In this document: piece by piece, positions 1-64,000 of the stretch | How positions within the stretch are numbered: the stretch's first letter is position 1 | Layout of the letters: each line of letters begins with the position of its first letter | From: a virus | Virus record (IMG/VR): IMGVR_UViG_3300029989_000005 | Direction: 5' to 3' (one strand) | DNA: 64,000 bases | Program-made: the position numbers and the translations under genes | The notes under the pieces: generated by a model | What the model was told of the DNA's origin: nothing | Database searches by the model: none | The model's input: only the letters and a program-made list of their open reading frames with translations

Positions 1-125
1 ATACAGAATATTTTTATAAAGCTATTATCTATAACAAATCCACGGTGTCCACGTTTAATAATTTTCACACGGTAATTTGGAGAGTACACTGTTAATTGGT
101 CACATGTTAATATAGCTTCTTTCAT
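1..125 (-). CDS. partial hypothetical protein (runs off window start)
   Basis: ATG at 125 just after the stop of the 136..795 ORF; open frame MKEAILTCDQLTVYSPNYRV... to the window edge. Confidence 0.5.
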   Translation of the reverse strand, partial: MKEAILTCDQLTVYSPNYRVKIIKRGHRGFVIDNSFIKIFC

Positions 126-135
126 AAACGTAAAA

Positions 136-795
136 TTACACTTTGTTTTTATTATTTATTTTATAAATTGTTTTTGTTAACCAATATTCAAATTTGGTTA
201 ACCAATTTTTAGATTTTATGTTTGAATAATACAGTTCAAATATTGGAATGTGATTGAATTCTGAGGTTTCTTTGTTGAGTATTTCTATACCAGTATCGGC
301 AGTTACACAGTTATGCACTTTGATACCATTAGCAACGAATACATGCATTTTGTTACTTATAGTTAAGTCAAATACTCTATGAAATCCCAATATTTTTTCT
401 ATCGATTTTACCTCCTCACAGAATCCACCTGAATTTATAACACTATATTTGCTGCCTGTATGCATATCAATTTTGTGTTTGAGATCAGCAATAGAAAAAA
501 ATTTATCATTTCCTTTTAACACCTCTGTAACCTGATATATAGGAAGTATATGGTCTTGGGTGGCATATAAGGTTTTACCACCATATGTTTCAAGTTTGTA
601 TAATCTTTTTATACCTGTGTAATGAACATGGGTTATTTTTGACTCTTGATCTTCATCTATGTTTACAAAATACCCAAATTTACTTATGTTATAAGACCTA
701 TATTCCTTATAAATCATAAAATATTCTAAGACCTCTATTAATTTAATAGAGGTCTTATATACACATATTTTTAAATTATTTAACAATATTATCAT
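136..795 (-). CDS. extein-less tandem split-intein protein: atypical IntC (to ...KVHN) fused directly to an IntN (CVTADT...), TerL-type
   Basis: Block B ATQDH, block F VFDLTI...VFVANGIKVHN, then Cys (codon 309-307) starting block A CVTADTGIEI...IPIFELYY; true start may be ATG 717. Confidence 0.8.
   Translation of the reverse strand: MIILLNNLKICVYKTSIKLIEVLEYFMIYKEYRSYNISKFGYFVNIDEDQESKITHVHYTGIKRLYKLETYGGKTLYATQDHILPIYQVTEVLKGNDKFFSIADLKHKIDMHTGSKYSVINSGGFCEEVKSIEKILGFHRVFDLTISNKMHVFVANGIKVHNCVTADTGIEILNKETSEFNHIPIFELYYSNIKSKNWLTKFEYWLTKTIYKINNKNKV
727..757. terminator. perfect inverted repeat (15-bp arms, 1-nt spacer), probable terminator or processing hairpin
   Basis: TAAGACCTCTATTAA-t-TTAATAGAGGTCTTA just downstream of the 776..1255 gene. 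Confidence 0.55.
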
Positions 796-1255
796 ACGCC
801 AATTTATAATCCTCGTTAGTCATTTCGAAGATTGTTTTAATTCTATCCTTTTTAACTATTGATATTATCTCACTATCAGACATATATCCTACCTTGCTAA
901 TATATTCAGATATTTTTTTATATGCATCACAGCTATCATTTGAAACATAAAAATTGTTGGTTGCTGTTTTATTACCTTCACCCGTACTAAATTTAACGGC
1001 TACTTTGTAATAAAAATCGCTATCATCACCAACAACACCCTCAATTTCTTCCTTCAATATCTTTTTGAATTCAAGTTGCTTTCTGTTTTCAATAGATATA
1101 CATTCTTTACATATCATATCAAGATTTATAAGTTCCTTGAATATATTTTCAGCATCTGTATAATTTAGTGCGGGAATATAATATTCTTGTGTCTTTGGTA
1201 CTATTCCGAAGTCCGTTTTGGTTTCTTCTTTAATCAGTGCTTTGAAGTACATCAT
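776..1255 (-). CDS. DUF4494-like protein (Bacteroidota-associated)
   Basis: YFKALIKEE...KTQEYYIPALNYTDAE...YYKVAVKF pattern resembles DUF4494. Confidence 0.6.
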   Translation of the reverse strand: MMYFKALIKEETKTDFGIVPKTQEYYIPALNYTDAENIFKELINLDMICKECISIENRKQLEFKKILKEEIEGVVGDDSDFYYKVAVKFSTGEGNKTATNNFYVSNDSCDAYKKISEYISKVGYMSDSEIISIVKKDRIKTIFEMTNEDYKLAYDNIVK

Positions 1256-1276
1256 AGTTTTTAAATTTTAATTTTG

Positions 1277-2863
1277 TTAATAGTCTTTAGATATATTTAT
1301 TTTTATTTGTTCAACCTCGAATTCCTCAGATACATAATAGGAGTAACGTTCCTTTCCCCATTTATGCATATAAGATACAATTGACTCCAATTTACCTGTT
1401 GTCAAATTTTGTTTCTTTGTGTTAGTAGATTCAACTACATCATAAATATATGTCATATCTTTACCCTCATAAAGACGTGCCAATCTACCCATAGTTTGAT
1501 TATTAGTTGTACTAGATTTAAATGCCTCACCATACAAAATATTAACTAAGTTTTTGATTGATTGACCCGTTGAGAAAGTTAAATAGTTTGCAACCAATAT
1601 ACAGTTACCCTCAGTATGATTTTTAATTTCGCTTTTTATTATTTCTCTTGTTGATACCTCTACATCACCATCGATAAAATATATCTTTTTACCAAGGTTT
1701 TGGTATATATTAAGTTCAATAAGCCTTTCATATATTTGTTTGCCATATCCACCTTTCTTGTCTGTAAAATAAACTAATGTGTTTCCTTTCATTTTACTAA
1801 CCAATTGACATTTCCATTCAAAAAGTCTTCTGTGTGATCTTACAAATTGCTGTTCATACCTTAATTTTTTCTCAGGGTCATCTATATATTCCTTATCAAT
1901 AGCTAATTGCAATTTTTCCTTATCACTAGCAAAATCAATTATTATTTGTTTTATTTTACAATCTGTTGTAGCACCTGCAGAAACCAAATCCCTCTTTGAA
2001 ATTATGTATGATATAAGACCAAAATTATCCTCGTTTGTGAAATGTTCAGAATTATCACCAACCTTTGGGTGTGAGCCTGATAGACCAACTCTGTTCATAA
2101 GTACACCACAATTTTTAATTATATTCATTATGGATGATGATGTAGACCTATGAGATTCATCACAAAATACTGTATCAAATTTAGATAAAAAAGTTTCATC
2201 TAAATTTGCCAAAGTTTGAAAATTACCAATTATATGATCAAATTTACCTATATTCTTTTTATCCTTTGAATCACCATAAGCCATACCCATCTTAAGGTTG
2301 AATCTACCATTTGAATAGTCAGTAAATTCTTGATATGTTTGTATTACATATTGTGGGTCAGGCTCTATAATAAGTATGTGATGTGCCTGACCTGTATATC
2401 TAAGAAGCATCATTAGTAAATACATGGTAAGTGTTTTACCACCACCCGTACCAACATCAAGTCTTGAGAACCTATATTTATAAGCATTGTATATCGATTC
2501 TACTTGGTAATCATAAGGAACTATATCATCGATATGTTCTGTCATGCTGTAGCAAAATTTTTTAACCTGATCATAAGTTATATTATCTCTTATTAGATTA
2601 TCAAAATTTTGAAGTTGTATAGGAAATCCAAATCTTTCACACATAGTCATTAAATTAGACCATTGTGTTGACTTTAATTTATCAGCACCTATCATATAGT
2701 TTATAATACCATCAAGTCTTTTACCTTTAGCTTTCAATTTCTTTTGTAGAAAATGGAAATTATCTATTTTCTTCCTGAAGTAAACAGATGTTTGTAATTG
2801 TTCAGCCTCTGTTTCAAAAAACAGAGTTATATATTGTAAATCATCAGATAGTTTAGCAATCAT
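1277..2863 (-). CDS. uvsW: UvsW-like SF2 DNA helicase
   Basis: PYDYQ Q-motif, GTGGGKT Walker A, DESH, GLSGS, FSTGQSIKNL, QTMGRLAR. Confidence 0.88.
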   Translation of the reverse strand: MIAKLSDDLQYITLFFETEAEQLQTSVYFRKKIDNFHFLQKKLKAKGKRLDGIINYMIGADKLKSTQWSNLMTMCERFGFPIQLQNFDNLIRDNITYDQVKKFCYSMTEHIDDIVPYDYQVESIYNAYKYRFSRLDVGTGGGKTLTMYLLMMLLRYTGQAHHILIIEPDPQYVIQTYQEFTDYSNGRFNLKMGMAYGDSKDKKNIGKFDHIIGNFQTLANLDETFLSKFDTVFCDESHRSTSSSIMNIIKNCGVLMNRVGLSGSHPKVGDNSEHFTNEDNFGLISYIISKRDLVSAGATTDCKIKQIIIDFASDKEKLQLAIDKEYIDDPEKKLRYEQQFVRSHRRLFEWKCQLVSKMKGNTLVYFTDKKGGYGKQIYERLIELNIYQNLGKKIYFIDGDVEVSTREIIKSEIKNHTEGNCILVANYLTFSTGQSIKNLVNILYGEAFKSSTTNNQTMGRLARLYEGKDMTYIYDVVESTNTKKQNLTTGKLESIVSYMHKWGKERYSYYVSEEFEVEQIKINISKDY

Positions 2864-2864
2864 A

Positions 2865-3383
2865 TTAATTTATATTATTTCTGTGTATAAACAAGTATCT
2901 TTCATCAAGTCTTTCAACATCATAAATATATGTGAATAATGCAATTATAAATTTATTGTCTTTGTCTTTACAACCGAACCTTTTATAATTTTTAAAGTAT
3001 TCACATGCTTTAGATACTATATATTTGTTGCTACTTGTTATAAGTAGTTCAAACACCTCGTTAAACTCCCTAGTTTCTATATATTTCATATTATATTCTT
3101 TCCTGAATTCAATCAGCTCTTTATATGTACTACATGCACGATTATGTATACGTTGCCTCCAATAGTCTATCCTTAAGTCAAGATAAATTATTATAATTTT
3201 AGTAATACTATAGACGATAACGTATGCACATATTCCACATAAAAATGCACTCATAAATGCATCTTTAATACACGATATGCTTGCCAAAAAAATACACAAA
3301 AACACAACAGACATGCATATTTCCCACAAAGCAGCCTCTTTTTTTAATGTTTCTTTTATGTGCTTAAATATTAAATTTCCCAT
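2865..3383 (-). CDS. hypothetical membrane protein (2 N-terminal TM segments)
   Basis: two hydrophobic stretches near the N-terminus; tightly packed in the operon. Confidence 0.6.
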   Translation of the reverse strand: MGNLIFKHIKETLKKEAALWEICMSVVFLCIFLASISCIKDAFMSAFLCGICAYVIVYSITKIIIIYLDLRIDYWRQRIHNRACSTYKELIEFRKEYNMKYIETREFNEVFELLITSSNKYIVSKACEYFKNYKRFGCKDKDNKFIIALFTYIYDVERLDERYLFIHRNNIN

Positions 3384-3386
3384 AAT

Positions 3387-3938
3387 TTATAATTTTTGGT
3401 ATTCTTCTAATTTTAATACTAATTCATGCCCAAACGTCATATCGGAAATATTTTTAATTGTTTCAACTAGAAAATTTATATGATTTTCAAGTAGTGATAT
3501 ACAATATTGATACTGTGAAAGATTTGATTCTAAAAATATCTTTCTTTCTGTATCGTTTGATGGCTTTATACCATCAGGATTGTTTCCGAATTTATATTTT
3601 TTGATTTCTTTTTCCTTAATAACAGCCACATCCTTTGACAACCATATTAAATCATCAATAATACACTGTTTCCGTATTATGATTGTCTGTCTATCATAAT
3701 AAAACCTGTTTTTTGATTTTGATAGAAGTACAACATTTTTCAAATTATAACTAAGGTCTTGTATGTTTTTGGATATTTTTTGAACATCATGTTCCTTCCT
3801 TTCTTCAATAAAAACTGATATTTCAGATATATGATTTGATAATATATTAGAATTTATGAGGCTTTTAATTGGTTTATTGAGGTCATATATGTTTTCAGAA
3901 GATTCCGACATTTTTGGTGTTTTTATTTTTATTATCAA
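3387..3938 (-). CDS. UvsY-like recombination mediator
   Basis: helical protein ending HINFLVETIKNISDMTFGHELVLKLEEY, like the UvsY C-terminus; near uvsW. Confidence 0.5.
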   Translation of the reverse strand: MIIKIKTPKMSESSENIYDLNKPIKSLINSNILSNHISEISVFIEERKEHDVQKISKNIQDLSYNLKNVVLLSKSKNRFYYDRQTIIIRKQCIIDDLIWLSKDVAVIKEKEIKKYKFGNNPDGIKPSNDTERKIFLESNLSQYQYCISLLENHINFLVETIKNISDMTFGHELVLKLEEYQKL

Positions 3939-4048
3939 TAATGGTGGTTTTTTTCACAGGTATAATGTTGGAAATTTTAGCTTTAGGAATAGACATATTC
4001 CTAAAGCTAAAATCAATTTCCAAATCATTATCAAATTTAAGTAGTTTT

Positions 4049-6796
4049 TTAACCTTTTTCATTACCTGATCTCATGTTTGTTATTTTAATTTCAGAAAAA
4101 TTATTATCCACAGTCATTTCTATTTTATTATCAAAAAATGTAGGATTAATTAATGAATGATTTACCAAGAACACATCCATATTTAAACCATCTACTATTT
4201 CTTTTTTGGTTATTTCAAGTATTATTGGTAACATTGAAACATGTAATGAAGAAAATATTTCATCAAGGAAAACAACATTAAGATTTGTGCATTTGTTTTT
4301 AATAAATTTGATTATTGTGATAATGATTGAATAATCAATCATTTTGGATTGACCTAGAGATATCGTTCTGTATGAAACATCGTTCCCAAATCTGTATATA
4401 GCGGGTTTGAATTCATCATCAAACTTTATAGCCAAAGGCAAATCAAATTGATTAAGTATACGATTAACGGATTGATTAATGTATGGTATAATTTTACCAA
4501 TTATAAAGCTTTTTATTCCTTTGTCAGAAAGTGAGTATTCAATTAATTTTAAGAATAGCAATATTGTATTGGTGGTATTATATTCCTTTAAAATATTTTC
4601 AACCTGTTTATTGTATTCTATTAATTTAACTTTCATTAAATCCTTATTGTTGGTTATAATTAGCTTATTATTGTTTATGGTTTGAAGATTTTGATTTATT
4701 TCGTTGTTAATTTCTTTATTCTCTTTAGCAACCATTTCAGATTTAAGTTCCAATTCTTTCAGTTTGATCTGAGCAGTATCTAATGAGTCAAATTTTGTTA
4801 TGCATTGTTCAAATTGTGTTTCGTCATTGGATAAGCGATTTTTCAGGTTTTCTATATCTTTTTCTATATTTACTTTGCGTTCAGATTCAGATTCAATTAA
4901 TTTTGAAATAGATTTCTCTTTAAGTTCTTTAAGTCTATTCTCTGTTGCGGCAACATTATTGTCAGTAATATCAACAAGACCATATTTAAGTTGGTTGATT
5001 TCAGTTGATTTGGTTTTATCAAATTTATCAACCTCTCCTTGATATATTCTTTGTTTTGATGTGGTTTCGTTATATTCTTTGCTTATATTATCAAGTTCTT
5101 GTTTTTTAACATCAATGTTTTCAGATACCTCAGAAATTTTTACTTTCATATTAGCAAGCATTTCATCATCTTTACCAAATTTTATCATATTTTCAGTTAC
5201 CAAATATGTATTAAGCAGCTTATACCAATTTGTGAGTGTTTCAATTACCTCGTCTGTTGTTATGCTAGCAAGTTGCGTATTAAAGATAATTTCTGATACA
5301 GGATTAAAATTTGATTTAAGTTTTAATTTAAATTCAATCATTTTTCTTTTGGCTGTATCTATATCAGTACCAACTTTAACAATCGTTTCATTCTTAACTT
5401 TCAATGAATCTTTTAAAATAGGAAGCTCCCTACCAAATTTCTCATTAAGCTCCTCAAGTTCAATTATTTTATGCTGATGATCAACATCCTCGAATGAGGT
5501 TTCACAGGTTGGACACATACCCGATTTATAAAGACCTATAAGCCTTTCATTATTCTTTACGTTATCTGATTTTGAATTAATATTAATTTGCTCTTCATCA
5601 CGCAAATTAATAAGTTCATCATATTGCTTTGAAAGTTCATTTTTAAGGCTTAGCTCTCTTGTATATTGATTCCTTGTTTCTTTTATATTATTGAAATCCT
5701 CAATAGATTTTTCAATAATATTATTGAAATCATTATACAATTTATTTTGTACTAAGAGATTATATTCATCCCGTATTTTTATAGCTTTTTTTGATTGTTC
5801 AGAAGACTTATAGTTGAGTTCTGATAACAACGACAAGTAGTCATTATATTGCTTAAGAGAATTTTTCTTGTAATATGTCTGAATGTCTGAAATAATATTA
5901 TCTATTTCTTCCGAATTCTTTTTTTCTGATTTTCTGAGGCTATCTATATTGACTTTAACTTTTTCAAGTTCAAGTTCCTCAGATTTTATAGCTATTTTTG
6001 CCTGTTCATTTGTAGAGTATTCAATATATTTAAGAGCTATATCATATTCTTTTTGACATTCCTCTATACAAACAATTTTATTGTTGGATATTTCAGTTTT
6101 TATTTTATTTCCTTCTTCAAGTATTTTTATTTCCTGTTCAAGCTCTGATATTCTTTCATCACTATCTAAACTATTTTTCAATTTTTCAATTTCGCTTTCT
6201 ATGAAATCTTTTTTTATAGTATTTTCCGTTAACTTATCTACATATTTTTTGATTCCAACTTTATTCTGTTCATTCATTTCATTTAAAATATAGAACCCGA
6301 ATATTCTGTCACGGATAAGTCTAGTGTCTTTGGCGGACATTGCTATAAAGCTTTTAAAATCAGCCATTGAAAGCGATACAATATTTGAAAATATATGGTA
6401 TTCAATATCTAAAATATTTTCATATATATATTTTTTGGTTTCAGGTAGCTTGCCTGTATCCAAAATCACATTATCTTTTGTAATGATTATGGATTTCATG
6501 GATGATTTAGTGTAATTACTCTCAATAGACCACACACTATTAAACGATTCAAGTTCCACCTTGATATAACCATTACCATTTATATCATTTGAAATTTCTG
6601 ATACGTTAATTGGAACTTTATCAAAATACATTCCTAATTTAAGGCAATTGATCAATGATGATTTGCCACTACCATTTTTACCCAACAATATGTTCATTGT
6701 TGGTTGGTTATTATTGGATAAATTTTCAAAGTCAATAAATTGTTTGTTATTTCCAAACAACATTACATTCTGCAGGGTAAGTGATTTTATTTTCAT
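4049..6796 (-). CDS. gp46/SbcC/Rad50-like recombination ATPase
   Basis: GKNGSGKSS Walker A, long coiled coil with CPTC zinc hook, ISLGQ signature, VFLDE Walker B, H-loop. Confidence 0.92.
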   Translation of the reverse strand: MKIKSLTLQNVMLFGNNKQFIDFENLSNNNQPTMNILLGKNGSGKSSLINCLKLGMYFDKVPINVSEISNDINGNGYIKVELESFNSVWSIESNYTKSSMKSIIITKDNVILDTGKLPETKKYIYENILDIEYHIFSNIVSLSMADFKSFIAMSAKDTRLIRDRIFGFYILNEMNEQNKVGIKKYVDKLTENTIKKDFIESEIEKLKNSLDSDERISELEQEIKILEEGNKIKTEISNNKIVCIEECQKEYDIALKYIEYSTNEQAKIAIKSEELELEKVKVNIDSLRKSEKKNSEEIDNIISDIQTYYKKNSLKQYNDYLSLLSELNYKSSEQSKKAIKIRDEYNLLVQNKLYNDFNNIIEKSIEDFNNIKETRNQYTRELSLKNELSKQYDELINLRDEEQININSKSDNVKNNERLIGLYKSGMCPTCETSFEDVDHQHKIIELEELNEKFGRELPILKDSLKVKNETIVKVGTDIDTAKRKMIEFKLKLKSNFNPVSEIIFNTQLASITTDEVIETLTNWYKLLNTYLVTENMIKFGKDDEMLANMKVKISEVSENIDVKKQELDNISKEYNETTSKQRIYQGEVDKFDKTKSTEINQLKYGLVDITDNNVAATENRLKELKEKSISKLIESESERKVNIEKDIENLKNRLSNDETQFEQCITKFDSLDTAQIKLKELELKSEMVAKENKEINNEINQNLQTINNNKLIITNNKDLMKVKLIEYNKQVENILKEYNTTNTILLFLKLIEYSLSDKGIKSFIIGKIIPYINQSVNRILNQFDLPLAIKFDDEFKPAIYRFGNDVSYRTISLGQSKMIDYSIIITIIKFIKNKCTNLNVVFLDEIFSSLHVSMLPIILEITKKEIVDGLNMDVFLVNHSLINPTFFDNKIEMTVDNNFSEIKITNMRSGNEKG

Positions 6797-6906
6797 TTGA
6801 TTTTATTTTTTCGTTTAGCCTTATTCTTTCTACAGGTGTCTCTGTGCTTAATTTCCTGTTTACCTTCTTTGCTGTCTTTATATTCAACTAATTTATAAGC
6901 TTTCAT
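6793..6906 (-). CDS. small basic hypothetical protein (37 aa), not in ORF track
   Basis: MKAYKLVEYKDSKEGKQEIKHRDTCRKNKAKRKNKIK*; stop overlaps the gp46 ATG (ATGA) and the ORF follows a promoter. Confidence 0.55.
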   Translation of the reverse strand: MKAYKLVEYKDSKEGKQEIKHRDTCRKNKAKRKNKIK

Positions 6907-6922
6907 ATATCAATTTTCATTT

Positions 6923-6951
6923 TTATATTTATATTAGTCCTTAGTTGTCTA
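6923..6951 (-). promoter_or_regulatory. sigma70-like phage promoter TAGACA-N17-ATATAA
   Basis: same spacing as seven other copies in the window. Confidence 0.6.
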
Positions 6952-6957
6952 ACACAG

Positions 6958-6987
6958 ATTAGGCTGTAGAAGTTTCTACAGCCTAAT
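6958..6987. terminator. inverted-repeat terminator
   Basis: ATTAGGCTGTAGAA-gt-TTCTACAGCCTAAT after the 7006..7401 gene. Confidence 0.7.
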
Positions 6988-7005
6988 AAGTTTATGTAAT
7001 ATTTT

Positions 7006-7401
7006 TTACTTTACTTTATATAATAAAAAATCAACAACGACATTGGTGACATTATTGTTGGTTATTTTTATATCACCACTTGTAAATACCAAGTGCTGTG
7101 CATTAAACACTTCTTGTGTGGGTTCAATTTTTTCCAATAATATTATTTTAGAATCTTTTATGAACATACAAACATTATCACATGACATTGTAATGGATGC
7201 ATCAGGTTTTAATGTTATGGTTGATTTGTCAACATTACCATCAACGTTTATTAAAAAATTACCCAAATAAATGGAGTTTCCTGATTGATTGTTGAATACC
7301 GATTCACCTAAAAATTCTACAGTGTTTATAGTCTGTAAAATTTTTTTGTCGTATTGAATCAATTCCTCAGGTGTTTCATTACCCGTTATCTCTTTTGCCA
7401 T
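7006..7401 (-). CDS. hypothetical protein (beta-rich)
   Basis: ATG-start ORF directly after nrdJ, followed by a terminator. Confidence 0.6.
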   Translation of the reverse strand: MAKEITGNETPEELIQYDKKILQTINTVEFLGESVFNNQSGNSIYLGNFLINVDGNVDKSTITLKPDASITMSCDNVCMFIKDSKIILLEKIEPTQEVFNAQHLVFTSGDIKITNNNVTNVVVDFLLYKVK

Positions 7402-7413
7402 ATCTGTATAAAA

Positions 7414-9423
7414 TTAAACTGAATGTACTTCACAACTACCACCCGCACAAGCTGCCTCACGTGTTGTTTCCTTATTTATTGAAACGTTTACCAATGATAA
7501 ATCAACTTTTTCGGGCATCATGGACATCATATATTCATAGTGTGCTTCGTCTATTTTTTCAAATGGCATTTGCCTATAAGAATTATTAGTTTTAGGTAAT
7601 AACGTTAATCCTGCACATTCAAACCTGTTTTTCCAAATCCAATCGATTACCTCCTCTACATCTTCGTTATCAACATGTATCGTTGCTGAAACATTATTAT
7701 AGGATTTACCAACTCTATGACCATTACGTATCCAATTAACATTATATCTTTTTATACGTTCAAGAAGTTCAATAGGCGATTCCATTTCCGTAATACAGCC
7801 ATCGGCACTTTTTAGAGGAAGAGAAAGCACCAATTTAGAGGAGTCCATTACATCATCCTCAATAAAATCAGGCATTATTGATTTTAAATATGCTGCAATA
7901 GGTTGATCTTTTTGTATCCTTAATCTTCTAATATATCTATCAGAAAATGCTGAATGTACACCCGCACCAAATGCCTCAGCTACCAACGTTGTAGTACCCT
8001 CAGGTTTAATACATGTAACTCTATCGGCTTTATTTATACCAATCAAATTGGCTACTCTTTCATTTTCATTTATTGCACATTTTGCAGCCCAACTTTCATC
8101 TAAATTATCAATTTTCCTACCCGCTATACCTGTAATTGAAACACCAAGAAGTGCTTGTCTTTGTGCTTTCTCTTTCCAAGAATATCTGATATAATGAAAA
8201 TCAGTAAATCCCGCTTGTAAAGTTCCAAAAAAAGCAGACATCCTAGAACGGTTGTTGAAATCCTCTTGATCATCAATATCATAGGCGTTAATAGTAGTTA
8301 AATTACAGAACGATTCTGACTCAAAGACAATCTCACCACATGGATTTGAAAGTAAATCTTCGGAATTAGTAAATAAAATTCCTGGCTCTCCCGTTCCGTT
8401 TGATATTGATTTTCTCATTATAATCTTAAATTCATCTTCTGTAATATTATCATATGTTTCAGAAACTGAATTATTAGACATTGCTCTGTGTGGGTAAACA
8501 TGATACCATTGAATCTGATTATGTCTTAACATTGCAATGTCATTAACACTATCAGATGGAAATTTTACTATATGAGTAAGATTATCTTTTGTAGTAATTT
8601 CATAAACGTTATAACCATCGTCACCTGTAAGTATCATTTTATGTGATTTGAATTGTACAATACCCTTGGCATTAATTATATCCAAATCATCTTTATCAGC
8701 AAATATTATAATAGCTGCAGAACGTATTCCACCCGAAACAACAGCACCCGCAATAATAGTTATAATGTCCAAGCATTCTATTGATGTTAGCTGTCTTCCT
8801 ATTGCATTTTTAAGTATTTTGTCAATTTCCCTTATAGCTTGCTTTAATCTTGAACTACCAGGAGCTAAACATTGCAATTTTTTAATTTCAGTACCTTTTT
8901 TACGTATGTCTGAAAAATCAAATGTAGGATAATTTGTGCCCCTAAAATAAGAATACACCAACATACGAATTGCATCAGCCCAACCCTCTATATTGTCAGA
9001 AATTCTGAATTTTTTTGCTTGTGCAGGTTGTATTACAGGTGGTAATTTACTTATACACCTTTTCTTTAATGAAACACCAACACCACAACCCGAAAGTGAT
9101 AAAAACATTACCTCTGAAAAGACTTTAATATCATCAAGTTCTATGCCCGAACAATTATACATTCTAGCGTGATTGTTTTCTATGGGAATACCAGCATATT
9201 GTAATGCCCGCATAGACGGAAATACCTTTTTATTTTTGATGTATTCTCCATTTGTAAGTATTTCATCTTCAATATGTGGGTATTTGCGTACCATCATTTT
9301 TAGGTATTCATCAACTATTTCATCCCAATTCATTTTTCTTTTAGTTCCATCTACATTTTCGGTTGTTCTAGAATATTTTGTGAAAACAACAATATCTGAT
9401 AATAATTTGTCGGGGTTAATCAT
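7414..9423 (-). CDS. nrdJ: class II (adenosylcobalamin-dependent) ribonucleoside-triphosphate reductase
   Basis: FPSMRALQYAG, ARMYNCS, GCGVG, VVSGGIRSAA, NPCGEI, TCIKPEGT, C-terminal CAGGSCE. Confidence 0.92.
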   Translation of the reverse strand: MINPDKLLSDIVVFTKYSRTTENVDGTKRKMNWDEIVDEYLKMMVRKYPHIEDEILTNGEYIKNKKVFPSMRALQYAGIPIENNHARMYNCSGIELDDIKVFSEVMFLSLSGCGVGVSLKKRCISKLPPVIQPAQAKKFRISDNIEGWADAIRMLVYSYFRGTNYPTFDFSDIRKKGTEIKKLQCLAPGSSRLKQAIREIDKILKNAIGRQLTSIECLDIITIIAGAVVSGGIRSAAIIIFADKDDLDIINAKGIVQFKSHKMILTGDDGYNVYEITTKDNLTHIVKFPSDSVNDIAMLRHNQIQWYHVYPHRAMSNNSVSETYDNITEDEFKIIMRKSISNGTGEPGILFTNSEDLLSNPCGEIVFESESFCNLTTINAYDIDDQEDFNNRSRMSAFFGTLQAGFTDFHYIRYSWKEKAQRQALLGVSITGIAGRKIDNLDESWAAKCAINENERVANLIGINKADRVTCIKPEGTTTLVAEAFGAGVHSAFSDRYIRRLRIQKDQPIAAYLKSIMPDFIEDDVMDSSKLVLSLPLKSADGCITEMESPIELLERIKRYNVNWIRNGHRVGKSYNNVSATIHVDNEDVEEVIDWIWKNRFECAGLTLLPKTNNSYRQMPFEKIDEAHYEYMMSMMPEKVDLSLVNVSINKETTREAACAGGSCEVHSV

Positions 9424-9613
9424 TTGTTTAAAAATTTAAAATTAGCTTATTAATATTTTTTAATTTACAGAGTTCAGGTTATTTACATATTATAGAAAGT
9501 ATCAGCTAATAAGTTTTTTGATATTCCAAATGCATTGTTTCATATACCTATTAAAATTTGTTACTCATTGGTCAGTTCAATATATTATCATGTACCTAAA
9601 AGCCTTTTTCACT

Positions 9614-9642
9614 TTATATTTTGTAATAGTATACATTATCAA
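9614..9642 (-). promoter_or_regulatory. sigma70-like phage promoter TTGATA-N17-ATATAA upstream of nrdJ
   Basis: recurring motif with fixed spacing. Confidence 0.6.
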
Positions 9643-9785
9643 AAGTAGTTGTATTTAATATATTAGTTGTATATTTGTTATTATATGGTCAATTTAATTT
9701 GAAAATATAGGTATGATTGGAATATTAATAATAGTGTGGATGTTTTTACTGAAAAATATAAATAAACAGGAACACAAATAAAAAT

Positions 9786-11534
9786 ATGAGTATAATATCA
9801 ATACCAAGAAGTTATATAGTAAACAAAGATTTGGAGGATGATCTGTTTATATTCATATTAAGACTCAAAGCTGAATTCGAAAGTGGTATATTTTCAATTT
9901 ACGATTTGCCGAGACTTCAATCAAAATTACAATACAATCAACCTACACTATTAAAACTAATAAACAAAGCATTTGATTATCATTTTTTATCAAAGAATCA
10001 GATGATAGATGATTATAGCATGATAGATGATTATAGGTCTGTTATGATTGATTATGTAAAGCCTTTTTTAATTTCTTATAACTTATCAAGCGGAGATGAT
10101 ATATTAATTTTAAATGATTTTTTAACAAAATATAGCTCAATAGCTTTCAACATATCAAATTATAAAGAATTTTTACATAATTCTTTTTGTGTTGCTAAAG
10201 TAATATTGAAAAGACATACTAGAGCTAGCCTATATTTGAATACGTTTGATAAGTTATCACAAAAATCTTTCTCGTTAGAAACGGATTATAAATCTTTACA
10301 AACAATTTTACAATCCGTTGAGAATTTAATGCTTTATCTTAAATCAGATATAGTATTAAAACGTAAAATGTCGTTCTTAGAGCCATACATAAAGAAACAA
10401 TTTAACATATTATTATCAACATTCGATAATATGAATGTTGATAATTTCGGTGAGTACAGGAATAAAAATATCGAAAGGAAAAACATACAAAAAATAAACA
10501 GGTACAAAATTTTTAGGGTATCAAACAAAAAATTTTGTGATAAGTTATCAAAATTCAACAATCTAAAAAGCATGTTGAGCTTTGATAACAATATGACTAT
10601 AAAAATAAATTCCTTTAGACCAAATATAAGCCAATTAAAAGATAGAATACCAACACAGGAACACAATAAGCAAACTATAAATCAGTATGAATGGTTACAG
10701 TTATCAAATTATTCAATAGTAAAGGATTTATTGATAACACCCGAAATAAGCTACAAGCTTGATTTAGATTTTATAAAATCAAACCCATACCATTCAATAA
10801 AACGAAAATTAGCTGAAACTAGAATAATGTACGCTGTACAACATGAAAATAAAAGTATATCTTATACAGAACTTTCATCGTGTTGTAAATTAAGTAGATC
10901 AAAAACTGTTGATTTAATAAATGAAATGGTTAAGTCAAAATTGATATTTAAAAATCACTTTGACAGTATATTGGTTGAAGAAAATGTTAAATCATTTATT
11001 AAACCTAGAGGAAATTATTATATACACAACAATAATCTTTATCTTAAGCCGAAAAATGAATATGATATATTAAATCATGTTAGTACAACTTGGCAAATAG
11101 GTAAAAAAATAAAAAAGAAATACGGAAACAATAAATTGTTAAACATTTCTCTATTAGGTAATCCTTTCAAAGAGTTAAAGGAAAAATTACAAAAATTACA
11201 AAAATTAGGGAACAGGATAGAACATTTTAAAGTTAGATTTAACAATAGAACATGTTATATTTATGTAAATTTCAAAGATGTTCATTTTGAGGTGTATAAA
11301 TCCACAAAGAATACATATTACAGAAATTTCATAAATGGAACACATGTAGAAGATTACATGTTATACAAATTTCTTGGCAAAAGTTCAGTTACGATAATGT
11401 ACAGTACGAAAGATTGCGAGTCAGTAAGGTCTGAAAATAGTCAAGAAATTTTTATATCAAAGTTTTTTAATAAAAAGAGCGGAACTAATTTCTTACAAAA
11501 TAATGTAGGATTTGATTTGCTTTTCAATAAATAG
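9786..11534 (+). CDS. basic DNA-binding protein with winged-HTH, candidate replication initiator/origin-binding protein
   Basis: Lys-rich; ISYTELSSCCKLSRSKTVDLINEMVKSKLIFK wHTH-like segment; flanked by long non-coding regions. Confidence 0.45.
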   Translation: MSIISIPRSYIVNKDLEDDLFIFILRLKAEFESGIFSIYDLPRLQSKLQYNQPTLLKLINKAFDYHFLSKNQMIDDYSMIDDYRSVMIDYVKPFLISYNLSSGDDILILNDFLTKYSSIAFNISNYKEFLHNSFCVAKVILKRHTRASLYLNTFDKLSQKSFSLETDYKSLQTILQSVENLMLYLKSDIVLKRKMSFLEPYIKKQFNILLSTFDNMNVDNFGEYRNKNIERKNIQKINRYKIFRVSNKKFCDKLSKFNNLKSMLSFDNNMTIKINSFRPNISQLKDRIPTQEHNKQTINQYEWLQLSNYSIVKDLLITPEISYKLDLDFIKSNPYHSIKRKLAETRIMYAVQHENKSISYTELSSCCKLSRSKTVDLINEMVKSKLIFKNHFDSILVEENVKSFIKPRGNYYIHNNNLYLKPKNEYDILNHVSTTWQIGKKIKKKYGNNKLLNISLLGNPFKELKEKLQKLQKLGNRIEHFKVRFNNRTCYIYVNFKDVHFEVYKSTKNTYYRNFINGTHVEDYMLYKFLGKSSVTIMYSTKDCESVRSENSQEIFISKFFNKKSGTNFLQNNVGFDLLFNK

Positions 11535-11560
11535 GCAATAATTGTTTATTTAAATTTTTA

Positions 11561-11588
11561 TTCCATTGTTTCACGTGAAACAATGGAA
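11561..11588. promoter_or_regulatory. parS: parS site: perfect consensus TGTTTCACGTGAAACA (11567-11582) inside a 28-bp perfect palindrome
   Basis: TTCCAT-TGTTTCACGTGAAACA-ATGGAA; core identical to the canonical chromosomal parS consensus. Confidence 0.8.
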
Positions 11589-11729
11589 AATTCATATATT
11601 TTTTGTAATATGAGTGAACACAAATTCTATATCTGTATTCACATGTGATAACTGTTGACATAGATGACAGCACATTGACAGCAATCATTATAAGTTATAT
11701 AACATCTAAATCAAATCACCAATTGTATA

Positions 11730-11833
11730 TGATTGGGGTAAAAATTAATAATACCTTCTTATGAACTATGCCTGCTTTGCAGTCACCACTTTGTTTAGTT
11801 CTTTTCGAAGATATCACTTCATTACCCCAATCA
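11730..11833. repeat. 12-bp inverted repeat enclosing 80 nt in non-coding region
   Basis: TGATTGGGGTAA (11730-11741) / TTACCCCAATCA (11822-11833). Confidence 0.7.
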
Positions 11834-11964
11834 ACTGATTCATTTCATGAAGCAATAAGTGATTATGAAGTTGTTTTGCAAACGAAAACGATAAGATATG
11901 CTATGGATTGTATTGAAATAAGTAAAAATATTTAGAATATTGACATAAGCATCATGCACCGATG

Positions 11965-11971
11965 TAAATAA
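11965..11971 (+). promoter_or_regulatory. putative late promoter TAAATAA (T4 TATAAATA-like)
   Basis: recurs about 10-35 nt upstream of many structural genes. Confidence 0.45.
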
Positions 11972-11989
11972 TAAAATGAAGCATATTTT

Positions 11990-13615
11990 ATGAAGATCAA
12001 CGAAATATTATACTCCGACTCAGAACTTATTATAAAGTTTGGTGAGATAAAATACAAAATATTAGATTTTACACATTCTATAATAAGTTACTATATTTCA
12101 ATACCCGATATAAATATTTCCTATTCTATTTCTAAAGATGACAGGACTTATACTGATTGGATAATGGTTGAAGACACAGATTGGTATAAATCATTCGAAA
12201 AGTTCCCATTTTTCCTTAAATTAAAATTATTATATTCATCCTCAGTAGAAAGCCAAATTACCATTGAGGAAATGACATTTATAACTGATAAACCAAAACC
12301 ATATATAATAGCTCAGGGAGAATCCATTCTTTTATCGGGTGTTTCGGAAGATAATATGCTTGATTATGCTGAAATGGGTGAGGGATTAGTTAAATTGGAA
12401 ACAGACCTTAATTACTTCCTTAACAAACATAATGGTATACAAGCTATGTATTTCCATACTAATCCTGATATGTCTACAAAGGATGATTTCTTAAAAGAAT
12501 ATTCATTATACAATCTTGTTTCTAGTAAGTTAATAAAGGTTGTTGCAACAGATAATAAAACCCCTATACCAAAACATGAATTTTCTCAATGGGGAATCGA
12601 ATTCGAAAAACTTGAAATATACATTGAGAAAACATATTTTGAGGAAATGTTTGGTGTTAATGAAAATCCACGTAGTTACGATTACATTTACTTCAAGCAA
12701 TTAAACAGGATGTATTATATAGAGGATAACTATCTTGAACATGGTATAAATGAGGTTGGTAATTTTAATGTTTGTGTTCTAAAGAAGTACCAAGATATTT
12801 CCGCTATTGAAAAAGATGAAGATTCATTGGATTTCCTTAAGGAACATATAGAGGTACAAGGCTACACAGAACAGCAGAAAATGGAAATGATTGACGGTAC
12901 AAATTATCAGCAGAATATAGAGAAAGATGTTGTATATGATAATGTTAGAGAATTGGTATCCAAAAAAGTAGTAATATCAGATGATGATTTCAAATATAAT
13001 TCATCGCTAATAAGCAGCCATTTTTACGACATGACGGCTGTAACATCACAGGTTATATACAAACCAAAAGTATTTTTGGACTCAAATGGTGGTATATCTA
13101 TCATGTTTTGGATTAAACCTGTAATATTAAATGTTGGGAAACGTAACGAAAGTAAACTATCTTGTAAATTATTATCAATAGGAAATAATTTTGAGCTATA
13201 TATTAATGATAATACAAAAGATTTTAACTTAGAAATACCTCAGGATTATAATGGCTCTGTTTGCTGCGTGATATCCATTAACAATCAATTCAAAACCATA
13301 TCAAAATTCATATATGGTATTACAGCCAACGGATTACAAAGGATTGATTATACCAACAATACCATACAAAACGAAATCTTATTCACAAATAGCATAGTTC
13401 AATTATATGAAGGTAACTATTATATAAGGTGTATAAGATTAAGTAATTATGTAATACAAGAGCAATTTCATCAATATATAATGCTAACAAAAAATGTCAA
13501 GAAAGCATCAGCATTTACCATTATTGATGATTGTGAACCAATTACAAACTTAAGGAAAATTAAAAAATCTTCATTCCCTGAACTTAATAAAGAAACCTTT
13601 GGTGATGTAATATAA
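11990..13615 (+). CDS. neck/head-closure protein gp14-like with C-terminal LamG-like beta domain
   Basis: FSQWGIEFE...IEKTYFEEMFG...PRSYDYIYFKQLNRMYYI resembles T4 gp14; ISIMFWIKP is LamG-like. Confidence 0.65.
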   Translation: MKINEILYSDSELIIKFGEIKYKILDFTHSIISYYISIPDINISYSISKDDRTYTDWIMVEDTDWYKSFEKFPFFLKLKLLYSSSVESQITIEEMTFITDKPKPYIIAQGESILLSGVSEDNMLDYAEMGEGLVKLETDLNYFLNKHNGIQAMYFHTNPDMSTKDDFLKEYSLYNLVSSKLIKVVATDNKTPIPKHEFSQWGIEFEKLEIYIEKTYFEEMFGVNENPRSYDYIYFKQLNRMYYIEDNYLEHGINEVGNFNVCVLKKYQDISAIEKDEDSLDFLKEHIEVQGYTEQQKMEMIDGTNYQQNIEKDVVYDNVRELVSKKVVISDDDFKYNSSLISSHFYDMTAVTSQVIYKPKVFLDSNGGISIMFWIKPVILNVGKRNESKLSCKLLSIGNNFELYINDNTKDFNLEIPQDYNGSVCCVISINNQFKTISKFIYGITANGLQRIDYTNNTIQNEILFTNSIVQLYEGNYYIRCIRLSNYVIQEQFHQYIMLTKNVKKASAFTIIDDCEPITNLRKIKKSSFPELNKETFGDVI

Positions 13616-13664
13616 TAAAACGATATATTCCTTAATTTACGGGATATATTTCCCTTATATTCTA

Positions 13665-14057
13665 ATGTATGTAAACATATTAAAACAATATAAAATGAAA
13701 AAATTATCAAGAAACGTAATTATATTAATTATATTAAGTACCGTGTTAAGTACCGTACTTATTATCATGTCAACAATGTATTTTAGAACCTCTTCTACTC
13801 TTAAAGATAGTAATGCTTTTATTAAGGATAAGGAATCTGAAATATCCGTTAGAAATGTTATTATCAAGAAATTTGAATCTGTTAATGACAGCATTATCAA
13901 TTCAAATAAAATATTGACTCTTCGAATTGATAGCCTAAAATTGGTAAAGCACAATATATACATTACTCCAACCAAACAAATATCTGATACACCTGAACAG
14001 GCATACAAAGAAATGATTAAAGAACTTAATAAATACAGAGATGAAAAAAGTAAGTAA
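13665..14057 (+). CDS. putative inner-membrane spanin-like lysis protein
   Basis: N-terminal TM plus coiled coil; overlaps the next membrane ORF. Confidence 0.4.
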   Translation: MYVNILKQYKMKKLSRNVIILIILSTVLSTVLIIMSTMYFRTSSTLKDSNAFIKDKESEISVRNVIIKKFESVNDSIINSNKILTLRIDSLKLVKHNIYITPTKQISDTPEQAYKEMIKELNKYRDEKSK

Positions 14058-14454
14058 ATTTATAATGCTTTCAGTGATAATAATATTATCTCAGTCAGCA
14101 TTATCTCAGTCAAGGAATTGTGACAGCATAAAAAATGTTAAGTTAACAATTTGTGATATGGATGACATTACAACAGTTTTCCGTGACAGAAGTAAGTTTA
14201 TAAAATTGAACTCAGTGAATGATTCAATATTTGTTAATGATTCAACTTTGATTTCCAATTATAAGAGAGAAATCAAAAACGATTCAGAAATAATATTGAA
14301 CTTAAAGAAAAATAGTGTAGATGATAATCTTATAATAGACAATCAGAAAACTGTGATTAAATCTGAGCAAAAGAAAACTTTGTTTTGGAAATCAACAACC
14401 TATATAAGCGGTGTTGCCGCTACTGTTTTTTTAATTCTTACTTTATTAAAATAA
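14041..14454 (+). CDS. putative spanin-like partner (signal peptide, coiled coil, C-terminal TM)
   Basis: N-terminal signal-like segment, C-terminal ISGVAATVFLILTLLK. Confidence 0.4.
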   Translation: MKKVSKFIMLSVIIILSQSALSQSRNCDSIKNVKLTICDMDDITTVFRDRSKFIKLNSVNDSIFVNDSTLISNYKREIKNDSEIILNLKKNSVDDNLIIDNQKTVIKSEQKKTLFWKSTTYISGVAATVFLILTLLK

Positions 14455-14455
14455 A

Positions 14456-15823
14456 ATGTCAAAATTCAAATCAATATCCCCAATAGATAGTAGATACCGT
14501 AAGGATGGTGTTATGCGTGAACTATGTTCATACGAGAATCAGATAAACACAAAAATTTATTCTGAATTTCAATGGTTTCTCTTTCTTTGTGAAATTAATG
14601 GTATACCACCAAGTAATTCACAACTTAATGAGCTATATTCACACCTTTTTAACAACTTAGAAAAATTTAATGCTTTTGAAAAAATAACAAAGCATGATAT
14701 AAAAGCTGTTGAATATTATGTAAAATCTGTTGCTCAAAGTTCTGATTTTTACACATCAAAATCAGAACTTGAGGGTATAAAAATTATATCATACATACAT
14801 TTTGGTCTTACAAGTCAAGATATAGTAAGCCTATCATCAAATTCACTTTTTTCAAATATTTCTAATGAATTGATATTTAACATTACAATGTTATTGGACT
14901 CGTTACATAAAGTATTTTGTGAAAATTCTGTATTAATGATTGGATTCACTCACGGACAACCCGCTGTACCAATAAATTCAAAATTAATATACAAAAACTA
15001 TAATAGTAGAATCTCATCTTTACTCACCAATCTGACTAATATACAACCAAGTGTTAAGTTTGGTGGTGCTGTTGGTAATAATTCATCTATGAAACTAATA
15101 GGTATTACCAACATAGATGAATTAATGGATAAATTTATTAATGGGTTTACATCATTGAACTTGAGTGTAAATATGTCATTAAAACGTTCTGAGAATACTA
15201 CTCAAGTTGATAATTGGGTATATTTGGTTGATTTACTTAAAGAATATTTACAACTTGCATCAATATGTATTGATTTATGCCGAGATTTATGGCATTATTG
15301 TTCAATAGGATATTTGTATCAAAGTAAAGATGATGGTCAAATTGGTTCATCAACGATGGTTCAAAAAACTAATCCAATAGATTTCGAAAATTGTGAGGGT
15401 ATAATGGAAAAGATGGAATCTGATTTTTCATTTTATATCAAGAAATTTTCGAAATCAAGATTACAACGTGACCTGACTGATTCTGTTGCTATTAGAATGG
15501 TATTTGAAAGTTTCGCAATGTTTGATGTTGCCATAAATTCTTTACGTAGAGGCTTGTCTAAAACATCATTAAATGAAGAATTTATAACCAAAGAATTAGA
15601 TAATCATTATGAAATGTCAGCTGAATATCTGCAGCTATTCATGAAAAATGCGGGATTACCCGACGCTTATGAAACAATATTCAATCGTCTGAAAGATACA
15701 AAGTTGACAGATAAACTTAGCTACAGAAATTTTATTATTAAGCTTTATTCTGATTGTGTAATTAATAAGATAATGTATGATAAACTTATAAACTTTGACC
15801 TTAATGATTATAAAACATTTTAA
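14456..15823 (+). CDS. purB: adenylosuccinate lyase
   Basis: ISPIDSRY, TKHDIKAVEY, HFGLTSQDI, THGQPA, GSSTMVQKTNPIDFENCEG, SRLQRDLTDS. Confidence 0.95.
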   Translation: MSKFKSISPIDSRYRKDGVMRELCSYENQINTKIYSEFQWFLFLCEINGIPPSNSQLNELYSHLFNNLEKFNAFEKITKHDIKAVEYYVKSVAQSSDFYTSKSELEGIKIISYIHFGLTSQDIVSLSSNSLFSNISNELIFNITMLLDSLHKVFCENSVLMIGFTHGQPAVPINSKLIYKNYNSRISSLLTNLTNIQPSVKFGGAVGNNSSMKLIGITNIDELMDKFINGFTSLNLSVNMSLKRSENTTQVDNWVYLVDLLKEYLQLASICIDLCRDLWHYCSIGYLYQSKDDGQIGSSTMVQKTNPIDFENCEGIMEKMESDFSFYIKKFSKSRLQRDLTDSVAIRMVFESFAMFDVAINSLRRGLSKTSLNEEFITKELDNHYEMSAEYLQLFMKNAGLPDAYETIFNRLKDTKLTDKLSYRNFIIKLYSDCVINKIMYDKLINFDLNDYKTF

Positions 15824-15835
15824 TATCAACTGATT

Positions 15836-16057
15836 ATGATTATTATTATATTATTGTTAGGAATTTTTATATTTATACCATTTATATCCACGTTTGTTTT
15901 GGGTTCTATAATTCTTTATAATGATTTATTTCATAATATACCATATAAAGAATTATACAAAATAAATAAAGCTTTCAAGACCTCATATATATTTTTCTTA
16001 TCATCATTAATTGTATTTATTATTATCATTTTATTTTTAAATAAAATAAAATTGTAA
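15836..16057 (+). CDS. small 2-TM membrane protein
   Basis: two hydrophobic segments; coupled to neighbours. Confidence 0.5.
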   Translation: MIIIILLLGIFIFIPFISTFVLGSIILYNDLFHNIPYKELYKINKAFKTSYIFFLSSLIVFIIIILFLNKIKL

Positions 16058-16758
16058 TGGTTACGCAGAAAGCTATTTCACCAATAACATATTTCTCAAT
16101 AGAAACTAGACAGGAGATTGAAATTAATGCTGATAAAATTATAGACTTTACAGATCAAATTTTTTCAAGCAAAAAGGCGGTTAATTTCAATCATAATGGA
16201 ACTTTTATTATATCACCCGAATTTGAAGGTAAGCCAAATTTGGTATCATATGCATTATATACAGATCAAAATGTTGCCGATATAATGATGTTTTATAGTG
16301 AAATAAGCAATCCATTTTCTATTTCATCTGATATGATTGTTATGATGCCTGATATTTCTGATGCTGTTGGTGCTGTGAATTCTCAATCATCTGAGGTAAC
16401 AAAGAAGAAAAAGAATAAATCGCAAATAGAATTTGCGAAGAACATTAATGTTCAAGACAAAAAGCGTGTTATGGAACTGATAAGACAAAGTAACCCATCT
16501 AGCGTTACTTTATCAGACATATCCAATATAAATGATGCGGGAATTAATACAAAAACAGGTAAGGTATCAACATTAGATGATTATATAAAATCACCCAACA
16601 TGACAACATCTGATCAACTTAAGATAATTGATGGGAAAGTTATATTGGGTGCTAATGTAAGTAGTAAAAAATGCTCTGATTCAGCAACAAAATCTCAGGG
16701 CTTATCAACATCAATAAGGCAATCAATACTTGCTAAAATAAAAACAGGTGAAATTTAA
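16057..16758 (+). CDS. baseplate wedge protein gp53-like (LysM-like)
   Basis: EGKPNLVSYALY...IMMFYSEISNPFSI motif. Confidence 0.6.
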   Translation: MVTQKAISPITYFSIETRQEIEINADKIIDFTDQIFSSKKAVNFNHNGTFIISPEFEGKPNLVSYALYTDQNVADIMMFYSEISNPFSISSDMIVMMPDISDAVGAVNSQSSEVTKKKKNKSQIEFAKNINVQDKKRVMELIRQSNPSSVTLSDISNINDAGINTKTGKVSTLDDYIKSPNMTTSDQLKIIDGKVILGANVSSKKCSDSATKSQGLSTSIRQSILAKIKTGEI

Positions 16759-16761
16759 ATT

Positions 16762-17199
16762 TTATTTTGATGTTCTTCCGTAATAAAACTCCAAAGTACT
16801 CTTGATGGATTTTCTAACATCCTCCATATCCAAATTGTTTATTATTATATCAATAATTTCCTCTTGCTTTAAATCCTGTTCGAACAAATCTAATAAAAAT
16901 TTAAATGTTTTTTTATCGTAAACCTGTAGATTTATTGTAGACTTTAAAGGAATCTTTGACTTCCTAGATAAAATTTCTATAATTGTGCTTTCAACCTTTG
17001 GTGTATTTTTTGTAAATTCCGATTTAATCATATTTATTCCCTCTTGCCTCACAGGTCTGTCTTTCGGCTTCAACATTATATTATCTACCTTTGTTGAGTT
17101 ATCTGTAACTGATATCTCACTAGTGGCTTTTAATATACCTTCCAATTCGGGGTCAAAAAAATTACTATCTTCTGTTTTAGTGCTTTCAGGGGTGTCCAT
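16762..17199 (-). CDS. hypothetical protein
   Basis: ORF fills gap; no recognised motif. Confidence 0.55.
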   Translation of the reverse strand: MDTPESTKTEDSNFFDPELEGILKATSEISVTDNSTKVDNIMLKPKDRPVRQEGINMIKSEFTKNTPKVESTIIEILSRKSKIPLKSTINLQVYDKKTFKFLLDLFEQDLKQEEIIDIIINNLDMEDVRKSIKSTLEFYYGRTSK

Positions 17200-17252
17200 A
17201 ATTTTTATACGTTTATATGTTTATATGCTTAATTAAGTTATGTTTTCATGAT

Positions 17253-17281
17253 TTGATACTATTGTAATAACGTGAATATAA
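17253..17281 (+). promoter_or_regulatory. sigma70-like phage promoter TTGATA-N17-ATATAA (gp47-purZ operon)
   Basis: recurring motif. Confidence 0.6.
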
Positions 17282-17298
17282 ATGTATAAAACAATAAT

Positions 17299-18429
17299 AT
17301 GATTACAATACCCGATATAAATATTGTTATAGGTGATTTACATTTTGGTAGATATAGCAATGATCTGAAAGAGTTAGAAATATCACTTAACTATTTTAGA
17401 AAATTTATTTTGCCGATTCTTGATAAGTTGAATAAAGCATATGGTGCTGAAAATGTTGGTATAATACAAGTTGGTGATGTATATGATAACAGATCATTAA
17501 TTTCAACCGAAATACAAGATTCAATACTCGATACGTTCGAAAAAATTTCTGAGCACAATATTGTTGTTGTTGATACGGGTAATCATGATAAGTTTAATCA
17601 AACAATAACAACAAATCGTGTGCTATCATACATAAGTAACTGTATTGTTGTAAGACAGCCTACAAGATTTTTAACAAAAAGCGGTAAAAAGGTATCATTC
17701 ATCCCCGCAATTGAAAATAAAGATGGATTAGCTGAGGTTATATCAAACGATGAATACGCTGATTATATGTTTGGTCATGATGATATAGCGGGATTTTCTC
17801 ATGAAGGAATTATGGTAACCGAGGAAAAATCTATTAATATGTCACATTTTTCCAAGTATAAGCATGCTATCATCGGTCACATCCACAAGCCACAAGAGAA
17901 CAAAAATATAGTTTATGTTGGTGCAGCATATCACACAAGGAAAAATGAGTGGGAAAACAAACCACAGATTATGATAATAAATATTGCCGATGAATCATTT
18001 AAATATATAGAAAATAATGTATCACCAAAATATTTAAATGTATATCTTCCCGATTTATTGGATATGACTGTTACCGATGCAAATGATTTAATTAAAAATA
18101 ACAGGGTTTCCGTGTTTGTTGATGATTTTAATAGAATAAGTACAGTAAAGATAACTGAATTTCTTACAGGTTACTATTCACTTAAATATGAACAAAAAGT
18201 TGGTAAAATATATTCACAGAATGAAATAACTAATTCTGATGAAAATGTTGATTTTGATATAAATGATGATATCAAAGATATTATGTCAGAATACGTTACA
18301 TCATTAGATTCTGTGATTATAGATAAGAAGCTAATTCAAATTTCAGCGGTAACAAAGGATAAAATTATAAATAACCTTAACAAATTATATGAAATATCTA
18401 AAGACAATGTGAAAATGTTGGATATATAA
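17299..18429 (+). CDS. gp47/SbcD/Mre11-like metallophosphoesterase nuclease
   Basis: GDLHFG, GDVYDNR, GNHD, GHIH motifs. Confidence 0.9.
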   Translation: MITIPDINIVIGDLHFGRYSNDLKELEISLNYFRKFILPILDKLNKAYGAENVGIIQVGDVYDNRSLISTEIQDSILDTFEKISEHNIVVVDTGNHDKFNQTITTNRVLSYISNCIVVRQPTRFLTKSGKKVSFIPAIENKDGLAEVISNDEYADYMFGHDDIAGFSHEGIMVTEEKSINMSHFSKYKHAIIGHIHKPQENKNIVYVGAAYHTRKNEWENKPQIMIINIADESFKYIENNVSPKYLNVYLPDLLDMTVTDANDLIKNNRVSVFVDDFNRISTVKITEFLTGYYSLKYEQKVGKIYSQNEITNSDENVDFDINDDIKDIMSEYVTSLDSVIIDKKLIQISAVTKDKIINNLNKLYEISKDNVKMLDI

Positions 18430-18472
18430 AAAGGAAAATTAACCATTATTAAACCATTTATTAATTACAGCT

Positions 18473-18838
18473 ATGCAAGAACTTATTAACAAATTAGCCA
18501 ATTTAAAAAACGGTTTACAAGTCAAGAAATCTTTTAATACTCTCGATGAAATTTACAATAAAACGTATTTTACAGAGATGGTTAAGCATTTTGACACCAC
18601 CATTTCTGAAATTTCTGAAGGTGTAGTAAACCGTTCTACCATTTCTCTGAAAATATTGGAGTATACATCATTAATTGATGAATTAATTGAAAAACGTAAG
18701 AAAATCGAGAATTTTAACGACAAAAATTCCACTATGGAAAGATCAAAGATCACGTCATACATTGATTTTTTAACTCAGCTCAAGGATGTTTTTAATGAAG
18801 AACTTGGTGAAGAATTAAAAGACACTTATAAAAATTAA
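18473..18838 (+). CDS. hypothetical helical protein
   Basis: ORF between gp47 and purZ. Confidence 0.55.
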   Translation: MQELINKLANLKNGLQVKKSFNTLDEIYNKTYFTEMVKHFDTTISEISEGVVNRSTISLKILEYTSLIDELIEKRKKIENFNDKNSTMERSKITSYIDFLTQLKDVFNEELGEELKDTYKN

Positions 18839-18841
18839 TAT

Positions 18842-20245
18842 ATGTCACATTCAAAAACGCTTTTTAACCCCTTTTTTAAAGAAGGGAAAATTTCATTCAT
18901 TATGGATGGGTTCGCTGGGAGTAGTGGAAAGGGTCTTTTAGCATCAAATTTGGTAAAATACAGCAATAATTGTAATTTTGCTGTTTCAACCAATGGTCAA
19001 AATGCATCTCATTATTATGAGGAAAAATTTCCTGATGGTACAGAAAAAATTATTTTATTCAAAGTACTTCCTACATCATCTGTTTATCATGAAAAACTTG
19101 ATGCAGTATATGTTGCTCAGGGTGCTGCCTTTGAACCTCAAAGATTGCTTGAGGAAATTGAACTTACAGGTATACCACGTGGCAAGGTAAGAATTCATTA
19201 CAAGGCGGGGATTATTTCCAAGCAAGACAGAGATTTTGAATCAGGTGTTTGTAATTACGAGGGTAAAGTTAACGAGGAACGCCAAAAGGGAACAGTTACC
19301 TCAGGTACAACCGCTAGCGGTGCGGGTTCTGTACGTGCCAAAAAATGTATGAGAAATCCTGATCAAAGGATTTATGCATATGAATATCCTGAATTACAGG
19401 ATTTTTTGTGTGATACAGAACGTGAAATTATGGACAGACTTGATGCGGGTCAGTCAGGGCTTTTCGAAATTGCTCAGGGCTTTGCATTATCAAGTGGACT
19501 TTCATACAGTAAACGTAACACAACGGCACGTAACTGCTCAATTACTGCAGCCATGGATGATGCAATGATTCCACCATTTTATGCGGGTAACGTATTTATT
19601 AACTTGCGTACATTCCCTATTAAAATAAACAATAAAAAGTGGGTTTTAAAAGGTGGTATTCAATATTATACTACAAATGAACTATCATTATCTGAGGTTA
19701 AGGCAAGATTTGATGAAAGGTTGTTTAATTTCGAAGATAATGAAGATTATTTGGTAAAAGTCATAACCAAAAAGGATATTTTCCTTACGGGATTTGATTT
19801 GGAAAAATACCCAAATATTCCATATGACGAAATTGATTCTTATTCTGGCGATTGGTATAGAAATGGATGGGAAAAACCCGAAACACAGGAAGAACTTACT
19901 TGGGAACAGGTTGAGGCTCAATATGGTGGTGTGATTGATAAAAAAGCAATTTATACATCGCTTACTCTTATGCCAAGGAGAGTAGCCACATTCTCAAAAG
20001 AATTGCTTGTTGATGCAATAAGATATAACAGACCATCTAAAGATTCTGAAATTTTTCTATCTTTAAATTTCTGTAATTGGCTTGATAAGGAGATTGAGGG
20101 TAAAACCAAATTAACTGATACTACTCACAAAGTAATTGAGTGGCTTGAAAGCAATTTTGATGTTATCGATGAATTTGATAACGTATCACTTTCAATACTT
20201 GGAACAGGTAAATGGGTTGGAGAATTTATTAGCTTTCCAAGATAA
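18842..20245 (+). CDS. purZ: PurZ-like 2-amino-deoxyadenylosuccinate synthetase (adenylosuccinate synthetase family)
   Basis: DGFAGSSGKG (Ser at PurA Asp13), NASH, KVLP, EIAQGFALS, RTFPIK, QEELTWEQ, TSLTLMPRRVATFS, LNFCNWL (NFxN instead of TKLD). Confidence 0.75.
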   Translation: MSHSKTLFNPFFKEGKISFIMDGFAGSSGKGLLASNLVKYSNNCNFAVSTNGQNASHYYEEKFPDGTEKIILFKVLPTSSVYHEKLDAVYVAQGAAFEPQRLLEEIELTGIPRGKVRIHYKAGIISKQDRDFESGVCNYEGKVNEERQKGTVTSGTTASGAGSVRAKKCMRNPDQRIYAYEYPELQDFLCDTEREIMDRLDAGQSGLFEIAQGFALSSGLSYSKRNTTARNCSITAAMDDAMIPPFYAGNVFINLRTFPIKINNKKWVLKGGIQYYTTNELSLSEVKARFDERLFNFEDNEDYLVKVITKKDIFLTGFDLEKYPNIPYDEIDSYSGDWYRNGWEKPETQEELTWEQVEAQYGGVIDKKAIYTSLTLMPRRVATFSKELLVDAIRYNRPSKDSEIFLSLNFCNWLDKEIEGKTKLTDTTHKVIEWLESNFDVIDEFDNVSLSILGTGKWVGEFISFPR

Positions 20246-20262
20246 TACCTATTGATTATACT

Positions 20263-20299
20263 TTTGAAGAGGATAATTGTTATAATTATCCTCTTCAAA
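20263..20299 (+). terminator. inverted-repeat terminator after purZ
   Basis: TTTGAAGAGGATAATT-gttat-AATTATCCTCTTCAAA. Confidence 0.7.
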
Positions 20300-20324
20300 T
20301 ATATTTAAATAATAAAAAATTGCT

Positions 20325-21119
20325 ATGGCAGATGAATTCAATAATGAGATGAACGTTAAAAAGAATTACGAAAATGTATTCTTACGGTCTGTAATTGTTT
20401 CTTTCACATCTTTCATGTCAGACATAATTGAATTTGAAAGACATAAAAAAGGTAAAACTGAAATTATTAAATGCCCTGTGTTTTATTCATATACAGGTGA
20501 TCAGGCTTTTCTGTCTGATATGTTTTTAGATTCTCACAGATTTCCATATAGTGGCGGGAAACAATTAGCTGAGGGTAATGTAATGCCTATACCCTCAGGT
20601 ACATTTTCTGTCAAAGAATCGGGTGTACAAAATTCTAGTGTTAGTGGCGGTAATGAAAGGATTTTATATTTTGTAGACGAAGAAAATGAGCACGGTGTAC
20701 AACCGCAAGTTCCGTATTCAGCAAGGGGTGTGTGGTTTCCTGAATCATTTTTGGTGGATTTAGAAATAAAAGCATCATCAGAGCTAGATAGGTTGAAAAT
20801 ATATGATGCTATAATAGAAAACTTGTACAAAACTAGGAAAACTTATATAGATGATTATAAAGGGTTTAAAAAGATACCTTTAACAATTGCATTTCCTGAA
20901 ACACAACAATTAAGTAGATCATTTTCATTTTTTGCCAATTCACAAAGCGATTTACCATCTTTAAAATTGCAATTGGAAATTTATACAAAAAGACCTATAA
21001 TTGATAAATCAACAGCACAAAAACTTGATACTAAAGTTAAAAGTATACATATTGATGAATATTTGAAATCGGTTGGAGAAGAGGGAAACGAATTATTAGG
21101 TAGTTCAGATATTAATTAA
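20325..21119 (+). CDS. tail terminator / sheath stabiliser gp15-like
   Basis: FLRSVIVSF...EIIKCPVFYS N-terminus resembles T4 gp15; TAAATAA at 20306. Confidence 0.6.
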   Translation: MADEFNNEMNVKKNYENVFLRSVIVSFTSFMSDIIEFERHKKGKTEIIKCPVFYSYTGDQAFLSDMFLDSHRFPYSGGKQLAEGNVMPIPSGTFSVKESGVQNSSVSGGNERILYFVDEENEHGVQPQVPYSARGVWFPESFLVDLEIKASSELDRLKIYDAIIENLYKTRKTYIDDYKGFKKIPLTIAFPETQQLSRSFSFFANSQSDLPSLKLQLEIYTKRPIIDKSTAQKLDTKVKSIHIDEYLKSVGEEGNELLGSSDIN

Positions 21120-21124
21120 AATTC

Positions 21125-22258
21125 ATGGCAAATATAATTAAAATACCAACAGAACCTATTGAACAAGTATTATCACAACCGTATAAAACTGACACGGTTG
21201 GATATTTTGTTAATATATTTAACGGTAGGTCTAAAGCATCTAAACGAAAATTTAATTTTCCTGATAAAGGACAAGCGGCTCAATTTTATACTGATAATTC
21301 GGGCAAATGGAGAATAGATTTCACGGATTTATCAGGTAATTTATTAGCTGATGAAAAAAGCTTGTTATTTGATTCAAGAGCTTTAGCATATTCACAATAT
21401 GCTAAACTAATGAGCAAAAATAAGGAAGTTATAGAAAATACAGAGGATGATGTAGAGGATATAGTTATTGAACAACTTGAAAGGACATTTGAGCAATATC
21501 TCCCATCATTGGTAAAAAGTCAACCAAAAAGAAAGTCAAATTTCAGTGATCTACCCAAATTTGATGATGAAGATGAAGATGAAGAACACGAAAAAGAACA
21601 TGATGAGGATGTATTACAAGCTGAGGAAAAATACATACAGGCATCATCTATAGCACTTACAGAGGCAAAAAGCTTATTAGGCTCTATAGCTGAACTTTAT
21701 ATCGAAAAAGGTGTTATAGAAAAATTTCCGTATTTCAAAAATAAATTATATTTTGAGGAGAATTCTATACAAATGATTCATACTCAAATGATGATTTCGC
21801 AGCTTGTGCTTAAGAAATTTTTTAAACAAGTAATTAAAAATCCTACAGCTAAAAACATTGAATCACTGTCTAAAATACAAATGTCACAATTAGCCTTGAG
21901 TAAATATCAAAGGGAATACTTGTCTGATGTCGAGGAATCTTTCAAAAAACTCAAGAAAGATTATGTTAATGGTGAATTTGTTAATCAGTCAGGAATAGAG
22001 GAAGGTGAGGTTATAATACCTGATACACCTGTTTTCAATGATAGGAAAAAATTAATAATGGAGCTTTCTGAGGTTGTTGAAGCTGATGATTTAATACCTC
22101 TATCGCCCAATCAGAATTTAAGAAATAATATCAAAGATAATGAAAGAAACAGGTATGAAACATCGTTTAAAATTCACACTCAAAGTGAATCATCTAAAGA
22201 CGAAGAAATACTTGTTGAAAAAAACGCTGAGGATATATTTAGCAGCTTTATGGACTAA
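21125..22258 (+). CDS. hypothetical, possible terminase small subunit
   Basis: helical/acidic; immediately upstream of the TerL ATPase fragment. Confidence 0.35.
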   Translation: MANIIKIPTEPIEQVLSQPYKTDTVGYFVNIFNGRSKASKRKFNFPDKGQAAQFYTDNSGKWRIDFTDLSGNLLADEKSLLFDSRALAYSQYAKLMSKNKEVIENTEDDVEDIVIEQLERTFEQYLPSLVKSQPKRKSNFSDLPKFDDEDEDEEHEKEHDEDVLQAEEKYIQASSIALTEAKSLLGSIAELYIEKGVIEKFPYFKNKLYFEENSIQMIHTQMMISQLVLKKFFKQVIKNPTAKNIESLSKIQMSQLALSKYQREYLSDVEESFKKLKKDYVNGEFVNQSGIEEGEVIIPDTPVFNDRKKLIMELSEVVEADDLIPLSPNQNLRNNIKDNERNRYETSFKIHTQSESSKDEEILVEKNAEDIFSSFMD

Positions 22259-22262
22259 CACA

Positions 22263-23351
22263 ATGGGACTATTAGAAATTTTGGAAAAAACTTTAAATGC
22301 TATATTAAAAATAGTTATATTTTTAAATTATAATCTGTGGAAATATAAAGTTGAGGAAGACTGTATAATTAGTTCCTCTATTCCTAAAGATAATTTATTG
22401 GTAAACGGTATAAAGGGTGGTCAATATTTATCGGCTGTCCATATTAAGACAAATGCCGAAATACTTAAAATAACTACTAAAAATGGATGCTTTGTAAAGT
22501 GTTCTGTAAATCATTTGTTTTATGATTCAAATATGCAGATAATTGATGCTAATAACGTAACAAGGCAGACATTTTTAATCACAAAACAAGGAATATCACG
22601 TGTTGTAAAAGTAGAAAAATTACCTAGACAATTTACTTTTGATGTTACAGTTGGTTCAGGAGAAATGAGTTATTTTTCTAATGATATACTGAGCCATAAT
22701 TCTATTACATCAGGTATTTTTATAATGTGGTATTTACTTACCAATTATGATAAAGGTGTCGCATGTACTTCGGCAACCGATGATAAAGTTAAAGAACTTA
22801 TAGAAAAGATAGATACAATATACGACAATTTGCCATTTTATATGAAACTTGGTATATGTGTTGATAATCAAAAGAGGAAAATATATGATAATGGCTGCTC
22901 AATAAAAGGTGAAACAGCAACAGAGAAAGCGGGTGCAGGTCTTACTGTTAACGGTATACTTTACTGTGATGAATTTGCACTGATTGACCCACAGGTATTA
23001 AAAATATTCTATCAAACTATTTTTCCAACAATGTCATCGTCAAAAACAGCAAAGATGATAATTACATCTACAGCAAGAGGCAGAAATTTATTTTGGCAAT
23101 TGTACACTGATGGATTACTTGGTAAAAATTATTTCAATCCTATACGTGTAGATTGGTTTGATGTTGAGGGTAGAGATGATAAATGGAAACAAGAGGAAAC
23201 AGCCAACATAGGTTCTGAGGAAGCATTTGAGCAAGAGTATGGAAATAGTTTTGATACCAATCAACAATTACTTTTGCCATCTGATGTTATGAAGTCATTA
23301 AAATCATATCAATCACACTTTACAAATAATCGGCTTTCCAATGCATCTTGA
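22263..23351 (+). CDS. atypical split-intein C-fragment (22263-22700) fused to terminase large subunit ATPase fragment
   Basis: KCSVNH (block B), FDVTV...YFSNDILSHN|S; extein SITSGIFIMWY follows the Walker-A GK position; ILYCDEFA Walker B, IITSTARG, FEQEYGNSF as in T4 gp17; likely start ATG 22263. Confidence 0.9.
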   Translation: MGLLEILEKTLNAILKIVIFLNYNLWKYKVEEDCIISSSIPKDNLLVNGIKGGQYLSAVHIKTNAEILKITTKNGCFVKCSVNHLFYDSNMQIIDANNVTRQTFLITKQGISRVVKVEKLPRQFTFDVTVGSGEMSYFSNDILSHNSITSGIFIMWYLLTNYDKGVACTSATDDKVKELIEKIDTIYDNLPFYMKLGICVDNQKRKIYDNGCSIKGETATEKAGAGLTVNGILYCDEFALIDPQVLKIFYQTIFPTMSSSKTAKMIITSTARGRNLFWQLYTDGLLGKNYFNPIRVDWFDVEGRDDKWKQEETANIGSEEAFEQEYGNSFDTNQQLLLPSDVMKSLKSYQSHFTNNRLSNAS

Positions 23352-23376
23352 CAACACAATTTATGTAATTATATAA
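23348..23376 (+). promoter_or_regulatory. sigma70-like phage promoter TTGACA-N17-ATATAA
   Basis: -35 box overlaps the TGA stop of the TerL ATPase fragment. Confidence 0.65.
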
Positions 23377-23397
23377 GAACTTAAAACAAGTATTGGA

Positions 23398-23679
23398 ATG
23401 AAAAATGAAACTATTGCCCTATTGAAATCCATCAAGAAGACATCTGAAAGATATCAAGGTATAAACTTGTCATTAGAGAATGTTGAGATGATAAGAAATG
23501 ATGTATCAAAATCGTTAAGTAGAGTAGATGTACACCAAAGAGATTTTTTAAATTATATGTGTAATTCATTTAAAAACCTTATTGAAATGGGTGATGAAAT
23601 ATTTTTACCCGATGCACTAGAGGCAAATTACACAGAATCACAGATTACACAATATTTAATTGATTTAATCGAAATTTAA
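23398..23679 (+). CDS. hypothetical protein
   Basis: first ORF after the promoter. Confidence 0.55.
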   Translation: MKNETIALLKSIKKTSERYQGINLSLENVEMIRNDVSKSLSRVDVHQRDFLNYMCNSFKNLIEMGDEIFLPDALEANYTESQITQYLIDLIEI

Positions 23680-23683
23680 AATT

Positions 23684-24202
23684 ATGGGGCTAATAATGCT
23701 TATATCGGTATTTTTGTTTTGTTTTGTTTTGTTTTATTGGAAGACCGTTAAATTATATAGCTATACAATTAACTGTTTCTATAATATTTGTGGAATAAAA
23801 TATATTCAAGAAAAGTATACTATAACTATCAAAGGAAATACCATTAATAACCTAAGAGTATCAACGTTTGGTACTATGTATTTAGTTGTAGTTATACCCG
23901 AAGAAGTTGAATCTGAATACTTTGATGAATACTTACAAACATATTTAACAATACTAGAACAGGCAATGGTTGTTCAGAATCTTTATGGCTTGGTGAAGAC
24001 AAGAAAGGAAAAATATTTAGTTACTTCTGATCAAGAAATTAAAAATGCCATTTTTTATATTAAATTTGTTCCAATACTATACAAAAATACATTTTCAAGA
24101 TTCATATGTTATGTTTTGGTAAGCTTTTTATCTGTGTTTTTAATAAACCATTTTGAATTAATCAAAGTTGTTTTAGACATTATAAGGCTGATTAAAATAT
24201 AA
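23684..24202 (+). CDS. hypothetical membrane protein
   Basis: N- and C-terminal TM segments. Confidence 0.55.
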   Translation: MGLIMLISVFLFCFVLFYWKTVKLYSYTINCFYNICGIKYIQEKYTITIKGNTINNLRVSTFGTMYLVVVIPEEVESEYFDEYLQTYLTILEQAMVVQNLYGLVKTRKEKYLVTSDQEIKNAIFYIKFVPILYKNTFSRFICYVLVSFLSVFLINHFELIKVVLDIIRLIKI

Positions 24203-24208
24203 ATTGAT

Positions 24209-25687
24209 ATGATAAATTCAAAACAAATATTTAATGACATGTCTATCTCCTATTTCAATGAAAATGGTGAAATAGACTTGGTTAATATTCCAATTTCAGA
24301 TAGTGAAAAATTTGTTTGGGAGGAAGCAGGATTAGATGATAGATACAAACATCCTACTATAACATCTCAATTTGATAGACCCGTAAAAAAGATACGTAAA
24401 AATTATCTAACAAAATACAGGCAATACGAATATATAAATAATTTACCACAGCATTTACAGGACAAAATATTTTCAGATAACAAGCCAAAGAAATGGTTTT
24501 GGGATATAGAAACAGAAACTGTTAATGGTGTGTATACCGAGGCATCCAATCCTATTGGTAGAATATTACTCCATACTATTTGTGATGAATATGGAAATGG
24601 TACTATATTTGGGATGAAGGAATTGACGGGTGAGCAATTAAAAAGAATTGAAATAAAATTAAACGCTCATTTATCTAAAATATTGGATAAAAAAATAGTT
24701 AAACAAGTAAATCTAAAATACCGTCAATACAAAGATGAATACTCCATGAATTGCGATTTTGCCGTAAACTATATGAGCAAAATGTCTGTAATATTCGGTT
24801 GGAATGTTTTAAAATTTGATGCACAATATTATTTTAATAGGTGTAAAAGAACAGGTATTGATTATGCAAAAATTATATCACCTGTAGGAAAAACATTTTC
24901 TCATTCGCTTTCTGATAAATACAACAAAGAAAATAAAATAATATTAGATTTACCATTGCATAGACCAATTATTGATTATATGCAAATATTTGAATTCTTT
25001 GACCAATCTGTTGCGTATAAAACATCTATGTCATTAGGGTTTATTTCGAATGAGGTATTGGGTGTTACCAAAATTGAATACAATGGAAACTTACAAGATT
25101 TATACGACACAGATTTTGAGAAATTTTGCTTTTATGGTATAACTGATGCTTTTCTTGTAGAAATGATTGACAAGAAAACCGATATATTTTCCTTGATGCA
25201 AACTATAACCAACATTGGAAAGGTTGATTTACTTTTGGGAACATCGGTTTCAATTATAATAGAATCAATCTTTAGTGATTATTATTACAAAACTTACAAT
25301 AAGGTATTTATAAAAGAAGAAAACATAAAAGAAGGCTATGCGGGTGCTTTTGTTGTTGAGCCAACAATAGGCTTATATGAATACATTGGCATTTATGACT
25401 TCGAAAGTCTTTATCCATCCATAATGCAATTCCTAAATGTTGGTCTTGATACTTATATAGGTCAAACATATGACGATAAAACAACCGTTGTTACAAAAAC
25501 AGGTGAGCAAATACCATATGATAAAAACACTATGATACGTGCTAACAATGGTGTAGTATATACAAGTGAAAAAGATGGATGTGTTAGAACTGTCATAGAC
25601 AACTTGTTTACAAAGCGTGTTAAGGCAAAATATGCTAATCATGATATTGCTCATGATATAGAAGAACTTAAAAAATTAATAGCTTAA
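24209..25687 (+). CDS. family B DNA polymerase, N-terminal fragment (3'-5' exonuclease, motif A, start of fingers)
   Basis: WDIETE (ExoI), GWNVLKFD (ExoII), YGITD (ExoIII), GYAGAFVVEP, YDFESLYPSIM; ends before KxxxNSxYG and YGDTDS. Confidence 0.9.
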   Translation: MINSKQIFNDMSISYFNENGEIDLVNIPISDSEKFVWEEAGLDDRYKHPTITSQFDRPVKKIRKNYLTKYRQYEYINNLPQHLQDKIFSDNKPKKWFWDIETETVNGVYTEASNPIGRILLHTICDEYGNGTIFGMKELTGEQLKRIEIKLNAHLSKILDKKIVKQVNLKYRQYKDEYSMNCDFAVNYMSKMSVIFGWNVLKFDAQYYFNRCKRTGIDYAKIISPVGKTFSHSLSDKYNKENKIILDLPLHRPIIDYMQIFEFFDQSVAYKTSMSLGFISNEVLGVTKIEYNGNLQDLYDTDFEKFCFYGITDAFLVEMIDKKTDIFSLMQTITNIGKVDLLLGTSVSIIIESIFSDYYYKTYNKVFIKEENIKEGYAGAFVVEPTIGLYEYIGIYDFESLYPSIMQFLNVGLDTYIGQTYDDKTTVVTKTGEQIPYDKNTMIRANNGVVYTSEKDGCVRTVIDNLFTKRVKAKYANHDIAHDIEELKKLIA

Positions 25688-25698
25688 AAATAAATATT

Positions 25699-25983
25699 AT
25701 GGAAGGTGAAAAATTAATAGTAGATGTAATTAAAAGTAGAATACTTGTTAAAATTGAAGAACAAATTGAACAAACCGAAAGCGGATTGATAGCTATAAAA
25801 ATTGATGATACAGACCAAACTCTTGGTGAAATTGTCGGTGTAGGTGAAAGTGTAGGTGAAAATACTGTTGTTGGTAAAAGAGTAATGTTTAATAGATTTT
25901 CAGGTACTCAGTTAACTATCGAAAGCAAAAAATATAGGGTTATGGAAGAGGGTGATATTTTATTAATCATAACCAAAAAATAG
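25699..25983 (+). CDS. groES: co-chaperonin GroES
   Basis: SRILVK...TESGLI...GEIVGVG...FNRFSGT...EGDIL. Confidence 0.88.
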   Translation: MEGEKLIVDVIKSRILVKIEEQIEQTESGLIAIKIDDTDQTLGEIVGVGESVGENTVVGKRVMFNRFSGTQLTIESKKYRVMEEGDILLIITKK

Positions 25984-26068
25984 CCCTCTGCTGCAGACGA
26001 TATACTTTCCTTTAATTTAAATCATTTTCATAATACTAACATAACAAAAATATATAAAATTTAAAAAA

Positions 26069-27667
26069 ATGAATGACAAAGTACAAATAAAAACAGGTGC
26101 TGAGGCAAGAGATACGATACTTTATGGTGCAAAACAATTATGTGATATTGTATCATCTACACTAGGTCCTGGAGGCAAAAACGTATTACTCAAGCATTTA
26201 AATGAAAGAATCATACAATCCACAAAAGATGGTGTCACTGTTGCTAAATTTATAGAACTTGAAAATGAATGGGAAAACATAGGGTGTAACCTGCTCAAGC
26301 AATCATCAATGAGAACGGCATTAAATGCGGGTGATGGCACTACATCTACGGTTGTGTTTGCTTATGCACTTATGAAAGAGATAAATGAATTTTTGAAATC
26401 AAATCCTGATTTTAATGTTCATAAACTCCGTGATGATTTAAACAAATCAAAGGATTTGATGATTGAATATATTAAGGATCATTCAATAATTTCAAAAACA
26501 AATAAGGATATTAGAAACATTGCCATGATTTCTACAAATGGAGATGTTAGAATATCCGATTTGATTGCATCGGCATATGATAAATTCGGAAATGAACATG
26601 GAACTATAATGGTTGAACCATCACCATCAACTGAAACATCAATAACTATACAAAGCGGGATTAAAATAGCTTCGGGATATTCTAGTTATATGTTCATGAC
26701 AGATGTTAATAAGATGATTTCTGAGCTAACAGATTGTGGTATAATTATAACAGACCACAACATTTCAAAAGGCTCTGATATGTTAAAAATTCTTAGTATA
26801 GCCAATACCAATTATAAATCATTACTTATAATTGGTGAGAATATTGAGGGTGAAGCTGTTCAGACTATGATTGCCAATCATATGAGCCAAAAGATGAAAA
26901 TATGTTTGATAAAACCAACATTTTACGGTGAAAGAAGAAAAGATTATTTGTCAATGATTGCATCCGCTACATTAGCAACACCTTTTTATATTGAGTCTGG
27001 TACTAAGCTAGCTGAATTCAGTTCTAAGTTTATTGGCTCTGCTCAAAAAATTGTAGTGAGTAAAGATGAAACAAATATTCAAATATATGACATTAATAAG
27101 CCTAATCTTGATACAAAAATTTGTCAAATAGAGGAAAATATAAAGTCTATGATTGAAACAGGTTCACCCGAAGAGAATGAGGCTATTCAATGGAAACGTA
27201 ATTTGCTATCTTTTGCAAAGGGAAATATAGCTACGATTAAAATCGGTGGTAATTCCGATACAGAAATTTATGAGGTAAAGGATAGAATTGATGATGCAAT
27301 AGCTGCCGTTAAATCATCTATTGAGGAAGGTGTATCGGTTGGTGCGGGTGCATCATACATAAAGGCTGCTTATCAATTACCACCTTATTCAATTTCAGGC
27401 AATTTGATTAAGTCGGCATCGGAATCAATAAAAAGAAAATTGTTAAGCAACTTGTGTATTTCCGATATTGATAAGCTGATTATAGATGACATATTAGATG
27501 ACAATAATGGTATTAATATGTATGGTGAATTAGCAAACCTTGTCGAGGATGGTATTATCGACCCAACAAAAGTAATAAGGAATTGTATAGAAAATGCTAT
27601 TTCCGTAGCTACAATGTTTTTACTTACCGACAATATAGCGATGAAAGTCGAGGACATCTTAATATAA
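26069..27667 (+). CDS. groEL: chaperonin GroEL (phage-encoded, no GGM tail)
   Basis: TLGPGGKNV, TKDGVTVA, AGDGTT, KDRIDDAIAA, GIIDPTKV. Confidence 0.93.
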   Translation: MNDKVQIKTGAEARDTILYGAKQLCDIVSSTLGPGGKNVLLKHLNERIIQSTKDGVTVAKFIELENEWENIGCNLLKQSSMRTALNAGDGTTSTVVFAYALMKEINEFLKSNPDFNVHKLRDDLNKSKDLMIEYIKDHSIISKTNKDIRNIAMISTNGDVRISDLIASAYDKFGNEHGTIMVEPSPSTETSITIQSGIKIASGYSSYMFMTDVNKMISELTDCGIIITDHNISKGSDMLKILSIANTNYKSLLIIGENIEGEAVQTMIANHMSQKMKICLIKPTFYGERRKDYLSMIASATLATPFYIESGTKLAEFSSKFIGSAQKIVVSKDETNIQIYDINKPNLDTKICQIEENIKSMIETGSPEENEAIQWKRNLLSFAKGNIATIKIGGNSDTEIYEVKDRIDDAIAAVKSSIEEGVSVGAGASYIKAAYQLPPYSISGNLIKSASESIKRKLLSNLCISDIDKLIIDDILDDNNGINMYGELANLVEDGIIDPTKVIRNCIENAISVATMFLLTDNIAMKVEDILI

Positions 27668-27678
27668 CCAAAATTTTC

Positions 27679-27805
27679 GGCACTATAGTTCAATACTCAT
27701 TAGAACGGCTAGCTAGGGAAGTGTGATTGATACCCGAACCTAGCAGAATTCAATAAGTCACGATATATAGAATTTTTATCATGGTATGAAATCCATGTAG
27801 TGTTG
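27679..27805 (+). ncRNA. tRNA-like structured RNA with enlarged central domain
   Basis: acceptor GGCACTA/TAGTGTT, D-arm GTTC..GAAC, T-arm CATGG-TATGAAAT-CCATG; about 70 nt replace the anticodon arm. Confidence 0.5.
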
Positions 27806-27831
27806 AAAATCTTTGGTTTGTAACGGTATAA
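27803..27831 (+). promoter_or_regulatory. sigma70-like promoter TTGAAA-N17-GTATAA upstream of ssb
   Basis: variant of the recurring motif. Confidence 0.45.
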
Positions 27832-27879
27832 AATATTTTGAATTTTTGAAAACTATTGTATAATTAAAAAACTATTGAA

Positions 27880-29178
27880 ATGAGTGAAAAAATTGAACAA
27901 ACTGAAAATTTTGAATTTGGCGGAATTTTTGCGGTAACAGCAGAAAATTTTGAACAACCAACATCAAGCAATTTTAATGAGGATTTTTTGGCATTAAAAC
28001 TTGACGATGAAAAGGTAAAAGATGGTCGCTATGTAGTAACAGGCAGATTAGTTCCCGATGTTAATTGTGGAGAAATCAGGCGTGACCGTGTTACCAAACA
28101 TATGTATTATCTTCCTGACCCAAATGACCCTAAAGCCCGAATTTATGTAGATGCACCAAGTAATAATCCTAAACTCAAGGATTTAGCTACTGCAGCATAT
28201 ATGAAGCATGTGTACGATAAAGGTAAGAATTACGACCAAAACACCCCAATACAATTATCAAAACGGTTGGAAGTGCTTAAACGCAATACTTACAATTATT
28301 CCCTGTTTTTGATTTATGATGACCCACAACACCCTGAATTGAATGGTAAAATCAAAATTTTGAGATATGGCAAAATCCTTAACGTTAAACTTGATCAATT
28401 ATTAAAGGGTGACCCAATTCTCAAAAGAAAGCCGATTGTGCCGTTTGACCTTATTAATGGTAAAGATTTAACTATTGTGGTATCAGAGGGAAATCAAAAT
28501 ATGCCAACATATGAACAAAGTTCTTTCAATGATGGTCTTTGTGGTATTTCATTTGATTGTGGTAAAACTACAATCAAAGAATTTAACCAAGAAACAGGAA
28601 AACAAGTTTTTGATTTTTTAAAGACAAATTCCCCTGACCTGTCACAAACGTACTACAAAGAAACAACAGCAGAAGATGCTAAATTGTTAATCAATTGCAT
28701 TAAAATAGCATTTGGTGAACAGTATTATAAAGAATTCTGTGAATTGTATTTTGAAGTTTTTGGAACTCAGTACGTACCCGAATACAATAATGTTACAACA
28801 GTTGCCGAAGGTCAACAGGCTGTAGGATTACAACAGGGAACTACACAGGTACAACCAAAAGTTGCCGAACAACCAAAAGTTGTGGAAACAACAACTCAAC
28901 CAAAAGTTGTGGAAACAACAACTCAACCAAAAGTTGTGGAAACAACAACTGATAAAGCATCTGTTGACACTACATCGAAATTCAAGTCATTGAAAGACAA
29001 TGCAGGTACTGTTTCCGCAAGTGAAAAACCTGTAGAAACCGTTATAGAAGCAAATCCTGTAGAAACTATTGCCGCAAATGAAAAACCTGTAGAAACTGCT
29101 GTAAAATCAGTTACACAAACTGATCAAAAAGGCTTTGGTGATTTAAACTTTGACAATTTGCCTGATGATATTAACTAA
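27880..29178 (+). CDS. T4 gp32-like single-stranded DNA-binding protein with long low-complexity acidic tail
   Basis: DDPQHPELNGKIKILRYG...PFDLINGKDL...PTYEQSSF; acidic C-terminus. Confidence 0.8.
   Translation: MSEKIEQTENFEFGGIFAVTAENFEQPTSSNFNEDFLALKLDDEKVKDGRYVVTGRLVPDVNCGEIRRDRVTKHMYYLPDPNDPKARIYVDAPSNNPKLKDLATAAYMKHVYDKGKNYDQNTPIQLSKRLEVLKRNTYNYSLFLIYDDPQHPELNGKIKILRYGKILNVKLDQLLKGDPILKRKPIVPFDLINGKDLTIVVSEGNQNMPTYEQSSFNDGLCGISFDCGKTTIKEFNQETGKQVFDFLKTNSPDLSQTYYKETTAEDAKLLINCIKIAFGEQYYKEFCELYFEVFGTQYVPEYNNVTTVAEGQQAVGLQQGTTQVQPKVAEQPKVVETTTQPKVVETTTQPKVVETTTDKASVDTTSKFKSLKDNAGTVSASEKPVETVIEANPVETIAANEKPVETAVKSVTQTDQKGFGDLNFDNLPDDIN
28870..28950 (+). repeat. 27-bp tandem repeat x3 (QPKVVETTT)
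   Basis: CAACCAAAAGTTGTGGAAACAACAACT x3. Confidence 0.9.
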
Positions 29179-29205
29179 TAACTAATACCAAAAGCAAATA
29201 AATTA

Positions 29206-29240
29206 AAAATAGTCCGAGAAATTGTTTCTCGGACTATTTT
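29206..29240. terminator. bidirectional terminator between convergent ssb and gp6-like genes
   Basis: AAAATAGTCCGAGAAA-ttg-TTTCTCGGACTATTTT. Confidence 0.8.
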
Positions 29241-29244
29241 GTTT

Positions 29245-30876
29245 TTATGAGTGGAATCTCTCTATATTTATGTTTACACACCCCATATAATCATTCAATG
29301 GGTCAAATTCATCCTTAAAATATACATTATTGCTGTCAGTCCAATCACCTCTTATAACTGCTATTTGATTATTATCGACTTTTATATTTCCTAAAGAATC
29401 TATGTATTTGCTATCTTGAGATAATAATATAACCTTAACGGAATAAATATTATCTAATCCGTTAATAAGTGACACTATTTCAGAATGTATTATGTCTGAT
29501 GTTGATTCTCTATTCAACAAATAATTACTTATAATATTTAAAATATTTTGTCTTGTAATCATCATATTTGATATATCGGCATCCACACCATCCTCCAATT
29601 CACAGTAAATCATCATTGCGAACTTCTGTATAAGAGGATTTATAAGTTCCATAGTTATATTGGCTGATTCAATACCTGACTCCTGTATCTGTGATAAAAT
29701 TTGAGCTTTTTCATAATCCAATAATAAAAATTTATCTAAAGATATAGTAAAATAATTTTCACCTGTTATTAACCTGTTAATCAAAGATGGTACTAAGTAC
29801 ACAGAATATTCGTTTATATTATCAATAGTTTTCTTAAATATGTTGATTGACGAAAAATAATTCATCTTTTTAAAGAAATAATTAATTGACTTTTTGTCAT
29901 GTAATATAAAACTTCTTGAAATGTTTGGTGCTAAAATTTTTGTTAAATTTATATCCTCTGAATCAGCACCAAGGCAAGGTAATATATTGTTGTTTACATA
30001 AAAAATATCATCAAGACTTAATTCATTACCATTACCATCAAAGCATGTATCATTAAGTTTCCAAGTTGTTTTTGAATTGAATAAATTACCTATACTTCCA
30101 TTGGTTGTAAGTACATTTACTTTTATTTCAGAGCCTAAAGGTGGAATCTCTTGGAAATTGTTTTTCCCAAATATTATATCAACACCTGATGTCATACCCG
30201 TTTTAACTAAACACCCTGCAGCACCATATGGTATATCATACAGCGAAATATACTGCTCATATATTTTACCGTTAACCATTACCTCAACATATGAATCATC
30301 ATACATTTGAAATTGTAAGTTTGGTAATTCATATGTTTGTATATTTGTACCTGTTCCTGTGAATGTATGAGTTTCTACAACACCTTCTACAATAGGTATT
30401 TGTAATTCCTTTGTATCATTTATATTGAATGTTTTGAAATCAGTATTCATTAATATTGTATACTGTAAACCATTTTCCAAATTCTGTATTTTGGTGTAAT
30501 TAGGTATGTGTATTTTGTCACCCGCTATACTTATATTTATTGATGGGTTTCTAATAAGTATAATACTTCCCCTTGCCGATGAACCTCTAAAAGCGTTGTG
30601 ACCTTGTAATCTTGCAAGACCATGTACAGAATGTATTCTGTTAGCTGTTTTAAAATTAGATTGAGTTGCTGAGTCGTTAATATAATAGAAAATATTATTA
30701 ACGTGATTTTGTAATACAAGTATTATTTGACCAAAACTTGAGGCATATGTGAAAGACCTAAGGTTGTTTTTGAATCTAATAATTAAATTATTAGTAAGTT
30801 CATTTATAGAATCTATAGCTTTTACCTTGTTTTTAGGTATTAATTTATTTTCTAAATTATCATTATTAACAGCCAT
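29245..30876 (-). CDS. baseplate wedge subunit gp6-like
   Basis: ASSFGQII...TANRIHSVHGLARLQGH, IIFGKNNFQEIPPLGS, GADSED. Confidence 0.75.
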   Translation of the reverse strand: MAVNNDNLENKLIPKNKVKAIDSINELTNNLIIRFKNNLRSFTYASSFGQIILVLQNHVNNIFYYINDSATQSNFKTANRIHSVHGLARLQGHNAFRGSSARGSIILIRNPSINISIAGDKIHIPNYTKIQNLENGLQYTILMNTDFKTFNINDTKELQIPIVEGVVETHTFTGTGTNIQTYELPNLQFQMYDDSYVEVMVNGKIYEQYISLYDIPYGAAGCLVKTGMTSGVDIIFGKNNFQEIPPLGSEIKVNVLTTNGSIGNLFNSKTTWKLNDTCFDGNGNELSLDDIFYVNNNILPCLGADSEDINLTKILAPNISRSFILHDKKSINYFFKKMNYFSSINIFKKTIDNINEYSVYLVPSLINRLITGENYFTISLDKFLLLDYEKAQILSQIQESGIESANITMELINPLIQKFAMMIYCELEDGVDADISNMMITRQNILNIISNYLLNRESTSDIIHSEIVSLINGLDNIYSVKVILLSQDSKYIDSLGNIKVDNNQIAVIRGDWTDSNNVYFKDEFDPLNDYMGCVNINIERFHS

Positions 30877-30902
30877 GTTGTTATTTTAATTTATTTATAC
30901 TT

Positions 30903-30938
30903 AAATGGGACTATCAAAATTAATTGGTAATCCCATTT
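30903..30938 (-). terminator. imperfect hairpin
   Basis: AAATGGGA...TCCCATTT. Confidence 0.4.
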
Positions 30939-31012
30939 GAACTTATTTATATAATATTTTTATAATCCTTAATATTTTTAATTTTTTATTTTTAATAATT
31001 TTAACTTTGATT

Positions 31013-31297
31013 TTAATTCCATCCAAATGATTTAGCCAAATCCAAAGCATCTTTTTCATCAACCAATCCCGCAGCCATTAATTTATGATAATAATTATTT
31101 ACACGTGATAAATGATCTGTTGCAATTTCCTTTGCTATTGATGGGTTATTAGTATGTTCAACCTCAACCAAACATCCAACTTGTAATTCCTCTTGGTCAA
31201 ATGTTGAATCATCAGTATTATCACCTTCCCCACCTCTTAATGTATCAACCATATTAAGTTTTTGATCTTGTGATTCAAACACCTTTAATCTTTTCAT
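31013..31297 (-). CDS. DUF5661-like protein, possible internal head protein
   Basis: GCLVEVEHT...AKEIATDHL...YYHKL; N-terminal MKRLKVFE. Confidence 0.65.
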   Translation of the reverse strand: MKRLKVFESQDQKLNMVDTLRGGEGDNTDDSTFDQEELQVGCLVEVEHTNNPSIAKEIATDHLSRVNNYYHKLMAAGLVDEKDALDLAKSFGWN

Positions 31298-31336
31298 ATT
31301 TAGTATGCTTTTGATTATTTAATATTGTTACAAAAA

Positions 31337-33127
31337 TTAATAAACAACACCACCCGCACCCTGTGCATCTGTTGCGTTTATGCTCAGACCATTCTTGACA
31401 TCTCCATTTTGGAATTCAACAGCAGTTCCCTCTGAATTAGTTTTTAGCTTATCATCATCACCAATTATCTCGTCTAACATCCCCGAAAGTGGTAAATATG
31501 TCCTACCCTGACCCGCATTTAATATAGCCTGAATATCACCACTATCCATTTTTCTAGCTCTTTTCAAACTAATTTCCAAAGTCCATTTAGTTGGGAAATC
31601 ATCAAATCCAAGTTCATCGCTAGGCGTAACTGTAAAAGAATCACAAATTAAATTTCCTATTGTATAAATTGGATTATAGGGATTGCCAACAACTAGGTGA
31701 TATTCACCAACAGGTGCACCCGATACAAGTGAATGTATAGCAACAATATTTGGTCTTGATTTTTTAGTTGCCATATCAAGCATTTTATCTCCACCAATTT
31801 TCCCACCACCTAATAAATTAGAAAATAATGATTGAAAATTCCCTGACATCATACTTTGCCACAACCCCGAAAGTGCGTTTCCTGTTTTCCCCATAACACT
31901 TCCTATATTTCCCGCTACAGATTTAAAGAATCCGCCATAATCACCCGAATAAAGCTTATGATAATCACCCAAAAACCCAAATTGCTCCATAACACGAGGT
32001 GTAAACCTGTTAGCACCACCCCACCATTTAGCGTGATAAAATGTAAGTGCTAACATGTTACCAATAAGGTCAAGCATTGCTAACTTTGGATTTATATTTT
32101 TATATGATTTTAATTCATATTCAAATTTTAATCTGAAAGATAAATCAGCACCAATTCCTGATTCTCTAGTCATTGTATCCTTTATCACATTTATTGGACC
32201 TAGTACCTTGTGAATATATGAAAAATCTCTAGATGCCTTTATTGCATCTATTCTTGAATTGCTAGCACCTGACAAATCGGATGTTTGAGAATCTCCTGTA
32301 AAAGTAGATGCCCTTGATGCCATATCCATTCCCTGACCAACATAACCCTTAAGATTTATTCCACTAAGCCTACCACCAAGAGTTGGAACAAACCCTGTTA
32401 CAGCATTTTTTTGAGATTCAAGTGTTGGTATGTTTTGATTTGCTTCATCCCATATCTGAGATGATACATTTTTCCAAGAGATACTTCCTGTTATGGAAAA
32501 TAAAGAAGATAATTTATTATCTGTTGGGTCACCAAAATACGTAATTGCTTGAGCTATTGGCTTTATATCATTACGATTTGTATTTGAAAACTGTAAATTA
32601 TCATATACAGGATAAGCAAACCTTCTTAATGTTAATAACCTATTAAGAGGTATTTTATCATAGTATTTTGCATATAAAAAATCATTGGCAAAATATGGCA
32701 TTGATGGCGATTTGTCGGGTGTAAAATCAGCTAACAAATTTCCTATAGTTAATTCAGGTTTATCCTCTACATGTCCAAACACACCATTTTCACCCTGTTT
32801 GTCATAGAAATCATTTATTCCATTACAAAAAGAATGTGTGAACAAAATATAATTATTGAATAAAGAATTTACCCCCTTCACATTTTGACCTACAGTATAA
32901 CTTTTATCGGCTTTTCCTTCTGATGTATACATCCTCATACCATTTCCCTTAACCAATGATGCTTTTGGTTTATTAACGGGGTCTTTTGATTCACGTTTTA
33001 AACCTTTGAATGAATCATTAACATATGATTTTTTCTGAGGTATACCACCAACGATAGGTGATTTACCAAGGTTCATTGAGGCTGATGGACTCGATAAGCT
33101 ATTAAAATCTGTTGAAGCACTTGACAT
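31337..33127 (-). CDS. putative baseplate/tail-tube-associated structural protein
   Basis: Gly-rich; GAPVGEYHLVVGNPYNPI..IGNLIC...DELGFDDFPT typical of large-myovirus tail proteins; TAAATAA upstream. Confidence 0.45.
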   Translation of the reverse strand: MSSASTDFNSLSSPSASMNLGKSPIVGGIPQKKSYVNDSFKGLKRESKDPVNKPKASLVKGNGMRMYTSEGKADKSYTVGQNVKGVNSLFNNYILFTHSFCNGINDFYDKQGENGVFGHVEDKPELTIGNLLADFTPDKSPSMPYFANDFLYAKYYDKIPLNRLLTLRRFAYPVYDNLQFSNTNRNDIKPIAQAITYFGDPTDNKLSSLFSITGSISWKNVSSQIWDEANQNIPTLESQKNAVTGFVPTLGGRLSGINLKGYVGQGMDMASRASTFTGDSQTSDLSGASNSRIDAIKASRDFSYIHKVLGPINVIKDTMTRESGIGADLSFRLKFEYELKSYKNINPKLAMLDLIGNMLALTFYHAKWWGGANRFTPRVMEQFGFLGDYHKLYSGDYGGFFKSVAGNIGSVMGKTGNALSGLWQSMMSGNFQSLFSNLLGGGKIGGDKMLDMATKKSRPNIVAIHSLVSGAPVGEYHLVVGNPYNPIYTIGNLICDSFTVTPSDELGFDDFPTKWTLEISLKRARKMDSGDIQAILNAGQGRTYLPLSGMLDEIIGDDDKLKTNSEGTAVEFQNGDVKNGLSINATDAQGAGGVVY

Positions 33128-33160
33128 ATTTAATACTATTTTTAGTTATTTATAAAACAT

Positions 33161-33189
33161 TTGATTATTTTATAAAGCTGATAATATAA
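33161..33189 (+). promoter_or_regulatory. sigma70-like promoter TTGATT-N17-ATATAA (deaminase-gmk operon)
   Basis: recurring motif. Confidence 0.55.
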
Positions 33190-33208
33190 AATCAGATAAT
33201 ATAAAATA

Positions 33209-33475
33209 ATGAAAAACATGGACATGGATATAGAAAACAAAACTGAAAGCACTGAAAGCACTGAATTTCAAATAGGTCATTATACTGCACTTGTGTTGGC
33301 ATACAGAACTATTGGTGTTTCTGTAGATATGAAAGATGCAATGCTTATTGAAAAGATATCTGACTTTATTAAAGGCAAAACAACTAAAGATATTAAATTG
33401 CATGATATTGATAATTTAATTAAAGAATCAAATCATGATTTCGAAAATATCGTGGTTAAAAATAAACTTGTATAA
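33209..33475 (+). CDS. hypothetical protein
   Basis: first ORF of the operon. Confidence 0.55.
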   Translation: MKNMDMDIENKTESTESTEFQIGHYTALVLAYRTIGVSVDMKDAMLIEKISDFIKGKTTKDIKLHDIDNLIKESNHDFENIVVKNKLV

Positions 33476-33477
33476 AT

Positions 33478-34491
33478 ATGTACGCTGAATTCCATACTCA
33501 TTTAGGTGGTTCTACATTACCACAAACATTGTTTTCTATAGCTTATGATAGAGGATTAAAAATCAAAAAGTATCAGGATTATGACAAATTTTCTGATACA
33601 ATTTTTAATGGTGCAAATGAGGATAAATCTTTGACAGGATATTTAGGTAGATATAAAATGATTCAAGAAATTTGTTCTTATCCGCAATCAATAGAACTTT
33701 CTGTTTATCATGTTCTTGAGGACTTATATATTAACCATGGATATAGACTTATTGAATTAAAGCTAAACCCTGCCTTGAGAAATCAAAAAGGTCTATATGA
33801 TTTGGATACAATAATAATGTCTGCTTGTAATGGATTGCAGAAAGCAAAGGCTATATTCAAAGACTTGCGATGTGGTTTGATAATTGAATCAGATCAATCA
33901 TTTTCCATAGAACTCACAAAAATTATATTTGAAAAAGCGGTTAAATTCAAAAATTTTGGTATTGTAGGAGTAGATATTTCGGGGTATCATTTAGATTATT
34001 CATCCAACCTTTTAAACGGATTTTATAAGGAAGCATTCAAATTTATAAAGGAAAATGGTCTTAAAATAACCTTACATTTTGGTGAAATTATTAAAGATGT
34101 GCCTGACGAGAGCGATAGAAATTCGTTAACTAATTTCAAAAACATAATTAAAAGTATTGACAGAATAGGTCATGGTGTACAATTTTTGTTGTATTCAAAA
34201 TTTGCTGTTGATATTATAGCCTCTAATGGCATACCAATTGAATTTTGTCCTAACTCAAATTTGAAAACAAGTGCAATTGATAAAGAGGATATTGAAAAAA
34301 TAATCGATAAAGCTGTCTGCAACAACATTCAATTGCTTTTATGTTCTGATGGTCATATATTTAATGGAAACTTTGAAAACAATTTGAAAACAATACAAAA
34401 TAATATAAAAGATAAATGGTTGTTCCAAAATTTCAAAGGTTCTGTTACTGATTTTGAAGCGGTTTCCAAATATTCATTTATAAATCAGTAA
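33478..34491 (+). CDS. adenosine/AMP deaminase family protein
   Basis: EFHTHLGGS, VGVDISG, TLHFGE, RIGHG, EFCPNSN, CSDG. Confidence 0.88.
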   Translation: MYAEFHTHLGGSTLPQTLFSIAYDRGLKIKKYQDYDKFSDTIFNGANEDKSLTGYLGRYKMIQEICSYPQSIELSVYHVLEDLYINHGYRLIELKLNPALRNQKGLYDLDTIIMSACNGLQKAKAIFKDLRCGLIIESDQSFSIELTKIIFEKAVKFKNFGIVGVDISGYHLDYSSNLLNGFYKEAFKFIKENGLKITLHFGEIIKDVPDESDRNSLTNFKNIIKSIDRIGHGVQFLLYSKFAVDIIASNGIPIEFCPNSNLKTSAIDKEDIEKIIDKAVCNNIQLLLCSDGHIFNGNFENNLKTIQNNIKDKWLFQNFKGSVTDFEAVSKYSFINQ

Positions 34492-34495
34492 AGTC

Positions 34496-34978
34496 ATGTT
34501 TGGTAAAAAAATTATTTTAATAGGTGCGGGTGCATCGGGTAAAGACTTCTTAAGGAAAAACTTTCAGTATACTCTTAATTTTAAATTTGGCATATCTTGT
34601 ACCTCTAGATTACCAAGAAATGGTGAAATCAATGGTGAGGATTATAGATTTATGTCAAAATACGATTTTAAAAGAAAAATTGAGCATGGTGAAATGCTGC
34701 AATACTCTGATTTTGGTAGTGCATATTACGGAACATCAAGGGAGGACTTCAACGAATGTAACTTATTCATAATGTCACCTGATGGTCTTAAGCAGCTAAC
34801 AAAAGAGGATAGAGATAAATGTACAGTAATTTGGGTGAAATCAGATGAAGATATAATATACAAAAGATTATTGAAACGAGGAATGTCTGAGGAAAATATA
34901 AATGACAGACTTTTTGCCGACTACAGTCTGTTTATGGAATATACAGACTTTGATTATATTATAATCAATAATGGTTAA
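34496..34978 (+). CDS. gmk: guanylate kinase
   Basis: GAGASGKD, SCTSRLPRNGEINGEDYRF, YYGTS. Confidence 0.9.
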   Translation: MFGKKIILIGAGASGKDFLRKNFQYTLNFKFGISCTSRLPRNGEINGEDYRFMSKYDFKRKIEHGEMLQYSDFGSAYYGTSREDFNECNLFIMSPDGLKQLTKEDRDKCTVIWVKSDEDIIYKRLLKRGMSEENINDRLFADYSLFMEYTDFDYIIINNG

Positions 34979-35508
34979 AAATTGGTATCCGTGTTTTCAC
35001 CTTTTGGGAAACTCGACTTTGGTTGTTGTGCTATTATAGTTGTTATAAATTTATCGCCTGAATCATTATAACCTGAACGGTACATTGAAAATTTTTTGCC
35101 TGTAAGAAATAAATTTTTAATGTACCTATCATCTACTATAAACATTCTCCAACCCGACTTTTTTGCAAATCCTGTTTTTAGATTTTTAGATTTTTGAGAT
35201 TTTGATTTGTGTCTAGCTAATTTATCAGTTATGGAATCATCTTTTAATGTGTCTGATATAACATAAAATCTCATATATGTTACAGTTTCCCCTTTTTTAT
35301 TTGTTCTGTAACCTATGGCATATGGTTCACCAAACCTTGGACCGCTAGTGCCATCACCTGTTTTATCGGTATAATAAAAACTAATATATTGCCTTGTGTT
35401 AATAGCCTTTATAAGTTGATCTAACTTCACAGAACCCATAGCCTCAAAAACAGGTTTGGAACTTACTTTTATAATAACATTATTTTCAGATAATTTTAAA
35501 GGCTTCAT
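34975..35508 (-). CDS. WYL-domain-like protein
   Basis: LIKAINTRQYISFYY...RFGEPYAIG...GWRMFIVD. Confidence 0.6.
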   Translation of the reverse strand: MKPLKLSENNVIIKVSSKPVFEAMGSVKLDQLIKAINTRQYISFYYTDKTGDGTSGPRFGEPYAIGYRTNKKGETVTYMRFYVISDTLKDDSITDKLARHKSKSQKSKNLKTGFAKKSGWRMFIVDDRYIKNLFLTGKKFSMYRSGYNDSGDKFITTIIAQQPKSSFPKGENTDTNF

Positions 35509-35560
35509 TAATTTTTATTTTATTTAAAAACATAACTTTAAATAAAATAAATCATTGACA

Positions 35561-37183
35561 ATGGATTTATCAAAAACATACGAGAATATCAAATCGGGTG
35601 GTGCTATTAATAAATTGCTTGGGGTAGATTCTTTATTTACCGATGTAGAAAAGAAAAGAAATGAGCAGGATAAATTTCTTGATAATGGCAAAGAAAGATT
35701 TTTCAATTCAAGTTTCAATTACAAGAAATCTAGGGGTGATAGTAATATTAAAAATAAGGACACTGTTGTATTAAAATATGCAGATGACCCTACTTTACTA
35801 GGATTTAAATTGATTCCAAACTTATCAAGCCCGTTGTTTAATATTACTGTTGCTGATTCTAACGAAGAACAGGAGGAATCGGCATTTGCATATCTTTTAT
35901 CAATAAATCAACAAGACAGAGCCAAAAAATTACTTAATTTTATTGAGTCTTTTAAACTTCTTGTACAGGAATATCCATATTATTTACAAGAATTATCGGG
36001 ATTGGGTGATTTGTACAAAATAGAAGGGCATAGATCATATTATGAAAGGAAATTAAAAATAAAAACATATGAATCTGTAGACCTATTTATATCGGCAATG
36101 ATGCATGATTACATAAATGCGGTATATGATTTTACAGAACTTAAATGGGTAGTTCCTATAAATTTATTGTACTTCGATTTAATAATTTATATTTCTGAGG
36201 TAAGAAAATTCAAGACTGTATATAACATAATTAGTGACAATTATCTTGATGATACTAATATAAATTATGTACTTGATAAAGATTCAATGTTTTTGCTTAA
36301 CAAATATATAGGTGCTTATGCTATTAGGTTTAATAAGTGTAGCTTTGAATCAGAGCATATAAATAAATACTTGTCGAATATAAGTAATCAATCTCCTAAA
36401 TCACCCGAAAACGAAATAGGTATGTGTCTTGGTAAAATGTCTTTTCATTTGACTAATTTACATCCATTTTCTCATGTTTATAAATATTATGATGAAATAT
36501 ACCCATTGGTTAATGATGTAAATTATGACACGGAATCAGAACTAAATAGGTTTAATGTCAAGTCAGAACAATCTGACAAAGGTATATTTGATATGGCTCT
36601 TGATATAGTAAAAGAAGAGGCGGCTAAAACAGCAAACGGACTAATAAAGCAAGTTACAAGTAAAGTCGAAAACACCATAACTTTTGGAGTTTCCAAATTA
36701 GAAACTCTTGGTAAAGAAATAATATCTGAATATACACCATCTAATATAATTAATAGATTAATAGGTGATGAACTTGATAAGGTATCTAAAAATGTAAATG
36801 ATGGGCTTAATAGTTTTATAGACGATTTGGAAGCTAATTCTACTAACAAAACAGGTAATTTAAAAAGAAATGCCGATAATGAAAGGCTTGCATCACTTTT
36901 AATAAATCAAAACAATGTTATACAGCCTACTTCCGACATTGTTAGTGATAATACTAATGTTATAAATACAAAAGGAGCTATCTCTGAGTTTATGCCTGAT
37001 ATTAAAAACATAAACTCAGGTATCAAATCATTATACGCAATAAATTTAAAGGAAGAAACCAAGAAAGCACAAAATGAGGATTTGAGGAAGAAAGTACTTA
37101 CCATGATCTTGGATGGTACTGATGAAATTAAATTGTTAAGGGAAACCCTGTTTATTGGAAATACAAATCAAAAAATAAACTAA
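35561..37183 (+). CDS. putative virion structural protein
   Basis: TAAATAA at 35539; DDPTLLGFKL...PYYLQELSGL; likely ATG 35561. Confidence 0.45.
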   Translation: MDLSKTYENIKSGGAINKLLGVDSLFTDVEKKRNEQDKFLDNGKERFFNSSFNYKKSRGDSNIKNKDTVVLKYADDPTLLGFKLIPNLSSPLFNITVADSNEEQEESAFAYLLSINQQDRAKKLLNFIESFKLLVQEYPYYLQELSGLGDLYKIEGHRSYYERKLKIKTYESVDLFISAMMHDYINAVYDFTELKWVVPINLLYFDLIIYISEVRKFKTVYNIISDNYLDDTNINYVLDKDSMFLLNKYIGAYAIRFNKCSFESEHINKYLSNISNQSPKSPENEIGMCLGKMSFHLTNLHPFSHVYKYYDEIYPLVNDVNYDTESELNRFNVKSEQSDKGIFDMALDIVKEEAAKTANGLIKQVTSKVENTITFGVSKLETLGKEIISEYTPSNIINRLIGDELDKVSKNVNDGLNSFIDDLEANSTNKTGNLKRNADNERLASLLINQNNVIQPTSDIVSDNTNVINTKGAISEFMPDIKNINSGIKSLYAINLKEETKKAQNEDLRKKVLTMILDGTDEIKLLRETLFIGNTNQKIN

Positions 37184-37184
37184 T

Positions 37185-37436
37185 ATGAACTCAGATTATT
37201 CTATATATAAGTCATTAAAACATAGAAAAGATAATGTTAAAAATCTTGGGTATGATTATAGAGGTAATATAATGAAAAATTCTATTTCCAATATTATAAA
37301 AAATAGTAATAATCAAACTCTCCAAGATATATTAAAGCTTATAGACAGCTGCTTGGATTTTATGATTGTTGGTGTTAAGACTATTAAATCTAGAGTAAAC
37401 ATATGTGTTGATAAAGATACAGACCTTATAAATTAA
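37185..37436 (+). CDS. hypothetical protein
   Basis: coupled in operon. Confidence 0.55.
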   Translation: MNSDYSIYKSLKHRKDNVKNLGYDYRGNIMKNSISNIIKNSNNQTLQDILKLIDSCLDFMIVGVKTIKSRVNICVDKDTDLIN

Positions 37437-37437
37437 T

Positions 37438-39060
37438 ATGGATAACGAATTATTAAAATCTATATTACCCGAAGACCTTTATCAAGAATTAGTTAACCTT
37501 GATAAAAACGTTGTGGAACTAGATACCTGCAGGATTCCAAAAAATGGTGAACCTATTGATATATTACAAGGGTGTGTTCCTGTAATACCCAAATTCAACA
37601 ATGTAAAAGATGTAAAAGGCATAAATGACATAATAAGTTCTATACTATCTGATTCACCGTTACTTAAAGATGTAAATTTAGACGAACAAAGGAAGAATTG
37701 TCTAGATATTATACAAACTGTAGCTTTAAACCTTTCAAAGGCAAGTTTAGATAGGTTGAATAAAAATCAATTAATACCTTTACAAAAAATATTGTTAAAT
37801 TTAATAGAAATAACAATATACAACACTATACTTGAAAAAAACAACAAATCACATCAATGTTTTAATTTATCTTTGAACTCTGATAATTATTACAGCCTTA
37901 TTCCACGTATTAAAAATTATCATTTACAATCAGGAATTAGGTCTTATGGCATACATGATATATTTGATGATATGATAAGGTCTGTAATTATTAAAAAGGA
38001 ATATAAAACCACACAAAATACAAATATATCTCATGTAATAAAATATTTTGTAGATTTAAACAAGTTGTCTGATAGTGATATAGGTGATGGAACTGTGGAT
38101 ATAAAAACTATAATATACACAAGGTTACTAACATTTAAAAATATTTTATTAGGTGTACTTGGTGAATTATACAAAACTGTCAATACTCCTTTACTACCAC
38201 AACCACTAATTTATAATTTATCATCGGGTATTATAAATACTTATTTTAATGGAAATATTTCTGAAATAACTAATAAAAAACTAATTTCGGGGATAAGTAT
38301 AACGTTAAAGACAGATGATGAAATAATTGAGTACTATAAATCTCTTAACACATCACTACAAAAAAACTTATCCGAATACTTTTCTATAATTGATATGTTT
38401 GATTTAGATCAAATCAAATATGAACTAATATATGAATTATCAATTATTCCTTGTACAAGTTCAAATAAAGGATTTTATGAATCGGTAACAAATAACAAAG
38501 CTCAATATAAAGAAAATCTCAAGGATATTCCTATTAATTCAGATGAATACAATATATTCCTACCGACTTATTGGATGGTATGGACTACATATTTAAACTT
38601 AATATCATTGTTACCAAATCATTGGACTGTAGGATTTATAACACCCGTTGGTGCACCCGTTAAATTACCTATAATTTACATTCATTTGCTTACTATACCA
38701 ATCGGAAGTACAAACATAGTAGTTTGGCTAACAATAAATGGTTTGGCTATAGCACCTGTTGTAATGGTAGTAGATGGTAAAACAAAATCAACTTGGGAAG
38801 TACTGTTTAGGGGTGGAAAGCAACTAATAGAGGAGAGCCAAGGTTCTAAAACTGTACCAACAGGATTTAATTTACCTCAATATATAGGTGATTCACAAGC
38901 CGTTATTGACATTAATACTAACATAACTGAAAGTGCACCAATGTTGGAAGATGCATTTCCACCAATGTATAGAATGTCACCGTTAAATCTTGTATTCTTA
39001 AAATTTCTTAATTCATGCTGTGATAAAGGAAAAATATTCATGGGACTGATACCAATATAA
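37438..39060 (+). CDS. hypothetical (probable structural) protein
   Basis: long ORF in late operon. Confidence 0.55.
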   Translation: MDNELLKSILPEDLYQELVNLDKNVVELDTCRIPKNGEPIDILQGCVPVIPKFNNVKDVKGINDIISSILSDSPLLKDVNLDEQRKNCLDIIQTVALNLSKASLDRLNKNQLIPLQKILLNLIEITIYNTILEKNNKSHQCFNLSLNSDNYYSLIPRIKNYHLQSGIRSYGIHDIFDDMIRSVIIKKEYKTTQNTNISHVIKYFVDLNKLSDSDIGDGTVDIKTIIYTRLLTFKNILLGVLGELYKTVNTPLLPQPLIYNLSSGIINTYFNGNISEITNKKLISGISITLKTDDEIIEYYKSLNTSLQKNLSEYFSIIDMFDLDQIKYELIYELSIIPCTSSNKGFYESVTNNKAQYKENLKDIPINSDEYNIFLPTYWMVWTTYLNLISLLPNHWTVGFITPVGAPVKLPIIYIHLLTIPIGSTNIVVWLTINGLAIAPVVMVVDGKTKSTWEVLFRGGKQLIEESQGSKTVPTGFNLPQYIGDSQAVIDINTNITESAPMLEDAFPPMYRMSPLNLVFLKFLNSCCDKGKIFMGLIPI

Positions 39061-39090
39061 ATAAATTAAAATAAATTAAAAATTAGAAAA

Positions 39091-39744
39091 ATGAAAAATC
39101 TAGCAAACAATTTTGTACTGTCACGTGCAAAAATTAGCAATTCATCGATACAAGTTGGTGATTTGTACATTACACCTAATTTTGACGAAAACATATCTGA
39201 TGAAATATTATCAGAGGTAGAAAGTATTGTCAGAAAAAACTTTACTAATGTAAGGCAATTAAACGGTAAATCTGTAAAGAATTTACGTCATTTATTTGAA
39301 GACAATGTTAAAACAACTCAATTTTTTATGGGTGCTCTGACATTATTGACGATAGATAAATGTAAATTTTATGTTGTTAACAACAAAACAGGTATACTAA
39401 TGCCAACAATATCGGTTTTGGAAGTTCAATTTCCAACTGCTGAGGAGGAAAAAGTGGAAGCACCTGTTGTGGAAGCACCTGTTGTGGAAGAAGTGGAAGC
39501 ACCTGTTGTGGAAGCACCTGTTGTGGAAGCACCTGTTGTGGAAGCACCTGTTGTGGAAGCACCTGTTGTGGAAGCACCTGTTGTGGAAGCACCTGTTGTG
39601 GAAGCACCTGTTGTGGAAGCAGTTAAGACAGAGGAAACCAAAGCACCTGTTGTAAAGCCCACAAAACCCACAAAAGTAGTTACTAAAAACGTTGCCGATG
39701 CTCAGAAGCAAAATGCAGCCAAAATAGAAGAAAGCTTAAAGTAA
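39091..39744 (+). CDS. hypothetical protein with (VEAPV)n low-complexity linker
   Basis: TAAATAA at 39058; internal repeat. Confidence 0.65.
   Translation: MKNLANNFVLSRAKISNSSIQVGDLYITPNFDENISDEILSEVESIVRKNFTNVRQLNGKSVKNLRHLFEDNVKTTQFFMGALTLLTIDKCKFYVVNNKTGILMPTISVLEVQFPTAEEEKVEAPVVEAPVVEEVEAPVVEAPVVEAPVVEAPVVEAPVVEAPVVEAPVVEAPVVEAVKTEETKAPVVKPTKPTKVVTKNVADAQKQNAAKIEESLK
39454..39621 (+). repeat. 15-bp tandem repeat GTGGAAGCACCTGTT (about 10 copies, one interrupted)
   Basis: directly visible. Confidence 0.95.
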
Positions 39745-39758
39745 AAACACAAATTTTG

Positions 39759-39801
39759 AACATAGATAAAGCCAAGGGTAACCCTTGGCTTTATCTATGT
39801 T
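39759..39801. terminator. 21-bp perfect inverted repeat with 1-nt spacer
   Basis: AACATAGATAAAGCCAAGGGT-a-ACCCTTGGCTTTATCTATGTT. Confidence 0.75.
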
Positions 39802-39829
39802 TGACAATAAAAACTCATAATAAATATAA
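39801..39829 (+). promoter_or_regulatory. sigma70-like promoter TTGACA-N17-ATATAA (MazG-like operon)
   Basis: recurring motif. Confidence 0.65.
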
Positions 39830-39845
39830 AAATTAAAAGTTATAC

Positions 39846-40460
39846 ATGAAATATACTATCAAAACCACAGCAGAATTACTTGATATCACAAACCAATATA
39901 GTAAAAATAAGAATTTAGCTGTTGAGATTAAAGGGAGCAATTTGGTTATATATAAAACTAAAGTCATAAGGTTGTTTGGTATAGAACTTATAATTACCAA
40001 GACTTCATTAGCATCTGTTGAAATATTACCATCTGTAAAAGATTATGATTATATAGAAACATATGTAAATTATGTTGGTCAGGAGATAATGAATAATAAA
40101 TCAGGTAATAAAATTATTCTTGATTTACTTAATATGTGTATGGGAAATTCCATTGAATCAAACGAGGTTTTAGGTCTTTTGCAGAAAAACGTATATTTCG
40201 GTGCACCATATGAGAAATGGAGAATGATTGATGAACTTTCAGATAATTTATTTTACTATGTTGGTATAATGAGATTAGTAGGTACTAATTTCGAAGAGGT
40301 TATGGAAGCCAATATGGTTAAACTGAAATCAAGATACCCTGACGGTAGGAAAAATTTGAATGTATTTGTGAATAAAAATAAGGAAAAAGAAAAAGAATTA
40401 ATAAAAGAATTAATACAAAAAAACGAAAAAAATGGAAAATCTGAAAACCCTGAAATTTAA
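39846..40460 (+). CDS. MazG-like nucleoside triphosphate pyrophosphohydrolase
   Basis: ESNEVLGLLQK...IDELSDNLFY...FEEVMEANMVKLKSRYP (ExxE...ExxD). Confidence 0.8.
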   Translation: MKYTIKTTAELLDITNQYSKNKNLAVEIKGSNLVIYKTKVIRLFGIELIITKTSLASVEILPSVKDYDYIETYVNYVGQEIMNNKSGNKIILDLLNMCMGNSIESNEVLGLLQKNVYFGAPYEKWRMIDELSDNLFYYVGIMRLVGTNFEEVMEANMVKLKSRYPDGRKNLNVFVNKNKEKEKELIKELIQKNEKNGKSENPEI

Positions 40461-41277
40461 TAAATTAAACGTTAAGAAATTTATTGAATATTTATCTAGT
40501 ACTAATATTAAGGAAAAAGAAATTATAGATTTTGAGAGTGACAGGTTGGTATGTAAATCACATGCAAAAATAAAAACCTATATTAAATTCGTTGAAATTG
40601 GTATTAATGATATATTCGAGGGGTTGGAGCAATACAAGCATATATATTTTCCAATAAACGACGTTAATAAATTAACAAAAGTATTTGAATTATACAACGC
40701 AAACGAATATAATTTTGTTGGTGGAGATATACAATACAGTGAGGATATAGATGGAAATTTCATAGCCCATATACTGAATATTAAATCTGGTAAATTAAAA
40801 AATAAATTGACCCTTGGTGAATTTAGTAATATTCAGTATATGAATACGAAGATATGGGACACAGTTATCTCAGAGGTATCAAATTCTTCTATGGTGTTTA
40901 ATTTGTCAAGCTTGGACATAACCAATATTTTAAAACTGTTGGCGATAGATAAGGACACAGATCTTCTAAATAAAACGGGTGATTTCAACAAATTTACATT
41001 AAAATGTGTTGATGGTAATTTCGTAATTGCATCATATGAAAATAAATGGGAATATGCTGTTGGTGAGGTAGATGTAATGAGAGAGGAAAAAGAAATTCAC
41101 TGCTTTGATATAATGATTAAACTATTGGATAAATCTAATTCTCATAAAATAAGTATTTATAAATCCTCAAGAGGCATTTATATGTCATACATAGAGGAAA
41201 TAAATTTGGAAAAAGAGGAAATTGAACGTGGAACAAAACCCAAAAAATACCTAGTAAGCTGTGATGTTGCAAAATAA
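40432..41277 (+). CDS. possible sliding clamp (gp45-like)
   Basis: size and repeating helix/beta pattern in a replication-type operon; weak. Confidence 0.35.
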   Translation: MENLKTLKFNKLNVKKFIEYLSSTNIKEKEIIDFESDRLVCKSHAKIKTYIKFVEIGINDIFEGLEQYKHIYFPINDVNKLTKVFELYNANEYNFVGGDIQYSEDIDGNFIAHILNIKSGKLKNKLTLGEFSNIQYMNTKIWDTVISEVSNSSMVFNLSSLDITNILKLLAIDKDTDLLNKTGDFNKFTLKCVDGNFVIASYENKWEYAVGEVDVMREEKEIHCFDIMIKLLDKSNSHKISIYKSSRGIYMSYIEEINLEKEEIERGTKPKKYLVSCDVAK

Positions 41278-41941
41278 CGATGAAATAGTTGAACAACCGA
41301 ACGATGAATTAGATTCAGAGTTTGATGAATTAGATTCAGAGTTTGATGAATCATTTTTAGATATTGACGAAAACGTAGAATTTTCTGAGCAAACATCTGA
41401 ATCTGATTATATTATTTCTACACAAGCACCTATGTCATTTGCCATAGATGCTTGCGTAGAGGTTAATGAAGAATTATCAGACCCTGAGAATTATTATGGT
41501 AGTAAGTTTATTTATGAAAGAGTTGTAGGGTATTTAAAAGATATATCTAGCAAACATGAAAAATATGCTTATATACGAGATTTGTCAATAGAATTCATAG
41601 AAAGCGGTTCTTCTGTGTTATATTTAAATGAATTATACGAGGTTCAATATGTTTTTAACGATAATACAGTATTGATTCACAACCATGGCAAGGATTCAAT
41701 AAAGCTTATCGATAGAAATGACTTGCTTCCAAACGATAATTCATGCAAAAATATTACAAACAAAGACGTTAAATTTTTGTTTGATGAATTGATATCAAGA
41801 TTTTCTGTTGACAAGGATACAATATATGATGTTTTTGTATCCTTTTCAAATTACATGAAAATAGATGTAAAGAAAATATTCAAGTCTTTGGATGATAAAA
41901 CTCAAAATAAAATAGTTTTAGCATTGAATAAGAGGACATAA
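41261..41941 (+). CDS. hypothetical protein, acidic N-terminus with 21-bp duplication (DELDSEF x2)
   Basis: ORF; repeat at about 41303-41351. Confidence 0.55.
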   Translation: MMLQNNDEIVEQPNDELDSEFDELDSEFDESFLDIDENVEFSEQTSESDYIISTQAPMSFAIDACVEVNEELSDPENYYGSKFIYERVVGYLKDISSKHEKYAYIRDLSIEFIESGSSVLYLNELYEVQYVFNDNTVLIHNHGKDSIKLIDRNDLLPNDNSCKNITNKDVKFLFDELISRFSVDKDTIYDVFVSFSNYMKIDVKKIFKSLDDKTQNKIVLALNKRT

Positions 41942-41963
41942 TTTTAGTAAAAGATTTTAAAAA

Positions 41964-42401
41964 ATGGGAAATCAAATCAAATTAATCGGTACAATAAAAT
42001 TAAAATGCATAATAAACACATGTGAGGTTTCTGAATTTGATTACAATCCTCCTTTTTCGGATGAATTAAAAACATTGGGTGGTGTATTTAAGCCCATAGA
42101 ATTTAAATTCGTTTTTAATAATTGCACACATGAAAAATTTGATAAGATTGAAGAGGTGTGTAATTATTATTATTCTCCACAAAAACATTATACATCGGGT
42201 CAAAGGAACTTGATTAAAAAAGTCGAGGTAGCTTTTGATGGCTGTGCAAATGATTTCATATTTAAAAAGGATGACGATGGTATGTCGTTTATAGATTTGA
42301 ATGAGGTATGTGGTACACCAAATTATATTTCTACTGTTCTTAAGAAGAATAAAATAAAAGTGATTAAAACGACATCAAGAAGGATTTATATTAGTAATTA
42401 A
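41964..42401 (+). CDS. hypothetical protein
   Basis: ORF. Confidence 0.55.
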   Translation: MGNQIKLIGTIKLKCIINTCEVSEFDYNPPFSDELKTLGGVFKPIEFKFVFNNCTHEKFDKIEEVCNYYYSPQKHYTSGQRNLIKKVEVAFDGCANDFIFKKDDDGMSFIDLNEVCGTPNYISTVLKKNKIKVIKTTSRRIYISN

Positions 42402-43924
42402 TCCAAAGTAAAGGACATTTTACTAAATATTGACTCATTGTTTCCGTTAGTTGACTTTCCAATTACATAACATAAATTACCACTACCAATAGCATAAATT
42501 TGACTTGATGTGGATTCTTCTATTACAAACAGCAATTGACCTTTTGACTTGTTGACTGATGAATTAACAGTTTCTTTAATTTCTATTCTACTTGCCGACT
42601 TGTTTGGGAATACAAGATAATACACAAGGCTGTTTGAAATTTCAATCAGTGCGTTTGATTCATCAATAAACGATAAAAGCAAGTTATTTTTAAGTGGTGC
42701 TATCTCTAATATTCCACCGTTAGTTTTCAATGACAATCTTTCAACATATTGATTAACTACAACTGTTTTTATTACCTCGTCAATTTGCTGTTGTATATTC
42801 CTCTGTGATTTTGAGATGTGATTGTAAACATCAAATTTAGTTAATGGTATATCAAGTTTTACAAGCCTATTGCTAAATCTGAATATTTCCTGAGTTGAAA
42901 CAGATGATTCTATTGTAACACCCATACCATCAACATTATTAATTAGCTGTACTGAATAATCTATTGATATTGATGATAGACTTGAATTTTGTATAACAGG
43001 CTTGAACTTATACAATCTTTGATAATTTGAATTTTGTATTGTAGTATATTCATCAGTGATTATATATTCATCACCTATCTGCTCAATTACTTTAATAGTA
43101 TGAATTAAATAAAAATTATTTCCTGGAATGGAATTTAGCTTAAAAATGAAATCCTCAATTTGATCATTATTATATTGTAACTGAAATTCGAAATAATCAC
43201 CATCGATAGCTAATTGTACAAATCCTGCCAAAGATGTATACTTGTTTTGAGTTATAAATTGGTTTGTGATTGTGTCAACCAACAAAAACTGATAAAAACC
43301 GTTGTTATAAACACCATTCTGAATGAGTGAATATTCAAAATATAAAGAATTTTCGACTATTAATTTATCGTTGAAAATTGATAATATATCCTCGTTTTCA
43401 ACATTCTGTAATTCTAACCAATATTCAAGCGAAGGAATTTGTAGCTCTATATATTTATCAAATACAGCCTCTGATAATTTTATAGGCTTTGAATTATATT
43501 GTATTAGCTCAGCAAACTTTCTTAAATACACAAAATTGGCAAAGTACACCTTTTGACCCGATTTTGTATAAGTGAATACTTTCAGATTAAATCCATCATG
43601 ACCAATAAAATTGAATCCTGATGCTATATTTATCCTTACAGTATTGTACTTCATAACAAAGGTATCAGATATACTAGGAATTATTTTGTGTATATCTGAA
43701 TCAACTGTTAATAAATCATATACACCATCCTCGTTGAGTAAGGTTAGATTGTTAGAATTTTCTTCTGCAGTATACCTATCTTGATTTGGCTTTAATACTG
43801 TCTTTGAATTATCATGTAAATTTTCAACAACGAATAAGCCATTATTTACAGCATTTTCATTTGTTTCTGCATAATTGTATTCTAACAATACCTCGTCTTG
43901 TAATCTTATAACAGCTTTTGACAT
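42398..43924 (-). CDS. putative virion structural protein
   Basis: beta-rich; TAAATAA on minus strand at 43941-43947. Confidence 0.5.
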   Translation of the reverse strand: MSKAVIRLQDEVLLEYNYAETNENAVNNGLFVVENLHDNSKTVLKPNQDRYTAEENSNNLTLLNEDGVYDLLTVDSDIHKIIPSISDTFVMKYNTVRINIASGFNFIGHDGFNLKVFTYTKSGQKVYFANFVYLRKFAELIQYNSKPIKLSEAVFDKYIELQIPSLEYWLELQNVENEDILSIFNDKLIVENSLYFEYSLIQNGVYNNGFYQFLLVDTITNQFITQNKYTSLAGFVQLAIDGDYFEFQLQYNNDQIEDFIFKLNSIPGNNFYLIHTIKVIEQIGDEYIITDEYTTIQNSNYQRLYKFKPVIQNSSLSSISIDYSVQLINNVDGMGVTIESSVSTQEIFRFSNRLVKLDIPLTKFDVYNHISKSQRNIQQQIDEVIKTVVVNQYVERLSLKTNGGILEIAPLKNNLLLSFIDESNALIEISNSLVYYLVFPNKSASRIEIKETVNSSVNKSKGQLLFVIEESTSSQIYAIGSGNLCYVIGKSTNGNNESIFSKMSFTLD

Positions 43925-43971
43925 ATAGAATTTATTTTGTTTATTTAAATAACTTAAAATATAATATATAG

Positions 43972-44000
43972 TTGATTAATTAAAGGCAAATATATTATAA
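43972..44000 (+). promoter_or_regulatory. sigma70-like promoter TTGATT-N17-TTATAA upstream of TerL nuclease fragment
   Basis: variant of the recurring motif. Confidence 0.45.
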
Positions 44001-44017
44001 AAAACAAAAATTACTCT

Positions 44018-44854
44018 ATGTATTCTGAAACACTGCTTGATCTTGATATGTATTTCTTAGTTCATTCATCTATTGACATATCAAGATTTAAAGATGAACG
44101 TAGGAGATTTGTACACTCAATAGATTTGGCTGAGGGAACGGGTGGTGATTATTCAGTCATAAACATCTTTGAGGTTCTACCTATGACCATTGATGAAATA
44201 GGAAAAGTATCAATTATAGAAGATGAATATTCTTTTTTTAAAATGGTTCAGGTTGCTATGTTCAGGTCAAATCAAGTAATAGTACCCGAATTAGCTAAAT
44301 GGTATTATCATTGCTTAGTTGAGCTTTTTATACCCGATAACGTAAGGACATGTCTTGAAAATAATTATGATGGAAACTATTTTAGGGAAATTGTTATTAA
44401 ATTATATGGTGAGGAGAATGAAATAGATGGCGATTTACTTTTCTTACAATTTGCATACAATATGAAAGATGATCAATCTTATGCTGTGCGTGTTGGAATC
44501 AAGCAAAATGACCATACTAAAAACTTGGGTACTACAATGATGAAAACCCAAATGAGGCAGACACAATTGGTATTAACAGAATTTATAACAATAGAGGAGG
44601 CATTATCATTTGCACGAAAAAAATTAAAGAATGGTAATTTTGGTGGATATTGTGCAATGATTGGTAATGATGATTGTATAATGACCTCTGTAAATATCAC
44701 ACACGTAAGAAAATTACCTGAATTTCAAGAGCTTGTGGATGATATTTCGCAATATTGCCCACAAGAATTTTGGAATGCTATATCTGATATAATGGGTAAA
44801 GTGCCTTTACAATCCGATGATTCAGGTGATCTAACATCAGTATTCAATAGATAG
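44018..44854 (+). CDS. terminase large subunit C-terminal RNase H-like nuclease domain (stand-alone gene)
   Basis: SIDLAEGTGGDYSVINIF, QVAMFRSN, LENNYDG, GNDDCIMT match the T4 gp17 nuclease domain. Confidence 0.88.
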   Translation: MYSETLLDLDMYFLVHSSIDISRFKDERRRFVHSIDLAEGTGGDYSVINIFEVLPMTIDEIGKVSIIEDEYSFFKMVQVAMFRSNQVIVPELAKWYYHCLVELFIPDNVRTCLENNYDGNYFREIVIKLYGEENEIDGDLLFLQFAYNMKDDQSYAVRVGIKQNDHTKNLGTTMMKTQMRQTQLVLTEFITIEEALSFARKKLKNGNFGGYCAMIGNDDCIMTSVNITHVRKLPEFQELVDDISQYCPQEFWNAISDIMGKVPLQSDDSGDLTSVFNR

Positions 44855-44891
44855 TTTTAATAAATAAATAAAATTATTAAAACTAACGCAT

Positions 44892-46361
44892 ATGTCTGAA
44901 CATAAAAGTCCTTATACAGGTGGACAAGTAGATGAAATGTTGAACATGATCAATTTTTCATTATATCCTGCATTATCAAATATTGGACCGAATTTGGACA
45001 AGGATGGTAATGTAAACCTATCAAATCCAACAAATAGTATACCATCACAATTCAACGGAACTTTTACTGAATTCAAAAATGAATTCATGAAACTTATAAA
45101 TAGAAGTTACCTTAAGGATTATTTCATCATAAATGAAGACAATACTGTAACCATCGACACATCAAAACTGTTTAGACAGAAAACTGATGAAGATTTGATG
45201 TTTCTTGATTATAGAGGTGACAGAATTTTCGGAATATCAAATGGGTATTTTATAATTTTTAATCAAGATGAACCTTTGCTTACAACGGGTTCAGAAGGTT
45301 TATTCATCAATAAATTAGAGGGTGTTATTCAATCAGCCGCAACACATATAGCCGTATTTGATACTAATAAATTGCTTGGTAAAATACCTGTAACATGGTT
45401 TGCTAAAGCAACAGATTTGGCACTTACAAAGGAAATAGCTCAAGGTGCAACAGTGTCATATGCCTTTCATACTGTTGCTGAACTAGATAGTTGGATAGCG
45501 GGTACAGGTGGCGTACCGATAAACGATTCAGATGCGTTACCTATTAACATGAAAGTTGGTACAAATTTGTTTATTATAAATGATTATGAAAGTGATTATT
45601 GGTGGGATGGTACAGGAAAGCAAGTATTATCGGGTGATAGTAGTGCATATCAAAGAGCAAATATAATGAGTATTTATGGAGGTGCGGCAAGAGATTACTC
45701 AGTAGTATTTGTACGACCCTTACCATCTGCTAATTATATCATACAATTTTCAGCAGATGGCATGGATGCAAAGTTTAGAACTATATCCAAAACAACACTT
45801 GGGTTTACAGTTGAAATAACACCAAATGCTGCTTATAGTTATGACATTCCATCTGTATTTGAAAACTTGACAATATCAAGAAATGATTTTTATTCAGGCA
45901 ACCCATATATTGAATTACCATTACCTATTGGCAGCGATGCTAATTTTATGCATTTATTTACTATTAATCCTGATGGAACATTAACCGCCAAAAGAGATAT
46001 AGTTGGAACGCTTAGCATATCATTAAGTACTATAGAAAGTATTGCGGATGATACTTACCAATACGAACAAGATTTAAATTCAGCTGTTTTTTATGTTTTG
46101 GGTAAAACTTTGGTTTCAGGTACGATAGTTAATGATCACAATACTTGGACATTAACTATACCCGCTCAAAGTTTTAGTATTAACATACCCGCTAATACTG
46201 TTGTGCCAATGAACCGATTTTTTATACAGACTACTAGGCGTTTTGGTGGTCAAACAAATGAAGTAAATTGGGGTGTAAGCGGACTTGTTAATGCTGTTTT
46301 GTCTGATACTACACCTATTGAGTATATAGCCAATTATTCTACTTGTAAGATTTCAATATAA
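44892..46361 (+). CDS. putative structural/tail fibre protein
   Basis: TAAATAA at 44861; YTGGQVDE start; beta-rich. Confidence 0.45.
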   Translation: MSEHKSPYTGGQVDEMLNMINFSLYPALSNIGPNLDKDGNVNLSNPTNSIPSQFNGTFTEFKNEFMKLINRSYLKDYFIINEDNTVTIDTSKLFRQKTDEDLMFLDYRGDRIFGISNGYFIIFNQDEPLLTTGSEGLFINKLEGVIQSAATHIAVFDTNKLLGKIPVTWFAKATDLALTKEIAQGATVSYAFHTVAELDSWIAGTGGVPINDSDALPINMKVGTNLFIINDYESDYWWDGTGKQVLSGDSSAYQRANIMSIYGGAARDYSVVFVRPLPSANYIIQFSADGMDAKFRTISKTTLGFTVEITPNAAYSYDIPSVFENLTISRNDFYSGNPYIELPLPIGSDANFMHLFTINPDGTLTAKRDIVGTLSISLSTIESIADDTYQYEQDLNSAVFYVLGKTLVSGTIVNDHNTWTLTIPAQSFSINIPANTVVPMNRFFIQTTRRFGGQTNEVNWGVSGLVNAVLSDTTPIEYIANYSTCKISI

Positions 46362-46366
46362 TATAT

Positions 46367-47722
46367 TTATTCAGCAAAATCTCTCTTATTGCAATCTATA
46401 TCCATCGTAATTATGTTCATACCTGTAAATATATATCTTATTTTTGTTGATATATAAAAACCACTAACAAACTTATCAACAACTATTTCTTTTTTTAATT
46501 TTTCATTATATTGTAGATCATTATTTTCGTCATTTGGGTCGTTATGTAAAAATTGATCTACATCTCTGTTTTGTATGATTATTGGAATTTGCATGAAGCA
46601 TCTAATGGCGGGGTTTATTGTAGTTAAACTTACTGATAGCTTATAATTAAGTAGAGAGGTTATATTTATCTCATTAAGCCCTTTAGCGGCAAAATAATTT
46701 TTATGAACGTTTATGTTGTTTTGCTCACCAAAATGCACAGTCTTTATTATTTCATTTATTATTTCATTTGTTTTATATTTTTCTTTACTTCCCTCAGTTA
46801 ATAGAGGTTTTATATAAAATTCCTTGAATTCTTCATCGGTTTTTTCATACATTTGTAAATACAATTTACTACCTATGCTATTTATAGCACTACCTAAGCT
46901 ATTTTTATTGTTGTAATCGGCTATAAAATTGGTTCTACCGAAATCATCTATATTATGTAAGAAAAATTCCTCTAAAGTTCCATCATCCTCTTCACCATTC
47001 ATAACATCACCAAGGGCTATTTCCTTTATTGACGTTATTTTTTGTAATTCTCCATCTGTAACTACCATTTTATTGATTTCTATTATATTAAGATAGTAAA
47101 ACTGATCTATGAATACTTTAAAGAAAGAACTATCATCTTTATAAATTGATGGTATTATGTCATTTTGTATAAAATCTGATAATGATAATGACGGACAAAC
47201 ATGACACATTGAATCGTTGGTTGACGTTTCATTTGATGCAAATCCTAATTTTAAATCTTTGGCTATTTTCTTTAATGTATCAAAGCTTGATAATTTACCA
47301 TAACTTATTATCTTTTCATTGAATAGATCAGGTAAATTTAAAACAGCCGTTATATAAACTATTGAATCAAACTTTGAAAAAGATGTAATCTTGTAATCTT
47401 GCCTTATTGGCTTGAAATCCTTATTTTTACTTCTAACAAACAGTTTAACTATGGAATCAGTTACAGCCGCTTGATTTGATAATATTCTTTCATCATCTTT
47501 AATAGATATAGTTAACTTTGGCAAAAAATCTCCTACCTCTATTACAGAACTTGTTATTGAATAATGGTCGAAATATTTATCATTTATTTGTATTATAGGT
47601 GAGTACAAACCCAAAGCCATATTTGGGTTTGTACTGTTATATTCTTTCTTTTCCTCAGAATTTGGTACGGATAATTCAGAAAGCTCTATTTCAGGATTAA
47701 AAATTACTACAGCATCTATCAT
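46367..47722 (-). CDS. putative baseplate hub / tail protein (gp27-like)
   Basis: FLPKLTISIKD...SSFDTLKKIAKDLKLGFASN...FIDQFYYLN...SGFYISTKIRY. Confidence 0.5.
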   Translation of the reverse strand: MIDAVVIFNPEIELSELSVPNSEEKKEYNSTNPNMALGLYSPIIQINDKYFDHYSITSSVIEVGDFLPKLTISIKDDERILSNQAAVTDSIVKLFVRSKNKDFKPIRQDYKITSFSKFDSIVYITAVLNLPDLFNEKIISYGKLSSFDTLKKIAKDLKLGFASNETSTNDSMCHVCPSLSLSDFIQNDIIPSIYKDDSSFFKVFIDQFYYLNIIEINKMVVTDGELQKITSIKEIALGDVMNGEEDDGTLEEFFLHNIDDFGRTNFIADYNNKNSLGSAINSIGSKLYLQMYEKTDEEFKEFYIKPLLTEGSKEKYKTNEIINEIIKTVHFGEQNNINVHKNYFAAKGLNEINITSLLNYKLSVSLTTINPAIRCFMQIPIIIQNRDVDQFLHNDPNDENNDLQYNEKLKKEIVVDKFVSGFYISTKIRYIFTGMNIITMDIDCNKRDFAE

Positions 47723-47795
47723 ATTTGTAAAATTATTTTATTATTTACATATATGAAATTTGCTTGGGTTTAAATAAATAAAATAAAATAAAATT

Positions 47796-48794
47796 ATGGA
47801 AATAATTGACCTTATACAAGACAAAATCAGAGAATCACAAACCTTTGATTTATTAAATCAAATTGACTCTGCAATAAATGATGTAAACATTCCTGATTCC
47901 GATATGATATTACTTAATATCATAAGAGAATTTATAGATGGGAAAGATACTGATTCGCTTATTAAAAAATTACCCAATCTTTCAGAGCCACAGTTGAGTC
48001 TTATATATAGTTCTATTTTAGATTGTTGTAGAAGTTATTTTAAATCAAAAATAGATTTAACGGTCTTTCTTTCAAATTTCTTTACTTATCAAGAACTCAT
48101 GTATTTTGATATTGATAATCTTACTGCTATTGACTTATCAAGCATAAACCAAATTTTGTTGAATATAGAATCATCTATCAATTTCAATAATGTCTATGAT
48201 ATTGAGCTTAGCTGTGAACTCAAAGAAAGCGTAAGAGAATCTATAATTGAATACTTCGATTCAAAAAATATGTTTGATAAGGGATTTATTGAGAATGTTG
48301 AATCGGCAAGTATAACAAGAGATATTTTAGGAAATGATGCTATTTTGGAAAGTGATAATGTATCTGATAAAATAAGGAAATTGGAAGAAATGGATGATCA
48401 ATCCATTACGTTCCTTTATTCTATATTTACGGGTGATTATACAGCTAGCTTTAGATTTTCCATGCGGTCTGAACTTTCAGAAGAGGTGGTAAGACACCCT
48501 GCGGGTCAGATTTCACGATATTTATCACCTATTTCACCCGAACAACAAGATTCATTACTAGTAAGTAATAATTCAACTCAATCAGATGTTGACCAATTTT
48601 GGCAATCAATACAAAGCCAATATGGCACAAGAATAAACGAAAATCTTTTGATATTATATACAAAACTGTTTCCTATAAATGAATGTAGGAGATTACTAAC
48701 ATCATTATCCAATATAAATATAATAAAAGGAATAAACGAAAACTATTATATGGTTTCGGGGAAAAACCTTAATAACATCAAACTCTTAAAATAA
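47796..48794 (+). CDS. hypothetical late protein
   Basis: TAAATAA at 47771; three INE motifs near the C-terminus. Confidence 0.55.
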   Translation: MEIIDLIQDKIRESQTFDLLNQIDSAINDVNIPDSDMILLNIIREFIDGKDTDSLIKKLPNLSEPQLSLIYSSILDCCRSYFKSKIDLTVFLSNFFTYQELMYFDIDNLTAIDLSSINQILLNIESSINFNNVYDIELSCELKESVRESIIEYFDSKNMFDKGFIENVESASITRDILGNDAILESDNVSDKIRKLEEMDDQSITFLYSIFTGDYTASFRFSMRSELSEEVVRHPAGQISRYLSPISPEQQDSLLVSNNSTQSDVDQFWQSIQSQYGTRINENLLILYTKLFPINECRRLLTSLSNINIIKGINENYYMVSGKNLNNIKLLK

Positions 48795-48816
48795 TAATTA
48801 ACTAAAATATACAACA

Positions 48817-51800
48817 ATGATCACCAAAGTTAAAAAAATAGTTGATAATAGCACTACAGAGGTTAAAGCGAATTTTAAAAAATTTGTAAACGAAAACCAC
48901 AAAATTTTGAATTCCAAAGACTCAAAAGCTATTAATGAAAAATTGAATGGATTTTTATCAGACAATCATATAGCTCATAATAATTTTGAATTCGTAACCT
49001 TAAAAAATATAGTTAGCAAAAAAAGCGAAATATTTGCTGTACTTGAAAATTATCGTAAGGAAAACAACCGATTGTTTGTTGAGGCTAGAAAAGTTTTTGA
49101 AAATGGTAAAGGTAAGCTTTCGTGTCAAAAAATCAACGAGGAATTTTCAGCACTTGAGCAAAAATATTATCACTTGTCAAGGAAAATAAACGAAAGTTCT
49201 GACTTGGATTTAAATATTGGAACTTTCGACTTAAGTTCCACACAGGAACTTTATGATAACTTTGACTCAAATTTTGTTGAAAAAAATAAGGATAAATTTG
49301 ATGAAGTCCGTTTAAATGATTTCTTTTATAATGGCGGAACAATTGATTTGACTATTTCAAAAGATTCAGATACAATATCAGGATATGGTGTGTATATAGA
49401 ATTAAATTCTCCTGATGGAAAAGATGGTATTGATAAAGATTTACAAAACAATCTTAATGATTTAGCTGTAAAATATTTTGAATCTGGTATTGTTGATTAT
49501 GTGGCTGAAAGTGTAAATGAAAGTAATGATTTTGATATTTTTGCACAAGCTAAAGCACATATGTTGCCCGAAGAAATCGACCATCATGAAACTGATTTAT
49601 ATCTAAAATGTAATAATATTTCATATAATTTGGTTGATAGATACGAGTTTAATAAGGATGTTAAAAGATTTAAATCTGATATTGATGGTGAATTTTGGTA
49701 TGACATATCATTTGCTTGGTACAATGATTCTGTAAATGAATCAGATAATTCATTAATTGATAAAATAAAGGGTCAATTTCCTGAACTTTCAGATGAACTT
49801 ATTACCAAAGTGGGTGCTGAACTACAAAACGCTGATAAAAAGGCGGGTGTTATTGATAGGGTTTCAACTTGGATAGCTAAAGAGCTTGGTTATATTGGTG
49901 AAGATGATTCAATGATCGATGAACAGGGTTATAAGGATATTATAAGCAAAACTTTTGAAATCTATAAATCGGTTGAATCAATAAATGAGGATTCTAACGA
50001 TTATGAAGCAAAATTACAAGAACTTACAAGTTATGGTAATGGTTTGGAAGAATCTTATAAACACACTATTGATGGCGTTGAAGACAATAAAGGTGTTGAA
50101 GGAAATTATCACAAAGTTTATGGTAATGATAAAACCTTGAAAGATTCTAATCTTAGAATCAAGTCAATGTCTATAGTACTTGATAAAAATACAAGTAAAT
50201 TCTTAGTTGATGAAGGTAGCGTGCATTCAGCGATAACTTCTCAAGAGTTTAATGAGTACAGAAATGAACTCAGAGGTTTAAAAGATAAACAGTTTAATAC
50301 AGTTGCTGAGGCTGTTGCTGCTGCCGATGAATTTGCAAATAAATGGAATTCAACATTTATGAAAGACAATGCTGTTAATGAGGATACAAATTCTGAATCT
50401 TATACCGCTGCAACAGAACTTGCTAGGACAAAAATAAATGATTGGGATGGTAAAGGTGTCTTGAAATTTGACCTTGATGCACCTGTTGGTGGTGAGGGCA
50501 AACAATTATTTTTAAAAACTGCAGGTCGTGATACTAATGAAAAATTTGGTACAGTATTTCAGGTTGAGCTTGATGAAAAATCAGTAAAAATTACAAATCT
50601 TGATAATGTTGACAAAAAAGGAAAAATTAATGAATGTGCTGTTGGTGATTCATTTAAAGCACAAGCTTTGTCAGGTGTAATGAATGGAACAGGAACTATA
50701 CTTAAAGAAGATGGTGATGATTTTACCATCGGATTCAAAAATGGAACTAGTAAAGCAACTGATGATTATGATAAAACAATAACTATTAAAAAGGATAAAC
50801 TTAAACAGTATCTCAAATTAGATTCAGTCAACGAGGGTAATGATAATAATTCTCGTGGAACTATGGAAAATGCAGAAAACGGAAATTTTATTGTCAAAGA
50901 TACAACAAAACCTATTGATGATCAAATTGTTTATGATGGTAATGACTTGGTTACGGCAAAAAGTATGTTAAATGCTTTGAATAATCCAAATGCTGTAAAT
51001 GAAGATGATAATACTGAGTATAACGGTGTAACAATCCATAGTAAAGTTGATACAAGTGGTGGACAGGAAACAAAAGTTTATAAAGCACCATCTATAAATG
51101 ATACATGGTATTGGGACTTAGACAAATTAAAATCTTTGATTGATAGCTCAAAACCAATTAATGAAAATGTTGGTGATAATTACTTATCAGAATATACTCA
51201 AAAGGATGATAAATTCAAATATCAGTTACTTGGAAGAATGCAATCAGATTGTGAATATTACTTAGGTAATGGTGGTAAGAGTAGTAAACATTTGTTTATG
51301 GATGATGAAGCCAAGCAAATAGAACTTATGAAAGCATTATGGGATTCATTTACTGAAAAACCTGAATGGATTTCAATGGAAGAAATTGATGATTATGCCA
51401 ATCAAATGGGTGTTGACCCTACTAAATCAGTAAATGAGGACTTTGGAGATAATGTGGCAAATCAAATATCAAAATCTAAAGAATTTAGCCATGAATATAC
51501 ACAAGTTGATAATTCAATTGTGTTAAAATTACAGTCAAGCGGTGGTAATAATTTTAACACAATTGATACTGAAAATTTGGTATTGGTTTATGTTGGGAAA
51601 GATAATCATATTGCAACTCTAAAACGCAATGCCGATAGTACTTTTAATCTTATGACAGATTTATCAATAGATGAATTTAAAAAGATCATTGGTCTTAAAG
51701 GTAAAGTAAATGAAAGTGATCAAGATGATAAGATTTATAAAGTTCAGGCTATTATTGTTAGAGGTGGATATGATTTGCCTCAAGAAATTTTTGATGAATA

Positions 51801-51954
51801 CATGGATATTGATTATGTAAACAGTTTTATCAAAGGTTATACTGAAACAGAGGATGAATCTGATGCAGATACTTTTGAGGATAATATACAAAAATTTATT
51901 GATGCAGAGGTTAAAGAAATATTCCCAAAGAACATAATTTTACAATACATGTAA
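48817..51954 (+). CDS. large acidic multidomain protein (probable internal head polyprotein) with LPD11-like domain
   Basis: 14 (I/V)NE motifs between modules; YQLLGRMQSDCEYYLGNG...KPEWISMEEI resembles LPD11. Confidence 0.6.
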   Translation: MITKVKKIVDNSTTEVKANFKKFVNENHKILNSKDSKAINEKLNGFLSDNHIAHNNFEFVTLKNIVSKKSEIFAVLENYRKENNRLFVEARKVFENGKGKLSCQKINEEFSALEQKYYHLSRKINESSDLDLNIGTFDLSSTQELYDNFDSNFVEKNKDKFDEVRLNDFFYNGGTIDLTISKDSDTISGYGVYIELNSPDGKDGIDKDLQNNLNDLAVKYFESGIVDYVAESVNESNDFDIFAQAKAHMLPEEIDHHETDLYLKCNNISYNLVDRYEFNKDVKRFKSDIDGEFWYDISFAWYNDSVNESDNSLIDKIKGQFPELSDELITKVGAELQNADKKAGVIDRVSTWIAKELGYIGEDDSMIDEQGYKDIISKTFEIYKSVESINEDSNDYEAKLQELTSYGNGLEESYKHTIDGVEDNKGVEGNYHKVYGNDKTLKDSNLRIKSMSIVLDKNTSKFLVDEGSVHSAITSQEFNEYRNELRGLKDKQFNTVAEAVAAADEFANKWNSTFMKDNAVNEDTNSESYTAATELARTKINDWDGKGVLKFDLDAPVGGEGKQLFLKTAGRDTNEKFGTVFQVELDEKSVKITNLDNVDKKGKINECAVGDSFKAQALSGVMNGTGTILKEDGDDFTIGFKNGTSKATDDYDKTITIKKDKLKQYLKLDSVNEGNDNNSRGTMENAENGNFIVKDTTKPIDDQIVYDGNDLVTAKSMLNALNNPNAVNEDDNTEYNGVTIHSKVDTSGGQETKVYKAPSINDTWYWDLDKLKSLIDSSKPINENVGDNYLSEYTQKDDKFKYQLLGRMQSDCEYYLGNGGKSSKHLFMDDEAKQIELMKALWDSFTEKPEWISMEEIDDYANQMGVDPTKSVNEDFGDNVANQISKSKEFSHEYTQVDNSIVLKLQSSGGNNFNTIDTENLVLVYVGKDNHIATLKRNADSTFNLMTDLSIDEFKKIIGLKGKVNESDQDDKIYKVQAIIVRGGYDLPQEIFDEYMDIDYVNSFIKGYTETEDESDADTFEDNIQKFIDAEVKEIFPKNIILQYM

Positions 51955-51996
51955 ACTAAAAATTTTCTCGTGCTCCTTCTTTCTTCTTTTCTCCCC

Positions 51997-52029
51997 GCAG
52001 CCAACATGTCGTGATGATACGTTGGCTGC
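51997..52029. terminator. GC-rich hairpin after the polyprotein gene
   Basis: GCAGCCAAC...GTTGGCTGC, preceded by a pyrimidine tract. Confidence 0.5.
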
Positions 52030-52205
52030 CTTGTATTTATAAAATAATGTCAAATATACATGCATGATGTTAAATAATGTTAAAATTTTGGTTTTCCTGT
52101 TAAGTTTTGTTAATAAATACACGAATTGACATATATAATAATAAACTTGGCACGATTTTTGTGGGAATTAATATATGATTTAATAATTTTAAAATATAGA
52201 AAATT

Positions 52206-52418
52206 ATGATTAAACACCAAGATTTATCAGACACAGCATTGGAATTACTTAGAAAAACTAATGTTGGAGATGAAGCACCATCAGATATGATAGATTATTT
52301 ATATAATGCTGATTTTGATAGAAAAGATATTGAGGAATTTGTTTGCACTAATTATCCAAATTCAAAAAATTACTTAATTAAATATTTGAAAAACTTACAC
52401 AAATATAAATCATTATGA
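52206..52418 (+). CDS. hypothetical protein
   Basis: ATGA overlap with the ligase. Confidence 0.55.
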   Translation: MIKHQDLSDTALELLRKTNVGDEAPSDMIDYLYNADFDRKDIEEFVCTNYPNSKNYLIKYLKNLHKYKSL

Positions 52419-54514
52419 TAACAATAGGAGATAAACAATTTGAAAATTTATCAAGTCTTAAGAATGAATTAATTCGTCTAAACAATCTATATCGGATGGG
52501 TTTGCCTGAAATTTCTGATAAAGTATTTGATGAACTTTACTATAAATATGTAGAAATTACAGGTCAACACATAAATTCCATAGATGGTAAGGTACAATAC
52601 CTTAAGTTAAATGGTGAAAAAGTAGAAAATCTTTTGCCAATGACAGGCATTAATAAAATTACCACAATGGATGATTTTATGAAATGGATTGTCAAAAACA
52701 ATCTACTTGGGAAAAAATTAATAGCAACACCAAAATATGACGGGGTGTCGGGGATTCTTAATAATAACCAAAAAGATACAATTGAGCAAGGTCATAGAAT
52801 AGTAACCATTAAAGGGAAGGATAACGAGGCTTATCCTGTACACAATCATTTTACCCATATTAACAAAAATATCATTTCCGATTCAGCTGTGTTTGATGAA
52901 TTTTATCATATTGGTGAATTTATAATGCCAAACGACATATTCAAGCCAAAATATTCTGATGTATATAAAAATGTAAGGAATATGGTTGCGGGTAAATTAA
53001 ACCCACTTTCTGAATCAACTGAATCGCTTAAAGATATTTACTATGTTAGGTATGGTGTTTATGATAAATCACTTAAAGAACAAAATAAGACACATATACT
53101 TGATTATTTAAATTCACAATTTAACCATATTTATAAAGTTCCTTATATCGAGATTATTATCTCTGAAAATTATGATAAGCAAGTTCTTGAGGATAGGTTT
53201 TATGAACTTTATAAGCAATGGTCTGAAATTTTCGTAATTGATGGACTGGTAATTGATATAGATGATGCCGAAATAAGAAATCAGCTTGGATATGATACTA
53301 AAGGTAATCCTAAATTTACTGTTGCCTATAAGAATGAGGATACATTCGGTGACAGAGCAACAGTAAAAATACGTTCAATACAATTTCCTATTGATAAAGA
53401 TGGACAATTTAACCCATGCATAAGTACAGATTTGGTTATGCTTGATGGTGCTGAATGTGGTAAGAATATCTTTGTTGATACCATTGATTTCATTCGTAAA
53501 AGCAAAATCTCTGTTGGTGCTGATATTATTATTAAAAGAGGTGGTCAAATAATACCGAGGGTTTATAAAGTCCTTACATATCAGAGCAATGAGGTATTTG
53601 ATTCTTATGAATCTATGCTTATAGCGGATATATTACCTAGTAAATGTCCTTATTGTGATACACACATAAATTATAATGAAAATGAGGTTACAATGAGATG
53701 TAGCAACGAAAATTGTCCTGAAATATTCCACAAACGTGTTGAATTCTTTTTTACCCAAATTAAAGCTAAAAATATTGGGGAAAAATTAATAAGGCAATTT
53801 CAAGTTGAAATTTATAAATACAGCCAATATTACCTTGATTTTATCACCACCATACTTCGCACACCTGAATCTGAATTCAATAAGTTTGAAAATTTCGGTG
53901 AAAGGAAAGCAGAAATTACATATTCATCAATTCACAATGCATTCAATAATGCATCTTTGGCATTACTTATGTCGGCAACCAACTTATTTCCAAATCTTGC
54001 CGAAACTAAAATATCTTGGGTACTTGAGAAATATGGCATCACGTTCAACAATATTGAGAAATTGAGAAATTTAACACTTGATGAAATTAAAAACGTTGGT
54101 GGATATGCTGAAAAAACAGCTTTAATCTTTGTCAAAGGTATTATTCCTTTTGTTTTATGGTATGCGAATATTTATGACATTAATGAATCAAAGGAAGATA
54201 CCTCGTCTGAAACAGGGGATATATCTGATGAACTAATGGGTCAAAAATTCTGTTTTACGGGTTTTAGAAGTGTAGAAGCTGAAAAATTAATAGTTTCAAG
54301 AGGTGGCAAAATAAAGAATTCATTTTCGCTTGATATAACTACATTAGTTGTTAAAGATAAATTGGTTATTACAACAAAAGTAACTAAATCCGAAAAAGCG
54401 GGAATAAAAATAATAGATGAACAGGAACTCAACACAATGTTGGGGATTACAGCTACTGAACCTACTGCAGAAAATATAATTAATACAGAAAACGATAAAA
54501 CATCTTTGTTCTAA
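52415..54514 (+). CDS. ligA: NAD+-dependent DNA ligase
   Basis: ISDKVFD, TPKYDG, RNMVAG, IDGLV, VAYK, RGGQIIP, C4 zinc finger, C-terminal BRCT (FCFTG). Confidence 0.92.
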   Translation: MITIGDKQFENLSSLKNELIRLNNLYRMGLPEISDKVFDELYYKYVEITGQHINSIDGKVQYLKLNGEKVENLLPMTGINKITTMDDFMKWIVKNNLLGKKLIATPKYDGVSGILNNNQKDTIEQGHRIVTIKGKDNEAYPVHNHFTHINKNIISDSAVFDEFYHIGEFIMPNDIFKPKYSDVYKNVRNMVAGKLNPLSESTESLKDIYYVRYGVYDKSLKEQNKTHILDYLNSQFNHIYKVPYIEIIISENYDKQVLEDRFYELYKQWSEIFVIDGLVIDIDDAEIRNQLGYDTKGNPKFTVAYKNEDTFGDRATVKIRSIQFPIDKDGQFNPCISTDLVMLDGAECGKNIFVDTIDFIRKSKISVGADIIIKRGGQIIPRVYKVLTYQSNEVFDSYESMLIADILPSKCPYCDTHINYNENEVTMRCSNENCPEIFHKRVEFFFTQIKAKNIGEKLIRQFQVEIYKYSQYYLDFITTILRTPESEFNKFENFGERKAEITYSSIHNAFNNASLALLMSATNLFPNLAETKISWVLEKYGITFNNIEKLRNLTLDEIKNVGGYAEKTALIFVKGIIPFVLWYANIYDINESKEDTSSETGDISDELMGQKFCFTGFRSVEAEKLIVSRGGKIKNSFSLDITTLVVKDKLVITTKVTKSEKAGIKIIDEQELNTMLGITATEPTAENIINTENDKTSLF

Positions 54515-54533
54515 GAATCGATTTAAAAGATTA

Positions 54534-54570
54534 AAAGACCGTATACTATAACCAAAAGTATATGGTCTTT
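54534..54570 (+). terminator. hairpin after ligase
   Basis: AAAGACCGTATACT...AGTATATGGTCTTT. Confidence 0.55.
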
Positions 54571-54595
54571 GACTTTTAAATAATCAAAAATAAAT

Positions 54596-57500
54596 ATGCT
54601 TGATAATAAATCATCGCTACTGTTGAGTTCCAATGCTAGGTTAACAGGAAACATAAAACTTGTTGTTGATTCTTCCGATAAATTATTCTTGGAATTAATA
54701 CCCGCAAATCAAACATTGAAATCATCTATCATTAGTAATCCTGTTATAGATAAAGATGGTGAATTTGTTAATGATATATACAACAAATACAAGTCTATAC
54801 CAAATGATATATTTTATAATGTTCAGGAAAATGATGTAAATTCACAAAAAACAAATTTGCTTGAGCAGTTTCATATGCTGTACTCATACGGAACTGATAA
54901 TTGTACATCAAAATTACATACTGAGCAATTAAAGATATTTGCACCATTACTTATAGGGAAAATATTACCTAAATATTTTGTTGTATTCAAAGTTGATGGT
55001 ATTGGTGATGAAAAAATAAATCAAAGTTCACTAATTATAGGTAACAAATATATCATACAGTCTACTACATCGGATGATAATATAATTTCCAACGGAATAA
55101 CCTATAAACATTCAGACATTTTTGTGGCTACATCGGAAAGCTATGTTGTAAGTAAGTCCAAAAATGTCAAGGTACTAAATTACATAGAACCTGTTATTGA
55201 TATCAATCAGGATATATTTTCTTCATACATTAAAAAGTCAAACATTGTAAAGGTATTTGACTTTCAAGGTTCTTCAATTTCAACATATCTATCTAAACTT
55301 ACATCCAATTCAAAATTTTCAGAAGCACCATTAAGGGTTGACTTTAATGATAAAAGGTTGTATTATACAGGAATTTCTAAGGATAAAGGCGAAATAATAA
55401 CTGTAGAAGAAAACTTTGAAAACCTGTTGGAAAAAGAAATGGAGGTTTCAAAATTTGATAGATTTGTAACTGATGGATTTATGCGAAATGGTATATGTTT
55501 GTCAAATCTTATAAATTTTGAATTTTTGTTTGATGATAATACATCTAATGATTATCAATTTAATAGATATTTTGGTCTTTATGTAAATGAATTATCTGAG
55601 GATAATATTAAAATGCCTGTTTTAGAGGAAATGGATATATTACATTATGTAAGAGATGTTTATACCAAAGAACTACATATAATTGATAACGATACCAAAG
55701 AACCAAAGACTGTAATTGATAGTTCACCTGTACTTATAAGCACAATACAATCAAAAAGAGTAAATTCGAATGGAGTTAGTTCAATTTGTTTAGAAGTTAT
55801 AGATAAATTGAAATCTAGTGACGAATTACAAATATTCAAAAATGGTGAATATATAGCAAGCATAATTGGTGATGAACTTGATAATTTATCTCAGGGTGAT
55901 TATTTGTATGAAAATTGGATTAAATATGGTTCTATATACAATTATTACAACCCGATAGGCTCTATTTCTGAGGTTGCTAAAAGAATGTGTAAAACATTAA
56001 ATAACGTTTTAAATAACATTGGTATAAGCAACGTTAAATATTTTTGGAATAGTAATAAGATTTACTTCTATTTAACTTTTTCTCCCGATATTGATTTAGA
56101 GCTTAAATATTCATGTCAATTTGGTGAAAATTCAATATATATAGAGAATTCTCATTTTACAGGAATAGCAAAGTCTAAAAATCATAGGTTCTTAATAAGC
56201 AAATCAGATAAATCTCTGTTTGATAAATCATCTTATATACAAACTATGTCAGGTCAATTATCAAGGATAAAAAATTTTTCAAATTTCCTTGATTTGGATT
56301 TTGTTAATTCATCTGATGATAATGAAATTATAAATTTCCTTGAATTGGATAATTACATATCAGTTACGGTAAGTAATACATCAGATGAAGTTCTGTTTAC
56401 ACAAAAAAATAAGGTGTACTTATATAAAGATAAAATTTTCAAAAGGTGTGCTTTTGATATGTTACCAATAAAATCATTTTTTACTGATTTTGAGGAACAG
56501 TATAAAAATCCACATTTGAATGAATATAACAAATACTTTAATGTTGTTGATGGTCAACTTGTTATTGGAGAAACATATTACCTATTCTCATATAATACAC
56601 TTCCAACTAGCATAAATCATAACGGTATTGTGTATCAAGCCGATACAAGTACATCAGGAATATTTGTTGAATTCACAGCCGAGGAATCACATTTTTCTGT
56701 TGTAGATGGTATTCCAATTATAGTTAATAAGAAATATTATAATGATTCTGAAATTTATAATTTTTCGGGGTTTTATGGTCTTAATAACGATTCAACTAAG
56801 TTTTCATACCAACTCAATGTTTATAAGGATGCTACATCCGTTCCCTATGTTGTTAGGACTCTTACTTTGGCTGATGATGTAATTAATGAATCAACAAATC
56901 AATGGATACCATATGATGTAGTCAATGGTGGTTCGTATGACGATTATTACGTTAAACGTGCACAAAATTTTATACAAACTGTTGTTGTTCAAGAGGATAA
57001 AATAAAGTATATTCTTTCATACGATTATATAAACGAATACAAACGAATGAAAGAAGACGTTAATAAAATATATGAGGATAGCAAATTATTACCTTTTATT
57101 ATAAATAGATGGTCTATGAAAGAAAAGGATGTAAGAGGCGATAATTATAGGCTTAATATATCACCCGCATTTGGTGAAACAAATCAATGTCCTGCAATAG
57201 ATATGTTCGCACCAAATCAGGAATATTTTACAAATGAGTGGTTTTATCTTTCATCATATCCTGAATTAATTTTGCCTGATGATATAAAGAATAACAAATA
57301 CTATTTCGACAAATATTTTGAATCAGAACTACACAAGGTAAATACTGTTGACTATTTCACTAGATATTTCACTGTATATTCCGCCAATATTGATGATGTA
57401 ATGTATGATGTTAATTATCAACAAAGATGGTCGACTTTTAATAAAACATATGATAATCAATATGATGTGTTTTTTAACGGCATAAAATATAGGATTGTTT

Positions 57501-59263
57501 CAGATGGTATTGATTACTCAGATTATAAATTTGCTGTTATATTAAACGTAAAAAAATCTGTTGGTAATGGACTTCTTGACGTTGATATATCCACCAATCA
57601 CACATACAAATCAATATGTATGTGTATAAATATTGAAATCAATGACTACAAAATTATAGATAAGAATGGTAACCAAAGACCCGATTATGTTTATATGTAC
57701 ATGATGCGGTCTTTGGTTTCAGTTGTTGGTAATAATATAATAAATGATCAGACAAACAAAGCTTATGGTCAACCGTTTGACTTATCAACATTACCATACA
57801 ATATATTCATTGATAATGTGGCTGTGACAAAAACATTTGGGTATAAATTAAGGTCTATTTTTAACTTTGATGAACAAGAATTAGCTTTGAAATTAAAAAC
57901 AGACCCACTGTACCTTAGAAACATCTTACAGTCAACACAAGACTTATCAATATTAATAGATGAAAGTAAACAATATATAGCACCAATAGCAAGATCAGTA
58001 CTTGAGAATATGATGACTATGAATGATATACACATAAACAATTTGGAATATATAATAACAAGGTTAGAGGATTATAAATATCAGCTATCAGAATTTGTTA
58101 ATTCATATGCCAAGGGTACAGGTGTGGTGTTTGGAATGGATAATCAATATATTACAGATTTGGCTTATATCTTGATTATAGGCGGTGGTCAGGACATTTA
58201 TTTAAAATTACAGCAACTGTTAACAGCATCATCGTTTTTTAGATTAATACAAGAAAATAAAAGCTATATCAATAATTCGGTAATTAATGACGGAAATAAG
58301 CTGCTTATGATTCAACATACAAAGCTTAACTTACCTGTAACTTACAATACCAAATCTAACAAATTAGAGCAAAATAAATATGATTTTGTAAGGTTATCGG
58401 GTGAATATTACCCCGAAACTTTTGATGTTATAAATTTCAAAACAAAAATAGCTAGCGAAACTATAGAGGAATCAAAATTAAAATTGGATTCCAAGATTAT
58501 TCTTGAGCCAACGGTTTATTCTAATGATATTAGCAGGATTGGTAATTCACAAACTTTGCTAGAATCCAACCTTGAAATCGACAAATACCTTCCTTATGTT
58601 CTGTATGGATACAATATCAAAAATAATCAAAAATATGAGTTAAACAATTCCATAGACAGATTCAAAATAGACATATTCAAAAATATATTTGATAACCAAT
58701 ATACACTTTACGACAACCAATATACATCCAAATTTGTTAATATTTCAAGTTCACAGGAATTTGATTTTTTAAAAACGTTTTTAAATTCTGTAAATATAAA
58801 ATTGCCGTTTAATATATTTTCTTCATCATTTAAAAGTGTTTCATCACAGACAAATTTAATAGATAAATCGGCATTGTACTATACCAAAGATTCAGCTAAT
58901 AATCAATTAAACATACGTATAAATTACAAAATGTTGTTAAAAGATATAATGTATGACACAATTAAAGACCAAATATTCAAATATTCAATAATAAATTCAG
59001 ACTTTGAAAAATTTATTGGATTGATTATTGATAAAATATTTAAATTATATTCTATAAATTTGATAAAAATTTACACAAGGAATGATAGTTTAAGCAATGT
59101 AAATATAAGTCAAGTAACTGAATCATACTTAACTAAAACAAATTACAAACAAATTACAGATTATTCTGTAAAAACAGACTTCGGAAATGGATATTCGGAA
59201 ATAATACTAAATAAATACACAGACCAATCATTGAGTTTGGTGTATAGTTTAACATTATTATAA
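54596..59263 (+). CDS. large virion structural protein (baseplate/tail)
   Basis: 1555 aa; TAAATAA at 54577; NARLTGNIKLVVDS...FAPLLIG..LPKYFVVF...INFEFLFDD. Confidence 0.55.
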   Translation: MLDNKSSLLLSSNARLTGNIKLVVDSSDKLFLELIPANQTLKSSIISNPVIDKDGEFVNDIYNKYKSIPNDIFYNVQENDVNSQKTNLLEQFHMLYSYGTDNCTSKLHTEQLKIFAPLLIGKILPKYFVVFKVDGIGDEKINQSSLIIGNKYIIQSTTSDDNIISNGITYKHSDIFVATSESYVVSKSKNVKVLNYIEPVIDINQDIFSSYIKKSNIVKVFDFQGSSISTYLSKLTSNSKFSEAPLRVDFNDKRLYYTGISKDKGEIITVEENFENLLEKEMEVSKFDRFVTDGFMRNGICLSNLINFEFLFDDNTSNDYQFNRYFGLYVNELSEDNIKMPVLEEMDILHYVRDVYTKELHIIDNDTKEPKTVIDSSPVLISTIQSKRVNSNGVSSICLEVIDKLKSSDELQIFKNGEYIASIIGDELDNLSQGDYLYENWIKYGSIYNYYNPIGSISEVAKRMCKTLNNVLNNIGISNVKYFWNSNKIYFYLTFSPDIDLELKYSCQFGENSIYIENSHFTGIAKSKNHRFLISKSDKSLFDKSSYIQTMSGQLSRIKNFSNFLDLDFVNSSDDNEIINFLELDNYISVTVSNTSDEVLFTQKNKVYLYKDKIFKRCAFDMLPIKSFFTDFEEQYKNPHLNEYNKYFNVVDGQLVIGETYYLFSYNTLPTSINHNGIVYQADTSTSGIFVEFTAEESHFSVVDGIPIIVNKKYYNDSEIYNFSGFYGLNNDSTKFSYQLNVYKDATSVPYVVRTLTLADDVINESTNQWIPYDVVNGGSYDDYYVKRAQNFIQTVVVQEDKIKYILSYDYINEYKRMKEDVNKIYEDSKLLPFIINRWSMKEKDVRGDNYRLNISPAFGETNQCPAIDMFAPNQEYFTNEWFYLSSYPELILPDDIKNNKYYFDKYFESELHKVNTVDYFTRYFTVYSANIDDVMYDVNYQQRWSTFNKTYDNQYDVFFNGIKYRIVSDGIDYSDYKFAVILNVKKSVGNGLLDVDISTNHTYKSICMCINIEINDYKIIDKNGNQRPDYVYMYMMRSLVSVVGNNIINDQTNKAYGQPFDLSTLPYNIFIDNVAVTKTFGYKLRSIFNFDEQELALKLKTDPLYLRNILQSTQDLSILIDESKQYIAPIARSVLENMMTMNDIHINNLEYIITRLEDYKYQLSEFVNSYAKGTGVVFGMDNQYITDLAYILIIGGGQDIYLKLQQLLTASSFFRLIQENKSYINNSVINDGNKLLMIQHTKLNLPVTYNTKSNKLEQNKYDFVRLSGEYYPETFDVINFKTKIASETIEESKLKLDSKIILEPTVYSNDISRIGNSQTLLESNLEIDKYLPYVLYGYNIKNNQKYELNNSIDRFKIDIFKNIFDNQYTLYDNQYTSKFVNISSSQEFDFLKTFLNSVNIKLPFNIFSSSFKSVSSQTNLIDKSALYYTKDSANNQLNIRINYKMLLKDIMYDTIKDQIFKYSIINSDFEKFIGLIIDKIFKLYSINLIKIYTRNDSLSNVNISQVTESYLTKTNYKQITDYSVKTDFGNGYSEIILNKYTDQSLSLVYSLTLL

Positions 59264-59276
59264 ATTAATTATTAAT

Positions 59277-61712
59277 ATGACACAATACGATTTAAATGGA
59301 ATAGACCATATTGATATTGTTGAAATGCCTCAAAATGCCACACTTGAACAGGCTATTGAGATAATAAATACAAATTTTTCATCGTTATCTCAAATAGCTG
59401 ACATTAATTTCGTTGATTTTATTACCAAAAAAATAGAACAACGAATAAGCAAAGGCGATGTATCAACCAATAATATAGGAAAGCCAGGACGAGATGGTAG
59501 AATAATAATTGATGATTCCGTTAAAAACTCAACTATTATACAAGGCTCTGAATTTATATCTTATAATAAGTTCGGGAGAAGTGTTTTTCTTACTATACAT
59601 TTTATAAATTCTGCTTCGGGTACTCAATTTGATGTTCCAACTGCTTATACACCTATAACTAGTAAAAACGTAATAGAAACTATACTTTTATCAACAGAGG
59701 GTGGAAATGTAATTTATAATTCTGAAACTAAAAAAATATATAAAAGTGGAAATCTATCAGGTGACACCATAATAACATACCTATCCAAATTTACATCTAT
59801 AGAAAATAGTGTTGCAAACATGTCTGATAAACAAGACAAAATAGATGAAACATTAAACACTGTTTCTAAGCTTGTTGTTGGCTCTATAAATGAACTATTA
59901 GTAAATCTGTCAAACAAAGTTGGTAAGGTAACACTTGAATCTATAACAGATCAGCCACATTTAACATACTCAAGTACAAATCATTTTTACTATGATTCTA
60001 CCACAAACTTAATTTATCAGGCTCAACTAGGTGGTGGACAATTTCAATTTGGAGTCCATGTTAATGGAAATCCTCCAATAGGAATTATCCCATTATCGGG
60101 TGTTATTTACATATATAACTCCAAAAATTATATGTGGAATGGTAGTAAATTGTTTGAAATTGGGGGTACTGATACTATAACAGCAAACACATTAGCTTTC
60201 TTTGATACATTCTTGAATTCGGGAAATTACCGAAATATTGGAAGCTTGGGTGGAACTTATATAGGACAATTTGTAGCACCTAATGTTAAGCAAAGGGTTG
60301 ATACAATGGATAAAATTTATTATCGTACTGTAAACGTTTCAGCACCCAATGACCCAAAGCCAGAATTTACAATTTATGGTACTGCACAACCCGCAATAAT
60401 TCCTGTAGAAGCCGAGGAAATAAAACTTATTTTAGGTCATTTAAATTATACAGTTAATGTAAGTACAGCCGAAAATTTTAAAATAAGTGCTGATGTAGAT
60501 GGTACAAGTGTAATTTTTCCGTCATTGGGTGATACTGCAAAATCGGTAACTTTTATTATATCTATAACATCAAATCCTATAACGTTTAATGGTATATTAA
60601 TTCCCGCAGGCAATACAGTTTTTGCTATTTATACTCAAGGTACATGGACTATTGATTCAACTGTTGTAGATATACCTGAAATTCCTAATTACTCAGATAT
60701 ATCTGTAAAAGCAATTTTAAAAGAAAACATTACTCTCGTACCATCAACAAATAATACATTTCGTGCAACTAGTACGATTATAGATGATTTAAGTGATGGT
60801 GATTTGTTTTTACTTTCAGAACAGGAAGATTACTCAAATGGAGTATATTCAAAAATTGTAAAAATAGGCTCTTATAATTTGGTAAAATTGGTAGTTCTTG
60901 GTATAACTTTAAACACAGTACGTGTTGAAGGAGATGGGGCTTATGAAAATATATATGATGGATTTGACCCAAGCACAGTAGCATTTGAAAAAATTGGAAC
61001 TATACACCACGACTCTGCTAAGGAAGATGTATCTAATAAAGCTATTGTAGTATCTTCAACCTCCACTGATTTACAATATGCTTCTGCCAAAGCTGTATTT
61101 GAATATGGTCAATTAATGGGTAGACAAGATACTATGATTATTGATGAGTTAGCTACCTATGTGTCTGGAACTCCAGGTGTGGATGCAGTGATGAGATTAA
61201 GTTATCCACCTATTTCTAAAGAAGGTATTTTAAATATACACTTTCCAAACGATGGGGTATTTCAATCAATTCCTATTATATCATTAGTAGATAATATTAT
61301 TACAATAAATGACCAAAGTTATAATGGAAACTCAGAAATTATTTGGTTTAAATATTTTACACAAATACCTAATTTAGCACTTAGTGAATATGCTACTAAG
61401 GTATATGTAAATGATGCTATTGCTGCCATTCCTCCAAGTAGTGGAGATTCATCTATAAAAATTGCAGTAAGTAAAAATGGAGCTAATGGAATGATACTTC
61501 CACAATTATATCCTAATACTAAAGATAGAACTATTACAGAAATAAATTTAGCTTCTAACTGTAATGGAATTTCTGTAACAATAGGAACTACTACTTATAA
61601 CCAAACTACAATTATAGGTATAATTCTACTTGCTGGACAAGAACTAATAATTAATGATGTTCTTATTAAAGCAGGTCTAAATAATGCTAATGCAGTAATT
61701 ATTCTAACATAA
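59277..61712 (+). CDS. putative tail fibre protein
   Basis: INTNFS, short collagen-like GKPGRDG, VGSINEL, mosaic beta-rich C-terminal region. Confidence 0.55.
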   Translation: MTQYDLNGIDHIDIVEMPQNATLEQAIEIINTNFSSLSQIADINFVDFITKKIEQRISKGDVSTNNIGKPGRDGRIIIDDSVKNSTIIQGSEFISYNKFGRSVFLTIHFINSASGTQFDVPTAYTPITSKNVIETILLSTEGGNVIYNSETKKIYKSGNLSGDTIITYLSKFTSIENSVANMSDKQDKIDETLNTVSKLVVGSINELLVNLSNKVGKVTLESITDQPHLTYSSTNHFYYDSTTNLIYQAQLGGGQFQFGVHVNGNPPIGIIPLSGVIYIYNSKNYMWNGSKLFEIGGTDTITANTLAFFDTFLNSGNYRNIGSLGGTYIGQFVAPNVKQRVDTMDKIYYRTVNVSAPNDPKPEFTIYGTAQPAIIPVEAEEIKLILGHLNYTVNVSTAENFKISADVDGTSVIFPSLGDTAKSVTFIISITSNPITFNGILIPAGNTVFAIYTQGTWTIDSTVVDIPEIPNYSDISVKAILKENITLVPSTNNTFRATSTIIDDLSDGDLFLLSEQEDYSNGVYSKIVKIGSYNLVKLVVLGITLNTVRVEGDGAYENIYDGFDPSTVAFEKIGTIHHDSAKEDVSNKAIVVSSTSTDLQYASAKAVFEYGQLMGRQDTMIIDELATYVSGTPGVDAVMRLSYPPISKEGILNIHFPNDGVFQSIPIISLVDNIITINDQSYNGNSEIIWFKYFTQIPNLALSEYATKVYVNDAIAAIPPSSGDSSIKIAVSKNGANGMILPQLYPNTKDRTITEINLASNCNGISVTIGTTTYNQTTIIGIILLAGQELIINDVLIKAGLNNANAVIILT

Positions 61713-61718
61713 TATAAT

Positions 61719-61976
61719 ATGAAAATAAATGATATTGTAGAATTTGATGAAAATCAAAACCTTTCAAAACAAACAACTGAATTTCAAGCCTGGTATAATC
61801 AGAATGTAAATATTCTTATTAATGATAAGTTAGTTCCTGATTACTTGGATAGATTTAATCGACCACAAAGTTATACTGTAGTTGTTGGAGAATTTACTAT
61901 TCAGGTACAACCTGAATATATTTATAGAGATCAAAGTAATTGGGCTTGTTCTGACTTCTACTTAAAAATTAAATAA
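61719..61976 (+). CDS. hypothetical protein
   Basis: ORF in fibre cluster. Confidence 0.55.
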   Translation: MKINDIVEFDENQNLSKQTTEFQAWYNQNVNILINDKLVPDYLDRFNRPQSYTVVVGEFTIQVQPEYIYRDQSNWACSDFYLKIK

Positions 61977-61978
61977 TT

Positions 61979-62125
61979 ATGGAAATAACTAATATATTTT
62001 TTATAAATCCAAAATCTACTGAAACTATTGAAAATGGGACTCTTGAATTTCCATTTAAAACTATTCAATATGCACAAGAATTTGAGAAAGTATTAAATCA
62101 ATTACCTTTAAATAAATTACTATGA
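61979..62125 (+). CDS. small protein (48 aa) with GTxExPFKTI motif, not in ORF track
   Basis: MEITNIFFINP...NGTLEFPFKTIQYAQE...; ATGA overlap with the next gene, which carries the related GTREHPFK. Confidence 0.55.
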   Translation: MEITNIFFINPKSTETIENGTLEFPFKTIQYAQEFEKVLNQLPLNKLL

Positions 62126-63849
62126 GTTCAAATTTATTTAAACTTCGTTATGCTATTAATTATGACCTTATTGGTGAAGGAGAGTTATTAGATAATACTA
62201 ATACTGTATTTATTCATACTTATGTTGGTGATGATTTTTCGGGGGATGGTACAAGAGAACATCCATTTAAAGGAATGTTCAGAGCTGGACAAAAAAGTGG
62301 AATGAGATATTGTGTTTTTCGTGGAGTAATTAATGAGTTATTTTCTAATTATTTAGTTATAATGGGAGATGATTCTAATCAGATATTATTAAATGCTAAT
62401 TATACATTTCAGACTAATAGGCTAGCTAATTTAAAAGTCGATACTATTAAACAGATGTTTAATGTTAATTATACGTCCTTTCTTACAGGTGTGTCTTTTA
62501 TGGAAGACTTACCTAAAGTAGATCAATTAATATGTTATTATACTTTATTTAAAAAATATATATGTGGAGATTATCCATCTAAATCAGCGTTAATTCAATG
62601 TACTGTTATAGATGATGTAAGTACTTTTAGAGAAGGTAATATTGTAAATACTATTATTGTCAAAAGTTTTAATAGTATATATGTTGCTATAGATGGAATA
62701 TCATTTAAATATTTATTATTCCCTTCTGATTGTGTCTTTTCGTTTAATAATATAGTTATACAGACACCAATATGGAGTAATGATTCAAAGGCGAATGTGC
62801 AACTTTTACGTAATGCATATCTAACGGCAGGCATGATTAAAGCTGATGCTGATAGATTATTTGCAAAAGATAGTTTTGGAAATGAAACCTGTCGAATTGT
62901 AAAAGAACAAAGAAATGGAGGAGCATCGGGGAATATTTTTAATGCCTATAATGTCGATGGTACAGTTTCGGACTATTCACTTAATCCTGCTTCTAATAAT
63001 GAGGCACTTTATGCTTCCGATTTAGGAGGTTACGTAGGATGTTTTAAACCTGCTTCAAAAATAGATTTAATTAATGATTTAAGCGAAGCGATTAATGTAA
63101 ATGTAGATGGTACAGATTCTTCAGAGCAAGGGCTTCTATTAATGCGTAAAATGATTAGTGGAGTTAAGTCTATTGAATTTGACACTACGTCTAATCAAAT
63201 ATGGAATCGTTGTACTTCTAATACCGTTAATATTCCTAACGGAGTTAAGTATAACGGAAGTAACATAATGTCGGATGATGGATCAGCTTTTGGATATTAT
63301 TTTGGGAAACATCAAAATCTAATGAATCCACTTTCTTTACTTCCTACAGACATTTTAGAGCCTAATACGATTTACAAAGTTTGTAATTTGAATCGAGATA
63401 TTTATTCGGCTGTAGTTTTTAATGGTACTCAATATCTACCTGATTATTTTTTTAAGACAGGTTCGGATGTTCTTAATTTTACATTACTCAATGGAGATTC
63501 AGGAACTAATGTAAAAAAAGTTTTAGCAACCCCACTTGAAAGTATAGAAATTCTTCCATTTGATAATATGGATACACCATCAATTGATTTTCCAAGGTAC
63601 AGTGCACCGCTTTTTGGAAATGTTCAAATGTTATACCATAAGATAGGAGTTAATATTGATAAACCAGTTCTATTTAGTGAGGTAACAAATGACAAGATTT
63701 CTTATTATGATAATTGGGCTGTAACTAATGCAGATCAGGAATTTGTAACCCTTGCTAATGATACTGCGAATTACTATTATAAGATTCCTGTACTTAAATT
63801 TATGCGTGTCGAATTGAATGCTCATTTTAATGCGGATTACGATCAATAA
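62122..63849 (+). CDS. putative tail-associated beta-helix/receptor-binding protein
   Basis: GDDFSGDGTREHPFK (DUF1565-like entry motif of beta-helix proteins). Confidence 0.5.
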   Translation: MSSNLFKLRYAINYDLIGEGELLDNTNTVFIHTYVGDDFSGDGTREHPFKGMFRAGQKSGMRYCVFRGVINELFSNYLVIMGDDSNQILLNANYTFQTNRLANLKVDTIKQMFNVNYTSFLTGVSFMEDLPKVDQLICYYTLFKKYICGDYPSKSALIQCTVIDDVSTFREGNIVNTIIVKSFNSIYVAIDGISFKYLLFPSDCVFSFNNIVIQTPIWSNDSKANVQLLRNAYLTAGMIKADADRLFAKDSFGNETCRIVKEQRNGGASGNIFNAYNVDGTVSDYSLNPASNNEALYASDLGGYVGCFKPASKIDLINDLSEAINVNVDGTDSSEQGLLLMRKMISGVKSIEFDTTSNQIWNRCTSNTVNIPNGVKYNGSNIMSDDGSAFGYYFGKHQNLMNPLSLLPTDILEPNTIYKVCNLNRDIYSAVVFNGTQYLPDYFFKTGSDVLNFTLLNGDSGTNVKKVLATPLESIEILPFDNMDTPSIDFPRYSAPLFGNVQMLYHKIGVNIDKPVLFSEVTNDKISYYDNWAVTNADQEFVTLANDTANYYYKIPVLKFMRVELNAHFNADYDQ

Positions 63850-63851
63850 TT

Positions 63852-64000
63852 ATGATACGAATAAACTCAATAGGAATTGCTTTAGACACTGGAATTATAC
63901 CTCCCGTAAGTCGTGTAAGGAGTAAAATTTACTCTATAGGACTGAACTTGGAATATGGAGTGATACCTCCTAAAAATTATTATAGAACTAAAATTTCAAG
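63852..64000 (+). CDS. partial hypothetical protein (runs off window end)
   Basis: ATG 63852, open to edge. Confidence 0.5.
   Translation, partial: MIRINSIGIALDTGIIPPVSRVRSKIYSIGLNLEYGVIPPKNYYRTKIS

Follow-up and report, generated by a model that had tools for sequence, protein, structure and literature searches.

Analysis of the window, meaning the whole 64,000-nt stretch of the virus record IMGVR_UViG_3300029989_000005, led to the following intein and large terminase (TerL) features:

136-795, minus strand: ORF of 219 aa with a TAA stop, made up of intein pieces alone and referred to below as the relay
310..795, minus strand: IntC1, the intein C-fragment of the relay (residues 1-162), assigned from Pfam PF14890, PDB profile matches, AF2 plus VIA HINT-type matches and invariant residues
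139..309, minus strand: IntN2, relay residues 163-219, by direct reading
136-138, minus strand: relay stop codon
22263..22700, plus strand: IntC2, an intein C-fragment (residues 1-146), assigned from Pfam and PHROG matches and the gp41-1 intein alignment
22701..23351, plus strand: TerL ATPase core, predicted C-extein of intein 2 (phrog_2, E-value = 7e-19; tblastn with the LR756500 TerL)
44018..44854, plus strand: TerL nuclease domain as a gene of its own (BLASTP against LR756500 TerL residues 369-621, E-value = 4e-23)

The relay starts with an amphipathic helix at its N terminus (approximately residues 2-28) and continues with block B (T79..H82), block F (D143) and block G (H161-N162); block A and an endonuclease domain are both absent from IntC1. 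H161-N162 leads directly to C163 with zero extein, a block-A-like CVTADT starts there and the gene stops 57 aa past N162. IntN2 consists, in order, of Cys163 with block A (CVTADT), PIFELYY and a C-terminal amphipathic helix (approximately residues 198-216), and Cys163 would serve twice, for intein 1 as its +1 nucleophile and for intein 2 as Cys1. Relay residues 50-162 match positions 34-155 of the 155 of Pfam Intein_splicing (PF14890) with an E-value of 3e-6 and 27.4 bits. Both this score and the 19.9 bits of IntC2 lie below the gathering score of 35.8 bits, as expected of fragments without block A, and the relay of the related phage G001 reaches 35.9 bits only with neighbouring in-frame matches added. 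A profile of the relay family matched the DnaB mini-inteins of the PDB only from intein position ~48 on (E-value = 1e-6). For the AF2 model of the relay, all 50 of the 50 structural matches listed are inteins, intein-like or hedgehog HINT domains (HINT fold), the best among those listed having Z 8.5, rmsd 5.2 and 97 aligned residues, and most of the chain ranges listed begin ~20-45 residues into the intein. Motifs, Pfam, PDB and AF2 agree with the initial annotation, which had described this ORF as an IntC without block A that ends in HN and is followed, with no extein, by a 57-aa IntN.

The ORF at 22263-23351 (plus strand) is of mixed composition. IntC2 bears an N-terminal helix, block B (S81..H84), block F (D127) and block G (H145-N146); residues 56-146 align with positions 38-128 of the gp41-1 intein (E-value = 3e-6), and the H145-N146|S147 junction is followed by the TerL ATPase. 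The latter begins at Ser147, the residue just past the Walker A GK, presents 40% identity with the TerL of LR756500.1 from coordinate 22701 on (tblastn) and ends with a TGA stop in the inter-domain linker. The gp41-1 and phrog_2 matches thus bear out the claim of a second block-A-less IntC, fused through HN|S to the TerL ATPase just past the Walker A GK. Cys34 of this protein was rejected as the hidden block A of a complete mini-intein, since residue 56 already corresponds to gp41-1 intein position 38 and block B would be too close. Recoded TGA/TAG read-through of the TerL piece yields just 10 extra residues before a TAA stop, and an alternative genetic code was also rejected, 50 of the 55 stops being TAA. 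The TerL nuclease gene is present in one copy in the window and in one copy in G001, and the break between ATPase and nuclease is intein-free.

A motif scan detected no gene with Walker A and an IntN (the TerL-N piece) inside the window. Such a gene had been predicted to lie outside it and was found as P0010, located in the same genome 14,140 nt before the window start (38/38 words in common with that stretch) and encoding 110 aa that end in SRQSGK, followed from C111 by a 58-aa IntN1. The insertion site is therefore inside Walker A, as SRQSGK|C in P0010 and HN|SITSG in the ATPase piece. The catalytic set of intein 1 comprises C111 of P0010, T79..H82, H161-N162 and C163, and that of intein 2 comprises C163, S81..H84, H145-N146 and S147. 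The split point falls just past block A, giving short IntN (58 aa for IntN1, 57 aa for IntN2) and long IntC fragments (162 aa for IntC1, 146 aa for IntC2), and the alignments with solved inteins start at position ~38-48. About 28 aa of each IntN belong to the HINT fold, the remainder being helix. All four fragments occur in one copy each in the genome, the pieces being placed at -14 kb, 136-795 (minus) and 22263 (plus) with unrelated genes in between; the fractured-gene layout, with IntN, endonuclease and IntC adjoining on one strand, is not present in this genome.

Proteins with the IntC-HN|C-IntN architecture constitute a diverged family of about 200-230 aa, whose intact genes fall into some eight clusters when grouped at 50% identity or less. 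The architecture is kept in four close homologues (47-73% identity, alignment A1) and in seven distant ones (24-32%), and no relay homologue departs from the block B His, the block F Asp or the H-N-C junction. The catalytic residues of both inteins are invariant in alignments A1 and A2, as are the His, HN and Cys in A3, where H82, D143, H161 and N162 do not vary. Judging from these alignments, the relay is under purifying selection, its His, Asp and H-N-C junction being kept down to 24% identity. The IntN2 tail is the most conserved portion of the family, in which a single conserved IntN2 type is joined with very different IntC types. A search with this tail alone returned nothing beyond the relay family, so IntN1 has no 5-residue word in common with IntN2. 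The window relay as query gave no match in viral contigs or metagenome contigs, and P0050, P0015 and P0069 gave none in viral contigs.

Two related genomes that are 100% complete according to CheckV, G001 (167 kb) and G002 (150 kb), both carry TerL-N::IntN, relay and IntC::TerL genes, with TerL-N, ATPase and nuclease pieces in one copy each. An unsplit TerL was found in neither, and no further intein piece was found in G001 or, by Pfam scan, in G002. One TerL-N::IntN gene and one IntC::TerL gene accompany the relay in the window genome, in G001, in G002 and in a collinear metagenomic locus (L039+L038, joined by a 2,255-bp overlap at 99.96%), while members of the relay and TerL-N clusters have four longest-contig sizes in common. 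The collinear locus has the order TerL-N::IntN, Vsr-like endonuclease, relay, GIY-YIG-like endonuclease and IntC::TerL, and its first unit shows 45, 44 and 48% identity with the IntN-endonuclease-IntC cassette of LR756500.1. A single protein, P0069 (on 2 contigs, the longest of 167,903 bp), contains TerL-N, a contiguous intein 1 with both helices up to HN, and then Cys with an IntN2-type tail; its AF2 model has the HINT fold (Z 9.9, rmsd 3.2, 107 aligned) and matches the Cat IntC structure 6dsl (Z 7.6, rmsd 2.5, 93 aligned). In the two-piece phages LR756500.1 and LR756501.1 no stand-alone relay was found, and the relay profile divides between their IntC::TerL and TerL-N::IntN genes. Cyanophage and Sinorhizobium phage matches were rejected as split relatives, their TerL being intein-free and the overlap with the IntC part a weak alignment extension.

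IntN1 and IntN2 are ~29% identical and IntC1 and IntC2 ~28%, with a local-alignment z of 1.4 for either comparison in the window genome; in G001, IntC1 against IntC2 gives a z of 7.4. Between the window genome and G001 or G002, respectively, identity amounts to 65 and 46% for IntN2, 74 and 51% for IntC2, 56 and 34% for IntN1, and 43 and 25% for IntC1. As read from these comparisons, conservation drops in pairs, IntN2 with IntC2 and IntN1 with IntC1, and inteins 1 and 2 are distinct. Gene order, cassette homology, P0069 and the conservation patterns favour the putative pairings IntN1:IntC1 and IntN2:IntC2, in which case the two inteins would be orthogonal. IntCa and IntCb, the two IntC fragments of the collinear locus, share 45% identity, so cross-reaction is possible there.

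These data make it likely that the relay is an obligatory two-step trans-splicing adaptor for TerL. As a middle piece without extein, it would belong to two atypically split inteins working in series at the TerL P-loop (GK|S). In step 1, IntN1 on P0010 would dock onto IntC1 of the relay, probably aided by the C-terminal helix of IntN1 and the N-terminal helix of IntC1, and ...SRQSGK would be joined to Cys163, giving TerL-N::IntN2. In step 2, IntN2 would dock onto IntC2 with Cys163 now serving as Cys1 of intein 2, and ...SRQSGK would be joined to Ser147 of the ATPase piece, restoring Walker A (GKS) with no relay residue left. The reverse order would lead to the same product, yet intein 1 would then have to take Ser as its +1 residue. 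The nuclease domain, encoded by the third, intein-free TerL gene, presumably joins non-covalently. We infer splicing itself, its order, pairings and chemistry, and the requirement for the relay, from sequence data. The order already suggested by the initial annotation, TerL-N::IntN1 with the relay and then IntC2::ATPase, appears as the best supported reading, given P0010, G001 and G002, the collinear locus, P0069 (which, by its domain order, is step 1 built in cis) and the two-piece relatives.

As to origin, the relay probably arose when one split-intein/endonuclease cassette was inserted at the extein-intein junction of another. A split-intein and homing-endonuclease cassette would have entered an already split TerL at the point where the codons for GK and Cys1 meet, and the three genes would later have been scattered in the lineage of the window phage. 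By our own analogy, such an origin could be regarded as the protein-level counterpart of a twintron. The proposal that the relay is an adaptive post-translational AND gate is unsupported. A simpler explanation of the data is an origin in which selfish elements became stacked. The whole picture also seems reasonably probable to us, namely that these phages depend on a natural relay of two orthogonal, helix-zippered, atypically split inteins in series, a zero-residue adaptor born when one cassette homed into another's extein-intein junction, locked in as essential, belonging to a widespread family and offering a source of ready-made orthogonal short-IntN pairs.

Alternatively, IntN1 could splice directly with IntC2, with the relay as no more than a modulator, or else as the expendable remnant of an intein that was duplicated or had invaded; should the fragments cross-react, all it would do is convert TerL-N::IntN1 to an equivalent TerL-N::IntN2. 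The arrangement in G002, where TerL-N::IntN1 and IntC2::TerL are 2 kb apart on one strand and the relay is 47 kb off, is compatible with such an originally direct pair, as are the membership of all these inteins in a single broad family of TerL P-loop inteins with helix tags and the identity between IntCa and IntCb in the collinear locus. However, a dispensable relay without an endonuclease of its own would be expected to decay, whereas it is intact, with invariant His, Asp and H-N-C, in about eight clusters and in both complete relatives. The low identity between IntN1 and IntN2 and between IntC1 and IntC2 also argues against direct splicing, as does the IntN of the LR756500.1 TerL-N, which is somewhat closer to the IntN2 type (local scores 62-70) than to the IntN1 type (47-52), and we regard a direct pair as unlikely. 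It is very improbable that splicing has been lost and that the HINT fold and helices just hold the TerL pieces together. TerL ATPase and nuclease are indeed already separate genes with no intein between, and a fragmented ribonucleotide reductase is assembled by mobile-element-derived interaction domains, as far as described in PMC3045599. Yet nucleophiles and catalytic residues are all kept (Cys1 of IntN1, block B His, HN, Cys163, and HN|S of IntC2), and with the break inside Walker A ~400 residues of intein fragments would remain at the ATP site.

The IntC-(extein)-IntN order is also that of SICLOPPS, and the relay could accordingly be a self-complementing, circularly permuted intein, in which IntN2 folds back on IntC1, be it intramolecularly or by swapping within a dimer. 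Such a protein would do no more than cleave itself at Asn162, or it would act on the TerL fragments as a decoy or competitor. The AF2 model of P0069 agrees with this, as the IntN2 tail is packed on IntC1 in the manner of a SICLOPPS permuted intein (pLDDT 83-93) and the model aligns with 5ol1 across the HN|C junction (Z 7.6, rmsd 3.5, 112 aligned, model residues 204-347). The intein-1 N-part of P0069 itself stands at pLDDT 32-42 in that model, however, and the alignment behind it (A4) left the N-part uncovered and placed IntN1 rows on IntN2, which favoured IntN2, while AF2 puts any IntN-like strand into an empty groove; in the relay-only model the tail is undocked, with low confidence. The AF2 models are thus ambiguous and do not discriminate the IntN/IntC pairings. 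Without an extein, moreover, the same intein would need a single Cys for the roles of both Cys1 and +1 residue, so that, by established intein chemistry, neither a ligation nor a cyclisation product would be possible. In relays the evolution of IntC and IntN is discordant, whereas a cognate pair would be expected to evolve together, and P0069 and the collinear locus present IntN1-IntC1 in the canonical N-to-C order. Self-complementation is therefore considered quite improbable.

If the trans-splicing adaptor is real, it would be the first natural example known to us of a protein made of intein halves only that connects two trans-splicing reactions as an adaptor leaving no trace; a full-text literature search for a natural extein-less relay returned engineered tandem trans-splicing only. 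It would indicate how a gene can become indispensable through selfish elements accumulating at a single site, and it would account for the otherwise puzzling orphan IntC/IntN genes of phage genomes. The family would represent a large set of short-IntN split inteins that co-evolved in nature and are probably orthogonal, and the helical dimerisation tags built into their fragments may be of use in multi-fragment protein ligation. For annotation, the terminase of these phages would have to be assembled from four genes.

Atypically split TerL inteins are known from the GOS terminase intein (Dassa et al., 2009; PMC2677866), and AceL-TerL, GOS-TerL and the consensus Cat intein are summarised in PMC11766414, as far as that source covers them. 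These inteins and the relay system share a short IntN with little beyond block A, a long IntC with blocks B, F and G, and the large terminase of T4-like phages as host, the comparison covering architecture and host. The AceL/GOS-type inteins are single pairs joining two TerL exteins, whereas here two would act in series via an extein-less piece, and the 20-30-aa amphipathic helix on each fragment at the split site is unlike the AceL/GOS type. The fractured genes of PMC2677866 consist of IntN, a free-standing homing endonuclease and IntC, as in the GOS terminase locus, where the endonuclease gene lies between the halves. LR756500.1 and L039/L038 carry that unit with Vsr-like (DUF559) and GIY-YIG-type endonucleases, families named in the same work, but the collinear locus differs in having two units stacked at one insertion site, so that in the middle gene an IntC continues into the IntN of the following unit; the three genes of the window phage are instead separated by distances of 14 kb and 22 kb, with both strands in use and no endonuclease gene between. 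Engineered tandem trans-splicing, or three-fragment ligation with orthogonal split inteins, likewise uses a middle fragment IntC-X-IntN and two sequential reactions that build one chain, as far as outlined in PMC7210297 and PMC12707363; in those man-made systems X adds a peptide or protein segment, whereas in the natural relay X has zero length and one Cys would fill both roles. SICLOPPS inteins (PDB 5ol1, 5ol5, 5ol7), to which the P0069 model aligns, also have IntC then IntN in one chain, but there the two halves of one intein surround a cyclised extein, while the relay has no extein and its halves apparently come from different inteins.

The window has a G+C content of about 29%, uses the standard genetic code and closes 50 of the 55 ORFs that were counted as genes (minimum 70 aa) with TAA. 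The TerL-associated genes within it are:

136-795 (-), relay, 219 aa: intein C-fragment IntC1 and intein N-fragment IntN2
22263-23351 (+), IntC2::TerL ATPase: an N-terminal helix, then another C-fragment that lacks block A
44018-44854 (+), TerL nuclease domain, a separate gene (E-value = 4e-23)

Relay residues 50-162 correspond to positions 34-155 of the 155 of Pfam Intein_splicing (E-value = 3e-6, under the gathering score), and a relay-family profile run against the PDB matched DnaB mini-inteins only from about intein position 48 on. All 50 listed structural matches to the AF2 model of the relay are inteins, intein-like or hedgehog HINT domains (best among those listed: Z 8.5, rmsd 5.2, 97 residues aligned), and most of them begin 20-45 residues into the solved chain. 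Because the Pfam and PDB-profile matches and most of the AF2 matches begin past the intein start, the relay's N-terminal portion is an intein C-fragment without block A. Its H161-N162 abuts C163 with zero spacer, and a block-A-like CVTADT, PIFELYY and an amphipathic helix follow in turn until the gene ends 57 residues past N162. Concerning the second gene, residues 56-146 align to positions 38-128 of the gp41-1 intein and IntC2 terminates at H145-N146|S147; the TerL ATPase runs from there on, with 40% identity, from coordinate 22701, to the TerL of the phage LR756500.1. Sequence, profile and AF2 matches thus bear out the initial annotation, which had described an extein-less IntC-IntN ORF and a block-A-less IntC on TerL with an HN|S junction.

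No gene combining Walker A with an IntN was found within the window. A relative's gene from locus L005 was used as query and led to P0010, a 168 aa protein with 110 aa of TerL ending in SRQSGK, followed by a 58-aa IntN (IntN1) that begins with Cys. P0010 has 38 of 38 index words in common with a stretch of the same genome lying 14,140 nt before the window, and the longest contig bearing it (172,977 bp) is identical in size to that of the window relay. The gene with RQxGK and a short IntN that had been sought elsewhere in the genome is therefore located, 14,140 nt before the window start.

Four close homologues of the relay (218-225 aa) are 47-73% identical in the alignment, while an exhaustive profile search added seven distant ones (198-232 aa, 24-32% identity to the window relay) with the common plan of helix, IntC, HN|C, IntN, PI[FY]E[LI]YY and helix. 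Every one of them keeps the His of block B, the Asp of block F, the H-N-C junction and one Glu and one Tyr of IntN unchanged. Two relatives, G001 (167,485 bp) and G002 (150,379 bp), both CheckV 100% complete, each carry exactly one copy of the genes for TerL-N::IntN1, the relay, IntC2::TerL-ATPase and the nuclease, and no unsplit TerL was detected in either. No further intein fragments were found in G001, G002 having been scanned for these with Pfam only. The G002-type relay cluster and the TerL-N cluster have four longest-contig sizes common to members of both. As a caveat to the relay reading, the two TerL pieces of G002 lie near one another and the relay is distant.

Other features of these genomes were also recorded. 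The TerL ATPase core (22701-23351) and the nuclease gene (44018-44854) are 20.7 kb apart without intein motifs at the break, and this split is also present in G001 and G002; directly after the ATPase piece of G002, the ORF L036:5945-7219 resembles a homing endonuclease by eye, with only a weak YacG zinc-finger match in Pfam. The family-B DNA polymerase appears split too, with a 492-aa candidate N-part ORF at 24209-25687 of the window, near the TerL ATPase piece, and, directly upstream of TerL-N::IntN1, ORFs that look like its C-part by eye in G001 (L005:9388-10605(-)) and G002 (L036:1201-2412); no Hint motifs were seen at the split polymerase ORFs. In G001, a 325-aa ORF (L001:11230-12207(-)) located 0.55 kb from the relay on the opposite strand has a zinc-finger-like CxxC pair at its N terminus, together with an EYDG..W.H motif resembling Vsr/DUF559-type endonucleases, and may be a remnant of a mobile cassette. 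An 83-aa ORF of the window (37185-37436) has an end, ...NICVDKDTDLIN, that resembles block A, probably by chance; the ORF continues for just 10 residues past the Cys, and 2 nt further on the next gene begins.

The fragments of the window genome differ considerably, IntN1 and IntN2 being about 29% and IntC1 and IntC2 about 28% identical (local-alignment z 1.4 for each pair); the z of IntC1 against IntC2 is 7.4 in G001. Between the window genome and G001 or G002, identity is 65 or 46% for IntN2, 74 or 51% for IntC2, 56 or 34% for IntN1 and 43 or 25% for IntC1, so that conservation drops pairwise, IntN2 with IntC2 and IntN1 with IntC1. Over the relay family a single conserved IntN2 type is joined to widely differing IntC types, as expected if the two halves of the relay come from different inteins. 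The AF2 model of the relay alone leaves the IntN2 tail undocked (pLDDT 42-55). In the model of the fused relative protein P0069 the tail is confident and packed on IntC1 in a SICLOPPS-like manner, with the true N-part at low confidence; the alignment behind this model did not cover the intein-1 N-part and placed IntN1 rows on IntN2. AF2 cannot tell a cognate from a non-cognate IntN in this setting.

Stronger evidence of pairing than these identities comes from two-piece, collinear and fused relatives. In LR756500.1, TerL-N::IntN, a Vsr-like endonuclease and IntC::TerL stand side by side, as in a classical fractured gene. Neither LR756500.1 nor LR756501.1 has a stand-alone relay, and the relay profile divides onto both TerL genes. 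The LR756500.1 IntN is somewhat closer to IntN2 (local scores 62-70) than to IntN1 (47-52), and its IntC to IntC2 (99-100) than to IntC1 (68-86). This 462-kb uncultured phage (W01) also gave 11 Intein_splicing matches, several with internal stop codons, and may for that reason carry many inteins, or else copies that are split and decayed, in other genes. L039 and L038, a pair of metagenome contigs with a 2,255-bp overlap at 99.96% identity, present on one strand TerL-N::IntN, a Vsr-like endonuclease, the relay, a GIY-YIG-like endonuclease and IntC::TerL. Since the LR756500.1 cassette matches the first unit part by part (IntN 45%, endonuclease 44% with E-value = 7e-103, IntC 48%), the IntN fused to TerL-N and the relay's IntC appear to have been inherited as one element. 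The two IntCs of this locus are 45% identical to one another, and cross-reaction between its inteins is thus possible.

P0069 (376 aa, on two contigs, the longest of 167,903 bp) consists of TerL-N, a contiguous intein 1 with both helices back to back, HN, Cys and an IntN2-type tail, a layout that reads as step one of the relay assembled in cis. Its split-site helices (H129-153 and H156-178) are adjacent in the AF2 model at low confidence, and such helices are probably a built-in dimerisation tag. At residues 107-109 its intein 1 seems to begin with Ser (GK|SCDGE...) and to end HN|C; this pairing of Ser1 with Cys+1 is rare and has been reported for GOS-TerL (PMC11766414). Natural middle pieces of other kinds were also met in metagenomes, namely P0107, in which an extein of about 85 aa sits between a short IntC and an IntN, and P0090, in which a 7-aa extein links an IntC to a complete intein. 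Inteins in series therefore exist both where a short extein separates them and where there is no extein at all.

Class 1 intein chemistry is established and is the basis of the steps proposed here. Intein 1 (IntN1 and IntC1) would join K110 of TerL-N to Cys163; intein 2 (IntN2 and IntC2) would reuse Cys163 as its Cys1 and join K110 to Ser147, leaving a scarless GK-S with zero relay residues. The reverse order would lead to the identical product, on condition that intein 1 took Ser as +1. Were IntN1 to splice directly with IntC2, the relay would be a protein of intein halves only, with nothing for selection to maintain. Its catalytic residues have nevertheless stayed invariant across very distant homologues, and for this reason the relay should be required for TerL splicing. 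The simplest account of its origin is that TerL was already split when a split-intein/endonuclease cassette entered it at the boundary of the GK and Cys1 codons, the TerL and relay genes being dispersed afterwards. No evidence was found for the regulatory AND gate on packaging that had been suggested.

In a full-text literature search of incomplete coverage, neither a natural IntC-IntN adaptor lacking an extein nor a stacking of inteins at a single junction came up. Fractured genes and TerL inteins with an atypical split are already established (PMC2677866; PMC11766414), and tandem trans-splicing through an IntC-X-IntN middle piece is an engineered method (for example PMC7210297 and PMC12707363).

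Follow-up and report, generated by a model that had tools for sequence, protein, structure and literature searches.

The gene at 18842-20245 of the window (the whole 64-kb stretch of viral DNA analysed) encodes, judging from its sequence, a long-form, divergent member of the PurZ family. This long form recurs with phage-encoded adenylosuccinate lyase (PurB), guanylate kinase (Gmk) and an adenosine-deaminase-family enzyme, a partner set that is unlike the known cluster for 2-aminoadenine (Z). The same sequence-level evidence suggests that the phage DNA may contain Z. As the whole best explanation, a line from long-form PurZ through PurB to Gmk making Z for DNA replicated by a family-B polymerase (PolB) is about as likely as not. 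The source phage is a T4-like myovirus with 28-30% GC (about 72% A+T). Its genome is about 172 kb and it is therefore not a "jumbo" phage, the label used in the original prediction. The relevant genes are:

7414-9423, minus strand: ribonucleotide reductase (RNR) large subunit (weak Ribonuc_red_lgC match; class II insertion domain below cut-off)
14456-15823, plus strand: PurB (adenylosuccinate lyase), E. coli type (Lyase_1 and ASL_C; NF006764, 272 bits)
18842-20245, plus strand: long-form PurZ-type synthetase, 467 aa (motifs, profiles, fold, trees)
24209-25687, plus strand: N-terminal piece of a split family-B DNA polymerase, ending just past motif A, DFESLYP
33478-34491, plus strand: adenosine-deaminase-family enzyme of an uncharacterised subfamily (PF00962, 97 bits)
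34496-34978, plus strand: Gmk (PF00625, 77 bits)
39846-40460, plus strand: MazG-like all-alpha NTP pyrophosphohydrolase (PF03819, 25 bits; phrog_229)

Profile matches located the PurB, Gmk, deaminase-family and MazG-like genes in the window as originally claimed. The claimed PolB was found as a split gene, the C-terminal piece of which lies ~40 kb away in the relative G001, beyond the segment matching the 64-kb window. For the claimed class II RNR, the RNR gene is present; it is probably class II, with the insertion domain below cut-off, and is context and not pathway-specific.

The synthetase is predicted to join aspartate to a guanine (deoxy)nucleotide in an ATP-dependent reaction. In its translation, GSSGKG (Ser27), QEELTWEQ, TSLTLMPRRV and NFCNW all lie where they had been reported. 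Ser27 was aligned with the Asp13 column of E. coli PurA; serine occupies this position in each of the 261 homologues retrieved, and the long-form alignment shows no variation at Ser27. NFCN stands at the TKLD of E. coli PurA, and NFCNW was aligned with NFCNY of phiVC8 PurZ. Like ATP-type PurZ, the query has N-F-x-N-[YW] in place of the NKxD-type Asp that PurA and PurZ0 keep in their GTP pocket. The pocket is thus of the adenine-nucleotide type, with the guanine-specifying Asp gone and with Phe295 and an aromatic residue at 298 (phiVC8 numbering; roles of the pocket residues in PurZ from bioRxiv 10.1101/2025.10.22.683976). Ser14, Trp252, Gly256, Thr262 and Phe295 of phiVC8 PurZ are all retained, while Phe12 is Ala in the query but Phe in Flavobacterium phage MaF61. 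The Arg303 column of E. coli PurA holds Met in the query, Lys in phiVC8 PurZ and Leu in S-2L PurZ, in a loop that aligns ambiguously.

The PurZ and PurA models scored below cut-off against the product. The NCBIfam PurZ model NF038379 gave 84.3 bits (cut-off 300) and matched residues 18-286 only, the archaeal PurA model PRK04293 gave 81 bits (cut-off 368), and the PurA model TIGR00184 gave 32 bits (cut-off 395). The PurZ (84 bits) and archaeal PurA (81 bits) scores are about equal. The nearest solved structures by sequence were phiVC8 PurZ (E 1.8e-13), S-2L PurZ (3.4e-12) and then Pyrococcus horikoshii PurA (1.2e-8), and the C-terminal motifs could be aligned with PurZ only. In the AlphaFold model (pLDDT 93.4), the top PDB match was phiVC8 PurZ with ATP and dGMP bound (TM 0.85), and P. 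horikoshii PurA was equally near in fold (TM 0.85). The trees were rooted on E. coli PurA only, without an archaeal PurA outgroup; the long-form clade was monophyletic in both (100/99) and was placed within the non-PurZ0 PurZ radiation (97 in FastTree, 98 by IQ-TREE SH-aLRT). The query thus falls in the ATP-type PurZ radiation when set against PurA, PurZ and PurZ0, and residues, fold and phylogeny agree with the original claim of a PurZ-type enzyme.

The ATP-type PurZ enzymes of Vibrio phage phiVC8, cyanophage S-2L and Acinetobacter phage SH-Ab 15497-like phages (PDB 6FM1, 6FKO, 6TNH, 7ODX) share with the query the Ser at Asp13, the N-F-x-N-aromatic pocket, the EELTWE and T-T/S-x-T-x-x-x-R-R motifs, the core fold (TM 0.81-0.85) and the tree radiation. 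Compared with these classical enzymes, the query is ~120 residues longer, includes an inserted subdomain of ~80 residues (about residues 264-335) and has 21-30% identity. PurZ0 (Arthrobacter phage Wayne and Gordonia phages; PDB 7VF6) also has Ser at the Asp13 position and a short core of archaeal type, but it uses GTP as donor, with the guanine-specifying Asp in place, and diverges close to the base of the tree. PurZ0 identity was rejected for the query on the loss of that Asp and a tree position outside the PurZ0 clade. The archaeal short PurA of P. horikoshii (PDB 5K7X, 2D7U) is similar in core fold and in the HMM score of the N-terminal half; unlike the query, it carries the catalytic Asp, in GDEGKG, and has a GTP pocket, and there is no significant sequence match over the C-terminal third. 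PurA identity was rejected on Ser27, NFCN and the scores of TIGR00184 (32/395 bits) and PRK04293 (81/368 bits).

A divergent true adenylosuccinate synthetase would act in a purine nucleotide cycle with PurB and an AMP/adenosine deaminase, or would supply more AMP/dATP to a genome very rich in A+T. The classical cycle consists of PurA, PurB and a deaminase of adenine nucleotides, GC content is 28-30%, and the near-equal archaeal PurA score and fold similarity fit as well. Against these points, Ser replaces the catalytic Asp13 in every homologue, the GTP site has lost its guanine-specifying Asp, the clade nests among PurZ and apart from PurA, the PurA models fall far under their cut-offs (32 vs 395 bits), and neither GMP reductase nor IMPDH is encoded. 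The unvarying Ser13 and the loss of the GTP pocket make this reading improbable.

Several motifs of the query depart from PurZ (NAGH to NASH, YPYxTSR to KRNTTAR, PIR to PIK), and the ~80-residue insertion could go with an altered substrate. A PurZ-like ligase using another amino-group donor or purine nucleotide, and so making a base other than Z, would accommodate the deviating motifs by the aspartate loop (Thr-Ser-Leu-Thr-Leu-Met-Pro), the new subdomain and a new partner set that includes a deaminase in which the N7-contact residue is changed. It is nevertheless very improbable: the Arg-Arg pair and Thr372 of the aspartate loop are conserved in the long-form alignment, PurB looks intact, which implies that the intermediate is a succinyl compound, and no other enzyme resembling a purine-modifying one was recognised in the window.

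Among the partners of the long-form PurZ, PurB retains the catalytic motifs THGQPA and GSSTMVQKTNP. Gmk starts 4 nt past the deaminase stop and also retains its catalytic motifs; (d)GMP and dZMP are its predicted substrates. The deaminase-family product keeps the metal and catalytic residues (HTH, HFGE, GHG and SD, for the Zn ligands and the catalytic Glu and His) and matches the adenosine deaminase (ADA) fold with TM 0.78-0.80; TIGR01430 (ADA) gave 92.5 bits, below the equivalog cut-off of 216.55. In mouse ADA, Asp19 contacts the ribose 5'-OH and Asp296 contacts N7; both positions are Gly throughout this subfamily. The MazG-like protein has a C-terminal domain with ExxE...ExxD and an extra N-terminal part of ~90 residues. 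It showed no detectable similarity to S-2L MazZ, so the MazZ-type role originally suggested for it is not supported, and it is tied to the Z pathway only weakly.

In IMG/VR, 33 long-form and 17 classical short PurZ records were compared. PurB and Gmk were each found in 12 of the 33 long-form records and the adenosine-deaminase-family gene in 9, vs none of the 17 short-form records for all three. The reverse was seen for DatZ-type HD_3 above cut-off (2/33 vs 17/17) and for a strong PolA match (2/33 vs 16/17). This difference in distribution indicates a supporting cast unlike the known Z cluster: long-form PurZ comes with PurB and Gmk encoded by the phage, and often with a deaminase, and classical PurZ with DatZ, MazZ/DUF550 and DpoZ. 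The long-form clade occurs in phages of 130-260 kb, many with a split PolB. Seven long-form genomes are essentially complete and carry Gmk (6/7), PurB (5/7) and the deaminase (4/7); PurB was not found in the complete genome G002, nor in the provirus record G015, the completeness of which is put at 91%. PurB had four matches in a set of 50,697 phage records, of which only the cultured MaF61 also has the long-form gene and the other three are likely contaminant contigs; the deaminase-family gene had zero matches in this set. Phage-encoded PurB and Gmk alongside PurZ, as originally noted for the window, are thus recurrent with the long-form clade and were never seen in the classical PurZ phages compared.

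MaF61 (PQ858689) is a 167.8-kb myovirus with a long-form PurZ-like gene in the same subclade (35% identity), together with phage PurB, Gmk and an HD_3 protein; unlike the source phage, it lacks an adenosine-deaminase-family gene. The annotation of its PurZ-like and PurB genes goes no further than putative adenosuccinate synthetase and lyase. The text of its description paper had no match for adenylosuccinate or restriction, and the sole match for "modif" was a modified extraction method.

In the proposed pathway, the long-form PurZ would phosphorylate dGMP at O6, with ATP (or dATP) as donor, and attach aspartate to give N6-succino-2-amino-2'-deoxyadenylate. Phage PurB would remove fumarate to give dZMP, phage Gmk would convert this to dZDP and host Ndk would form dZTP, which the split PolB would place opposite T. 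Breakdown of host DNA, as carried out by T4-like phages, would supply the dGMP, perhaps with a contribution from the MazG-like enzyme. We infer dGMP, not GMP, as the substrate, the roles of the deaminase and MazG-like protein, and Z in virion DNA, full or partial.

The original prediction of a self-contained pathway was overstated: neither Ndk nor a DatZ orthologue turned up in the close complete relatives, and DUF550 gave no match. The HD-domain dATPase DatZ was sought with phmmer and no homologue was found in the window or G001; G001 has a weak YfbR-like HD protein, of a family widespread in non-Z phages. DUF550 was not found in the window or the close complete relatives by a search that also matched nothing in control genomes, and Ndk was not found in the close complete relatives. 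No PolA/DpoZ was found in G001-G004 or G011, which have the split PolB instead. Adenine nucleotides would probably be lowered or diverted without DatZ, the candidates being the deaminase-family enzyme co-transcribed with gmk and the YfbR-like protein of G001. Substitution might be partial or nil if dATP is not efficiently removed. Palindrome avoidance gave no discrimination for 2-aminoadenine in DNA.

These absences also fit PurZ-type chemistry without a Z genome, with GMP as the substrate or with transient Z nucleotides (a dGTP drain in a 28% GC phage, or partial non-essential substitution) and a deaminase that returns Z to G or balances pools. ADA-fold enzymes deaminate 2,6-diaminopurine nucleosides to guanosine; a 6-deaminase would return Z nucleotides to G, which is awkward for a Z pathway unless 2-amino purines are excluded. 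This general biochemistry, the recurrence of the deaminase with the long-form clade, the differing motifs beside the active site with the large insertion, and the presence of a probable class II RNR are all in its favour, as is the failure to find DatZ, DpoZ and DUF550 (the last with blank controls). On the other hand, PurB and Gmk in several phage lineages look like flux to the di-/triphosphate and not a dead end, and we know of no role for ribo-Z nucleotides. This reading is regarded as rather unlikely.

The Z-DNA reading may be extended to large T4-like PolB phages with a self-encoded PurZ-PurB-Gmk line, in which the ADA-family enzyme, acting on (d)AMP/dATP, and/or a YfbR-like 5'-deoxynucleotidase would strip adenine nucleotides at the monophosphate level. 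The host adenine pool would then be channelled to guanine nucleotides and consumed in bulk by a 72% A+T Z genome; this version in full is speculative and somewhat less probable still.

The Z-genome phages known so far are sipho- and podoviruses of small size, which use host PurB and Gmk, a DatZ dATPase and a dedicated family-A polymerase. In the literature searched, neither phage-encoded PurB or Gmk nor myoviruses were described in Z biosynthesis. If the long-form clade is active, Z chemistry would reach 130-260 kb myoviruses with T4-type replication, in which the purine pool would be supplied and policed differently. Full substitution at about 72% A+T would sharply change duplex stability and would make the guanine pool the source of half of all nucleotides, a demand that would make phage-encoded PurB, Gmk and deaminase understandable.

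The synthetase at 18842-20245 (+, 467 aa; the query) carries all four motifs quoted in the original prediction, each at its predicted position in the translation. In an alignment including E. coli PurA, query Ser27 corresponds to PurA Asp13, NFCN to PurA TKLD, and a Met to PurA Arg303 (Lys in phiVC8 PurZ, Leu in S-2L PurZ), the last in a loop whose alignment is ambiguous. The Asp of the TKLD-position motif is retained by PurZ0 (the GTP-type relative) and a basal group and is lost by ATP-type PurZ and by the entire long-form clade, the defining trait of which is an insertion of ~80 residues. Ser follows the first P-loop Gly in 261/261 homologues from two large searches (GDEGKG in 0/261), and Ser27, Lys30, His57 (the PurA His41 position), Gln212, Trp354, Arg379-Arg380, and Phe410 are invariant in an alignment of 36 long-form sequences. 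Residues that discriminate PurZ from PurA have been named by a metagenomic association study and crystal structures (bioRxiv 10.1101/2025.10.22.683976); the query retains Ser14, Trp252, Gly256, Thr262, and Phe295, and is changed at Tyr298 (Trp), Ser273 (Thr), and Phe12 (Ala).

The best sequence matches among solved structures were phiVC8 PurZ (E 1.8e-13), S-2L PurZ (E 3.4e-12), and P. horikoshii PurA (E 1.2e-8), and the C-terminal third of the query (EELTWEQ, the T-T/S-x-T-x-x-x-R-R loop, and NFCN) was aligned only by the two PurZ proteins. The AlphaFold model (pLDDT 93.4) had as its top PDB match phiVC8 PurZ with ATP and dGMP (TM 0.85, on target), followed by P. horikoshii PurA (0.85), S-2L PurZ (0.81), and PurZ0 (0.77); the ~80 extra residues (about 264-335, between FPIKIN and SGDWY) were modelled as a compact alpha/beta subdomain, mostly at pLDDT >90. 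Trees were built using FastTree (118 rows) and IQ-TREE (44 rows), each rooted on E. coli PurA rather than on an archaeal PurA outgroup, which leaves the root weakly placed. PurZ0 lies near the base in both, and the long-form clade is monophyletic (support of 100 in FastTree and 99 in IQ-TREE) and is nested among the non-PurZ0 PurZ sequences (97 and 98). The query groups with P0005, the protein of IMG/VR record G001, and the protein of MaF61, a cultured Flavobacterium phage (PQ858689), is within the same subclade. Of the comparison proposed with PurA, PurZ, and PurZ0, the phylogeny thus placed the protein with PurZ, and the library models did not separate the families, as the NCBIfam PurZ model (84 bits) and the archaeal-type PurA model (81 bits) scored nearly equally and far under their cut-offs. 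A true PurA working within a purine nucleotide cycle is unlikely.

Across 185,579 species genomes, PurZ-like genes turned up on only 7 MAG contigs, and the family is therefore essentially viral. One homologue (L061/L128, IMGVR_UViG_3300015607_004608, 19,170 bp) has the PurZ-like domain within a 794-residue frame, possibly intein-containing or fused, with an ADA-family gene on the same 19-kb contig, and several other PurZ-like homologues of 550-820 residues have intein or homing-endonuclease domains.

The gene content of the window, which has a GC of 28-31% throughout, is that of a large T4-like myovirus. Besides the features listed below, the window encodes a helicase, SbcC/SbcD-like nuclease subunits, and a ribonucleotide reductase.

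Features of the window
136-795, -, ORF whose sole match is an intein splicing domain
14456-15823, +, PurB
18842-20245, +, query synthetase
22140-23351, +, T4-type terminase piece starting with an intein-like segment
24209-25687, +, N-terminal piece of a split family-B DNA polymerase gene, ending just past motif A (DFESLYP)
25699-25983 and 26069-27667, +, GroES/GroEL pair (Cpn10, Cpn60), closely following the polymerase piece
33478-34491, +, deaminase
34496-34978, +, Gmk
39846-40460, +, MazG-like protein
48817-51954, +, 1045-residue protein with large polyvalent protein-associated domain 11 (LPD11, 102 bits)

The window shares synteny with a complete relative, G001 (167,485 bp, CheckV 100%), at ~70-75% nucleotide identity and corresponds to G001 positions 106.8-167.2 kb; G001 was used as a proxy for the portion of the genome beyond the window. 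Its family-B polymerase pieces are at 132781-133116 and 89660-90487, the C-terminal piece being ~40 kb away on the opposite strand, and the same two-gene split occurs in five further IMG/VR records (G002-G004, G014, and G021). A dUTPase-like ORF of G001 (151310-151744, 145 aa; E 4.7e-10 against the Wayne Dut-like protein) is located in a ~450-bp segment that is missing from the window at the syntenic position (about 44010). The phage had been described as jumbo; the exact query protein occurs on metagenomic contigs up to ~172-173 kb, so the genome is large but does not reach the 200 kb that define a jumbo phage. Among cultured phages MaF61 comes nearest, a myovirus of 167.8 kb isolated from a lake in Finland with Flavobacterium sp. 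B330 as host, and there was no nucleotide match to the window among 50,697 phage records. DNA with dI or deazaguanine of the Campylobacter-phage type, suggested by the low GC, was rejected on the lack of a cultured-phage nucleotide match and on the kinship to a Flavobacterium phage. A pathway to a modified purine other than Z is very unlikely.

The window PurB has an intact THGQPA and GSS...K.NP signature, and the P-loop and GMP-binding motif of Gmk are intact. Partner genes were compared between 33 IMG/VR records with the long-form gene and 17 with the classical short PurZ. The long-form counts are lower bounds because many of these records are fragments, and the records share kinship, so that Fisher tests (p from 0.02 to 1e-11) serve as an indication only.

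Records with each partner (long-form; short-form)
Lyase_1 (PurB): 12/33; 0/17
Guanylate_kin (Gmk): 12/33; 0/17
A_deaminase: 9/33; 0/17
HD_3 above cut-off: 2/33; 17/17
Strong PolA match: 2/33; 16/17
PolB: 12/33; 0/17

Partner content was then tabulated for seven essentially complete genomes, namely six from IMG/VR (91-100% estimated completeness) and the complete MaF61.

Partners in essentially complete genomes (PurB; Gmk; deaminase)
G001: yes; yes; yes
G002: no; yes; yes
G003: yes; yes; no
G004: yes; yes; no
G011: yes; yes; yes
G015: no; no; yes
MaF61: yes; yes; no

The base rates of all three partners in cultured phages are low. Among cultured-phage records, PurB had four matches, of which MaF61, with its long-form gene, is the only clear cultured phage and the three others are likely contaminant contigs; PurB is also listed for the Microcystis jumbo phage PhiMa05 in one paper. 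Gmk had ~103 matches (roughly 0.2%), and the deaminase had zero. The small ORFs adjoining purB, purZ, and the deaminase gene gave no matches in PHROG and Pfam scans.

The deaminase gene stops 4 nt upstream of gmk. Its product folds like ADA (TM 0.78-0.80 to the Plasmodium, Salmonella, and mouse enzymes), with intact metal ligands and catalytic residues. Nucleoside and nucleotide substrates were not separable by fold search, in which the nucleotide-level enzymes ADAL/MAPDA (TM 0.73) and the ATP deaminase Cad1 (TM 0.70) were matched in addition to ADA. Every member of the subfamily, which has bacterial members too, scores under the ADA equivalog cut-off, and the whole subfamily has H-x-H-L-G-[GSA]-S at ADA Asp19 and [ST]-D-G at ADA Asp296. 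The residue that touches the ribose 5'-OH in mouse ADA is Asp19, and its loss may be compatible with a 5'-phosphorylated substrate.

The HD-domain dATPase DatZ, which the original prediction proposed to seek in the rest of the genome, had no homologue in the window or G001. Beyond the window, G001 encodes a 260-residue HD protein (5065-5847) with a weak YfbR-like signal that is homologous to HD_3 proteins of MaF61, G003, G011, and IMG/VR record G013 (E 1e-21 to 1e-49). Since 182 phage records with no relation to Z contain this family, the protein cannot be named DatZ; it is a candidate 5'-deoxynucleotidase. The idea that the deaminase and HD_3 are alternative adenine-exclusion devices with complementary distributions is weakened by this homologue and by the wide occurrence of the family in non-Z phages. 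Searches for Ndk and for IMPDH/GMP reductase gave no match in G001, G002, G003, G011, and MaF61; a DUF550 search gave zero matches in these five and equally zero in control genomes. The MazG-like protein, which is conserved within the T4-like subgroup, carries the metal motif ExxE...ExxD but resembles neither S-2L MazZ nor any solved structure.

There is strong avoidance of four-base palindromes in the window (seen vs expected: GATC 61 vs 200, CCGG 0 vs 45, GGCC 0 vs 31, GCGC 0 vs 10.5) and in G001 (GATC 84 vs 561), and a MaF61 stretch has a pattern similar to the window. Avoidance was dropped as a proxy for unmodified adenine, because GATC avoidance is stronger still in phiVC8, a proven Z phage (4 vs 152 expected), than in the window phage, and because dZ DNA can be cut by at least one GATC-type enzyme (PMC12944874); it does not separate the readings. 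A route to Z nucleotides in a phage without a Z genome is possible but rather doubtful.

On the most economical reading, the query would act first as a PurZ, followed by PurB and then Gmk to give dZDP, and the remaining steps would fall to host Ndk and the phage PolB. The accessible Z-phage literature describes small phages with host PurB and Gmk, and the part of it that was searched has no mention of the long-form clade, for which a prior description is possible. Full substitution, if true, would mean that a 72% A+T genome takes half of all its nucleotides from guanine nucleotides, which would make sense of a phage-borne PurB and Gmk, and of an enzyme leading from adenine nucleotides towards IMP.
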